A DNA stretch of 64,000 nucleotides from Macrostomum hystrix (taxonomy: Eukaryota > Animalia > Platyhelminthes): NCBI GenBank assembly GCA_950097015.1, contig CATNEN010000002.1, positions 7,874,001-7,938,000 on the forward strand. Reading direction: 5' to 3'. Positions 1-64,000 of the stretch are shown one piece after another (within the stretch, counting starts at the first letter, position 1; the number at the start of each line of letters is the position of its first letter). The notes below the pieces were generated by a model. That model saw only the letters and a program-made list of their open reading frames with translations, made no database searches and was not told where the DNA came from. The position numbers and the translations under genes were made by a program.

Positions 1-3000
1 CGGAGGAGGCGGCAGGTGGCCCGAGGTGCAGGCGGCGTGCCAGGGCAGCGAGCTCGTGCCCGCAGCGTCGGCGGCCGCCGCGCGGTACAGCTGGTGCCAG
101 CGGGCAAGGCAGTGGCCGCGAATGGCGGCCTGGGCCGCAGCCAGCGGGATGTGGGCCTCAGCCTGCGGCAGCGCGGAGCCGCGCTTGGCAATGGCATCGA
201 CCGCCTCGTTGCCAGGGATGCCCGCGTGGCCCGGGACCCACTGCAGGTGGACAGCGACGCCTCCGGCTGCGAGGTGGGAGAGGCTGGCCCAGATGGCATC
301 GGCAGTGGTGACGCCCGTCGAGCCGGGGCCAGACTCGAGCGCAGCCAGCGCACTCAGGGAGTCCGAGCACACGCGAACCGGCGACAGCTCGGCCGGGTCC
401 GGTGCCGCCAACACCCACTGGAGGGCCTCGGCGATGGCCACCAGCTCAGCGTGGAAGCTGGACGTCACGTGACCGGCTGGGACGCACAGTGCCGTGTCGG
501 GCTCGACCAGGGCGCCGCTGCCGCCGGCCGAGACGCCATCCTTTGCCGCTCCGTCGGTCCAGATGGCCGTGCGGGCGGGCGGCAGGCCTGCCAGCGTTAG
601 CTCAGCCGCCGCTCTCCGTGCCTCAGGCGGGTCGCACCGGGAGGAGGGGGCGGACAGCTGCAGACCAAAGGTGACGGTGTCCAGGTTGGCCCAGGGAGGC
701 GTCGCGGGGACAGCGCAAACGGGCTCGCGCGGGTAGCCGCTCAGGCCCGCGTCGGTGCTGACTCTGGTCGCCGTTTCCCGCCAGCCTCGGGCGCTCTGGA
801 GGCGGCGGCGTGGGCCCTCGGCGGCCGCGCAGGCGAGCAGCGGGTTGTCGGGCGGGAGCCTGAGGGCGCGCTCGAGGAGAAGGCCGGCGTGCATCTCGGC
901 GCGGACTGCCATCGGGGGCAGGCCGGCCTCTCGTTCTAGCACCTCCGACCTGGTGTTCCGAGGGCACCCGGTGATGACGCGCGCGCACAGGCGCTGGGCT
1001 CGGTCCAGCTGCTCAATGGCCGTCTTGCAGGCCGACGGCATCCAGGCGCCGGCCGCGTACTCCAGCACCGGCCGCACGTAGGCAGTGTAGAGCCGGCGCA
1101 CGTCGGTCTGCTTGGCGCCCCAGCTGCTACCGGAGAGCGCGGCCAGGACGCCGCACCGGGCGCGGGCGCGGCCTGCGACGTTGGCGGCGTGCGCGGTGAA
1201 GCTCAGCAGGCGGTCCAGGATGACGCCGAGAAACCGGGGCTGGCGGTCCGTCGCGAGGGGGGCGTCGTTCAGCTGCAGCCGCAGCTCCCGGCTGGCCTCA
1301 CCTGCGGTGGTGGAAAACAGGGATGCGGCGCACTTCTCCGGCGCCAGCTGCAGCCGCCACTTGTTTGCCCACTCGGCCGTCGCATCGATGGCCCGCTGCG
1401 CTTTCGCCTCGGCCTCCTCCACAGTCAGGCCTTGCACTGCAATGGCCAGGTCGTCCGCGTAGAGGAGCGGCGTGCAGTCGGGCGGCAGCTGGTCCGGCAG
1501 GTCGTTAATGAAAAGCGCGAAGAGCAGCGGGGCAAGAACGCTCCCCTGTGGTAAGCCCTCGCGGAAGAGCCGCCAGCTGCTCGTCGCGCCGTCGACCCTG
1601 ACGGCGGCCCTTCGGTCGGCCAGGAAGCTGCTGAGCCAGCGGACCCCGGCAGCCGGGATGCCCGCGGCGTGGAGCTTGTGCAGCAGGCCCTGCTTCCAGA
1701 CGGTGTCGTACGCCCTGCGGAAGTCGAACAGAACGACGACAGTCCGCCGGGCAGGGCTGGCCTGGTGACCATCACTGATGAGCTGGGTGAGCCTGGCGAT
1801 CTGGTCCTCGGTGCAGCGCCGCTTGCGGAAGCCGGCCTGAGCCGGGTGCAGCAGCTGCCGGGACTCGGCCCACCAGTAGAGCCGCGCTTGGACCAGGCGC
1901 TCGGCCAGCTTGGCCATGGCGGAGGTCAGGGCGATCGGCCGGTAGGAGCCAATCACGTCGGCCGGCTTGCCCTTCTTCAGGATCGGCACGACGTGGGCGC
2001 GTCGCCACGCAGACGGGACCTCCCCCTTTGCCCAGGACTGGTTGATCACGTGCAGAGCCGCCCGGCGACCGGCGGGGCCGAGGTGCTGCAGGTGCTCGGC
2101 ACAGATGCCGTCTGGTCCTGGGGCTTTCCTGGCCGGGAGGGAGCGAAGGACTCTGTCCAGCTCGCGAGACGAGAATTGCTTGCTAAAGTCTCCTGCCTCC
2201 GGGCTGTCAGCTTGTGCGGCGGCGCGGCTGCGGTGGTTCTCGCGGCGGAGGATGCGCGTCCTGCGGTCTTGCGGAAGGCGGCTCACGGCGGCGTACTCCT
2301 TGGCGTAAGCCTCGGCGATGTCCTTTGGTCGGACGTAGAGCTTCTGGCCCACACGGAGCGCTGCATCCCGCTGCAGGTTGTTGCTTCTGCCGTCAAGGGA
2401 GCGAACGACTCTCCAGATCTTGGCGTGGTCTGTGTCCGCTGCCACCTCGCCGGCGAAGGCCCTCCAGCTGTCGCGCTTGGCGTCGGCGATGATCTTCTTG
2501 GCGTCTGCGCTGGCCTTGTTCCAGGCCGGCCGCTCGTTCGGATCGGCAGCGGCGGCGGCCCGCGCGGCCCGACGGCTCTTCACGGCGTCCTCGACCTCCG
2601 GGGTCCACCAGGCCTTCGGGGACGGCCGGGCCCCTCGCGGGATGAACGCCTTGTCGGCCGTCATGATGGCCTCGGTCAGCAGCCGGTTGGCTTCGGTGGC
2701 CGTCGCGGGCGGCAGGGCGTCCCAGCCAGCCAGGGCCTCCTCGGTCTGCGCGCGGAAGCCGGCCCAGTCCCTTTGGCCCAGGCCCGCCGGGCGGCGCCCG
2801 CTCTCTTGGCTGCGCCTCGGCTGCCATGAATGATGACGCGCAGGTCCAGGAGCAGCTTGCACAGTTCGGGCGTCTTGGCAACGACGCCCTCTGCGTTGAG
2901 TTGCAGGAGGTGCAGGCTGCTGGGGGCCTGAGCGCGCGCGGACCGACGGTCGGGCTGGCGCTTCGCGCCGCCGGGGGCCCGCCGTTGAGGCTCGGCAGGC

Positions 3001-3023
3001 TGCGTCGGCAGTTGGTCAGTCAT
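1..3023 (-). mobile_element. Non-LTR retrotransposon (LINE, I-superfamily/Ingi-like) with RT and RNase H; APE endonuclease largely deleted; runs off the left edge
   Basis: Hand translation of the minus strand gives RT motifs VVVLFDFRRAYDTVW, GLPQGSVLAPLLFALFINDLP, LLYADDLAI and RFLGVILD, then RNase H motifs AIWTDGA, VCSDSLSAL and LQWVPGHAGIPGNEAVDAIAK. Start ATG at 3023 leads to an APE-start motif HLLQLNAEGV..K..EL. The frame is missing from the ORF track, probably because it has no stop inside the window. Confidence 0.93.
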
Positions 3024-3538
3024 TTAGGACCGGTTCGGACCGCCAGATGCTTGTTGGGCGGTGAGATAGGGCTGTGCTGTGCTGTGCTTTGCTGGGCTTT
3101 GGGAGGGCCCGTTTGATGGCCTGCATTTCGTAGGACTTGCGTCCTCCGGGGAGCACCTCGTGGAGGCGCAGGCCATTGCCCCCCAGAATTGCCTCCTCGC
3201 TGGGTGAGGATCTACTGTGAACAAATTATGCACATCAGTGCTTACAGCCCACCTGCAAATATGAGCTGTTTGGCTGTTCAACCAGCCAACTGACTATTAG
3301 TAAATTGATCGCGCCACTTCAGGTAAACACATTTATTTTGCGTTCGCATTCAGTGCTTTCTCTGATTGACAGTGAGAGACACATAAAGACATGATGAGTC
3401 TCTCCTCCTCCTCATCACAAATACAAAAACAGTATCATGCTCAGCGCACAAAATTATTCAAGTTTTCTTTGCGACGATGCGCGAGTCGATTACCATCAGC
3501 GCATTTAGCTCGTACAGTGCAAGAGAGGCATCACTTGG

Positions 3539-4663
3539 TCAGCCTCGGCGCACCAGCCCAAAGAAGCCGCCGATCTCGCCCTCCGTCATTGTGTCGTTCA
3601 TGACGGCCACGGCCTGCACCGTTCCGTTCAGAAGTCGCGCGTCTTCATTTCGAAAACCGAGAGAGAAGCAAAAGTAATCAAGAATTTCTAGTCTCGAAAA
3701 ATTACTTCCCTGAAGTACGCTCGACTGTGGCACGAAGCCAGTAGTCAAGTAGAAGCTTCGACTCTGCGAAGACTCCGAAGTCACTCCGAGCTCAACGAAT
3801 GAGTTCGGGTCATACATGTTTGCCCATGACGCTGTTGAAAGAAACTCTGTTGCCGTTAAATTGTAGCGGACGAAGTACAGGCTCCAAGAGCCTGGAGGAC
3901 CATTCCAAAACGATGCGCCAAGGGTATTCGTGTCGCATTTGCACGTCTCCAGCAGTGGAGCCTCTCTGGTGGACACTCGCTTGAGCCTGATCAGCCACGT
4001 GAGTCCCACCTTCAAGTTGGCGAACTTCACTCCCCCAAGCCACATCTTGGATGACACTCCGTTGAACTTGGCTCCCTCGCTGCTGAACTCGACTGACTCC
4101 GACTGCCACTGCTGCGTCTCGCCGCACACCAAGTTGCTCCTGCTGGCTTCCTCATCGTCACTCATCACCCACGCTGCACGCAGCTTCGAGCCCACACTGC
4201 TCATCAGCTTCCTGCTCAGCGTCATGAAGCTGACGGCTCTGGCATTGGCGAATGCAGCACAGCTGTGCAGTGCGTTGATCCCATTGCTGGCTTGTCCATT
4301 GATGAGGTGGCACACGACAATGTACTTAAACAGCGAGCACTGGCGAGTGTCCGAGTCGAACTGGGCCACCAACAGACCGCTCTTTGTGTTGGCAGTGCCG
4401 ATGCACATGATCCTGCTCGACACTCGCCTTGCCTGCACAGCCAGTGCGACGGGCAGACACCCCAACGTCTCCACTCTGAGCCACTCGGCGTCGCTGCCGC
4501 AGTGTGCCAGCTGGGCGAGGCTCAGGAGCAAAGCGAGGCCTGAAAATTATGTTGATATTGCTCTTGTACCTTTGATTCTGGATTTCAAATCGTTCCGAGA
4601 GGAAGAACCTACTAATTGACACCAATAGAACCTCGAGCTCTGCCCACCCACTAAATAGCGCAT
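3539..4663 (-). CDS. PAN-like + LamG/ConA-like secreted protein, family copy 1 (338 aa)
   Basis: Exon1 4663-4648 (ATG CGC TAT TTA GTG G), GT..AG phase-1 intron 4647-4540, exon2 4539-3539. Spliced length 1017 nt is divisible by 3. Signal peptide MRYLVGLALLLSLAQLAHC; C-terminal LNGTVQAVAVMNDTMTEGEIGGFF resembles the LamG-like terminal motif. Confidence 0.82.
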
Positions 4664-4890
4664 GCTTTGTGCTGAAAATTGGATTTGCTCGACTGATCAG
4701 GTAAATTGGATGGGTGATTCCTCAAAAGAAGAAGCCACCAGTGTCAACGCTGGTATAAAGAATATTGGATGTTAACTTTCTGAGACTACTCGACCTTCCA
4801 GAACATAAAGTAAAAAACTTTTTAATCCTAGTTTGAATATTCTCTACTTCACTTGTCTGACTGCTAATATTAAATTCATCATTATGGTTT

Positions 4891-5200
4891 GGGGGGTGAC
4901 GGGCAGAGCGGTTAACGCGTTTGCCTCTTGCACCAAGGTCCCTAAGCTCGATTCCGCGTCGAGGCCACATTGATTTGGGACGCAGCCGCTGAGAGATGGC
5001 TTTGGGGCTTGTCGTGCAATTTATCCCTTGAGGGCCAAATTCCCAGACATGCAGTGAGAGTGTACACTGCCTAACGATGAGAAAGTCAGGGCAGATGTAC
5101 ACACCTGTGTGAACGTATTATGCCTGTTTACCGTATCTGCCTGAGTGTGTGCTTGGGAGACATCGAAATGGGCAAAATTGCTTTCTCGCTGGCTGCAGAT
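4891..5200 (+). mobile_element. tRNA-derived SINE family A, near full length
   Basis: Head with A-box-like ggcagagcggt and B-box-like agctcgattcc; body motifs gatgagaaagtcagggcagatgtacacacctgtg and gaaatgggca.aattgc recur about 11 times in the window; AT-rich tail. Confidence 0.85.
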
Positions 5201-5789
5201 ATAGTGTTATAATTATGTGCCATTGCAATAATCATATTAGTATTCTAATCAATTACTATAATAATAAAAATGACTCATAATGACTCGACAAGTGCAACAC
5301 TGTCGTTTACAAACGATATACGAAGAGACAATCGATTAGACCAGTCGTTGCAACTCACCAGCAGCGAGCTCCATTTTAATCTTTGGCGAATTCGTCTTTC
5401 GTTGCAGCCGAGATGAGCCAAATTTCGCTACACGAACCCACCAATTCTTACCTTAGTAGCTCATCTATGCTTGCTTTTGACTTTTTACATCACCCAGAGA
5501 CAAAAAAATTTTTTAATGAGGAGTGAATTGGGATGATTTTATAAGTGGAGGTGAATACTTAAAGCTCCTAATGAGCAGTCTAGCCGCTTATGCCTCACCA
5601 AGCCTCTGCAATCATACTCTATGCAGGTGCCTCAGTGCCTGCAGAAAATGTCAGCTGGAGACCTTGGTCTCTTTCCGCTTCTCTTTGAAGCACAAATTAC
5701 TCACAAAGCTGGCAAAATTTTCCACCATCCAAATCTTGAAAAACTTCCAACTAATTAGCATATGAGACATGCGCATTCTTAATTTTATA

Positions 5790-6394
5790 CGAGGGCTGTC
5801 CAAAAACTGATGGAGAAAATGTTTCCATCTTAATGGGGACTTTGTTGAGAAAATTTCTCCCGATGAAGGGACAACTATATATATGTAATTCTCATCTAGT
5901 GGTCCTTTGTGTCGGTGGTGACGGAGATGCAGATTGTGACACACTAAAAGTGGGGAACGAACCTCGCGCTGGCAGACCGAGACCGGTTTCTGGCTTGTTT
6001 GCCTTCGTCAGTCAGCCATAGCCACACGCAGTCCTCTCCCACCACTCTTAGTGTGCACAGAAGTCTCTTTTAAGCTTGCCATTTTTATGGCGATACTTTT
6101 TTAGTGTTATGTGAGAGTTTTGCAGCTAAGTCTTTGCTTTTCTACTGTTGTCAGTAGTCTGAATTGTATCTCTCACACAGATTAATGCTAAATAATAGTT
6201 TCGCGTTGAACTCTGGCCTACCACCTGGAACATTTTTGTTAATTGCTTACAAATGAATGCTGGTGCTCGCTTGGTTTTCTAACTGTTAATTAAAGACACC
6301 TTTATGTCAATTTTTTAACACCAAACTTGTTGGAAACGGTTAATCCAATTCGTTCACTGTATCTATTATTCCCGATATTTTGGGACAGCCTTCG
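5790..6394. mobile_element. Non-autonomous Tc1/mariner element (deletion derivative)
   Basis: Imperfect TIRs cgagggctgtccaaaa (5790) and ttttgggacagccttcg (ends 6394), each flanked by TA; the internal short ORF ends in EPRAGRP, like the mariner N-terminal xPRSGRP motif. Confidence 0.62.
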
Positions 6395-8409
6395 TAATTT
6401 ATTAGTGCACGTTCATTTTTCAGTGAGCCATGGCAGCTTGTTTTATTTACGAGCTCCAGGCTTATTGTCAGTTCTTGCTAAAACTTTTTAACTGCGAAAA
6501 GTTGAACAAACCGTTTTTATGATCATGATCTTACTCAAAACATGCATTCTTAACTTCCAAACATGCACTTCTCTAAGCGCCGCATGACACGTCAATGTGT
6601 TCCGTTTCGTTCCTTCCAGTCTACATCCGACAGATTTGCTCTGGACCACCTTTTGTGACCCTGCGGGGAACCCAGCCTGCACAAGAGCAGACAACGAGTT
6701 AAGCATCTAGTGTGTGGTCGTGAGTCGAGTTACTTTTAGCGTGCACTTAACTTATCTACGCAAAATTTTCCTTCGAGCCGCGTTTTAAAGTGCTGCACTT
6801 CGTAAATTTGACTTGATGAGTCAATTGTCCCAAGTGACAAACAAGGACCACTTTAGTATAACAGTTATCCTAAGTAGTTATACTGCAGTCGCCCTTGGTG
6901 ACAAAGTGTGTCAATAATGAGATTTTCTTTACCGAAAATTAATCCACCCAGGTCGAGCCGATGGACGGCAGGCTCGTAATGGATTATGTTTAATTTAAGA
7001 GGTGAGAAAAATTGTGATTGTGAAGATTTAAATTATAAAGATGAAAAATCTCATGTTTTTGCTCGGAGAAACTCAACACAGATGATATTGCTAATCTGTA
7101 ATTTATCCAATAACTCATACTACAATAGTGGTTACTGGGACCGAAGTTCTCTGATTGTCTGAATGTATAGAACTTACGTATATAAGTTTGTATTGTCGAC
7201 ATTGTGGTGCTAAATTTCGATACTCCGCAACGGGACAGAGTCCATAAAGAGACGTGATCTTGCTAAAAGCGCTTCTTAATTAAAACAAATTATGTTTTTA
7301 GTGCGCCTAGAATCGACACAAAAGTTTGATTTGTTGTGTCTAAGCGAAGATAAGTACATAGATAATGCTTTATTAAAATTAGAAGTATAATTACTAGGTA
7401 AATTGTTTTTATGGATACATCTTGAAAAACAATAAGGCATCGATTGCACTAGAAAATATATACAAAGGGACTAAATCTTTAAGTTGATTGACCACCAAGC
7501 TTATTGTGACGTTTTTAGGACTAGGACTATGAGTAGGCCCCTATCTCAATTTAAAATATAAAAAACTTGATTGTGGCTCAACTGTTTATATTTTAGCAAA
7601 GTTATTGAAAATCTATAAGGGGTCTATCGTCTATATAGTTCAGCTCGAAACTCTAATAGGCCCATTGTCTTGATTGTTCAAAGCATGGCATTTTTATATT
7701 CTATGCCTATGGCAGTATGATACATGCATCTTATATCCGATGATACAAGAAAGTCTTGAAAGTAATAGAAATCACAAAGAATGAGGATTTTATTTATTAC
7801 TATCAGGCCCCTTATAGTTAATTAATCAGTAACTTGACTGTACATAGTCCCTAGAAATTGGTGCCTTCTTCTGTAGAGGCCAAGATTGTGCTACTATCCT
7901 ATAGGCCTACCTATATTTAATATGTTTCTCTCATTATTTTCAATATGTAAATGTAAAGTGTTATTTGTTACCAACGATATTATTTGTAAATTGCCTAGTT
8001 GTATATTGTAGGCCTATATTTGCCTTAAAAATCCAAGCAACAGTATTTACTTTGCTTAGTTTTTTATTTTTACTTATCTGGCAAATTTTTTGTTTTATTG
8101 TTTTAATAAATAGAAATTGAATTAATGACTTTATAAGAAAACATTTTTTCCATCTGTTATTTTGTTTGAAAGGCTGTTGATTGTAAAATTTTATGTATTT
8201 TCTGACAGCAGTAAAAACATGGAGCATAGAACTGTAGCCTGCCACAGCCAGCAGTAGAAATATGGAACTATATCCTATAGTCTAGATCATACGGCAATGT
8301 TCTACTTCTATTAGTTATATTATTTTTTGTTTGCAAACAACAGATAACGACAAAAAGCAAGTTTAACAGCAACAAAAAGTCAGTAGTTTGGTCACACAGT
8401 TCTAAAAAG

Positions 8410-8720
8410 TCTTGGTCAGTCTTTCTTCTTTCAAACCGGGTAATAGTGCCTAATCCAGTAGAGGAGGGGACCGAAGCTATTCTTGGGGTATAGACAGCGC
8501 CATAAGAATTCTTTGAGGTGGCTTTTGAATAGAGCAGCACTCGTGCCATGCATTTGAAGCAGCTTGGCCTTCGCAAATTCTTCAGCTGCAGAAATTCTGT
8601 GCTTTAGCTTCCTGTTCCCCCATATTTGCCAGATTTTGCCATAGACATAGATCCGAGTGTCAAGTCACGGCAAAGCCACATCAGCACAACTTTTTCAAAC
8701 TCAGAATCCACGTGTGGCAC
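8410..8720 (-). pseudogene. Merlin/ISXO2-like transposase remnant in an AT-rich block
   Basis: Minus-strand frame reads HSDLCLWQNLANMG...KAKLLQMHGTSAALFKSHLKEFLWRCLYPKNSFGPLLYWIRHYYPV*, matching the ISXO2/Merlin C-terminal pattern (HGxS..YLxEFxWR..F..L..I...YP). Upstream part is degenerate. Confidence 0.55.
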
Positions 8721-9339
8721 AAATACAAATGAAAAAATAATATAACGAATGGAAGTAGAACATTGCCAATCATGCTAGGTGCATTCCATAGAAAAAGATA
8801 GAAGGCTAGAGTATACACTTAAATCCTATGCACTGGAAAACTAAAATAAGTTAAAAAAGATAATTTAGCTTGGAAGAAATCTATTTTATATAATTTTGTC
8901 TATAACCTTGCTTTTTGTTGACTATGCATCCCTATGGGAAAAGTTGACAACCAGGGATGCCTATATGGTGTCCTATGCACTTTTAAGATCTTTAAGTATG
9001 TTTTTCTTACTGTTGCTTGAAAAACATGTATAGGCAGCCAGCAAAGGCATGGACTGACCTTAAGGACAGGCACAAACACATTGAATTGTTTTCAGGTATG
9101 TACTATATGATCCAGAGTCTAGACTATATCTAATAGGCTAATGTTCTGAAAATACTAAACTGTAGGCTCCACTGGCATATAGTATTTAACTACTTAGTCT
9201 ACAAGAATATAATTTAGGTAGGCATATATTGATTAAAGGCAAGTTGTATATTTAAAAGAGGGTTAATTTTTTTAAAGATATGTTTTTAGCCATTCATTAT
9301 TACTTGTCACTTGCTATTCAATAGTAAATACAAAAACTT

Positions 9340-9450
9340 ATATATAGGGGTTCAATTCCTGATTCCACTGGAACAATTAGATTCATTTAGCAAGACACTT
9401 AACTCTGTATTGTTTTAGTTTACCCAGCTGTCAAATGGTTAACAGTATTA
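9340..9450 (+). mobile_element. Degraded CORE-like SINE (family B)
   Basis: ggggttcaattcc followed by agcaagacacttaactctg...tttacccagctgtcaaatgg, homologous to 16060-16180 and 32060-32310. Confidence 0.55.
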
Positions 9451-9790
9451 GCTACTAGGGTAGTATATTAAGGGTGTGGCTTTTCTCAAGTCTATGGACT
9501 CAACTGCCATACTATAGTATTCAGATGTACTGAGCAATAGCTGTGGCTACTTTGCTATGAAAATTATTTTTTAATGAGCATAGTTTTACAAAAATTCAGT
9601 TTTGCATTTTCACTTCAATTCAATATCTTAGCGTAATGATTACCAAAAAAGATTGTTATTTTATTTTTCATACCTCTAGTCTTATAGTTCCCAAAATTAT
9701 TTTGTTTTATTTAACATTTGCTATGCCAATAAAGAAAATGTTATTTTAGTGTCAAATATGATAACTGTTGCAACCCTCAGCTGCAGACCC

Positions 9791-12700
9791 ATGGCTGAAG
9801 AAGGGGCCCCGCCAGCTGCATTGTACAAGTTCTCCATCCTAGAACCAGATGTTTACTGCCAGGCGATTAAAAGTGCGGAGCCAGTTAAGGATGATGATGT
9901 ACCCCACAGATTTGGCCTATTTTTGAAACAATGGGCAGAGGACGTTTTCGGTATGAGCTGCTTCCTACCATCCAAAGCTGGCGCCGCCTTTATTGAGGAT
10001 TTCAACCATTTTGAGAGTGACTTCTTGGTAAAATCCGAGTACTGCATCATCATCATTAGCGAAGTGTCTGCTAAAACTCTCAACAGGTTCTTGGCCAGGT
10101 TGCTAGTGTTTGTTACCATGCGCTCAATGTGGCGTAATCGCTTTATCTTCATCGCCATGGGCGAATTCGACGGACTGAAGAGGCTTTTTCTAGACGTGTC
10201 GGTACACAAGCTAATTATTTTTAGATCAAGGACTGAGGAGGAGTGGATGGTGGAGATCGAGTGCTGGAAGGCGCTGTACTCCATTCTCAACATTTCCTGG
10301 GCACCTGTTAGCAGCACCAACGCTTATGTGGGTGCATCCACCGAGGCAGCTATAGAAGCGCATTCATGTGCCGCTGACGAGTCAGCCGAACAGCTGGATC
10401 GAACCTACAAGCTGATGCTTCTGACTTCAAGAAGCTACTCAGTTAAGAAGGCAGGCAGTGAAGATGCGGTTTCAGACATTCGTGGCGAGGCATTCGCCCA
10501 GTATATGCAGCAGAAGTCTGAAAGCGAGTTTCAAATGTCCTGCAAATTGCCTGGCGACTCTGGAGGTGCATTCATAATGGATTTCAACCGCTTTGAAAAT
10601 GATTTCCTGCGTGTTAGCGAGTACTGCGTCATCATCGTTTCCGAAGAATCTGTGCGGCAATTCCGCATCTTCTTGCCGCGCCTATTGGTGTTCTTGACTA
10701 GACGCGGCAGCTGGAGCAACCGCTTCGTAATTGTCTGCGTTGGCAGCGTTGATCTGCGCGAGTCTGAGGTAGACTTTCTGACCCATCCTCCTGTGTACTT
10801 CTCATCTACTGAGGTGGAGTCTTGGTCTGCCGAAGTTCAGTCTTGGCAGCTCTTGTACCGCATCTTGCGCATCACTTGGGCGCCTTCTGACACTGAGAGC
10901 CAGCTTGCCAAAATGTCCTTTGACACGGAGACATCGTATCACTGTGTGCTGTTCACATCAATTTTTTATTCGACCTCCGCTGCGGAACAGCCTGACGATG
11001 GTACCGGCTGGCAGTTTGGATCGTACTTTGCTTCTACAATGAGCACCGAGTTCAACTACTCGATTTATATCCTGACTGCTAGAGACGCAGTGCAGATCGA
11101 TAGTCTCGAGGAGCTAAAGCTTCGCTTTCTTAGAAAGTGTCGCAATCTAGTTATTATTGTGACTGAGGAGTCGGTTCTGCAGTTTTTGCAATTCCTTATA
11201 CGCTTAAGACAGTTTCTGGCCAATCACACTGACTGGAAGGATCGACTCGCTCTGGTATGTGTTGGTAATGTGCGCTTAGAAGAAGATCAGCTTTCTATGT
11301 TTAGCTCTGTGACTACTATCCAATCTACTTCTCGCTCTAGTTGGACAACTATCACTACACAAACCTGGAGTAACCTTCTGACATTAATTCAGAATAGCGA
11401 GGCCTATGTCCAGGACCAGTTGGTTCAACAGGTTTCTTCGTTGCCCGTCAATACAAGAGCTCACGACAGCACCGACGGTGGCGGATTGCAGTCATTAGAT
11501 ATTAACACATCGATGCAAAACACCGCTTCAAGTAGCCGCTCTAGCTCTAACAGCACAGGGGCAGACAGATCAAGACAAACCACAGCTACCACAACAATAC
11601 ATACTACAGTTCCGACACGCACCACGTCTTCTATCGATGTCGCTGACTCTACCTCACAAGAGGAAAACATTGAGGGACGCCGAAGCATCTTGCAGGGTTC
11701 GTCGAGCTCAGAAAAACAGCAAAGTCAGAGCCATATGCAGGAGCGTCAGCGACAGGAAGAGCAAGAGCGTCAGCGTCAGGAAGAGCAAGAGCGTCAGCGT
11801 CAGCAACAGGAAGAGCAAGAGCGTCAGCGTCAAGAAGAGCAAGAGCGTCAGCAACAGGAAGAGCAAAAGCGTCAGCGTCAGCAACAGGAAGAGCAAAAGC
11901 GTCTGCGACAGGAAGAGCAAGAGCGTCAGCGTCAAGAAGAGCAAGAGCGTCAGCGTCAGCAACACGAAGAGCAAGAGCGTCAGCGTCAGCAACAGGAAGA
12001 GCAAGAGCGTCAGCGTCAGCGACAGGAAGAGCAAGACCGTCAGCGTCAGCGTCAGGAAGAGCAAGAGCCTCAGCGTCAGCGACAGGAAGAGCAAGAGCGT
12101 CAGCGCCAGGAAGAGCTACAGTCTACAACTACGACGAGTACTTCTACCACTACAATTAGAACAACAGGTTGCGACGATGAGTCAATGAACCTAAAAAATG
12201 TTCCGAAAGTAGACGATATCGCGCGCCGATCGGACGAAGACATCAGTATCGAGTACGAATTCGAGGATAGAGGAGTTCGCTCTGGCGGCCAGCGAAAAGA
12301 TTACGTTGTCGTCGACCTGGGCGACTCCAGTCACTTTGCAAGCAGTTCATCCGCTTCTATCGTGGTGATGCGAGCGCTGAGAACAGTTCAAGTTCGCATT
12401 GTGTGCATTACAAGTGTAGTTCACACAACCACCGTCGTAACAGTCACATATATCGTGCATCTTGCTGGTGTGCCGTTCAGAGCGGCTCGCTGCGCTGCTG
12501 CTTACGCTCAACAGCAAGGCTGGCTGCGTTGGCTGCTGCTGATTTTGCACCGCGTTGGGCGACTTACGAGCGAATCGATTCGCTGCGTCTCCGGCAGTCG
12601 CATCAGCATTGACAAAAATGATAGCGTCGACTCGGATCGCGTTACTGTTAACGCGAGCAGCCGACGTCGCCAGCTTCCTGGCTGGCTGGTGCGTATTGTT

Positions 12701-13440
12701 TTCTACGTCTCTGGCCGTTTCATTGCCTGCAGAGATGAGGCCGAAGTCAAGATGAAGACAGCACGACAAGAAGTTAAGGCTGGAACCACGTATGCCTCGG
12801 CTGCAGCCGGGCTGACCGTGACAGAATGGCGTGATGAGAACTGCGCCATGTGTCATCAGCTGGTTGTCTCTGGGCTGGCGCGCGTCAGGCGGGGAGGGGA
12901 GGGCTGTCCGTACAGCGGAACCAGCTTCTGGGCCAACGCAACACGTAAGTGGCTTTTAACATTCGGGGAAGTGAACATTTTTTGAATAATTTGGCTATTT
13001 AATTGACTTAAATATACTATTCTAACCAAAGAGAGTAAATCAGCCCCTCGTGTTTCATTTATCCAGGCCGAGCCTACTACTGGACCGATGCGCTTAGCGA
13101 TCGGCTTCACGTCTATTCTCGGCGTCGCGCCATTGCTCACGGCGTCCTCTGCCTGCCGTTCTTGGCCGCCGGGCCGGGCCTGCTTGCTGGGCTGCGCTCC
13201 GCTCTGCTGGGTTTGGCCAACTCGGCCGTGTTCATCGGCCAGGCCGAGCCCAGCGAACCACTGAGCGGCGCCTCTCTCGACGGAGGCTCGTCCGCCGCTG
13301 CCGCCGCCGGCCCAGACGGGCTGGCGCTGCCCGCCGGTAAGGTGTGGATCAATCCGCTATTGTATCGGAAAGCGGAAAGCGAATCGGAGCGCGAGGCCTT
13401 CGCTTTGCGCTACAATCGGAGATTCTTTCAGATCGGCTGA
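9791..13440 (+). CDS. Large protein (~1175 aa) with three tandem TIR/SEFIR-like domains, S/T linker, Q/E/R coiled-coil repeat and unknown C-terminal region
   Basis: First in-frame ATG 9791 (MAEEGAPP) follows a cag acceptor. Exon1 9791-12944 ends at a gtaagt donor (phase 1); acceptor ttatccag at 13066; exon2 13067-13440 stays in frame with the track ORF 13162-13440. Three internal repeats share Y-x-F/L-x-I/L, F-x-x-Y/F, (S)xYCxIIVSEES, FLxRLxxFL, W-x-x-RF/L-x-x-V-C-V-G and W..L motifs in TIR-like beta/alpha order. Confidence 0.68.
11737..12118 (+). repeat. Coding tandem repeat (QEEQERQR-type) forming a predicted coiled coil
   Basis: Repeated caggaagagcaagagcgtcagcgt units in frame inside the TIR-like ORF. 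Confidence 0.9.
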
Positions 13441-15587
13441 GTAGCTCTGCTGATTTTTGACTAGAGAGTCGTGTGCTCAATTGTCGTAGACTTGTTATAC
13501 AAAACAGGAACGTATTGGCGAGATATTTGGACACTGGATCCTGATCATTGTGACTTTTTATTTCTCTTTACTGAATTTAGAGCTCCCATGGAATATAGAG
13601 CTGAATATACTCAAATACTCAGAGCTGATAAACTCAAAACATCTACAACTATGCGATTCAATTTAGCTTTATTAGCTGACAAAAACTAAGCGCTGAATAA
13701 TTTTGCCTACCCTGCTTGGCTAACCATCTGTTAATGTAACTCCGATTCCCTTTTGACACTCGCAGAGTGCGTGCTTCGTCGCCAAAAATAGCTAAAAAAT
13801 ATGATAGCTTGTACTAGAAGCTTGGTGTTAATTTTTTCTATAGATTTCATTCTGTTCTGGTAACAATGAATTTCATATACAATCTTGAATAGTATTTTTT
13901 TACTTTTCTTTTTTTAGACAATTTTTCATGATCCACTGTCCTCATAACAATATTTTTCTCCATTGCGCACTCCTGTTTTGCGTTGACATTATCCTTTTTC
14001 GTTGCAAAAGAAGGTTTGCCTTGTATGTCTTTATCGGCCTTCTTCCGCGCAGATCAATCTGCTTTGTGTTTCTCGAGTAGTTTATTTTCTATTTTCGCAT
14101 CGGTTCGCGGCTGCAGATTGAGCCAAGTACATATGTCGCTTCATTTTTCCTTAGTCCTGAATACTGGCCCACTGCTCAATATATCTGACCTCGCATCGTG
14201 CTCACAATTTCTAGTACAAACTCAGATATAGCTTTGCTGCTGGTTGTTTCAGCCCGTGTTTGGCGCATTGCTGCCACCCTTCGCTGCTGCTGCTACCGTT
14301 TCTTGTGTGTTGCAAATTCATCGGTTGTTTTATTTTTTACTTTTTATAATCCCAGCTAGTTTTTGTATGTCCTCTAAGCGATTTTTTCAGTTAACTGTCA
14401 TTCTGCCATACTGCTAACCTACACAAACATTTTTTTACTATGCTCTTTAGACATTTTATATTTTCTAACTAAAATTCTACTCATAGCTTGTCATGTTCTG
14501 ACGCCGATAATTGCTGTTTAACTTAAACACATTCTAAATTCGTTTTTTAACACTAAAGAAGAATAACAAAGGGGCAGATTCAGCTCTTTGCCCGCTGCGA
14601 TCGTTTTAACCACACCTTAAAATATGTCTGTTGTTTTCTTGGTCAATGAAAAGCCCAAATCTACTGAGAAATAGGACACGGGGTTTCACGAGAACAGTTC
14701 GTGGCTGATTCTCATCCGCAGCTGGGATGATCACAGGTATATTGTAGTTAACCCAGCTAATGGTGGCAGCGGTGGGATTACTAATCTTAAGCAGTTGCTT
14801 TTTTAAAGATTATTTCACCTGCGTTTTTTTCATTCGTTATAGTCCGTTAACTTCACCTTACTGTTGCAAAAAATCTGGACATATGGAAAACTAGCTGGCC
14901 CGAGTCTGCCTGCCTATTGTGTGTCGCTGCATTCTTTTGTTTTGCCTGCCAAGTACGGCGAATGACTTGCTTGTTGAGTTTGTGGGCCATGAGTAAGGCA
15001 GTTAGCATAAGGCCTTCGGTTGTGGCTGCCGCGTTTGAGGCTGAGTGAAACTCGCTTCTCTCTTAGCGCTCTGTTGTCTGTGTGTGTGTGCATTTCTGGC
15101 CACTCAACATGGAGGAGTGAATTACTGTGCGGCTTCTGTGCTCATTGGGCTGGAATGCGCAGTTTTTGCTGCCTTGTGTCGTGTGCACTTTAGTGTCCGA
15201 ATAATCTGGCTAGCTCTTAGTGTAGTGTTGATATTAAATCTTTTATTTCGCAAAGCTAATTAACAATCGCTGATAATTCGGGTCACTTAAAGATATTTCA
15301 GACGGCTTAATAGATTTTGTATCTACAAGCCTGCAATACGGTTATGAGAAGACAGCTCATTGGTTAGAGCTTCAGAACTCCCGAGTTTGAATTTCTATAC
15401 AAAGGAAGAAAATTTGTGTCCTTGACAAAATGGTTTGCAAATTAAGTAGGCAGGTGTGGCGGCCAGCAGTGCGTAGACTTAACAGCTGTGCCTCTGACTG
15501 TAGTAGGTGTGTTTTTTATACTCTATTCTGTGGTGTACTCCTCATGTGTACTGAATTTCAACCCGCAGCCAGCAGCCAATCAGAGCA

Positions 15588-16757
15588 ATGGCTAGCGAAG
15601 ACAGCGGCAGCGCCACGCCCGCCGATTGGATCGAGGCATTCTGCTCCAAGCCAGGAAATGAATTCTTCTGCAAGATCGAAGAGGACTACATCAAGGATCG
15701 GTTCAACCTCACAGGCCTGGCCGGTATTGTGCCGCAATTCCATCACGCAATCAAGCTCATCTTGGATAAAGAGCCAATGGAGGATGCCGAGTGTGCGCAG
15801 TCATCTGCGGAGCTGCTGTACGGCATGATTCACGTGCGCTTCATCATGACCGAGCAGGGCATGGCGCACATGCTGGCCAAGTGGATGCTGGGCCAGTTCG
15901 GTGTCTGCCGCAGGGTGCACTGCGAGGCGCAGCGGCTGCTACCTATTGGTGAGGACGGCCTTGCCAGAAGAACGCAAGAGTATAAGGCCTTTAGCTTATC
16001 ACATCGGCCCAGGCGAATGCGGCGGGAGGCGGAGAGGACAGCCAATTTCAATAGTCCCTGGTAGACAGAAGACCTCTTGAAGGTCGGGGGTTCGATTCCT
16101 GACTCCGCTATCAAAATTTGTGTCCTTCAGCAAGACACAACTCTGCTTTGCTTCAGGTCAACCAGCTGTAAAATGTGGACTGAACAGCCGTCAGTCGGCT
16201 GCACATCTGGCCCAGACGGGCCGCAGTTTAGCTGCAGGGGGGATATATTTGAATGCACCGCCCGTGGCGCCGGGGAATCCGGTGTTGCCCACCAGTGTTG
16301 TAATAACTGTCCTGCAGGACTGTTTGTGTTTAATCATTGGTAATTATTAACGCCTTAAGGTAATTTGACAAAACTCTGGGCGTTTTTGGTGCAAAAAGCT
16401 TCAAGTCGACGTAACATATTCATCGCAGGTCTGTCTGATGTACCTGGAGATTCCTCAGTGAAGGTGTACTGTGCCAGGTGCATGGAGGTGTACATGCCCG
16501 ACTCTTCGCGACATCAGCACATCGATGGCGCCTACTTCGGCACGGGGTTTCCCCATATGCTATTTTTAACTCATCCGGAATTCCGGCCCCAGAAGCCAAC
16601 CAATCAGTTCACGCCAAGCCTGTACGGCTTCCGCATCCACCCGCGGGCCTATCTGCTGCAGGCGACGGCCGCCGCTGCGGCTCACCGAAGCGGCGGACAA
16701 TTGGCAGTCCCAGTGTCCAACGGCCATCATCCGAATGGCAATGCCAAGCCTCAATAG
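15588..16757 (+). CDS. CSNK2B: Casein kinase II regulatory subunit beta, divergent (229 aa)
   Basis: Exon1 15588-15948 (gtgagg donor, phase 1), exon2 16429-16757 (catcgcag acceptor). Motifs GNEFFC, [12 protein letters not shown], [13 protein letters not shown], CxxxxC...CxxC zinc finger and [14 protein letters not shown] are hallmark CK2-beta. Confidence 0.95.
16055..16320 (+). mobile_element. CORE-like tRNA-derived SINE (family B) in the CK2-beta intron
   Basis: ggggttcgattcc B box then gtgtccttcagcaagacac...cagctgtaaaatg, resembling the CORE-SINE central domain. Confidence 0.6.
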
Positions 16758-17434
16758 CCGATTCGAGAGATTCCTCGAGAGATCTTTTTTCGTGTCTTGT
16801 TCGTTTGCTGTTCAGTCAAAGACGTTTTAACGGCGGCTTTGTTTGGTTTGTTTCTGCTAAGCTCGGTTTTACAGTTTCGTGTGTCTGCATCGTTGTTGCA
16901 TTTCGTCTTTTTACGAATAGTACTACTCAAACAAGTCCCAAAGCAGTAGTATCTCGCTATTTTTTCTTAAAGGGAAATAATTTAACTTTTTTTGAAAAAA
17001 ACACCATTTTCCAGCTCGCAAAGCTTTTTTGGTGTATTTGAGGTGCGTACATTCTATTAGTTCGCTGGCCTGCATTTGCTTTCAGGTAGGCGGTTCGCGT
17101 TTGCGTTCTTGCGTCTTTGTACGGCATTTCCTGCTGCGCTCCGCTCTATGATTTATAAATAACATGATCTTAACTGTCGTGACAGACAAATCCTAAGACT
17201 AGGTTAACATCCTTTTTGATTTGTTGCTTTCCAAACACTATTTGTCTGATGAGGTCGCATTTTTATAAATGAATTTAATATCTGTGTATCCTGTGTTTGT
17301 CACACCCCTTGTTTGTGCTTGTCTCTTCTGGTTTTTTCTTTGCGTTTGTATTTAGCAACTGAGTAATATTGTATCCGGGTATTGTGCAGCATCTAGCTAT
17401 ATGGCATCTGGCTATGTACCATGTAGGGTAAGAT

Positions 17435-17720
17435 GGCTGAAGTAGGGAAGCGATGCGCGTTGAACTCTGCAGTCCATGAGCTCGAATCCGCGGCGAGGCC
17501 ACATTAACTTTGACCTGGCCAAATCGTGCAATTTGCGCTTATGTAGGACAAATCCAAGGCATAGGAATAATTACGCACGGGTAGATGTACACACCTGCGA
17601 GTGGTTGTGCCTGCGTATGTATCCATGTGTGTGTGTGTTCAGGGGTCAGTGAGGTAATTGCCAGAATTACCTCTGGCTAGCTGTGGTTTGACAGTCGCAG
17701 TGCTCCCCCAACACCATGCA
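17435..17720 (+). mobile_element. SINE family A, degraded copy
   Basis: gagctcgaatccgcggcgaggccacatt and gtagatgtacacacctg match family A. Confidence 0.7.
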
Positions 17721-17805
17721 ACAATATTTTTATAACTTTTCTACGCGTTGCAGCTACTTGTGGCCAGCAGCCAGCAGTAGTATAATCCGACTCACATTGT
17801 CTGCC

Positions 17806-18183
17806 ATGTTGTCAAGCCTGTTGAAGGAACACCAGCGCTTGCAGTCGCAACGCCGCGCCGCTCAGGACGCCCGCCGGGCCGAGGTGGCAACCGCCGTTGC
17901 GTCCTTAACAACCGCTCTGGTTGACGGCCTGAACAGCGGGGTGGCTCAGGCCTACGCCAATCAACGCCGGCTCGATTGCGAGACCAAGGCGCTGCAAGCC
18001 AGCGTCACGACCTTCGCTAAGCAGACGGGCCAGTGGATCAAGCTGGTGGAGGATCTCAATTCGGCGCTTAAAGAAATGGGCGACGTTGAGAACTGGGCTC
18101 GCAGCATGGAGCGCGACATGCGCATTGTCGTCGGCGCGCTGGAGAGCGCGTACGCTGAGCATGCTCAAGCGCAGACCCTCTGA
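17806..18183 (+). CDS. BLOC1S1: BLOC-1 subunit 1 (GCN5L1), intronless, 125 aa
   Basis: MLSSLLKEHQ...LVDGLNSGVAQAYANQRRLD.ETK.LQ...FAKQTGQW...LKEMGDVENWARSMERDM is the recognisable BLOC1S1 sequence. Confidence 0.95.
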   Translation: MLSSLLKEHQRLQSQRRAAQDARRAEVATAVASLTTALVDGLNSGVAQAYANQRRLDCETKALQASVTTFAKQTGQWIKLVEDLNSALKEMGDVENWARSMERDMRIVVGALESAYAEHAQAQTL

Positions 18184-18345
18184 CACTCCTGACACCCCAA
18201 CGCACCCTGACACCTCGAACAGTCCTGACAGTCCTGTCAACCTGAACACTCCCTGACACCGCCGACACTCTTGGCTCTCCTAATTCCTCGAACACTCCTG
18301 ACAGCACTGCCACCCCTGACACCCCGAACACTCCTGACAGCACTG
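18184..18345. repeat. Degenerate gacactcct-type short tandem repeat immediately 3' of BLOC1S1
   Basis: Recurrent gacactcct/aacactcctgacagc units. Confidence 0.65.
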
Positions 18346-18753
18346 ACATTAATTACTGACGCTGCCTGATGCCCATCACTGGCGGTTCTTAAATTTGTCA
18401 CTGTGAGCCTCTCACTATAGCAATAACCGATTGCCCAAGCCATCATTTTATATCCGAGTTCAGAATTACTTGTACTTGCTGCAAATATTTTCATTATAAA
18501 TATGACTTCAGCAAATTTTTGCGCATGTACTCAAGTTTTACGTTTTTTATTCCATAAAGATTATCTGATGCTTCTCTGAAACATGGATTTACTGAAATCA
18601 TTATTAAACCATTTTGCCACTTTTAACTATTTTTCTATGTTATTAAAAATTCTCACATTTATCTAGTAATTTTTGTCTAGTATTTATTTTACATGTTATT
18701 TCAGCCCAGCCACAGCCCTAACAACCTCATCGACTGGCATCGCCTGTTGACTG

Positions 18754-20821
18754 TTGGTGCATCGACCAGTTTGCATTTCGGTTCGCACAGCCTGTCGTGG
18801 CTGCCGGCTGGCGTCCTTAGCAACAGCGTCAGCGGAACCTGAGGCCACGTCGCTGACATCGGCTGCAGCTGCGGCATTGGTGACGGTGCCCGATGCAGAC
18901 GACGGCGCTGCTGGCGGCTGCTGGCGTCGGCTGACCTGTGGCTGCCGCCTGAGAGTCCAGCGACTGCCGCGCGGGATTCTGCGAATCTGCGTTCGGCGCT
19001 CCGGCTTCAGCGACGTGGGCGACCGGCGCGTGATGTGGCGCATCGCTGCCAGCCTCACTCGGGTGGCTCTGGTCGGCCTCTGCCCGCTGCTGCTCTGCCT
19101 GCTGTCCACTTCAACCGCCACCCTGGCTGCGGCCACCAACTGGCGCCGTGTCGGCTGGCAACTGTGGTCTGTCCCTGCCCTTCCTGCCGGCCTGTGCTGC
19201 CTGGCTGTTCTGGTGCTGCTGCTGCACTCCGCTGCCCTGGCCGGCGGTGGCTGGCCGACTTCGTCCCGCGTCGTTGGCGAATCCGTACTTCTGGCGCCCG
19301 GCTTAGGCCTTCAGCACAGCCGCCTGGACTTCCTGGGCCGGCCAACCGAGTCCCGCTTCATTCCGGCTCAGTCAGTGCGGGACATCATCCTGCACGAATA
19401 CGTCACCTTGGTGAGCCCGCATTACCGTGTCTGCCAGTTGTTGTACCGGTCGTCCTGCTAACAATGCGGGATCCGGCGAACTCCAATATGAAGTCCAAGA
19501 ATACTAGGTAGCGTAGTAGTAGCGCTGCCACCAGGGCGTCAGGACTTCCGCCTTCGGTGAGGTGAAGGATCCTTGGCCCGAAAGAGATGAAGTCACGAAG
19601 TCTTAAGAAGCACACTGTGCAGAGTTACAGTTGCAGTTAAAGGGCTGTCAGCGTCCTGCGTAGCTCGGGTGGTGGTGGGAGGCTAAGTTAGTTTCGGGAC
19701 TTAGCCAGAACTGAGCTTGCGAGCAGTCACACGCAGAGACTGAAGCGGAAACTTGGACACTGATAGCACTGACAATGAAGAGGAACTAGAACAAGACTAA
19801 AATTACGCCAGGGAAAGGCCGGTCCTTTTTCAGAGCCAGAGGAGCGGGGGCTTTCTTTTATAGGCAGGGGCCTCCCATAGGGTCAGTGCAGAGTTAGAAA
19901 ACACGTGATGGAATCACGTGGTTTCTAAAAATAGAAACTGACGTCAGTGGCGCCAGAAACGTCACTCCTACGTAGGCTCCTGTCCCATTATCAAAGCCCC
20001 AAGTGCAGTAAACATGTTTACGTGCACTTTAATAGACAAAGAGAGAGGCCAGTCACATGAGGAGAATCACGTGCTGACTGAGGGCAGACAAACACACACA
20101 AAGAAAAGGGACAGGGAGCAACGAAGCCAGCGCGGGACAAAGAGGTGATGACTCATCCCTGGAGGGAGGAGACAGCACACTCAAAGTACCGGCGCGGCCG
20201 GGGAAGGGAGGGACAGACCAGGGACCAGACAACGCCAGAGAGGGCAGGCCGGGCAGCCACTCAATGCCAGCAAAAAGGGACACCTAAGCTACCTTGCAGG
20301 TGGGGCTACTGACAGCTAGTGAGACACCAATAGGCCCCTAAGCCGTGGCTCACTACACAGTCATTACCGTGTCTATCCGTCATTACCCTGTCTATCCGTC
20401 ATTACCCTGTCTATCCGTCATTACCCTGTCTATCAGTCATTACCGTGTCTATCCGTCATTACCGTGTCTATCCGTCATTACCGTGTCTATCAGTCATTAC
20501 CCTGTCTATCAGTCATTACCGTGTCTATCAGTCATTACCGTGTCTTTCAGTCATTACCAAGTCTGCCAGTCATTACCGTGTCTACTGTGTCTATCATTCA
20601 TTTCCATTTCTGCCAATCATTAACGTGTCATCACCGTAATGCTAATTTTCCAGACTCGCATCTTCCCTCTGCTGACTGTGGTGCTGTGTCGCTCCGCTGA
20701 GCCGCAGCCGGATGGCCTGTACCAGCTGTTTGCCGACTGCTGCCTGCCGCTGACAGTGATGGCCGACATCTACAGACAGATCCAAGCTTTGGGCTATTAT
20801 TCTAGTGCCAGTTTAGTCTGA
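18754..20821 (+). CDS. PIGH: GPI-GlcNAc transferase subunit H (PIG-H); 5' end unresolved
   Basis: Exon ending 19410 encodes two hydrophobic helices then VVGESVLLAPGLGLQ...FIPAQSVRDIILHEYVTL; gtgagc donor (phase 0); acceptor ttttccag 20653; exon 20654-20821 IFPLLTVVL...LYQLFADCCLPLTVMADIYRQIQ matches the PIG-H C-terminus. No ATG found upstream of the N-terminal homologous segment. Confidence 0.78.
20361..20600. repeat. 19-bp minisatellite (tcattaccgtgtctatcag), about 12 copies, in the PIG-H intron
   Basis: Direct inspection. Confidence 0.9.
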
Positions 20822-21289
20822 TCTAGCCCCAATTTTCTACTTAATTTTCTACCTGATACAATGTATTCGGAATGTTTTGTTTTATTTAGATCAGATACTA
20901 CGCTTTGTTCCCGTCCTTCACAGCCTTTTTCTAACAATCGACTGTCAGTTGCAATCTGTCACTATGTGTTTCTGTATGCGATTTTCTTATTAACCGCGTC
21001 ACTTTCGGCTCTTTTCATGCCGAAATAACAACCACCAAGTTTGTTGCTTTTCAAATTTACCCAAAATTTTGACAGTCTGACTAGTCTGACTGGAAAGTCA
21101 GGAGTTCGTATCCCACCCCAAGGGACACAGTTTTTAGTTCTAGAGCGATAAGCTTAATTCCCTAATTGGTACAGTTTACCAAATTGCACCAGCATTACCT
21201 GGGATAGAAATTACAGTGCGTGTTGGGGCCTTCTCAGTCCGCGGACTGAACTGCTGTACACAGCCTCAATGAATCTGTTGCTGTGCCCT

Positions 21290-21470
21290 CCAGTGAAGGC
21301 TCGAGGGCTTGTGCAATCTGAGCTATTGAGCACACAGGGCATGTGTACACACCTGTGTGTGTCTGCCTGTGTGTTCAGAAGTCGTTGGGTCAGCGGAATA
21401 GGCAGAATTGTCTGAAATCACCAAAATGGTTTGCCAGTGCTCACAGCCATCCTGCATTTATTTGTCTATC
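21290..21470 (+). mobile_element. SINE family A, 5'-truncated degraded copy
   Basis: atgtgtacacacctgtgtg...ggcagaattg...caccaaaatgg..gcc body motifs. Confidence 0.55.
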
Positions 21471-21527
21471 ATTGTAAGTAACTGTCCGCTCTGTCTGACA
21501 TTCCAGCCTGACCCCCCTGACTGAGCC

Positions 21528-23317
21528 ATGAACTTTCCTCCGCCTTCATCAACGGCCGGCTTCGCCTGCTCTGGCAACGAGGCAGCCGACGAAGTAGATT
21601 ACGTAGACGCCGACTCGCAGAAGCTGGTGGACTTGATGGACCTCGGCCCGACTGTCCTGTGCGACCGGGCCCTGCTCAACAATGACACGGCCCAGGAGGC
21701 CCTCTGCCACGCTAGGCCTCATCAGCGCCAGCTCGTGCCCTGCGGCTTCGTTTCGCCGCCGCTGCACGTGTTCGTCTGTCTGGACCGCTGCGTGCGCCTG
21801 CGCCGTATCGAGCTGTGCCCCGCCTACGCCCGCCACCGCCTGCGCAGCGCCCAACTGCTTGGCGCCGCTGCCCAGTCGCAGCCGCTGACTTGCCTTCTCG
21901 CCCGCCTCAAAGCCGGCCGCACCGACCTCACAGCTGAGCTGGTGGCCCGCGAGCTGGACGCCTGCCCGGGCCTCGTCCGCCTCGCCAACCTGCGCTTCCC
22001 CCCAGACCGGCGCCGCTGCGGCTTCGACGTGGCTCCGCCTGCTGGCGCTCGAATTCGCGTCGCCGTCCTGCGCATCACCGGCGTCCAGCCGGGCTGCCTG
22101 CCGGCCTTTCGCGGCCTCCGCCTGCTGGCCGACGCCGAAGAGGTCACCGGCTGGCCGCCTGCCTTCAAAGTGGCGTCGGCTTCGCCGAACCCAGTCTCAT
22201 CGCCATTGTTGTCGCAGTCTTTGATCATTGCGCCGTCTCCTTTGATGTCGCCGCCACTGCCGGCGTCTTACGAGGCGTCTCCGCCGGCCTCGCGTTCACC
22301 GACACCGCCGGAGGAATTCGTAGATCCGATCACGTGCGAGCTGATGCAGACACCCGTGCTGCTGCCCTGCGGCAAGAGCGTGGACCAGGCCACCCTGGCC
22401 CGCTGTCACCAGGCCATGGACCCCTTCACCGGCCTCGCCTTCACTCAGGTAAGGCTGGGGCAGCGTTTGACTCTGCCAAGACAGTTGCGCAGTAATTAAT
22501 CAGTTGGTTGTCAGTGGCAGAGCGGTAACGTATTCGCCTTTCGCACCAAGGTCCCTGAGCTCGTTTCCGCGGCGAAGCCTTATTAATTTGAAGCGCAGCC
22601 GCTGTGAGAAGGCTTTGGGGGCTTTTCATGCAATTTACGCCCTTTAGGGCCAACCTTCAAGGCACAGTGAAAGTGCCCACTGCCTGAAGATGAGAAAGTC
22701 AGGGCAGATGTACACACCCTGTGTTCGCATGTGCCTGTGTACGGGATCTGTGTGCGTGTGAGCGGAATGGGCAGAACTGCCTCCTCAGTGGCTGCAGGTC
22801 TACTGTCACCAAATGGTGTGCCATCGCCTGCAGCCCTCCTGCAATTATTTTTATATTATGGGTAGTCAGTTAGTTTTTTCGCCTCCAGGACCGTCGCCCG
22901 GTGTTCAACTCGGCGCTGAAGCTTCGCCTCGATGACTACCTGGCAGCGCGCAGGCGCAGAAAGCGAGCCGCCCAGACAGCGGCCGCCGAGACCGCCGCGG
23001 CCCGGGCCTCGGCCAAGAGGCGCCGCTGGTTCCTGCCGGCCGACCTGGATCCCTACAGCCAGCTGGCGCCATTGCCGGAGTCCAGCTGCCAGCTGTGCAA
23101 CGCCAAGGACACCCGCCACGCCTGGTACCGCGTGCCCTGTTCGCGCGATCGGGTCATCTGCTACGCCTGCCGCATGTCAATCAGCGTGATGTCCTGCAAG
23201 CTGTGCTACTCCACCCACACCCAGGCCGAGTTCCGGGCCAACAAGCTACCGATTGACAGCGATTCTGGCCGAGATGGCAGCGGCGGCGGTGATGACTGGT
23301 CTGGCTATCTGTGCTGA
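21528..23317 (+). CDS. UBOX5: U-box domain-containing protein 5 / RING finger protein 37 (449 aa)
   Basis: Exon1 21528-22448 (gtaagg donor, phase 0), exon2 22889-23317. U-box [30 protein letters not shown]...[17 protein letters not shown] and C-terminal RING-like CxxC...PC...CxxC...CxxC match the UBOX5 architecture. Confidence 0.88.
22510..22860 (+). mobile_element. SINE family A in the UBOX5 intron
   Basis: agtggcagagcggt head, gagctcgtttcc B-box-like motif, full body and ttat tail. Confidence 0.85.
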
Positions 23318-23365
23318 CTGGAACTGACTTTGTCACTATGTCACAGAATCTGACTTGGCACGGAC

Positions 23366-23670
23366 AGAATCTGACATGCCACTGACTGAACCTGACATGC
23401 CACTGACAGAACCTGACATGCCACTGACAGAATCTGACATGCCACTGACAGAATATGACATGCCACTGACAGAACCTGACATGCCACTGACAGAACCTGA
23501 CATGCCACTGACAGAACCTGACATGCCACTGACAGAACCTGACATGCCACTGACAGAATCTGACATGCCACTGACAGAATATGACATGCCACTGACAGAA
23601 TCTGACATGCCACTGACAGAACCTGACATGCCACTGACAGAACCTGACATGCCACTGACAGAATCTGACA
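23366..23670. repeat. 21-bp minisatellite (gaa(c/t)ctgacatgccactgaca), about 14 copies
   Basis: Direct inspection; explains the 7-aa-periodic ORFs on both strands. Confidence 0.92.
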
Positions 23671-24289
23671 TGGCACTTGGAATTGCTAGGTTTCTAGACC
23701 GTTGTCATGCCGTGAAATATTCGCTAAGTCTATCGCATATACTCGTATCTAGTATTAGTGTGGGTAGCTGAGGTAGCTGAACCCAGTACAGTGCAGTGAA
23801 TTTCGCTTCCACGCCTTGCTTTGCTAGCCAGCGCTTCTGCCCGCCATTCGATTTCTTGATGATTTGGTCTCTGAAATGTTTAGCTTAGATACTGTAGCCT
23901 ACTGTACTGTATGAAAATCGATATTCAGGTCTTGTTTTTGTGTACAGCCCCTGCGCTATCGATGCGTGCGACCATATTCTGTGGCATTCTTTTCTGAAGC
24001 AATTTTAACCGCGCTAAATAAAGCATTCTATATTGTTTCCTGCCTTGTCTTGCTGTTGTAATATTTGCCTTCATGAATTGCAGTTCGCAATGCAGAAATC
24101 AAACAGCAGTCACTGAGATGCCTGTTAAATGCCTGTGTTCTAAATTAGCCAAAACGGTGTCGTGGGCGGTGATAATCTTAATGGAACTCAAGCTAAACTC
24201 GAGTTCAATTTCAGCTTGAGCCGCTCTCGTATTATATATTGCGACTCACAAAATTTTTAATCCGCATCTTCTGAAACAAGAATCAAGTC

Positions 24290-24900
24290 GACGGCCCTTC
24301 AGACCGTCTAGTTATTCAACGGTTCTGGCTGAGGGTCCGATTTTTCCTACTTGTGAATTTCTAACCCCCATTCACGAACTCGCACTGCCTCAGTGCGGCC
24401 TTGCCAGGCCTTCAAACTTTTTCAGCACGTCACCCGAATGGGCCTGCATCATCTCCGACTTCGGTGGTCACCGACCTTTATCTATACGAAGCTGCTGTAT
24501 CTTTAACAAGTGGCACCTGCCAAATATGGACACCCTAGTGCAAATTTCTCCTATTTCGCTGATCAAGCCACTATACGAGTTTGGGACGAAGCTCAACCAC
24601 AGGACCCTCGCCTAGTCTGTCAACCAGTCAGTCACCACCCAAACACCGTCAGCACCGTCAGCAGAGTGCCTCCAGCTGGCTATGGATTCCCTAAAGCGAA
24701 TTTTTCTACTTTCGCTGATCATGCCTCAATATTGGCCTAAACTCCACAATTACTTGTTGAAGGTCCAGCAGTCCGTCTAGATAAAGGTATTTCTTTAGTC
24801 GGTGGTCGCGTGGCTCACCAGCTCGAGACAAGTCGATGTCTGCCAGCGAATGCGAGACCGAGTCCTTCAGCAGCCCGTCTCTCACAGCCACTTGGGAAGG
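24290..24900. repeat. Unclassified interspersed repeat fragments, homologous (inverted) to 31280-31520
   Basis: cactgcctcagtgcggcc...catcatctccgacttcggtggtcaccgacctttatcta is the reverse complement of 31315-31415; gaaggtcc.gcagtccgtctagataaaggta also occurs at 24760. Confidence 0.65.
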
Positions 24901-25028
24901 GGTGCATCATAGGAAGCTTCATCTGATTTTCTCTGGCCGCCACGTCGTTTAGCTGCCGCTTTCGTTCTTAGACCTCCTCCGCTCTGCTGCCAAAGCTCTC
25001 CATTCGCTTCAACTTTGGCTTCTAGTAG

Positions 25029-25195
25029 CTAGCTGTCACGCCCATTGGATCTTCCCAGACAGCTTCAGCTTCTTGTACCTAACTGTCACGCCCATCGGAT
25101 CTTCCCAGACAACTTCAGCTTCTTGTAGCTAGCTGTCACGCCCATCGGATCTTCCCAGACAGCTTCAGCTTCTTGTAGCTAGCTGTCACGCCAAT
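25029..25195. repeat. About 50-bp tandem repeat, 3 copies
   Basis: agctagctgtcacgcccatcggatcttcccagacagcttcagcttcttgt repeated three times. Confidence 0.85.
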
Positions 25196-26119
25196 CGGAG
25201 TTGAAGTCGCCGCTAAACTGGTGACAGTAAAGTGGCTTGCTCTGATTGGCCATGCGAAGACCGCTAATAACAGTTGTAATTGCGTGGTTTTCATCAGTGC
25301 CATCAAGTGACTCGTTTTGGTGTGCATTTGTGTAATGCTCAAAATGTGTTGAAGCAAGTATAATTATTCTGTACCACTTGCGCGGCCAGAGTACCTGTTA
25401 CAAGACCAGAATAACACTTACAGGACCAGAGTACCTCTTACAGGGCAAGAGTGCCACTTACCACTTACTGGACAAGAGTACAGTTGTATCCACTCCTTGT
25501 TGTACCCATGCAGCTTTTAAATGTTTTCGAACTGTTGTTTAATAAACAATATTTAGGATGTTATCCCATTGTTGGTGTACTAAGATTACACGTTTAAGAT
25601 CAAAATCATTTTTGTCTAGATTTTTAAAATTTGCGAAAATAGAGATTTTATACGATTAGTGATCGTTGATGACTATAAATTTAGCTTCTGGCGCTAAATG
25701 ATGAATTGAATCGCGTCTCCTTTGTTCTCATCAGCGGGAAGGTATAATTAAGCACTGCCCTCCGATCCTACTCAACCAACCAGATGCATTGTCAGCTCAT
25801 GCCGTTACACCTGACTGGCCCGGAACAGACGGGCATCAGATGCAGATAGCACTTGCTGACAATCCGAAAAATCAACGAGTACTGCTGGTTATAATACTCG
25901 TATTATTGTATTATTCTTATAATTATTTGCAGGTGGGCATTGGCACAACACTCGAAAATGGGCTGCGCGACAGCTAACTGCCGTTTTTTTCATCAACAAT
26001 CTTTTTATTAGTGAAACACCTTTACAAAAAACCTTAACAATTTTTAAAATACTTGTATTATATATATTATATTACGAGAATAAATTATCACACTTACATT
26101 TACATTAACAATGCATACA

Positions 26120-26420
26120 GCAGGGGTCAGCAACTTCCTGCCCATGGGCCATATGCAGGCTTTTGAAGTTCCTGTATTCGGCCACTGACCCCTTTAACAG
26201 CTCTCTTATACGTCTCATCGCGATCGCATGTCACAACTGTCTAATGTCTCGTTTCTTACCTGGCTCACCTCTATCCTGTCTCATATCTACCTGACTAGCT
26301 CACCCTTGCCCTGTCTCTTATCTCTCTCCTGCCTCATCACTTCTATGTCTTATTCCACAGTCAATGCGGCCCGTTTTCGTCTTTTGGATTCTCTCTTCGG
26401 CCCCGAGGTTTCTTAGGTTG
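26120..26420 (+). mobile_element. Degraded hAT MITE related to 51642-51925
   Basis: Starts caggggtcagcaac and shares the CT-rich interior; the right TIR is eroded. Confidence 0.6.
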
Positions 26421-26995
26421 CCTAAAAAAGTAAAACATATTTGATACTTATGTTTCTTTGTTTGTTAGTCATTTTGTCCTGTCTAATTAAATACTAACAT
26501 GGTGTTAATAGTAATCGAAGTGTTGATTTAAATAAAAGTTGTTGTCGCCGCAGGCAGCTGTCGCGCAGGCAGTTGTCGTAGAACCGCGTTCACTGTTATG
26601 TGCTATCGCAGGCAGAATGAGCAGTCATTCATTTGGGAGCTGCTTTGTATTCCAAACATTTGAACGCCGATCCGAATACGAGTATACATTTGTAATTTAA
26701 AGACAACACTCACGACTGCCACAGCTCTCCACTCGGTGATTTTTCAAAAGCTAAAAATACCGATAAATTGATACCTTGACGACAAAAGCAACACTGATTG
26801 GAAAGGAAGGCTTTTTAAAATCATCAGTTTCAGCACTCTCAACAAGATAGCAACGGCGCGATAAAAAATGCGATTCTCCAAAAACAGAGGCTCTTTTTAA
26901 GAAGCAATTAGTCTGAAATCTCGCGGATTCTGTCAGCTACTATCGAGTTTCTGAAAGTAGATCAAACAGGACTGCCATCGCTAAGATACCGATAA

Positions 26996-28107
26996 ATGCG
27001 CGGGGTTACTGGTCAGTAAAGAGCAACGAGTCTGCTCACGCTGCTCATACAAGAATACAATCATTAAGAATCCTTATTCAGCCACAATTACGGTCTTCAC
27101 TTTCAGAAATAATTTCGATTCTGCTCCTGAGCCTCGCCCAGCTGGCCCGCTGCGGCAGCGAGGCCGAGTGGCTCAGGGTGGAGACGTCACGGTGTCTGCC
27201 CGACGCTCTGGCTCTGCAGACAAGGCGAGCGTCAAGCAAGATCATGTGCATCGGCATTGCGAGCACAATGAGCGGTCTGTTGGTGGCCAATTTCGACTCG
27301 GACACTCGCCAGTGCTCGCTGTTTAAGTACATTGTCGTGTGCCACCCCATCAATGGACAAGCCAGCAATGGAATCAACACACTGCACAGCTGTGCTGCAT
27401 TCGCCAATGCCAGAGCCGTCAGCTTCATGACGCTGAGCAGGAAGCTGATGAGCAGTGTGGGCTCGAAGCTGCGTGCAGCGTGGGTGATGAGTGACGATGA
27501 GGAAGCCAGCAAGAGCAACTTGGTGTGCGGCGAGACGCAGCAGTGGCAGTCGGAGTCAGTCGAGTTCAGCAGCGAGGGAGCCAAGTTCAACGGAGTGTCA
27601 TCCAAGATGTGGCTGGACAATGTTCGCTTCGGTGAGGTGCAGCGGGGGCTCACTTGGCTGGTGCGGCTGAGGCAGAGCGAAGCTGGACCATTAATTGTGA
27701 ATTATGAGTGCGGCACGAAAGTTGTAAGGTTCTATCTCTACACTGGAATATCAAGTTTTTATGGACCGGTTTTCTTCAGAAACAACAGAACGTCGGACGG
27801 ATTCGCAGTTATGTGGGAGTCAAACATTTTTTCATCCAACAGTTTTGTTGACTTTGCAGTCATCTCGCCTTCTCAGGATGCGAATGAGCTAAGCATGATC
27901 CACAACTCAATTGCGGCTCCTAAATTTGAGTTTTATGTGCTGAGCATCGGCTACGAGGAGGCGTTTCAGAACTCAACATCCTGTTTCACTCTTGGTTTCG
28001 GCCATGAGAATGATTTTGTGCTGAATGCCACCGTGCGAGCCGTAGCTATTTACAATGATACTTCGAATGAAACTGAGACAAGCGATTTCTTCAAACTGAT
28101 GCACTGA
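26996..28107 (+). CDS. PAN-like + LamG/ConA-like secreted protein, copy 2 (338 aa)
   Basis: Exon1 26996-27011 (ATG CGC GGG GTT ACT G|gtcagt), acceptor ctttcag 27106, exon2 27107-28107; spliced length 1017 nt. Confidence 0.82.
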
Positions 28108-28912
28108 AGTCTTCTAAAACGATAACTTATGCCAATTTTGAAGCTTCTTACTAAGATTATAGCCGGATTTTTAAACCAATGAGACAAATAGTCTTAGCAG
28201 CCATCACGTACCTGTAAGAAGCATATATTCAAATTTGCTCGTAATTTTTAATTACATTTAGCTGCTTTTGGAATACTATTAGAAATATAAATTGTCTTAA
28301 TATTTTTAGTAAGCCACTAAAGAAAAAATGTGCAAACATAATGTGTGCATATACGAGTATTTGTGTGAATCCTTGCGTCAGTCGCGCTAGCTCCTTACTA
28401 TATCATAACAATTTTATCAGTCCATCATGAATACATATTAATTATTCGCTTTTTCGTACGCTAATCGAATTTCCAACTATGACTGTTTAACGAACCAGCC
28501 GGCTTTGATTTCCGTCAACAAATCCGAAGAATAGTCTAGAAGTCCTTGGTCCCGCTGTGCCTCGAGCTGAAACTGGAAGCTACGGCTCGGAGCCCTGACC
28601 TCGCCGATTAGAGAGTCAATGACCGAACTGGTGGCAGCAGGTGAGCTTTAATGGCTCCCTGCCTCTCTACAATGCGTAACAGCAATGAAAAGCAGAACTG
28701 TTTGCAAAAATCAAACGTTCAAAACAATAGGATGATCGACAACAGCTGCTCCAAGTTTCGAAAGCTTATTTGCGAGTTGCAGAGCTTCACTTCGGAGAGT
28801 CGGCCTCTCAAAAGCTCGACCTGGCATCGGACTGAGTCCAGCCGCACCAGCTAAAATCCCAGCACGATGACTATTGCTACTCTAACCTGGATCAGGTGGC
28901 CAGCTCCATGAA

Positions 28913-29277
28913 GTTTCAGCTGTGCGCTCCGTTGGCAGCAGCCAACACGTGCTGTACAACCCCAGTTTCAGCTGTGCGCTCCGTTGGCAGCAGCCAACAC
29001 GTGCTGTACAACCCCAGTTTCAGCTGTGCGCTCCGTTGGCAGCAGCCAACACGTGCTGTACAACCCCAGTTTCAGCTGTGCGCTCCGTTGGCAGCAGCCA
29101 ACACGTGCTGTACAACCCCAGTTTCAGCTGTGCGCTCCGTTGGCAGCAGCCAACACGTGCTGTACAACCCCAGTTTCAGCTGTGCGCTCCGTTGGCAGCA
29201 GCCAACACGTGCTGTGCAACCCCAGTTTCAGCTGTGCGCTCCGTTGGCAGCAGCCAACACGTGCTGTGCAACCCCCA
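28913..29277. repeat. 52-bp minisatellite, 7 near-identical copies
   Basis: Unit gtttcagctgtgcgctccgttggcagcagccaacacgtgctgtacaacccca at 52-bp spacing. Confidence 0.95.
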
Positions 29278-32059
29278 AGCTAAAGGTGTGCCTCATGCTG
29301 CATTTCTCCGACGCTCAGGTTGAGGAGGCGATCGAAAGGTAGCGCCGACAATGAAAAGTTCAGCGTCAGACTTGCTCGACCTTGTCACATCAGCACTGTC
29401 TGTTTGGAACTTTCTGAATCTAATTAAGCTTTCATGTTCGCAATTTTTCCGCAAGTCTAGACTCATATGAAGAAATGTAAAAGTAAATGCAAGAAAAACT
29501 AAAAAAATGCAAGCTTGAAAGTATGGATACGTTAGAACACAGGGGCACGACACTGAATGGATCATGGAGGTTGCATGGGATTATGGTGTATTGTGAACGT
29601 GGCATTGTGCAAAAACCAGACTGTAAACGCTAGAATAACAAAGGGCCAAAGGACTGCAGTTTATGTGCCTCATAGACGAACTCAAATCTGTGCTGGTACG
29701 AGCGTACGTGCTGGAGCAACCTGTGAATAGGTACTATCGACTAGTGTGCCTGCGTTGTCATAATCACCTCCATGTGACTGTGGTGGCTGGACATGATGTT
29801 CAGTGGAAAGTTCCAATTGATTCAGCTCAGCGTCCGAATAGTGAAAAATGTGGCAGTCACCTGACTTTCGACATTGCACTCGTAGGTTGGCCTTGAATGA
29901 GATACGGCCAACGAATTTTACACAGCAAGGTTGAATCTGTTGCCAGCATCACCGATCGGAACAATGTTGAATGAACGGATTTCGTTTCTGGTAAAAATAT
30001 GAAGGTGACGTTCTGAAGCTGCACGTTCAAGTTTGCCTCTACGGTGCAGGGCTGTGTAGCAGCTGCGAATATATATTTTTTGTTTATATTTGTTATATTT
30101 ATCGGTGCTAGCGCGCCGATGAAACTTCTTTACTCTGATTGGCTGGGCGCTTCAGTGCATGTGCACTGCGACGTGTGGTTTAGTGCGTGGCTAGCACCGG
30201 GAGTTGGGCAGTCAGGCCTGACCACCCTCCCTCAATTCCTTGGGTCTGGAGAAGTATATAATAAACAAAGACTTTATAGAGGGATCAGTTAAGCGAGCTG
30301 GCTCTTCGCGTTCCTTTTCCTTAACTTAATAGTCTTATTAGAAAGCGTACTTAACACACTGAGCCAGTTAGAGCTGCTTGGAACTATGCCGCAGACTCAT
30401 TATGGACATTCAGCTGTATCAGCCGCAGCATTCTGAAACACTAAGCAAGCGCGACTGACTACTTGCATGCCTTTGGGAGCAGAACCTCTCACACTTAATA
30501 AGGGCGCAACAGGGCGTAAGGAATCCAAGACTGTCACCTGTGCGCAGGGCTTGGGCACAGGCTCACAATATGAGCGCTAACATAGGCTAAATATTTTACT
30601 TGGAATGATGAAAGAGGAACCGCGTAGAGAGGGACTGACGATAACGCGCGATATACACTCAGAAACATGTTAAACCGCACACCTGAGCGAGACCCAACTT
30701 TTTGCTACCCATGCATTGTCTCAATCAATTGCGCATCGCGCATTTTTTACCCGCTTGCGGCATTGAATCGAGGGCTGGAGGGACAAGCAGCAGTGTGATT
30801 GTTGCGCCAGCACAGTGTGTGAATAAAAGTACCTGTCTGAGTGGCTGACTGAGTTGCAGCGTTGACTTCCAGTATCATGAGTGTGTGGTTTAACATGTAA
30901 GTGAGTGTAGTTATTGAACCAAATGGGGGAGAGATAATTGAGGCAGGCACTTGGGGGGGAAGACATGGTTAGAGAATAAGAATATTTAGTAGTTGGGGTG
31001 AGGCGGCGGCCAATCAGAAAAGAGTAAGGGAGAGAGATCAGCCACAGGCGGAGATAACGAGAGAGAAAAACTAGATTAACAGTAGGACTACCTAGCCATT
31101 TTGGGGGGGGAATCCTGAAAACATTTTTGGCAGCGCCTGAAAGCTAACCGCGTAGGGTGGTGACTGATTGGTTGACAGACTAGGCGATGGTGTCCTGTAG
31201 TTGAGCTGCGCCTAATATTTAGGCTTCAGCGGTGAAATTTTAGAAATTCGCGTCAGGGTGTCCAGAGAGGCCTATTTCCACAGTTTTTGCATTTGAAGGT
31301 CCCGCAGTCCGTCTAGATAAAGGTAGGTGACCACCAAAGACGGAGATGATGCAGGCACATTCGGGTGACATGCTGATAAAGTTTGAAGGTCTGGAAAGGC
31401 CGCACTGAGGCGCAGTGCAAATTCGTGTATAGGGTGTATGAAATACACTAGCTCTTATGGGAAAAATCGGACCTTCGGCCAGAAACATTGAATATCTCGA
31501 CGGTCTGAAGAGCTGGCGACTTGTTTCTTGTTTCAGAAGAGGCGCAACAAAAAGTTGGCCCGTGTTCTGAGTTTCGTGTGCTTGCATTGTTCCGTTCGGG
31601 TGCAGCAAAAAAATTGTCAGGGGGGGGGAAATTCCCCCCCTTGGTAGTTCTACTGTTAAACTGGACGATGTAAAGAAGAAAAGTGCAAAGAACAAGAGTG
31701 AAACATGCTCACTGCTTCACAAATGTCAACCTCTTTGTGCTGTACACAACTGCGACAGACTGCATGCCGGTGTAAGTGAAACCTTTATTAAACACCCATA
31801 ATGAAATTCGTGTGCATATATAGTACACCTTTGTCGCGTGTATGAAGGGTGGGCGAGGCATCAAATTACGCTTCCTTCCTTCACTTTCGTGCTTCAGTTC
31901 TTAACATTTCTATTAGGAGATGCTTTGTGCCGCTGACAAGGGATAGCAAGTCAACAATTCAAAAGGTTGGCTGCCGTCGGTCGAAAGCAGTTTCTCCGAA
32001 AATCTGAACTTTCATTGTTATCAATGCTTAATTTAAGCTTGCTCAATAATTAATAATAA

Positions 32060-32310
32060 TAATTGATTACACCTGCCCCAATTGGGTCAGGTGTGCAGCC
32101 GACAGCACAGCCGCAGCTAATGGACTGGAGGGACACCACACCTACCTTCAATTATCCCAGCTAATCCTGGTACCTATTTAACGGCTGGGTAAACTTAAGC
32201 ACTGCAGAGTTAAGTGTCTTGCTAAAGGACACAAGTTTTTCAGTGGAGTCGGGAATGGAACCCCGGACCTTTAAGTCGTGAGTCCGACGCCCTAACCACT
32301 AGGCTACAAC
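32060..32310 (-). mobile_element. tRNA-headed CORE-like SINE (family B), best-preserved copy
   Basis: Minus strand gtagcctagtggttagggcgtcggactcacgact..ggggttccattccc, then gtgtcctttagcaagacacttaactc...tttacccagccgttaaataggtacc and an (att)n tail. Confidence 0.75.
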
Positions 32311-33032
32311 ATCTCCTCCTTGCTCAATGCTCATTTAAAACGGAGAGATCAGAAAATTGCTTGCAGCTTGGACAATATTTAACGCAAATTCAGGTGAAGA
32401 ACCGGGCCTTGTTACCGGATTGGCAAATCCGGTTCACTATAAAAGACTGGTCGAAATCCCGTAATTCAACCAGTAGCGGAAAACCCGGTGACAACAAGCG
32501 TACTAGTACACGAAAGGCATATTTTCCGGTTTTAGCCCTCAGTTCCGGTTGAAATGGTTAGGTTCACAGTGAGTTATCATGAGGCTTATTGGTAGTTTTG
32601 CTTCATAGGCACTATGTCTATGCCATGTTCTGATGTCAACCGGTTCAAAGATGCTTCAGTAGCTATTTATAGAGCCGAAAATTCTACCAAAGAGAATGGG
32701 CTCGGGTGAACCGAGACATTAAGACCGGCACTAGGGCCTAGTCTTGAACAATTTCCAAGGAACAGTTAGAGCAGTCGAGATAACAGTTAAGCCTTGGTTT
32801 TCTTGAACTTGGTGAAAATTTGCAATGACACATTGTGATTGGGCTGCGGGAAGAGGCGCTTATAGTTCACAATGCATTCCGATTGGGGGGGGGAGAGGAA
32901 GCATCACCGCAGCTTGCATCAAGAAATAACTGACGCCGTTCATACAGCAGCCGTATAAGTGCTCCCTGGGACGCCTTCCATCTCAAACGGATGACCCTGA
33001 AGGTATCTACTCTGTAGTAGAAGCTTCTCATC

Positions 33033-34114
33033 ATGGGTCTTCTCGCAAGTGAGTCGAATGCATGGCATTTTAAATTAGGGAAAAGCGACACTAAAGCCCT
33101 CAATTCCTGAAAAAGTCATACAACATTTCAGGTGTTGCTTTGTTTTCGCTCCTGAGCCTCGCCCAGCTGGCCCGCTGCGGCAGCGAGGCCGAGTGGCTCA
33201 GGGTGGAGACGTCACGGTGTCTGCCCGACGCTCTGGCTCTGCAGACAAGGCGAGTGTCAAGCAAGATCATGTGCATCGGCATTGCGAGCACAATGAGCGG
33301 TCTGTTGGTGGCCCAGTTCAACTCGGACACTCGCCAGTGCTCGCTGTTCAAGTACATTGTCGTGTGCCACCTCATCGATGGACAAGCCAGCAATGGAATC
33401 AACGCACTGCACAGCTGTGCTGCATTCGCCAATGCCAGAGCCGTCAGCTTCATGACGCTGAGCAGGAAGCTGATGAGCAGTGTGGGCTCGAAGCTGCGTG
33501 CAGCGTGGGTGATGAGTGACGATGAGGAAGCCAGCAAGAGCAACTTGGTATGCGGCGAGACGCAGCAGTGGCAGTCGGAGTCAGTCGAGTTCAGCAGCGA
33601 AGGAGTCAGCTTCTATGTCGAGTCGTCAAAAATGTCGATGGAAAACGTGGATTTTGGCGAAAATCATCAGGGGCTTTCTTTTATGCTTAGAATGAGGCAT
33701 GGTGATCCAGGTTTAATTCTCACAAAAGTTAAATGTGACTTGTCAGCAATCTGGTATAGTCTTATGAAACCAGATTCGGAAAACAAGTTATTTTTTTTAA
33801 GAAACTTTGGTTTTTACTTGGGTAGCACTGAATCTTGCCCGTTCAACTCTCGTGATTTTGTCGATTTAGCTGTCATGTCGCCTTCAATGAACATGAGTCA
33901 GGTTCTGTTCGCTTGCAACTCACAGTTTTATAGTTCACACAGTGATCTCGGCTATACCTATGGAATCAAGCCGAGTGTTAGTTCTCCTGATTGCTTAACT
34001 TTGGGAGCAGTCGACTCAGCTGGAGAAGTTAACAGCACGATACGGGCAGTGGCCATTGCGAATGACACCCTGAGTGAGACTGAAATCAGCGACTTCTTCG
34101 GCCTGGTCCGCTGA
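33033..34114 (+). CDS. PAN-like + LamG/ConA-like secreted protein, copy 3 (332 aa)
   Basis: Exon1 33033-33048 (ATG GGT CTT CTC GCA A|gtgagt), acceptor catttcag 33131, exon2 33132-34114; spliced length 999 nt. Confidence 0.85.
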
Positions 34115-34704
34115 CTAGATTGCTTTGGAACAATTCTTGAATTTTCTCACATTGAGGCGAACGCTGCGTCTGTGTCTCGCAGCGAGACGGGGTCTTCTGC
34201 CTTGTTATATTTGTCTCTGCTTTACATTTGAACTTTAGCTTATTCGTACGAGATACTCGTATTTAGATACTTGTGCCTTCGATGGTGATATTCGTATTTC
34301 AATCAGAAATAAACTAGAACTGCGGCTAAAATCTTGTCTATCTCTGGCCCAATGCTTTTCGGGCCCTCTAAAGTCTGTGCTTACGATCAATTGAGGCGAG
34401 AAAACATTCTGCATAATTTCTAAATTGGCTAGCAAGTTTCATCCATCAAATCGCAACGTTTTCCAAATGCTGACAATGCTTAGCATTTTTTGGCTTCGTT
34501 CTTGACATATGCGCTCATGGTTCAAGCTGACAGTCAGTTTGTTCTCGGGACTTTAACTTCGTCAAATCTTGACTAACTCGGTCGCGACGGACCAGCAGAT
34601 TCTTTGCCCAGTCTGCAGTCAGCCTGATCTGGGATTAGAGCGTCTACGATCCATCCCATTTCCAAGGACTGAAGCGAGGCGATCGCTGCTGCACTACTGA
34701 CTCT

Positions 34705-35022
34705 GTGCTCACAGTCGACCCGCAGCCAGCGAGGAGGCAATTCTGCTCATTCCGCTGACTCCTGAACACACACGCACACAAATAACCGTACGTAGGCACA
34801 CAATCACACAGGTGTGTAAATCTGCCTTGAATTTCTCATCGACACGCAGTGTACACTTCACTGTGCCTTGGAGGTTGGCCCTCAAGGGCGTAAATTGCAC
34901 GACCAGCCCCAAAGCCTTCTCTCCGCGTCTGCGCTCCAAATGAATGTGGCCTCGCCACGGAATCGAGCTCAGGGACCTTGGTGCAATGGTAAACGCGTTT
35001 AACCTCTTTGCCACTCACCCAG
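34705..35022 (-). mobile_element. SINE family A
   Basis: Reverse complement of the family A head and body. Confidence 0.85.
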
Positions 35023-35689
35023 TCAAGACTGTTTTTTTCTGTTGGATTGAATTCATAATTGAAATCTGAATCGTTCTTGTTCGGCAAATGAAAGCATATT
35101 TTTAGCCACATCAATTTCCTTCAGCCAGAGTATCAACTAGTGCCTAGCTAAAAAACTGTAGATTTTTTGCGGATAAAAACTATCTAAATAAAATGCTTTC
35201 ACTGTTGCATCAAATCTCACTGATTCTGGTGATCCGATTGTAGAAGATGCTTTGTGAGGCCTACACACCTTTTTTATTTTGGAAGCTAGCTGAGCAGCAG
35301 TGAAAAAGTGAACAGAAGAGCTAGCGAAGCGAACCACCTGCAGCCACCGGTGCGGAGTAAGAGCGATGTGGTTAGGAAACAATGAAAGCTTCGTCTGTCA
35401 CTTCAGCTTGCGAGCCAACTGCCTGGCTAGCTCCGCTTGAAGATACTGACAAAACTAAGTGTTTTCAAGCATAACCCCTGCAGTCAGATTGAAAAAATGA
35501 TCATCTATGCTCAGAATTGTAGCTTTTCGTAATTAAAATAATATTTTATACGAGAAACTCAAATTTAATAACTTCTTGACTGCTTGAAACGTTTTTTGAA
35601 GTTATTTTCTCGGAATTGTCCTTCGCGACCAAATCTGCGACCTTACTATGCACAATGGGCATTAAACAAAAATGTACATGTATATGCAG

Positions 35690-36020
35690 GAGGGCTGCTG
35701 GCACATCATTTGGTTACACTCGACTCGCAGCCAGCGGGCAGGCAAGTCTGCCCATTCGGCTGACACCTGAGCCCACACGCACACAGATACCGTACGCAGC
35801 ATGCGCTCCCACAGGTTTGTACACCTGCCTGACTTTCTCATCATATAGGGAGTGTACACTACCACTGTGCCTTGAAGGTTGGTCCTCCAGGGCTTAAATT
35901 GCACGAAAAGCCCGGACGCCTTATCAACGCCCCAGATTAATATGGCCTCGACCCGGAATCGAGCTCATGGACCTTGGTGCGAGAGGCAAACACGTTGGAC
36001 GGCTCTGCCACTCACCCCCT
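35690..36020 (-). mobile_element. SINE family A
   Basis: Reverse complement of the family A head and body. Confidence 0.85.
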
Positions 36021-38194
36021 GTGAGCAAGTCCATTCTCTCTGTGCGAGAACTTTTTGTGGGGCTAAGCATAAAATACATTTCGATTCCATATACTAGAGC
36101 ACTGCTGTGATGGCACAGACGGGGCCCGCTGTCCCTCGCGGAAAAATGACCTGCCATGAGTGCAACAGTGCAGTTGTCAGCGGACTTTTTTGTGAATCGA
36201 GAGTCAAATACTTGCCGAAGGAAAATCTGCTTGATGCTTCAAAAACAAGCTGGAAATGCGAACTAGATTGTGCCTTAAGCTCTGAATTTAGAACTATTTT
36301 GCAAGCAAAATAGTTTAAATAGCATCAAATCAGCAAGACAGTCATATTAGATTTTTCTCCTTTCTGCTATTAATCCTTTCCAGCAATATTTTTACTTTTT
36401 AATTCAACAACTGGCCGATTTTAAACAATATTTTCTTTCTCCCTATCCCGATGTTTCACTGTGACTATATATATATATATATATAATAAAGCTTCAGGTC
36501 CCATCAGGGTCCCATGCTCCCATCCCCATCCCCTGAAACCACAGTGTACAAGGCACTAGCTCTTTCGGTCAAGGGGCGAGTGGGTGAGCGGCTAACGTCG
36601 CTGCCTCGCACTCCAAAGGACGCTAGTTCGATTCACCCTTCAAGTCACGATTAATTTCGGGACTTGTTAGTGGGTTTGGACAGTAGCGACCGGCGGAGGT
36701 GCACCATATTTCGTGCAATCAAAGCTTGAAATAATAGCTTCGCTCCTACCTTCTGTGTGCCTGTTCTGCGTTGTATGAGTTTGTGCGTTGGCGCTGGTGC
36801 GTTAGGCCTTGCGGGGGGTGGCTGGAGGGTGGGTGTACACCGCCGCGAGCTCTCTGGAATTCCGTCAGCGCGATTGGATAAGTGTACACTCATCACCCGG
36901 CCCCCCCCTGAGGACTGATTTCTTATCAGCCTTCCGCCCCGGCTTGGTCTGCTCTGTGCGTGTGGGGCTGGGGTGGGGGGCACTGCTGCCTATTCTGGGT
37001 GCCTCCTGCCCTCCCCGGCTGGTCTGTGCTGCTGTGTGTGGTGCCTGCTCAGGGGAGGCGGCGCGATGGGCGCAAAAGCGCCTAGTTCGCCGGTCTGGGG
37101 GCGTGCCGCTCCGTCGCTTGTGCGACAAGTGCCCCGGGCCCCCTGCAAATAGATAGATAGAGAGCTCTTTCGGTCAGTACAGTACCATATCAATCTCAGT
37201 ATTAGCAGTACCATAGAGACAATATGGAATATAAATTCTGGGCACGAACTCGCCGCCGAAGTGGGCAGCAACCCAGATAATGGCCCTCATCTGCTAATGC
37301 TGCCCATTCCGACGTCGTTGAATAACTTATTCCTGTGGCCGCACTGTACATGAGCATGTATTGACTTTCGACTGGTCAATGCATACTGTCTACCTCACAT
37401 ATAAGTCGCCTATATTTTAACCAATGCTCATGTAAATTGGAAAGGCACGTTCTTAGCCTATGGACGACAGTAAAAGTGCAAAATCACAGCTCAAAGAAGA
37501 TCAAGAAGAAGAACAACAACAGCAACAACAACGATTGCAGCTGATGAGAAGCATTTGTCTGCTCTTTCACTGCAAATATTCCAAATATTTATGAAGACTC
37601 TGGAATTTTAGAACGGCTTGCACTTATTCACGTGACAAAGCAGGTAAAATTTGAATACCTTCTCTGTGATAACAAATACTCTCTAGCAGACTCTCAAAGT
37701 GTCTGAAGGGCTCGGCTAATCCCTGAGTCGACGGAAAAATCTCCAGGCGTTCCCACTCGACTCGCGCACTCCAACTAGCCGAGAAAACGATGTCTAGACT
37801 GAGTCAAACGATACTCAGCAAACCAAGAGAGAGAAGCAGCTAGCAGCAGTGCCATGATGGAGTTATGAGCTGTAGCTTGACGAAAGTTCTCAGGCTCATG
37901 GACACCAGACATAGGAACAGACGTAGGAATTCCTCTCACCTATGCAATGCAGCGCATACAATTGCGTTTAGTACGCCTTAAGGTAGAATTGGGAACAAAT
38001 ACTTCGGCAGACAACCCAAGGTAAGCGATGATGAGTAGAAAGTAGAAACAGGCCACTGTTGTCATGGCAACAGGCTCTGAGGATAAACCCAAGTAAGTCA
38101 ATACAAATACAAAGCACTTCTTCTTAAAATTAATAATCTGGCGCATAGCTCGTACTGCAAGCCAGTCATTATTTTCGACCAACTGCGCTTTGAA

Positions 38195-39459
38195 ATGAAA
38201 GCAGAGTTTGGTAAGTCTAACATTTTCATTATTTCCCTCCAAATAATAGCACAAGAAAGCACCTTTTAGAATAATTAAGTAACTTGTTCTATGTCCGAGT
38301 TGATAACTTAACTTTTAGATTTTAGACAGTAACTTTTAGACTTTGAGTATTAATCCTTACACCATTTCAATCAATTATTCTAAACCGGTAAAGACTGTAG
38401 ATATTAACTCTGCAGTTAGAAGAGAAATCGGAAAGTCTTCTCATTTTTTTTCGCTTTTCAGTAAAATTCGTACTCTGCTTGGCTCTCCTCGCCCAGCTGG
38501 CCGGCTGCGGCAGCGAGGCCGAGTGGCTCAGGGTGGAGACGTCACGGTGTCTGCCCGACGCTCTGGCTCTGCAGACAAGGCGAGCGTCAAGCAAGGTCAT
38601 GTGCATCGGCATTGCGAGCACAATGAGCGGTCTGTTGGTGGCCAATTTCGACTCGGACACTCGCCAGTGCTCGCTGTTCAAGTACATTGTCGTGTGCCAC
38701 CTCATCAATGGACAAGCCAGCAATGGAATCAACGCACTGCACAGCTGTGCTGCATTCGCCAATGCCAGAGCCATCAACTTCATGACGCTGAGCAGGAAGC
38801 TGATGAGCAGTGTGGGCTCGAAGCTGCGTGCAGCGTGGGTGATGAGTGACGATGAGGAAGCCAGCAAGAGCAACTTGGTGTGCGGCGAGACGCAGCAGTG
38901 GCAGTCGGAGTCAGTCGAGTTCAGCAGCGAGGGAGCCAAGTTCAACGGAGTGTCATCCAAGATGTTGCTTGAGAACGTGGAGTTCGCTAACTTGGGACTT
39001 GGGCTTAGTTGGCTGTTCAGGCTCAAGCGTGCGGCTTACGGGGCCGTGATCATGGAGAGCTACAAGTGTGACACTAAGGAAATTGGGAGCTGCTTTTGGG
39101 ATGGAGCTCCATCATCAAACGGTCTCTACGCCTCAAGATATGACCTAAACACAGTGGAGTTCTTGACAGACGCCTCGACAAACAGTTACGACCCGAACAT
39201 TTTCATTGAAGTTGGACTCACTTCATCATCCCCTCAGAGCAGAAACTTCTTCTCCAACTCAGGATTCGTGGCACCAGCCAAAGTGACGCAGGGTGCAGCA
39301 TTTGTGAAATCTTCAATGATGGATTTTTACTGCCTCTCCCTCGGGCTACGGCTTCTGGGCACTTGGCCCAAGTTGAATGGATCGATCCGCTCGGTTGCAA
39401 TCATGAACGACACAATGAACGAAGCGGAGATCAGCAGCTTCTTCGGTCTGGTGCGCTGA
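38195..39459 (+). CDS. PAN-like + LamG/ConA-like secreted protein, copy 4 (337 aa)
   Basis: Exon1 38195-38210 (ATG AAA GCA GAG TTT G|gtaagt), acceptor cttttcag 38461, exon2 38462-39459; spliced length 1014 nt. Confidence 0.85.
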
Positions 39460-39688
39460 TTTGAGTTCAACGACTGCGAGAGTTTTCAGTCGCTCGCTGC
39501 ATGAGCATGTATGAGTATGAGCAACATTTAGGCTTTATTATGTGCGAATGTGGTTGTTTTATTGTATGATAAATGATTTTCTGTTTCTATTTCAGTTTTT
39601 TCCTGAGAATTTGTACAACAAAATGTTGGCACTTCTTTGCAACATTCAGCCTTTTTGAAGGCCCATTCGAAAACAAACTGCTGAATTA

Positions 39689-40100
39689 ATATAAAAATGT
39701 GAGGATCAGCTGTGGCTCTTGTAGAAACAGCAGCTTACTCGTAATTCTACCATATAAAAATGTGAGGATCAGCTGTGGCTCTTGTAGAAACAGCGGCTTC
39801 ACTCTACCATATAAAAATGTGAGGATCAGCTGTGGCTCTTGTAGAAACAGCGGCTTCACTCTACCATATAAAAATGTGAGGATCGGCTGTGGCTCTTGTA
39901 GAAACAGCGGCTTCATTCTACCATATAAAAATGTGAGGATCAGCTGTGGCTCTTGTAGAAACAGCGGCTTCATTCTACCATATAAAAATGTGAGGATCAG
40001 CTGTGGCTCTTGTAGAAACAGCGGCTTCACTCTACCATATAAAAATGTGAGGATCGGCTGTGGCTCTTGTAGAAACAGTGGCTTCATTCTACCATATAAA
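39689..40100. repeat. 57-bp minisatellite, about 7 copies
   Basis: Unit atataaaaatgtgaggatcagctgtggctcttgtagaaacagcggcttcactctacc; gives 19-aa-periodic ORFs. Confidence 0.93.
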
Positions 40101-40329
40101 AACTTCGGGCTTTGTTGTCTATTGTTGGATGTTTGTTTATTCTGCCGATACGTTGTTTTTCTGTTTCCCAGGACAAGAGGGGGTTTGCTGTGAATCAATG
40201 CAATAAATGAATGTGGGCCCCTCCCGATCGTAAAAGAAAATTTACATTCGTAGTAACGAAACGGGCCATCAAATTTTTTAAATAATTAATGTCATTAAAA
40301 ATAGTATAAGGGATCTAAGGAGACGAGTT

Positions 40330-41395
40330 TTTAGGCGCCTCCAACGCGTTGAGCCGAGGAATTCCCAGTTCTCCGCCAACCAACACGCCTGTCAGTCAGG
40401 ACGTTCCATCGAAAGTGCTTTACACGCCATTGTTGACAAGTTGGAGCGCGCATGCTTGGCACTGGACTCGCTCTATCACTCTCCCTCGACATGGACAGTG
40501 CATTTTGGCACTGTGCTCTTTGACTTTAGGCGAGTCCTGAAGCGCCGGGCTACGCACGAGCACCTTATCTGCTGGATCATGTATATGGTGTCTCACTCAC
40601 CTGCTACCTCGCACCTGCTTGGCCCCTCCCGCTCTGTGGAAGTCCAGAAGGGAGGCCCAGAGGGTGGGTTCTTAGTCCGATCCTCTGGAACCTCTCCATA
40701 GACGAGCTGCCCTGCAGCCCTGGCCCGGACCCGGTCCAGAAAATCGGCTATGCTGACGATGTTACCGCCACGGTGACTGGTGGTCCTCAGAGACATTTTG
40801 CAAGCTTACATCCACCTCCAGCGCACAGATGCGGGCTCAAACTCTCTGATTCTCAGACCACTGCCACCTTGTTCACCAACATACTAATTGGTGGATTTAG
40901 CCTCTTCTTCTCTATGACAAAATCATCGCCATGGTGAAGCAAACTAGATGCTTAGATGTTATCCTCGACCACAGGTTGAGCTGGACATCTCACGTCAAAT
41001 TGAAAACCCGCAAAGCTCTCGCGATGCTTGTGCAAATCCGCAGAGCCTTCGGTGCTACATAATCCGCAGGGACATCAGGGCAGTCACCATGGCCCTCATT
41101 GGCCAGGCGGTTTCGCTAGGCATCGCAAATCCGCAAAAAAATCTGCACAAAATCCGTGCCAAACCCGGACCTCTCCGACATTTTCAGGTCTGAGAATATC
41201 TGCCAGCTCGTCCGTTACCTGAGGGCCACCAAGTGAGCGAGTCTCCACCTCCGTAGACGCCGGCATTACGGGATCCCCTGCGCGACACCGCAGCTTTAGT
41301 TGCGCATGTTCGCCAAGGGCTAGCGGAATTGGCGGCGACGCCTTCCCACTGCGTCCGGAAGATGCCCCCTGCAGCAAAGTCAAGTTAGTCAGCTG
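40330..41395 (+). mobile_element. Degenerate LINE fragment (second family), RT remnant and 3' UTR
   Basis: Frameshifted RT motifs VLSPILWNL and GYADDV; 41160-41395 is homologous to the minus-strand element at 53605-53890 and ends in caagt-type repeats. Confidence 0.8.
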
Positions 41396-42034
41396 AACAC
41401 ATGGTTTGAAGTGTCGTTTGAACTGCCCGTGTCAAGTCACATGCTCGTCTGTTGCTGTTTCGGTCTTCGCGACTAATTGCTATTAAGCATAAATATCATG
41501 ACTCAAAAGCATTTAAGTATTTTAATGATTAATTGCAACTGTGCTGCAGAGAGAAAAGCGTTCAACGATGAGGCTAAACCACCTCGGACCGATTCCATCA
41601 ATGGAAGAAATTTGCAGATCCGAGAACATCCCATGTCTTCAGACCGCCCAGCGGAGAAGTCAAGTCAAGTCGGTTTGAACTGCCTGTGTTCAAACATGTT
41701 CACATGCTTGTCTGTTGCGGTTTTGTCTTCTCGAATAATAGCTTTTAAACGTAAATATCAGTATAAATATAAATATACGAGTAAATGACACAAACAACAT
41801 TGAGTATTGTAAAAATGAATTGCAACTGTGCTGCAGAGAGAAAAGCGTTCAATGGGAGCCAATTAACTTCGATTGGAGGAAGGCAGCTTCAAAACAGGCT
41901 GCACGAGTAACAGAACTGACGAATCCATCGCTAAGCTATAAATACTGATCTACAGTTCCGTCGGAGTGACTTGAAATCTCAAACGAACTGCTAAAAAATA
42001 CCTTCAGCAGCAGCTGAAGCTGCCACCACTACTG

Positions 42035-43129
42035 ATGCATCTAATAGCATGTGAGTAAGAAGTACTGTGGAGATATAGTCTCATAAATAAAGAATGGTAC
42101 TATGAACTGAATTTAATTAAACTAAAATCGCATTCAGGTGTTGCTTTGCTTTCGCTCCTGAGTCTCGCCCAGCTGGCCCGCTGCGGCAGCGAGGCCGAGT
42201 GGCTCAGGGTGGAGACGTCGCGGTGTCTGCCCGACGCTCTGGCTCTGCAGGCAAGGCGAGTGTCGAGCAAGATCATGTGCATCGGCATTGCGAGCACAAT
42301 GAGCGGTCTGCTGGTGGCACAGTTCGACTCGGACACTCGCCAGTGCTCGCTGTTTAAGTACATTGTCGTGTGCCACCTCATCGATGGACAAGCCAGCAAT
42401 GGGATCAACGCACTGCACAGCTGTGCTGCATTCGCCAATGCCAGAGCCGTCAGCTTCATGACGCTGAGCAGGAAGCTGATGAGCAGTGTGGGCTCGAAGC
42501 TGCGTGCAGCGTGGGTGATGAGTGACGATGAGGAAGCCAGCAAGAGCAACTTGGTGTGCGGCGAGACGCAGCAGTGGCAGTCGGAGTCAGTCGAGTTCAG
42601 CAGCGAGGGAGCCAAGTTCAACGGAGTATCCTCAAAGATGTCGATGGACAATGCGGATTTCGGTGAAACTGAGCAGGGACTCTCGTTGCTGTTTAGGATC
42701 AGGCAGAGTGGAAAAGGGAGAATCATCAGAAAATTTCAATGCGTTCCTGTGATACTTTGGTACGAGTTAGCCTACCCGTTTGATAATCATGTGAGCTTTG
42801 AAAGACACGACCACGTGAATATTGGCTTTATTGATTACTTTGACTCGTGCCACCCTGACACTGGAGGTTTCGTTGAGTTCGCTGTCCATTCGCCGTCAAT
42901 GGATGGGAATCAGGTTGAGTTCTTTTGCTACGCAAACACTACCAGTCCAAAGTTTACTCTTAAGATAGGTATATCCAAGTTCAGCCTGAGCGCTTCGGCA
43001 TGCTTTACTCTGGGAAGCACACCCTATCCTGGAGAACCCTGGTTGAACGGCACCATTCGGGCTGTGGCCATCTCGAACGACACCCTCACTGAGTCTGAGA
43101 TCAACGACTTTTTTGACCTGGTTCGCTGA
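42035..43129 (+). CDS. PAN-like + LamG/ConA-like secreted protein, copy 5 (335 aa)
   Basis: Exon1 42035-42050 (ATG CAT CTA ATA GCA T|gtgagt), acceptor cattcag 42137, exon2 42138-43129; spliced length 1008 nt. Confidence 0.85.
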
Positions 43130-43329
43130 CTGGATCGCAATTGGAACAGCTCGCAAAATGTAAAATTATACGCAGAAACTTTTTTCGACCTGACTGCATC
43201 TCCAGACAAAAAAATGCCTTTTTTCAGCATAGTTGGGCGCGAGTGTGTTAGAGTGAGCTGCAGACTCGACAACGTTTTGCCTCTATTTTGCCTCTTCTTC
43301 GATTTTTTGCACAAATCCACAATAAATCT

Positions 43330-44665
43330 ACAATCTAGTCATGGGCTCGAATCCACAATCTAGTCATGGGCTCGAATCCACAATCTAGTCATGGGCTCGA
43401 ATCCACAATCTAGTCATGGGTTCGAATCCACAATCTAGTCATGGGCTCAAATCCACAATCTAGTCATGGGCTCGAATCCACAATCTAGTCATGGGCTCGA
43501 ATCTTCAATCTAGTCATGGGCTCAAATCCACAATCTAGTCATGGGCTCGAATCCACAATCTAGTCATGGGCTCGAATCCACAATCTAGTCATGGGCTCGA
43601 ATCCACAATCTAGTCATGGGCTCGAATCCACAATCTAGTCATGGGCTCGAATCCACAATCTAGTCATGGGCTCGCATCCACAATCTAGTCTTGGGCTCAA
43701 ATCTTCAATCTAGTCATGGGCTCGAATCCACAATCTAGTCATGGGCTCAAATCCACAATCTAGTCATGGGCTCAAATCCACAATCTAGTCATGGGCTCGA
43801 ATCCACAATCTAGTCATGGGCTCGAATCCACAATCTAATCATGGGCTCGAATCCACAATCTAGTCATGGGCTCAAATCTTCAATCTAGTCATGGGCTCGA
43901 ATCCACAATCTAGTCATGGGCTCGAATCCACAATCTAGTCATGGGTTCGAATCCACAATCTAGTCATGGGCTCAAATCCACAATCTAGTCATGGGCTCGA
44001 ATCCACAATCTAGTCATGGGCTCGAATCTTCAATCTAGTCATGGGCTCAAATCCACAATCTAGTCATGGGCTCGAATCCACAATCTAGTCATGGGCTCGA
44101 ATCCACAATCTAGTCATGGGCTCGAATCCACAATCTAGTCATGGGCTCGAATCCACAATCTAGTCATGGGCTCGAATCCACAATCTAGTCATGGGCTCGC
44201 ATCCACAATCTAGTCATGGGTTCGAATCTTCAATCTAGTCATGGGCTGGAATCCACAATCTAGTCATGGGCTCAAATCCACAATCTAGTCATGGGCTGGA
44301 ATCCACAATCTAGTCATGGGCTGGAATCCACAATCTAGTCATGGGCTGGAATCCACAATCTAGTCATGGGCTGGAATCCACAATCTAGTCATGGGCTCGA
44401 ATCCACAATCTAGTCATGGGCTCGAATCAACAATCTAGTCATGGGCTCGAATCCACAATCTAGTCATGGGCTCAAATCCACAATCTAGTCATGGGCTCGA
44501 ATTTACAATCTAGTCATGGGTTCGAATCAACAATCTAGTCATGGGCTCGAATCCACAATCTAGTCATGGGCTCAAATCCACAATCTAGTCATGGGCTCGA
44601 ATTTACAATCTAGTCATGGGTTCGAATCAACAATCTAGTCATCGGCTCGAATTTACAATCTAGTT
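43330..44665. repeat. 25-bp satellite (caatctagtcatgggctcgaatcca), about 53 copies, plus a few detached units at 44896-44960
   Basis: Direct inspection. Confidence 0.97.
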
Positions 44666-45559
44666 GTGAAGAATTGAGTGAATCAGTCAGAAGTTTTATT
44701 GTCAGAATGGTACGCGCTCGCACTCGCATGCAGCGCGGGTCATTTATTTTATTTAATCAGCACGTTGGCATCAATGTTCATATATTATTTGAACAGGATC
44801 AATGTACATACTAGCTAGGATAGGCAGGTAATAAATTGACGTGCTCAGGCGTACAGTATTGCACTAAATGAAAAGTAAGCAACGAAGCTCTCACACTAGT
44901 CATGGGTTCGAATCCACAATCCAGTCATGGGCTCGAATCCACAATCTAGTCATGGGTTCATTATCCTCGCCATAGTCGCGGCTAATAGAGTTTGAGTAAT
45001 GAATAGAAATGTGTTCGTCCATTCCTGAGTGTAGCACGCGTTTAGCAGGTGCCTTGATATTTGTCGCAAAAAAGATTAGTTTTTTACTGATTGATTTCTG
45101 GAACTGCAAAAGAGGAAAATATACTGTTGAAAGGCTTCGCAAACTCTGGCGCATGGCTTGTCGGCCTCCACACAGCCTATCGCAACATAAGATTCATCGA
45201 TGCATTTCCCATCATGGGATTTTTTGGATCTTTTGTGTTTCAAATTCAGCAAAATGCTTTCTGCATAGCTATGAAAATTCGTTCAACCAGAGCATTTCTG
45301 TGGCACACAATTTCACGCAATACAAAAACTTGTGCTAAATGCCTGCGCTGCGCGTTGCATAAAAAATCTATGAAAAATCACACAGAACGTAAAAGCTACA
45401 TGACGTAGAATAGCGAATGCCTTGCATCGTCAGTCACTTCAGCAAGAGAGTCAACTACCTGAGCTGACGAAACTGAGCGCTTTCAGGCTCGGCCCTGCTG
45501 TGCAAAGTAAAAATATTTTTTCAAATCTGCTACTCGTACAATTGTTTGACAAAATTGTC

Positions 45560-45900
45560 AGGGGGAGAGTGGCAGAGCGGTAAACGCGTTTGCCACTCGC
45601 GCAAAGGTCCCTGAGACCGATTCCGCAGCAAGGCCACATTCATTGGTCGTTTTGTCGTGCAATTTACGCCCTTGAGGGCCAACCTCCAAGGCACAGTGAA
45701 AGTTTACACAGCCTGACGATCAGACAGTCAGGGCAGATGTACACACCTGTGAGAGCGAATGGTATCCATGTGCGTGTGTGCTCATGGGTGGGCAGAATTT
45801 GCTTCCTCGCTGGCTGCGGGTCTAGCGTCACCAAATGATGAGCCGTTGCCAGAAGCCCTCCTGCAATTATTATTACTATTATTATTATTGACATATTGTC
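45560..45900 (+). mobile_element. SINE family A
   Basis: gggggagagtggcagagcggt head, full body and (tta)n tail. Confidence 0.85.
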
Positions 45901-45997
45901 ACTCAGCACTACGAAATACAGAGCTTGTGGTGCACACAGCCACGGGCCAGGGGAGAACACGAAGTGCTGTAACGTGGCTCCCATATGCTGATTAGCC

Positions 45998-46390
45998 AAG
46001 TCCCTGTCAGAGTCCCTGTCAGAGTCCGTGTCAGAGTCCGTGTACCCTATCAGAGTCCCTGTCAGAGTCCCTGTCAGAGTCCCTATGAGAGTTCCTATCA
46101 GAGTCCCTATCAGAGTCTCTATACCCTATCAGAGTCCCTATACCCTGTCAGAGTCCCTGTCAGAGTCCCTATGAGAGTCCCTATGAGAGTCCCTATCAGA
46201 GTCCCTATCAGAGTCCCTATCAGAGTCCATATCTGAGTCCCTATCAGAGTCCCTGTACCCTATCAGAGTCCCTGTACCCTATCAGAGTCCCTATAAGAGT
46301 CCCTATCAGAGCCCCTGTACCCTATCAGAGTCCCTATACCCTATCAGAGTCCCTATCAGAGTCCCTATACCCTACCAGAGTCCCTATCAG
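45998..46390. repeat. 12-bp-based degenerate repeat (atcagagtccct)
   Basis: Direct inspection. Confidence 0.9.
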
Positions 46391-47309
46391 ACAAGCCAAC
46401 ACGCAGGCGTTCAACCCTCATAGTGTAGGGACTGCTTGACCCGACTGGGGGGAGCCTTACCCTTTCGCTGTCGGTGGAGGTTTCGCGTCTTTTTGTCGTC
46501 TATTTGTGTCTAGGAAAGTTCTGATGAGTTATTTTTGTGTGCTGCAGGCCAAAAAACTTTTCTCCTGTTTGCAGCTTCTATTTCCCTTGAGCCACTGCTA
46601 CAAGTAGTGACTATGCATTTTCGCGATTGCATTTTAACTGCAAGTGTGACTTCTGTATGTAGGGCATGCAAATAATGATCAGTTCCGAAATTTAATTAGT
46701 GCTTGACACACCACGAGCACCCGTTCTCAAATTTGTTAGATTTGCGAAAGTGCTAAACGAGCGGTCTTATATTAGCCTACTTATAAGTACTATTCTGGTC
46801 GATTGGCGTTCCCGAGATCAGAGTTTAGCAGTCCGACATGTGTCCATATATCTGTTGGGTCTTTTGTGAAACAGCTTCAGCAATCGCTTCTTCTTCTACG
46901 GGCGAGCGTTGGCGTTGGCCAAGGCCCTAGCACCGGGCGTCAAAGGATGCCCAACTTTCGTGCAGGAGTTCCTGCACTGCGATGCAGTTGTCGAAAAAAG
47001 CCGCTCGTTCGGGGTTTGGGCCTCAGAGGCTGCAGCAGTGCGGAGTCAAGGCGCAGGCAGTCAGCACGCGGACCGTGGACTCTTCGCCCTCGCCGCACAA
47101 ACGGCGTGTTGGCGCCACTTGGAGACCGATGGCGGCCTGAAAGCCCGGCAGGGAATGGCAGCGCCTGGCAGAGCTCGTGGCTGGTGCTTCGGTGGCAGTC
47201 GCGCCGTAGGTCTCATGCCATTGATCTAGGCAGTGGCGGCGGCTGGCGGCCTTCTCTGCAGAAATCCTGCGCCATCGAGGATCCTCTCATCGAGGCTCGC
47301 CAGTGCGGC

Positions 47310-47600
47310 GAGGCCTGAGGTCACTGAGCTCGATTCCGCGGCGAGGCCACATTCATTTGGAGCGCAGACGCGGAGAGAAAGCTTGGGGCTTGACGCGCAG
47401 TTCATCATTTTTTGCCCTTGACTGCCAACCCCTAAAGCACATTGAGGGTGTACTCTACCTGGCGATGAGAAAATTAGGGCAGATGTACACCTGCGTGAGA
47501 GTATGCCTGCGCACGGCGTCTGTGGCCTGTGTGCTCATGAGTCAGTGGAATGGGCAGAATCCTCGCTGGGTACGTGTCTGCTGTCACCAAAAGTTGTGCC
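47310..47600 (+). mobile_element. SINE family A, 5'-truncated
   Basis: gagctcgattccgcggcgaggccacattcatttgg and downstream body motifs. Confidence 0.75.
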
Positions 47601-48767
47601 AGTGCCCAAAAACCCTCACGCGAACATCAGTTTGCTATTATTAACCTAAATGTTGAGCCTGCAGCTCTCCTTTGTCATTTAGTGTCATTACATCCAGTAA
47701 TTAGGACGCTGTTGAAGCGAACGAGAAGCAATGAGACGATTGCCATTTTCAGATATTATTTTGCTTTTTCCGTACAGAGACCATGGTTGAGGCCATCTCT
47801 AAGAGTGAGATTTCGCTCGTTCCTCCTAAGCCAGAACAAGGGCCAGAACATAATAAGGGCCTCCTTGAATAGCCTCGAAAACAAAGAACAAAAGCTCTCT
47901 AACGACTCAAAGCAGCTCCGCTTGGATGAAGGCAAGCAGCATCGCTTGAAAAAACAATCTGTGTGCGTGTGCTCCAACAACAATTCGTTATTCCAGCAAC
48001 GAATACGAAATTGGAGCTAAACACCTTGATTCTTAGCACTTGATTTCCAAATCTGAATTTCCAAGCGCTATCAACTCTGGAGTCTCTTGTAGGAATGTGG
48101 TCGGTCAGTGTCTCCGGTGTCGATTTCCGATGACGACTCCTTAATGTTTCCTCATTGCACTAATGACATTGCTAGCTGCTTTGAAGATACTGTCGGTCAT
48201 AGGAACGGCAGAACAATGAGCTCTACAATATCCAGTGGCACCGCACATAGTCAGCGACGAATGCATCGCTTAATGATTGGTGCGCTCACCTTGATTCTGT
48301 TAAGACTCGTCATGGAAAAACTCCAGAACTCCGGAGCGGCTCAGAACTCGTGAAAAGTGAAAGGTAAGGCGAAGCAAGCTGATAGGCATGTGCGTAGACT
48401 CAATAAGAGGCCTTGCCCGGAGCTTCGACCACAACCCTCTCTCTCTAAAAAGGTGTGCTGAGGACGGTCAAGTAGCACTTAGTTCACATGCATGTGCTTT
48501 GCTGGGCTGCACACAATTTCCACGGTGACTCACCATCCAATAGTCTCAATCGGATTTATTTCAACGAGTCAATTCCAAGAATTTGTTAAAAGTCGAGCAG
48601 CTCTGATTGGTGAGCCTCTTTGTTATGTCGACTCGCATAAAAATTGACACTCAGGTGCGCTCACTTTATTTAAACAAAAAAGACTACCTTCAAATAATAT
48701 AAAGACTGCTGCTATAAGTGACGGATATTAGGAAGGCTTCAATTCTAAAACGACAACTCCTGCCACT

Positions 48768-49926
48768 ATGCGTGTCCTCGAAGGTAAGTTGGCTGGGAAA
48801 TCTTTTGCAAGATTGGATGGCAAAACATTACCACCATCTTTTATGCAGCTGTTAACGTTTTCACGATATCCAATAACTAATAAATTAAACGATCGAGTTT
48901 AATTAATAAGAGGATAACACTTTTTCAGGTCTCATTGTTTTTTCGCTCCTGAGTATCGCCCAGCTGGCCCGCTGCGGCAACGAGGCCGAGTGGCTCAGGG
49001 TGGAGACGTCACGGTGTCTGCCCGACGCTCTGGCTCTGCAGACAAGGCGAGTGTCGAGCAAGATCATGTGCATCGGCATTGCGAGCACAATGAGCGGTCT
49101 GTTGGTGGCCCAGTTCGACTCGGACACTCGCCAGTGCTCGCTGTTCAAGTACATTGTCGTGTGCCACCTCATCGATGGACAAGCCAGCAATGGAATCAAC
49201 GCACTGCACAGCTGTGCTGCATTCGCCAATGCCAGAGCCGTCAGATTCATGACGCTGAGCAGGAAGCTGATGAGCAGTGTGGGCTCGAAGCTGCGTGCAG
49301 CGTGGGTGATGAGTGACGATGAGGAAGCCAGCAAGAGCAACTTGGCGTGCGGCGAGACGCAGCAGTGGCAGTCGGAGTCAGTCGAGTTCACGAGCGAGGG
49401 AGCCAAGTTCAATGGAGTATCCTCAAATATGTCGATGGACAATGCGGATTTCGGTGAAACTGAGCAGGGACTCTCACTGCTGATCAGAAAAAAACAATTT
49501 GGTTCAGGAATGATTTTCACGAAAATTACATGTGGCACGGATCTAATGTGGTACTGCCTCTTCAAAACGAAATTGTCTTCTGATGAACAGACTAGTTTTT
49601 CAAGACACAGCATTTTAGACACGGTTTTCTTTGTTGCCGCGGAATTGTGCGACATTTACTCAGAAGATTTCGTTGATCTCGCAGTCATCTCACCGTCAAT
49701 GAATAAGAGTCTGGTTCAGTTCAACTGCAACTCAGAGTATTACGGTCTGCAAGATGAATTTGATTTTCCTCTAGAAAAGCCAGTTCTGGATTCACCCTCT
49801 TGTTTATACTTGGGAGCATACACTCCTGAAGATCTCACATTCAACGGCACCATCCGGGCGGTGGCCATTGCGAACGACACCCTAACTGAGGCAGAAATCA
49901 GCAAGTTCTTTATCACGGTTCGCTGA
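48768..49926 (+). CDS. PAN-like + LamG/ConA-like secreted protein, copy 6 (337 aa)
   Basis: Exon1 48768-48783 (ATG CGT GTC CTC GAA G|gtaagt), acceptor tttttcag 48928, exon2 48929-49926; spliced length 1014 nt. Confidence 0.85.
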
Positions 49927-50433
49927 ATGGATCAGTACTATCCTAATCTAAATCAACAATGCCGACAATGTTCTCGATCTGACTGCAGCTCTGAAATCGA
50001 ACTGTATGTGGCTGCTGTGCTCAAACGCAGCAATGATGTGAGCCATATTGAACGATTGTCAAGTAGATCAGAAGTTCTCCGCACAAAGGAAAAATATAAA
50101 GTGTTGCTCACTCACAGCTGAGTGATCATATGGAGGCATGCTCGGTGCATCAACCAGGAAGTTACACCAGCATTATACGAGCATAGATATCGAGCATTAT
50201 GCAGTGCTCAACTTTTCATTTCTGCCTGCATTAGGAATTTGAATTTGTGACATTTTCTGATGCTTTTGCGCAACTTGTCAGCGAAACAGCTCAAAGAAGG
50301 CTTTGATCTCTGTTTCGGCCATTGTGTCATGCAAATAGGAGACAGCGCTCACTGTTCCGCTCGACACTCGTCATTCGTCCTTCAGGAATCCAGCAGTTTC
50401 TGCTTTGACTTTGCATAGCAGTCTCAGAGACGC

Positions 50434-50662
50434 ACGATAGGTGACACGATAGGTGACACGATAGGTGACACGATAGGTGACACGATAGGTGACACGATAG
50501 GTGACACGATAGGTGACACGATAGGTGACACGATAGGTGACACGATAGGTGACACGATAGGTGACACGATAGGTGACACGATAGGTGACACGATAGGTGA
50601 CACGATAGGTGACACGATAGGTGACACGATAGGTGACACGATAGGTGACACGATAGGTGACA
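50434..50662. repeat. 12-bp perfect tandem repeat (acgataggtgac), about 19 copies
   Basis: Direct inspection. Confidence 0.97.
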
Positions 50663-50969
50663 CCGTCGGTGAAGAACAACCTGCTGTCTGGTGAAGCATT
50701 GAAGAACCTTCTTAAACAAAATTCTCAGTTTAATGCTGTCAGGCATCAGTTTGTAGTACTTACTTTCGACTTTCGTCTTTTCTACTTTCGTCTTGTAGTA
50801 AATTTACAACAGATCTTAAGGAGCTTCCATCTTCAAAAGCCGCGTTTCAGTGTTTTAAGTTTGTGATGCATTTTGAAGGTCTGAATGGCGCAAACTTCGA
50901 TTGCACTATGAAGACAGAAAAAAGAAAAAAGAATGAAGAAAGAAGAAGTAAGTACGAGAAAGAAAGACC

Positions 50970-51641
50970 CCGCTTTTCCCCTATAGAAAGTCCAAGGGCT
51001 GTTTCAAATGCCCACTGCCTCCTTCACGATAGCTCCCAAACCGAATGACCGATTTTCGTGAAAGTCCACCACACCTGCTTTCAATGCCGTCCGAAGTCAG
51101 CATCGTCGAGATATTCAGCGATTCTTGTCGAAGACCCTGGTGACAAGGACAGCTGACAGAGCTCTAGATAAACCTACAGGTATAGCGAATTCATATTAGT
51201 TTAATAATATGAGTCCATCTGACGTAGGGACCTTTGATCTCAGTATCCCAGCAATCAGGATTCTCTTTTTCGTCGTCTGAAAAATCGGCGGCGACCGTCG
51301 GGCCCTTCAACCAAAGCACCTGGATGCTGAGAAAAAAGGTGCCTGCGACTAACTAATTGATATAGTTTGTGGAGCCGACATGGTTCCATGATCAAATTTT
51401 GTCCGCAGAAAAGTTATGCCTGGCATCTCAAAGCGGGCATTGGTGGTTTTTGCCACCCATCACCACGACGAGAATCGTCGAATATTTCGACTATGCCGAC
51501 GACTTGTGATTCTAGAAAAAAAAATTTAATTGGATGGACCGCAAAATGTCAGCCCGTTTTTTGATTTTCACGGCGATTGGTCGAATTTTTGGGAGATGCA
51601 GAAAAATAAAATTGTAGGCATTTGAGATGGTCTCTCTACTG
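50970..51641 (+). mobile_element. Non-autonomous TIR element family C (also 57190-57395, 59439-60134, 61780-61990)
   Basis: Shared gccgtccga(c/a)gtcagcatcgtcgagatattcagcgattcttgtcgaagaccc and gatgctgagaaaaaag..cctgcgact blocks; ends in gtct(c/t)tctactg. Confidence 0.72.
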
Positions 51642-51925
51642 CAGGGGTCGGCAACCTCCGGCCCGCGGGCCAGATGCGGCCCTCGACGCTCCAAATCCGG
51701 CTCTTAGCTCCTTTCAACACCAACTCTATATCCTGTCTTATCTCACTCCTGTGTCATCTCTCCCCTGTCTCATCTCTCCTCTCATCTCTCCTGTCTCATC
51801 TCTCCCCTGTCTCATCTTTCTTCTATCTCTCGCATGTCTTCATCCTTCCACATCAACGTGTGGCCCGCTGTCGTCTTTATGATTCTCTTTTTGGCCCACA
51901 AGGTGTATAATGTTGCCGACCCCTG
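51642..51925. mobile_element. hAT-type MITE, 284 bp
   Basis: TIR caggggtcggcaac / gttgccgacccctg and a perfect 8-bp TSD ctctactg (51634-51641 and 51926-51933). Confidence 0.92.
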
Positions 51926-52284
51926 CTCTACTGTCTCGATCGAGTCACCTAGGCTTCTGATCTTGCTGAATCAGAACACAATCGCGCCCGATTGAATAGC
52001 GAAAACACAATTTGACACCAGTCAAATATGACAGGGAACAAAAGGTGGCGATGAGAAGCAGCGCATAGTCACTTCGGCAGAATGAGCACGAAAGCTATTG
52101 CGAAAACAACAATGAAGACGAAACTAAACAAGAAAGCGAAATCACGGTTGGCTAAGCTCAGACATGGCTCCTATTTTGCCTCTAAAATAGGCCTAGATGT
52201 CTGTACGGTCTACATTGATTATAACTTGAATATTGACTAGCCCGGACAGGCAATCGTGCTAATAAGATTTAAACGGATATCATC

Positions 52285-53195
52285 TGGGTTGGGTTGGTGA
52301 GGAAGGGTTGGTGAGGATGCGTTGGTGAGGATGCGTTGGTGAGGATGCGTTGGTGAGGATGCGTTGGTGAGGATGCGTTGGTGAGGATGCGTTGGTGAGG
52401 TTGGGTTGGTGAGGATGGGTTGGTGAGGATGCGTTGGTGAGGATGGGTCGGTGAGGATGGGTTGATGAGGATGGGTTGGTGAGGATGGGTTGATGAGGAT
52501 GGGTTGGTGAGGATGGGTTAGTGAGGATGGGTTGGTAAGGATGGGTTCGTGAGGATGGGTTGGTGAGGATGGGTTGATGAGGATGGTTGGTGAGGATGGG
52601 TTCGTGAGGATGGGTTGGTGAGGATGGGTTGATGAGGATGGTTGGTGAGGATGGTTTAGTGAGGATGGGTTGGTGAGGATGGGTTGGTAAGGATGGGTTC
52701 GTGAGGATGGGTTGGTGAGGATGGTTGGTGAGGATGGGTTCGTGAGGATGGGTTGGTGAGGATGGGTTGATGAGGATGGTTGGTGAGGATGGTTTAGTGA
52801 GGATGGGTTGGTGAGGATGGGTTGGTAAGGATGGGTTCGTGAGGATGGGTTGGTGAGGATGGGTTGATGAGGATGGTTGGTGAGGATGGTTTAGTGAGGA
52901 TGGGTTGGTGAGGATGGGTTGGTGAGGATGGGTTCGTGAGGATGGGTTGGTGAGGATGGGTTGATGAGGATGGTTGGTGAGGATGGGTTAGTGAGGATTG
53001 GTTGATAAGGATGGGTTGGTGAGGATGGGTTGGTGAGGATGGGTTGGTGAGGATGGGTTGGTGAGGATGGGTTGGTGAGGATGGGTTGGTGAGGATGGGT
53101 TGGTGAGGATGGGTTGGTGAGGATGGGTTGGTGAGGATGGGTTGGTAAGGATGGGTTGGTGAGGATGGGTTGGTGAGGATGGGTTGGTGAGGATG
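52285..53195. repeat. 14-bp G-rich satellite (gggttggtgaggat), about 65 copies
   Basis: Direct inspection. Confidence 0.95.
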
Positions 53196-53507
53196 GCTTC
53201 TTCGGAAAAAGCAGGCGTTATAATCTTGTTGGATTTCCTTGTATCGAGGCTTCAGCAGCAATCAGACCGATTTAGTTAAAATAGAGGAATTCTTGTGTGC
53301 TTGTCTGCTCGGAGCACACCCTATTGGTGGTAGGTGAGGCTGCATTATGAATAAAATACAAGCACTCATTATATATCGACTCTTTAATAGTGGAGGCAAT
53401 AGCAACGCAGAAAGTTAGTGACGATTTTGAGTGTAAAAAATACTTTGAGCATTTCAACAAGAAAAAAATATTTTTTAATCTTCACAACAAAACCTGCTTT
53501 TTCACTA

Positions 53508-54830
53508 ATGCAATTTATAGCAGGTGAGTTACACGACTCAGTCTCTGAATTGTATAAATGCACCCCATGAAAAACTAGCGTCTAGCCCGTGTTTAGGACC
53601 AACTGACTTGACTTGAGTTTGCTGCAAGGGCATCTTTCAGACGAAGCAGGGAGGCGTTGCCGACCATCCCGCTAGCCCCTGGCGACCACGGGCAACTAAA
53701 GCTGCGCGGGTGTCGCGCAGGAGGATTCAGTGGTGCCGGCTTCCATGGCGCGGTACTCCTCCGGAGAATCCAGGAGGTGGAGAGTCGATCGCCCGGTGGC
53801 CCTTAGTTAACGGACGAGCTGGCAGATATTCTCAGGCCTGACTTGAGCGTGATTCTCTGAAAATGTTGGAGAGGTCCGGGTTTGGTCGGAGGTTGGTGGG
53901 CCTGTCCTGAATGAAAGGTGGGGCAGTCGCAAATGAAATGCTCCGCATTCGCTACATGGGAGGGGCAGAAAGGGCACTCACCCCTGAGTATTTTGTTTGG
54001 AGGTAGCGATGCCAAGCGAAACAACCATGGCCAGAGAGGGCCATGGTGACTGCCCTGGTGTCGCTGGTGTTGAGTCCAAGCAGGGCTTTGCGGAGGGCAG
54101 TGGACGGCATGGAACAGCAGCGCGAGACTGCCGACAATCGGCGTTGTTGATCCACCTGTCCTTGTGCTTCGATGCGACCCACTGGTTAATCCGAGAGGTG
54201 ACGTCGGCGGTAGGGGTGAAGACCGCAGGTAGGGGGCCAAAAAGCGATCTTGTCAAACCGGCCTTGGCAAGGCTCTAGCCGAGTTTAGGACCAACTCAAC
54301 AAACAAATTTCAGGCCTCGCGCTGCTGCTGAGCCTCGCCCGGTTGGCCCGCTGTGCCAGCGAGACCGAGTGGTTCAGATTGCAGACGCCAATGTGCCTGC
54401 CCGACAACATGGCTCTGCAGACACCCCGGCTAGTGTCGGGCAAGCTCGTGTGCATCGGCATTGCGAGCACAATGAGCGGTCTGTTAATGGTCCAGTTCGA
54501 CTCGGACACTCGCCAGTGCTCGCTGTTCAAGTTCACTGAAGTGTGCCATCTTATCACGGGACAAGCCAGCAGTGCCAGCAGCTGCGCTGCATTCGTCGAT
54601 GCCCGAGTGACGAGTGATGATGAGGAAGCCAGACAGAGCAGATCCGTGTGCGGCGAGGTACAGCAGTTGAATCTGGATTCAGGCAGCGCCGATCTCATGG
54701 AAGGACTCACTCCATGAGAGAATGAGTGAGCCAGCAGCGATGGAGCCAGGTTTCGATGGGAACTTCTCAAAGATGTGGCTTGACAATTCGATGAGTATAT
54801 CGAATATCTAAACATAAGCACGAGTCTATT
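53508..54830 (+). pseudogene. PAN-like + LamG family copy 7, pseudogene with a LINE in intron 1
   Basis: Exon1 53508-53523 (ATG CAA TTT ATA GCA G|gtgagt), acceptor aatttcag 54313. Exon2 has an internal deletion (FVDARVTSDDEE), a stop at about 54717, and a frameshifted SSDGARFDGNFSKMWLDN remnant. Confidence 0.8.
53605..54282 (-). mobile_element. 5'-truncated LINE (second family) with target-site duplication
   Basis: Encodes a C-terminal CPFCPSHVANAEHFICDCPTF knuckle; exact 14-bp TSD gtttaggaccaact at 53591-53604 and 54283-54296; caagt-repeat tail. Confidence 0.85.
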
Positions 54831-55156
54831 AATGAGCTTAGATTAAGGATTCAGTGCTGTAATTCCCCACAATGAACCGACCCTGACTTCATGAGGCTGC
54901 AAGATGCGCGAATATTTCGGCAAAGTAAAGAATTTTTAAAACAAGAACTAAATTTGAGGAATCATTCACCAGAAATGTTGTCAACTGCCATCAAATCTCT
55001 CGTTTTCGGTGTAAATTTATTAGATTTGTTATTAATTAATCAGTACTACATTCATGGAGGACATTCGTTTACACAATGTACGTCACCTTAGTTCACTGAT
55101 CTGAGCGACACATTCGTAAGAAACTTTTCCTTGCGAATTCTAAATTTTCAAGCCAT

Positions 55157-55650
55157 TTAGTTTTGACAAACTAAATGGCTCGTGAACTCCACTGACTCCG
55201 ACTGCCACTGCTGCGTCTCGCCGCACACCAAGTTGCTCCTGCTGGCTTCCTCATCGTCACTCATCACCCACGCTGCACGCAGCTTCGAGCCCACACTGCT
55301 CATCAGCTTCCTGCTCAGCGTCATGAATTTGACGGATCTGGCATTGGCGGATGCAGCACTGCTGTATAGTGCGTTGATCCCATTGCTGGCTTGTCCATTG
55401 ATGAGGTGGCACACGACAATGTACTTGAATAGCGAGCACTGGCGAGTGTCCGAGTCGAACTGGGCCACCAACAGACCGCTAATTCGATCAGCCGCCAACA
55501 CGCTGTCGGGTGCTGAACTTGACGATCCTGTTCTTAGCGCCAGAGAGTCGCTTAGGCACCGCTGGGTCTCCAGTCTGCGCCACTCCGAGGGGCAGCCGCA
55601 GCTGGCCAGCTGAGCGACACAGGCGAATGTCAACAAGCTGCCACTGCATT
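55157..55650 (-). CDS. PAN-like family copy 8, truncated: constant region only, no LamG core
   Basis: Diverged signal/N-terminus, near-identical cassette from SGLLVAQ to ESVEFTS, then HLVCQN*. First exon uncertain (candidate ATG GCT GCA GAT AAA GC near 55777, phase 2). Could be a pseudogene. Confidence 0.55.
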
Positions 55651-56614
55651 GATGAAGTGCTATAAGTTTGCCCGGTGAATTGAGGTAAGCATCAGGACAG
55701 GTAACATGAAGGCAGGTAGAAATCCACTATTTTTCTGGGATCTATATCAGTTGAGCTGACGCTTTATCTGCAGCCATCGTTGCAGCTCTGTGTCAGCTTC
55801 AAGTGTCGACAGAATTCTTTCAATTGTGTTGTCTGTGTGAACTCAAACACTTGGTTTGCCTTTCGCTCTTGTTTATTGTCAGCTTTTATCAATGATTGAT
55901 TTTTAAACTGAGCTTTGCTAGCCTGCAAATAATTGGCAGGTGGAAGGTGACGATTAGCCGTTGCACATACCAAAGATCTATTTTCTAGACGCTTTCCTTG
56001 CTTCGACTCAATGAAGTGTTACAAATCAACTTTGTCTGAAAGGTTTCAGATAGATAATACTCGCCTGGCACTGGATGAATCCCAATTCTGCATTCCATAT
56101 TTGCTTAAGCGATATGCCTGACATCTGCCTAAGCATATTCTTTAGCGAAATAAGGGAATAAAATGCCTGCATGCCTACTGAAGCGAGAGCAGTGGCTAGC
56201 GAACATGCAACACTCTTATATCTTACCAAACTTTCATAGATCTACCTCGACTAAGGCTGGCTCCTGCTGGAAATCACTGTTTATGGTGGAACTGAATTAC
56301 CGGACGGCAGGCCAAGTATCGCTGGTTACTAAATGTGCTGCTGCCCGGCCTAAAGTCTAGCTTGAGCAGCCTGCGCAAGTCTCTCGCAGGAGCGTCCCAT
56401 TGTCTAACCAATTTATGATACCTGAAGCAGTGTCAGATGAATGAGTGAAAATTGCCTCTCGCTGGTTGCGGGTCGACTGCCATCAAATGAGGTGAAAGAT
56501 TATTATTAACATTGCTTGTAGTTTATTCCATCAAAAAGCCTTCCATCTCAGCGTCCCAGTTTCGAATAAATAAAACAGTCCCCACAACCCAGATCCGTAG
56601 AGAACGATAATAAT

Positions 56615-56990
56615 AGCAATAATAATAATAATAATAATTGCAGGAGGGCTGCGGGCAGTGGCACATCATTAAGTGACACTAGAGCCCCAGCCAGCGAGGA
56701 GGCAATTCTGCCCATTTCGCAGACTCCTGAGCACACACGCACACAGATACTGTACGCTGGCATACGCTCATACAGAAGTGTATATCTGCCCTGACTTTCT
56801 CATCGTCAGTCAGTGTACACTTCACTGTGCCTTGGAGTTTGGCCCTCAAGGGCGTAAATTGCACGACAAGCCCCCAAGCCTTCTCTCTGCGGCTGTGCCC
56901 CAAATAAATGTGGCCTCGCCGTGGAATCGAACTTAGGGACCGTGGTGCGAGAGGCAAACGCGTTAACCGCTCTGCCACCGACCCCCCTAG
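56615..56990 (-). mobile_element. SINE family A
   Basis: Reverse complement of head and body, with an (aat)n tail on the left. Confidence 0.85.
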
Positions 56991-58026
56991 AGAACGAACC
57001 TTTTAATCCGAGCTGCATGTGCTTTTATATCGAGGTAGGAAAACTGTTTTGAAAATGAAGTGTCTAAATAGGCTGTTGCAACATCGGAAGTGATACTCAT
57101 ACTTATTAATTTTTTTAATTCTTGGCAATGCTCATTGAGACCAATTAACGTCGGCTTGTCAGATTAAAAAGATGAAACCCGTCTCATAAACAGAGAAAGA
57201 ACACTCTATATTTCCCCCCGGGGGAAGACGGCCGGGATATTTCAAATGCCAACTTTCCATCCTAAACGCTGAACTAGCTTTCACAGCCGTCCGACGTCAG
57301 CATCGTCGAGATATTCAGCGATTCTCGTCGAAGACCCGACGAATTTCGAAGATATTCGTCGAGTGCTAGAAATACCCTGATAGTCTTTCTACTGTTAAAA
57401 AAGCTATTGTTATTCTTGAGAGCCTGTGGCTCAACCTGGCGAAACTTCTACAAACCCAGATCGCCAGCTCTAGGCTTGCTTTTGGTCCCTTTTGGTTTCT
57501 GGTGCAGATGGAGACAAAAGTTACCCGAAGCTTAGAATATCATAAAGGCCACTGACAAAGCTGAATGTTTACCTCAACCAGCTCAGCCGAAGTATGGAGT
57601 GGAGCGGAGCTGAGCTGAACTGGTGAAACAGGCCGAAGCTCATCGAGGGTACCGAGGGTATTACCAGTGAAGTAAAAGACAGCTGAAATTTGCAGCTGCA
57701 GCTGAAATCGCTATCACCCTTAGCTCTTTTCTTCTAAGTCTTTTTACTGGGACTTCGACATGTGCAGCTCTCATTGTTCATCAGCAGGGCGAAATATCCT
57801 ATTACCTTCTTGAAATCCCTCTCTGTTTGACAATTTTCTCTTTCATACTTCTCAGCGTCTTACCTTCTTTGAAGCTGATGATGCGGTTTCGATTGGACCG
57901 CAGGGAGGACAAACCCGTCTCATTGTGGTCCCACTATTTCCTAACATAAAGACAAGCGGGGAGGAAGAGCAACGGCAAAACTCTCCCAAATAATTTCACA
58001 TCCAAGTTCTCAAGCATCAAGCTGTC

Positions 58027-61000
58027 ATGTCGGTTGTAGGTGGAGACGAGTCGCACAAGACCGCAGACCGCGGTGACGCCGACGAGGACGCTTCTCGTGC
58101 GCCGCCTGGCCCTTCCGCGGCCCTTCTGACGCTGTTGGCCCTTTTGGAATCTCCGGGTCGGATTGCCGATCTGCGGGCCGCGCTGCAGGAGGCCTCAGCA
58201 GCTGCGGCTGCGGCCGCCGAGGCTGCTGACCTTTTGCTGGTGGCTGACCTCGAAGAATTGGCAGCGGGCGAGTCAGACGCAGATGAGGCGCAGCCTGGAC
58301 TGACAGGACCGCTAGCAAGTCCGCTGCTGGAGACTTGGACATTTGAGTCGCAACTGATTCAGGTGAGTCAGCGGGTCTGCTCAGCCTTCGCTGTGCCTTG
58401 GGGGTTGGCCTTCGTGAGCGTCAATCGCACAAAAATATTCAAACTCAGCGACTTTAGCTTATTGTCGGACGGATTAAATCTCCGCAGATTCCTAGTCGAG
58501 TCTCCATCGCAGGCTGCTCACTTCTACACGCCGCTGTAGCAATGGACAATCACTTGGCTGTGCGGGCAATTGTGGAGTCCTGGGGCGACTCCGGCACTGC
58601 TCCCGTGACCGCGGTGAGAATTGCAATAATCGTTGGTTTTGACACCTTCACGGTGGTATGTATGGCCATCCTACATAGCTTCACGCATTTCACTATGGGG
58701 ACTAACGATGGTGTCCTAAAATAGCTTGAATAGTGACTCACTGTTAGTTTGATTTTTCCTACTACTTCTCAAAAGTAACTTCCATTTTCACCTCATGCTC
58801 CGGGCGGCAACCAGTTGGCATTCAAAAGTTATTTTGCACCATGGCTAAATTTGAGAAAAATTTCTCAATCTTTTGAATTTAGCTCCCTGGAAATTGATGC
58901 TAACAGATCTAAGGCTGAAAGATGAAAAAAACTCCTTTGATGTTTTCGCCTCCGGGCTTGATTTTGAGCAGTCATTTGAGAACTCAACCAGCAGCCTTTT
59001 GCCTCCTGCACGGCCATCAGGACGGAGAGACTCCGCTGCACCTGGCCTGTAGCCTGGGAAACCCATTCCTGGTGCGCCTGCTGGCTCAGTGGCAGCCAGG
59101 CCAGACCTCTGTGCGCGATCGCCATGGCAACTCGCCCTGTCACCTGACAGCTGCCTCCGGCGCAGCCTGCGTAGCTCAACTGTGCAGCGTGGACGGGCTG
59201 AACTGGGCCCAGCACAACCTGGTACTGCGTGGGACGAGTATTTGACTGTGTTGTCCTTAGTTACCGAAGATAGGAGCAGGTGGTTATCAAATTTTCGCGG
59301 GATATTCTGTGACATAGGATCTGTCTGCGCGTGCTGAGAATCGTTTTCACGCGCAGCCTGAAAGATGAGCTGCTCTGCGAAATCTTCAGACTATTGACGA
59401 AAGAAGATTCGGCTGAACATCGTAGTCAAAGGTGTTAGCAGTAGAAAGACGTTATTTTTCCGCCTGGGGAAGGACTATGGGGCTGTTTCAAATACCCACT
59501 GCCTGCTTCATGACAGCTACCAAACCGAATGACCGACTTTCTAGAAAGCCCACCAAATGAATCAAAATTTTCCGCCCTTTACGATTAACTAACTTTCGAA
59601 GCCGTCCGACGTCAGCATCGTTGAGATATTCAGCGATTCTTGTCGAAGACCCCGTCGACAAGGACAACTAACATTGCTCCGTAAAAAAGTCCGGAAGGTC
59701 ACCTGTATGTCTTCAGGTCAGCCTAGAGGGGGAAGAGGGTTGCAGAAGAGGGTTCTTCAATTTCAGCTTTGGAAACGTAGACGTCTTTGAGATACCGATC
59801 AGGTGCTTTAGTGGAAGGTCCCGACGGTCGCCGCCGTCGGATGCTCCAGACGGTGATGAATGGGACCCTGGTGACTGGGATGCTGAGAAAAAAGTCCCTG
59901 CGACTGCGCAAATTAAGTGCGAGTAATGCACTATATTGGTGCTTTCTTGCCACCAGACACCCCGACGGGAATCGTTGAAAACCTGAATGATGGCGATGTT
60001 TTGTGATTCTGAAGGTTATGTCATACGGTAGAGCCGCCCGTGTTATGCATTTCTATGGCGATTGTTTAAATATTTTAGGAGAAATTGAAAAAAGAAAAGG
60101 TATTTGAAATACCACGTGTATAGTCTTTCTACTGTTGAGGAGTTTTAAATCTGATACTCAATTCAGAGTTTAGGACTCTGAAACGTTCCGCTTCCCCAAC
60201 GTTCTCAACCGAGCTCAGAAATCGATACCAGCATTAACTGCATGGGGAAAATTGGTTATACGTGCCTTCCCACTCCATAGACTGAACATTCGTCGCAATA
60301 TCTGGGTTAGATTACATTCTTTTACTATCTGTGTGAAACATTTCAACGAGTTTCACAGCTTAGAAAAATCTTCTTTAAGGACGACAAGACACCTGCGGAA
60401 CTGGCTGAGCTGACAAGCGTGAATCTCATTGCTCAGTACCAGAGGGTGAGAAGTGCTCAATTTCGTTAAAAATCCTTCAAACATCAGCGTGACATTGAGC
60501 TCAATTCCTGACCCCTCCAGGCCAGCAGTCTGTTCTACAGGCACAGGCGTCTAGAGATCAACGAGTGCTGCGGATTCGTTGAGCAGTGAGTCAAGTGACT
60601 CACATGAAGAGTTAAGATTTTTTAGGAGCTGCGCAGCCGCAAACACGTCCAACTCCCGCGGCGAAAATCCCTGAGCTCGAATCCGCGATGAGAAAGTCAG
60701 GGCAGATTATGTACACACCTGTGTTAGCGTGTGCCTGCGTACAGTATCTGTGTGCTTGTGTGCTTAGCAGTCAAGCGAAATGGGCAGAATTGCCCCCTCG
60801 CTGGCTGGGGCTCTAGTGTCACCAGATGATGTGCCATTGCCTGCAGCCCTCCTGCAATTATTACTATGATTATTAAAAAAAGTCTCAAGAGGCAAAGTTG
60901 CCATTTCGCTGACTCCTGAGCACACAAGCACAGAGATACCGTACGCAGGCATACACTCAAATTGATGTGTACATCCGAACTGACGAATGTCTTCAGGCAG

Positions 61001-63105
61001 TGAAATTCTCATTGGAAGTATAGATTTTGAGACAAACCATCAGGATTCTTACGTTATCGTACATTCGTAAAGGCACTGTACAATTTCGCATTGAAATTCT
61101 GCTAACTCATTCAGCAAGGAATCTGGCCTCTGCCACTGCGGCAAGGACTTTGACTGCCACATCTACCGGCCGCAGCTGCTGACCCCAATGGTTGCCAAGG
61201 CAACCTGGAGCCCGGAGACGCACACGATGCCCATTGGCAGCAATGCGTTTGGTGTGCTAAAATTCTCAGCATTCTTCTCTTCCAGGGTGAGCTGTGATCT
61301 GAGCTGAGCTGTAGGCGAATTATCCCCACTCCACTCCAGCAACTGAATTCCCATCGCACTCACCACCGAAATCAGTTCGCCCGGGTGTCGGACTCCGTTG
61401 AAGACGCCACGCTCCGCTGGCTGCTGCAGTCAGTGTGGGGAATCCGAGTGCCCTCCATGCTGGTCACAGTGCTGGGCGGCCGCGTCACCCGCTCAGACTT
61501 CAACAATGTCTTCATGAAGGGCTTCTGGAAGGCGGCCGGCAGCAACAGTGAGAAAATTAGAGGCGCATTTGCTTGCATTTCTACTTGCAGTAGGCTGCAG
61601 ATGCGTCTTTTTTGTTCTCATCTCTCTTATAATATAATTTGCTCTCTAAGGGTGCGCAGCTTGCTTACTGAAAGACTGTTGACTCACTAGGGGAATCAAT
61701 TGGTTTGAAGTGGGTACTAAAAACTGTGAACTAAAAGATAATTTTCTGAGAGGTATCATTTGACGACAATTAGCGATAGTTTTCCTATGGGAAATGGGAA
61801 GAAAAGTCTCTTTACTCAAGAGAAAGTGAGAAAGCTTCCCAACCCAATGACCGATTTTCGTGGAAGTCCACCATTTGGCTCAAAACTTTCCGCCATTTAC
61901 GATGAACTCACTTTCGAAGCCGTCCGACGTCAGCATCGTCGAGATATTCAGCGATTCTTGTCGAAGACCCTGGTGAGAAGGACAACAAAGGTTGCTGTGT
62001 ATAAATAGCGCGTCAATGTTGGTTCAATAAATGATGCTGTCAGCATCAAAGTGAGTGCATGCTGCGAACCCGGTTCCAGACTCGCTAGTGGTCACTGACG
62101 GCATCAGCGAAGGCATCGTGCGGCTGACAGGCAAGACTGTCAGGGACTACAATGATGCGTACGGGCAGAGCAAGATCAACCTGCTAGCCATCCTGCCCTG
62201 GCAGCGCGTGGAGCTGCAGCACAGACTGCTTAGTCCCGACTTCGCTGTGAGAAACTCAGCCTGGGCTGGACTCAACTCTCGCTACCATGGCAACCGGTTC
62301 CATTGTACCCCACCTTCCACAGGGCACCATCTGCCACATGGATCAGCAGGACTCGGTATCCGCCGTGCTGGACAGCAACCACAACTTCTTCCTGATGGTG
62401 GACACTGGGCCGACTGACTGCTCTGCTGAAGCCCCGGCCGCGGCAACATCGGCTGCCAGAGCCCTGGCTCTGTCCAGATTTCGGTCGCGAGTTGAGACGC
62501 TGCTCTGCCGTTGGCCAGGGGACCTGCAGCAGCAGCAGCAGAAGCAGAAGCTTTACGAAGGGTATTGCGACTGTTTCGTGATGAAAAATCTGTCAATAGT
62601 GCTGCGCTTAACACCTGCACGCACCCACAGTGCCATTGGGAGTTGGCTCCCATGGGATAAGACTATCTTAGCTACTATCTGGAGACTCTAAGCACGACAG
62701 ACAAGAAACGGTCTAACGCGTTTGCCTCCAGCACCAAGGTCCCTGAGCTCGATTCCGCGGCGAGGCCACATTCATTTGGGACGCAGCCGCGGAGGGAAGG
62801 CTTGGGGCTTGTCGTGCAATTTATGCTCTTGAGAGCCAACCTCCAAGACACAGTAAAGTGTACACTGCCTGACGATAAGAAAGTCAAGGCAAATGTACAC
62901 ACCTGTGTGAGCGTAAGTCTGTGCACGGTATCTGTGTGTGTTTGTGCTCAGGAGTCAGCGAAATGGGCAGAATTGCCTCCTCGCTGGCTGTGGGTCTAGT
63001 GTCACCACACGAGCCCTCCTGCAAATGACGTTATTAAACTCGAGAAAGATTCGTAACATACTTAAACTCCGCAGCTATTCGTTTGGCCAGACACCAGCTA
63101 AAAAT

Positions 63106-63137
<32 letters not shown>

Positions 63138-64000
63138 CAGCGGCTCCCCTGTGCCCACCTGCGCCATTTTAGTGAACGGCTCCCGCGACGATCTGGCCAG
63201 CCTGCACAGCTGCGTGGTGACTCGCCGCTGCTCGGCTGTCATTGTGAAGTCCTCCGGCGGCCTCGCCGACCTCATCTGCCAACTGCTCGAGCTGCTGTTC
63301 GGCGAAGGCCGCGGCGCCGGCCAGAAACCCGGCGGCCACGAGGCCATCCTGCAGGCCAGCGTGGGGCCGCTGTTCCAGCACTACTTCGGCCCCACAGGCG
63401 GCGGTCAGCAGCCGCCGGGCGAGGACGAGGTTCAGACACTGCGCGAGCTGCTGGCCGCGCGCCAACTCATCGAGGTGTTTTCCGTAGAGGATGACATGGC
63501 CTCCGACTTCGACGGCAAGATCCTGGCCTCGCTGCTCGGCATGTCCTACAGCGACGCTGAGCAGGCGGAGAGCTCCGCCCTGAACCTGGACCAGCTGCGC
63601 ATCGCCGTGTCTCTGGACCGCAGCGACATCGCCAAGGAGCGAGTCTTCACCGACACCAAGCAGTGGAAGGTGACTCTAATAATTAAATATTTTATCATAA
63701 ACAGTGCTCAAATTTTGAGAACTCTGAAATCCTTGACTCGCCGCGCTCGCAGCAAAGCGACCTGGAGCCGCTGATGTTCCAAGTGCTGCTGGCCAATCAG
63801 ATCTCCTTCGCCGAGCTGCTCCTTGACCAGGGCTTCAGCCTGAACGCCTACGTCAATGAGCGAGTGTCACTGGAGCTATACCGCAGCTCGCTCGATGATT
63901 CCACTGTGAGTTGACCTGTTTGAGCACCCAGCAACATCTGTGCTCAATCAAACAGCATCGCGTCTTCAATTTCAGGGCCACAATGCGAGCATGTTTAAGA
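58027..64000 (+). CDS. TRPM-like cation channel (5' half) with N-terminal ankyrin repeats; continues beyond the window
   Basis: Phase-compatible GT-AG exon chain: 58027-58362, 58488-58613, 59021-59221, 60359(or 60380)-60445, 60521-60585, 61115-61286, 61376-61547, 62080-62246, 62323-62561, 63075-63669, 63753-63905, 63976->64000. TRPM homology motifs: ECCGF..CHCG..H..W...HT...NAFG.LKF, FARVSD...W.I.VPSMLVTVLGG, LDSNHNFFLMVDTG, PTCAILVNG...SGGLADLI, DIAKERVF....WK, LL.NQ.SF.ELLLDQGF. Ankyrin motifs GCSLLHAAV, DGETPLHLAC, HGNSPCHLTA, DDKTPAELA. Confidence 0.82.
59439..60134 (+). mobile_element. Family C TIR element, 696 bp, intronic
   Basis: 12-bp TIR cagtagaaagac (59439) / gtctttctactg (60123-60134); interior homologous to 50970-51641. 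Superfamily not assigned because no clear TSD was seen. Confidence 0.75.
60670..60960. mobile_element. Rearranged SINE A (+ fragment followed by - fragment) in a TRPM intron
   Basis: 60728-60783 and 60901-60957 are mutual reverse complements of the SINE body. Confidence 0.7.
62705..63035 (+). mobile_element. SINE family A in a TRPM intron
   Basis: aacgcgtttgcctc..caccaaggtccctgagctcgattccgcggcgaggccac and full body. Confidence 0.85.

Follow-up and report, generated by a model that had tools for sequence, protein, structure and literature searches.

Probable region-limited gene conversion in a cluster of genes for predicted secreted jelly-roll proteins of Macrostomum hystrix

A cluster of genes encoding secreted, jelly-roll-containing proteins in the flatworm Macrostomum hystrix shares an internal island of ~470 bp in which the copies are 93–99% identical to one another (NG86 dS 0.01–0.155), and this island is embedded in genes that have otherwise diverged extensively. 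Concerted evolution by gene conversion is supported by conflicting gene trees, by species-wise clustering of the islands, and by a contrast in GC content at third codon positions (GC3). Very probably, the cluster consists of old paralogues in which conversion homogenizes an internal tract, while long-lived C-terminal lineages persist under purifying selection. The case is a clean but fairly ordinary example of gene conversion confined to part of the gene, in a family that is unnamed and restricted to one lineage.

Gene Array and Gene Models

The window, which is the whole stretch of 64,000 nucleotides that was analyzed, contains six intact two-exon genes, a degraded and a truncated copy, and an additional C-terminal relic (Table 1). 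An earlier note on this DNA had listed eight copies, all of which were found where it had placed them; the relic is absent from its list. The starts given there for the copies are true ATGs, from which the coding sequence runs 13 further bases to a GT donor. In all six intact copies, the introns are in phase 1 and 83–251 nt long, with a (T)TTCAG acceptor in frame with an exon 2 of ~1 kb. The predicted products of 332–338 residues each carry a signal peptide, visible as a hydrophobic core at the N-terminus, and no second hydrophobic segment was found in the family proteins, in line with the proposal that the family is secreted. Conserved N-x-S/T sites, as well as the scaffold motifs described in the earlier note, are apparent in the protein alignment.

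Copy 1 is inverted, and housekeeping genes stand between it and the main array. The intergenic DNA between copies shares only a dispersed repeat of ~330 bp and unrelated satellites. Elsewhere in the window, a U-box open reading frame is 68% identical to a Macrostomum lignano protein.

Two copies are visibly decayed. Copy 7 retains island homology at 54324–54790 with ~78% identity and bears 12-nt and ~69-nt deletions, a 42-nt insertion, and stop codons. In copy 8, homology (55183–55620, minus strand) goes no further than the 3′ edge of the island; its 5′ part has diverged and two conserved cysteines are gone, but its 3′ 298 bp (55183–55480) are 96.6% identical to copy 1. Copy 8 and the jelly-roll tail relic lie on the same strand and were considered as parts of one split gene. 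Because the middle of the jelly roll was not found between them on that strand, they are treated as separate relics.

Table 1. Positions of family members and homogenized islands in the window
Feature	Start	End	Strand	Details
Copy 1, intact, 338 aa	3539	4663	-	Exon 1 4648–4663, intron 4540–4647, exon 2 3539–4539
Copy 2, intact, 338 aa	26996	28107	+	Exon 1 26996–27011, intron 27012–27106, exon 2 27107–28107
Copy 3, intact, 332 aa	33033	34114	+	Exon 1 33033–33048, intron 33049–33131, exon 2 33132–34114
Copy 4, intact, 337 aa	38195	39459	+	Exon 1 38195–38210, intron 38211–38461, exon 2 38462–39459
Copy 5, intact, 335 aa	42035	43129	+	Exon 1 42035–42050, intron 42051–42137, exon 2 42138–43129
Copy 6, intact, 337 aa	48768	49926	+	Exon 1 48768–48783, intron 48784–48928, exon 2 48929–49926
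Copy 7, pseudogene	53508	54830	+	Candidate 16-nt exon 1 with GTGAGT donor at 53508
Copy 8, truncated, front half only	55157	55650	-	Profile positions 2–151
Jelly-roll tail relic, last 27 aa	50281	50370	-	Profile positions 298–324, E 1.5e-4
Island, copy 1	4042	4534	-	95.3% identity to copy 5
Island, copy 2	27123	27677	+	97.8% identity to copy 4 over 27132–27623
Island, copy 3	33148	33648	+	95.0% identity to copy 2
Island, copy 4	38487	38986	+	Homogenized island
Island, copy 5	42148	42662	+	60-column segment from ~42464 identical in all six intact copies
Island, copy 6	48941	49482	+	97.0% identity to copy 5

Predicted Domain Architecture

The structure of the copy 5 protein was modeled with AlphaFold (AF2; pLDDT 85, pTM 0.80). 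The model upholds the earlier assignment of a ConA/LamG-like jelly roll, for which VIA-align yields a Z score of 19.1 and an rmsd of 2.8 Å over 180 aligned residues; 131 chains reach Z of at least 8, and the Foldseek E value is 2.2e-8. The best fold match, spanning residues ~98–314 of the mature protein, is carbohydrate-binding domain 4 of the Geobacillus arabinanase AbnA (5hon), and pentraxins, the thrombospondin N-terminal domain, CBM40 sialic-acid modules, and laminin/neurexin LG domains share the fold at Z 11–17. Sequence identity to these ConA-like/LamG_3 matches is 7–16%, the likeness lying in the predicted fold, and the family differs from them in that a small Cys-rich N module accompanies its jelly roll. 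A Pfam scan of the six intact copies returned nothing beyond a sub-threshold match of the last ~38 residues in two of them to Laminin_G_3 (PF13385; best 16.3 bits, below the 27.6-bit cut-off), and a search of PDB sequences with a single protein gave nothing useful.

The N module contains five invariant cysteines and an F-x-Y hairpin motif. In the full-length model, its residues 11–60 reach pLDDT values of 86–95 and follow a β-β-α-β-β order, while the module modeled alone has a pLDDT of 50. When the latter model was compared with 48,161 chains, 10 of the 16 best were PAN/apple modules, at Z scores of 2.2–4.7. The top matches (Z 4.7, 3.9, 3.6, 3.2, and 3.1) comprise the HAI-1 MANEC domain, the plasminogen and HGF N domains, leech antiplatelet protein, and the lectins SML-2 of Sarcocystis and MIC4 of Toxoplasma. 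None of 14 family N modules matched the Pfam PAN models at E values up to 10, and a profile search against PDB sequences was empty. The description of this module as PAN-like in the earlier note is weakly supported, and the low Z scores from a pLDDT 50 model suggest at most that the module may be PAN/apple-like.

A Homogenized Internal Island

The island begins midway along the signal peptide, spans the Cys-rich N module and a linker helix, and takes in the first ~50 jelly-roll residues; it therefore does not follow a domain boundary. Mean pairwise DNA identity rises from 0.25–0.35 in the promoter, exon 1, and intron, which are unalignable between copies, to at least 0.94 (copy 5 positions ~42150–42600), and then falls to 0.4–0.5. 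Within it, a 60-column segment beginning at about position 42464 of copy 5 is 100% identical in all six intact copies. At the protein level, the copies share 88–97% of residues 22–172, followed by 26–51% identity in the remainder. NG86 dS amounts to 0.2–1.5 in the signal-peptide codons and ranges from 0.8 to saturated in the C-terminal ~165 codons. The sliding-window comparison of nucleotide identity that had been proposed as a check revealed a constant segment with sharp edges beside a divergent remainder, and the previously reported count of 2 differences in 133 residues between copies 3 and 5, from ETSRC to SSEG, was reproduced exactly.

Near-identical repeats can be produced by an assembly in which copies are collapsed or polished toward a consensus. 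Such an artefact is scarcely credible here: the islands vary at 52 sites in 476 columns, with private substitutions in each, all of them are surrounded by unique flanks, and independent assemblies of other samples show the same pattern.

Evidence for Gene Conversion

Trees were compared for the tract and for the C-terminal part (C part) of the genes. The tract tree has a total length of 0.14 and joins copies 2 and 4 (90%), whereas the C-part tree, with a length of 3.40, joins copies 1 and 4 and, separately, copies 3, 5, and 6 (100% each). In AU tests, the tract tree is rejected on the C-part data (p 0.0017), but the reverse comparison, of the C-part topology on the tract data alone, falls short of significance (p 0.094). 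In the C-part tree, the M. lignano sequence P0006 falls with copies 1 and 4 (85%), whereas in the tract tree all copies of the window group together, apart from M. lignano (97%), a comparison in which that species is represented by one locus only. Tract identity to M. lignano DNA is 74–78%. GC3 is 0.76–0.79 in the tract compared to 0.45–0.62 in the C part, with similar GC12. Together with the difference in dS, the trees support the earlier view that the constant part is homogenized by conversion and not by protein constraint alone. Within the island, 20 of 66 pairs of informative sites are incompatible, and a PHI-like permutation test gave p 0.46 with 12 informative sites, which are too few for power.

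Between species, dS is also lower in the tract (0.24–0.34 over 52 codons) than in the C part (0.9–1.6), which indicates added synonymous constraint or GC-driven convergence, or else that the M. lignano gene falls short of strict orthology. This difference would be expected if the island were kept by a functional DNA or RNA element, such as an antisense gene, without conversion, and a stop-free antisense frame indeed runs through the island in all six copies (160–242 codons) and in the M. lignano locus L001 (173 codons). However, the six islands are not independent observations, antisense frames of environmental relatives span just 96–118 codons, and an equally long frame arises in 20% of synonymous-codon shuffles, on which ground the frame was rejected as a signal. 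Moreover, the islands differ by 22–30% from homologues in other species compared to 1–7% within the genome, and we consider this explanation very improbable.

Age and Selection in the C-Terminal Part

The earlier note had described the C part as hypervariable and had envisaged a uniform effector end joined to a diversifying ligand-binding face. Pairwise dN/dS in the C part is 0.2–0.6 (NG86), without any whole-region value above 1. The C-part lineages are common to M. hystrix and M. lignano and predate the split of the two species, which indicates that the diversity is old and does not reflect fast diversification. Old divergence under purifying selection, the outcome that had been set down in advance as refuting this part of the proposal, is what was found for the variable region. 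Nor does the constant tract correspond to an effector end, as the first strands of the lectin-like domain itself belong to it.

An adaptive repertoire, in which conversion would be favored for keeping a functional end uniform and positive selection would diversify the ligand face, in the manner of immune or reproductive recognition families, nevertheless draws on several observations. The constant-plus-variable layout is real, dN/dS values of 0.2–0.6 are high for a folded domain, and sliding windows of 30 codons reach 1.5–2.4 at alignment columns ~251–295 in comparisons involving copy 5. Relatives on environmental contigs likewise have islands of 100% identity between segments of 50–70%. The dN/dS peaks are, however, confined to 30-codon windows on one lineage, and the constant tract ends inside the jelly roll and matches no module. 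In addition, one environmental relative is variable in the first half of the N module, so that the constant part varies in position. In view of these points and of the age of the lineages, an adaptive repertoire appears unlikely.

It is quite doubtful, too, that selection maintains the mosaic of islands and ancient bodies across macrostomorph flatworms, with the mosaic re-forming independently in each species as a secreted, germline-encoded receptor repertoire. If this were true, the N module and first jelly-roll strands would provide one docking or assembly surface for many old ligand specificities, and the repertoire could serve in the recognition of microbes, mucus, or mating partners.

Discussion

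Based on these data, the preferred model is that of an old paralogue cluster with a conversion-homogenized tract. The products would consist of a signal peptide, a disulfide-rich N module of ~85 residues that may be of the PAN/apple type, a linker helix, and a ConA-like/LamG jelly roll of ~215 residues. The paralogues themselves would be ancient, with saturation in the flanks, in exon 1 and the intron, and over the last two thirds of the jelly roll, and repeated interlocus gene conversion would keep the tract alike. Conversion appears to have reached the inverted copy, more than 22 kb away, as well as the truncated pseudogene. The tract may be self-limiting if conversion starts and resolves only where copies remain similar, and the stretches that are still similar would be those with the highest protein-level conservation across the family. 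GC-biased conversion may account for the raised GC3 of the tract. The C-terminal bodies would represent long-lived lineages under moderate purifying selection rather than rapidly diversifying sequences. From the predicted architecture, we infer that the proteins may be secreted glycan- or ligand-binding proteins whose specificity could differ among the old C-terminal lineages.

Both the mechanism and the fold are of kinds already known. Only 19 relatives were found among 1.84 billion representative proteins, and named homologues come from M. lignano only. Literature searches returned no description of this lectin-like family, and the paper on an in situ hybridization screen of M. lignano seminal-fluid proteins makes no mention of lectin, laminin, or PAN domains. 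The ConA-like fold class thereby gains an unnamed, lineage-restricted secreted family, and the cluster offers a sharply bounded, well-quantified case of part-gene conversion, marked by its GC3, in animals whose genome evolution has received little study. Should the C-terminal lineages turn out to differ in their ligands, the family would lend itself to studying how conversion and the long-term divergence of paralogues coexist within one domain.

Among known systems, the cluster resembles cases of region-limited concerted evolution in multigene families, the likeness lying in a homogenized segment beside old divergent segments in clustered genes for secreted proteins, with the participation of pseudogene fragments. 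A looser parallel is provided by conotoxins and similar secreted families, in which a conserved leader precedes a divergent mature part. In contrast, the tract described here is internal, lies between diverged sequences, and spans a domain boundary, and the divergent part is ancient rather than rapidly evolving.

Gene Structure of the Intact Copies

All six intact copies (copies 1–6) begin, at the starts named in the earlier note, with a real ATG and 13 further coding bases that run up to a GT donor, followed by a phase 1 intron of 83–251 nt with a (T)TTCAG acceptor and an exon 2 of ~1 kb that is stop-free when joined in phase to exon 1. The encoded proteins (332–338 aa) carry an N-terminal hydrophobic core; a search of the products for a second hydrophobic segment found none. 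Nine cysteines are shared by all six, and two N-x-S/T sites close to the C terminus are also conserved. Together, these features point to secreted, soluble products, and any function assigned to them is putative.

A Homogenised Island in Diverged Genes

The constant front and divergent remainder described previously are borne out by identity and synonymous divergence, and a recheck of copies 3 and 5 gave exactly the reported 2 differences over 133 aa. Mean pairwise DNA identity is 0.25–0.35 in upstream sequence, exon 1, and the intron, rises to at least 0.94 over the island (~42150–42600 in copy 5), where a 60-column window from about 42464 is 100% identical across all six copies, and returns to 0.4–0.5 3' of it. 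Synonymous divergence is 0.01–0.155 in the island; it is 0.2–1.5 in signal-peptide codons and, in the C part (the C-terminal ~165 codons), runs from 0.8 to saturation. Because constraint at the protein level cannot keep synonymous sites so close, the island is undergoing homogenisation. Its 3' ends are staggered among pairs, from position 607 to 707 of the copy 5 query.

The island tree has a total length of 0.14 substitutions per site and the C-part tree one of 3.40. The former unites copies 2 and 4 (90%), while the latter groups copies 1 and 4, and copies 3, 5, and 6 (100% each). With the C-part data, an AU test rejects the island topology (p 0.0017); the reverse comparison falls short of significance (p 0.094). 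In the C-part family tree, the Macrostomum lignano homologue P0006 nests with copies 1 and 4 (85%), and environmental relatives also fall inside the diversity of the window copies, whereas in the island tree the window copies collapse into one group apart from M. lignano (97%), whose DNA matches the island at only 74–78%. Such clustering by species in the island and nesting by lineage in the C part is the signature of concerted evolution. Synonymous divergence, tree conflict, and species clustering thus support the earlier proposal that conversion homogenises the constant part.

GC3 is 0.76–0.79 in the island versus 0.45–0.62 in the C part, with similar GC12, which would fit GC-biased conversion. 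The four-gamete test is failed by 20 of 66 informative island site pairs, for which a permutation test had no power. Since between-species dS is lower in the island part (0.24–0.34; 52 codons) than in the C part (0.9–1.6), some synonymous bias may contribute to the effect, or the M. lignano gene may not be a strict orthologue.

Pseudogene fragments join in conversion, as the truncated copy 8 is diverged in its 5' part yet matches copy 1 at 96.6% over 298 bp. Copies 7 and 8 are oriented tail to tail with about 400 bp between them, an arrangement that a past rearrangement between inverted islands may have left as a scar. A perfect satellite adjoins an isolated jelly-roll relic; a middle part linking this relic to copy 8 was looked for and not found.

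Relatives of the Family

Searched exhaustively with phmmer, 1.84 billion representatives returned 19 matches, and a profile search added few. Except for one generic bacterial LamG_3 protein, all come from M. lignano or from short environmental contigs, and the only named relatives are from M. lignano. The window is eukaryotic; these relatives, the 68% match of its U-box ORF to an M. lignano protein and the 74–78% island identity to M. lignano DNA place its source in a Macrostomum-type flatworm distinct from the M. lignano strain that was sequenced. Five environmental contigs (JGI and ENA; different samples) contain DNA islands of 100% identity, covering the signal peptide, the second half of the N module (the Cys-rich N-terminal region), and the jelly-roll opening, with segments of 50–70% identity between them; here the N module varies in its first half. 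The recurrence of the mosaic, with different borders, in a relative whose protein identity is only ~37% argues for a history of conversion over a fixed functional design.

The M. lignano homologue at L001:9680-10648 (NIVC01000195), single at its locus and annotated from an internal Met only (215 aa), aligns to the window proteins only across three reading frames, and is either a pseudogene or a carrier of assembly indels. A similar gene seems to be fused, with a frame shift, to a SPATA6 gene in the UniRef model A0A1I8F1U2.

Predicted Fold and the Divergent Half

An AlphaFold2 model of mature copy 5, built with a 24-sequence family alignment (pLDDT 85, pTM 0.80), places a ConA-like/LamG jelly roll at residues ~98–314, upholding the fold proposed from sequence. 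Its closest structure is carbohydrate-binding domain 4 of AbnA (Z 19.1, rmsd 2.8 Å, 180 residues), followed by other lectin-like jelly rolls, including pentraxins, the thrombospondin N domain, and CBM40 modules (Z 14–17), and LG domains (Z 11–12). Foldseek gives the same assignment; Pfam yields a sub-threshold Laminin_G_3 match at the tail only.

The N module (residues ~1–85, five invariant Cys) is modelled with confidence only as part of the full-length protein; on its own it falls to pLDDT 50. The few structural matches of this low-confidence model are weak and nearly all PAN/apple modules (Z: HAI-1 MANEC 4.7, plasminogen 3.6, leech antiplatelet protein 3.2, HGF 3.1, SML-2 2.9, MIC4 2.3, factor XI 2.2), but neither Pfam PAN models nor a profile search of PDB sequences gave a sequence-level PAN match. 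The PAN-like reading is therefore kept as an unproven candidate.

Two further proposals, an effector end and diversifying selection, are not supported. The constant part does not correspond to an effector end, as the island stops at about mature residue 150, within the jelly roll, past its first three or four strands. Nor is the C-terminal half demonstrably hypervariable: pairwise dN/dS in the C part is 0.2–0.6, exceeding 1 only in 30-codon windows in comparisons with copy 5, and the C-part lineages predate the M. lignano split in the family tree, which points to ancient paralogue divergence under moderate constraint.

Cluster Layout

Copy 1 is inverted at 3.5–4.7 kb and set apart from the main array by housekeeping genes. 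Copies 2–6 are arranged head to tail at a spacing of 3.8–6.7 kb, with degraded copy 7 and then truncated, inverted copy 8 on their 3' side. The intergenic spaces have in common only a dispersed repeat and unrelated satellites, which means that the duplications behind the cluster are old.

Features of the cluster and its surroundings
Feature	Position	Strand	Remarks
Copy 7 (degraded)	54324-54790	+	ends near 3' edge of island
Copy 8 (truncated)	55183-55620	-	ends near 3' edge of island
Relic	50281-50370	-	last 27 residues of jelly-roll tail
12-bp satellite	50433-50663		perfect; adjoins relic
CK2-beta, GCN5L1, PIG-H, U-box gene			between copy 1 and main array
U-box ORF	21528-22499		68% identical to M. 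lignano protein
~330-bp dispersed repeat	4891-5226, 22510-22859, 34704-35020, 35685-36019, 45561-45886, 47318-47600, 56620-56987, 60686-60875, 62709-63007	both	70-88% identity; probably a non-autonomous mobile element
21-bp satellite x 16	23343-23677		intergenic
52-bp satellite x 7	28912-29275		intergenic
57-bp satellite x 7	39689-40102		intergenic
25-bp satellite x 54	43325-44664		intergenic
14-bp G-rich satellite x 65	52290-53196		intergenic; GC skew 0.52

Pfam gives no match for a 386-aa ORF at 1669-2829 or for a 1078-aa open frame at 9749-12985 (+), the latter containing an internal 54-bp coding repeat (11742-12116). GC content at 1-4000 is unusually high (61–72%, versus ~46% elsewhere).
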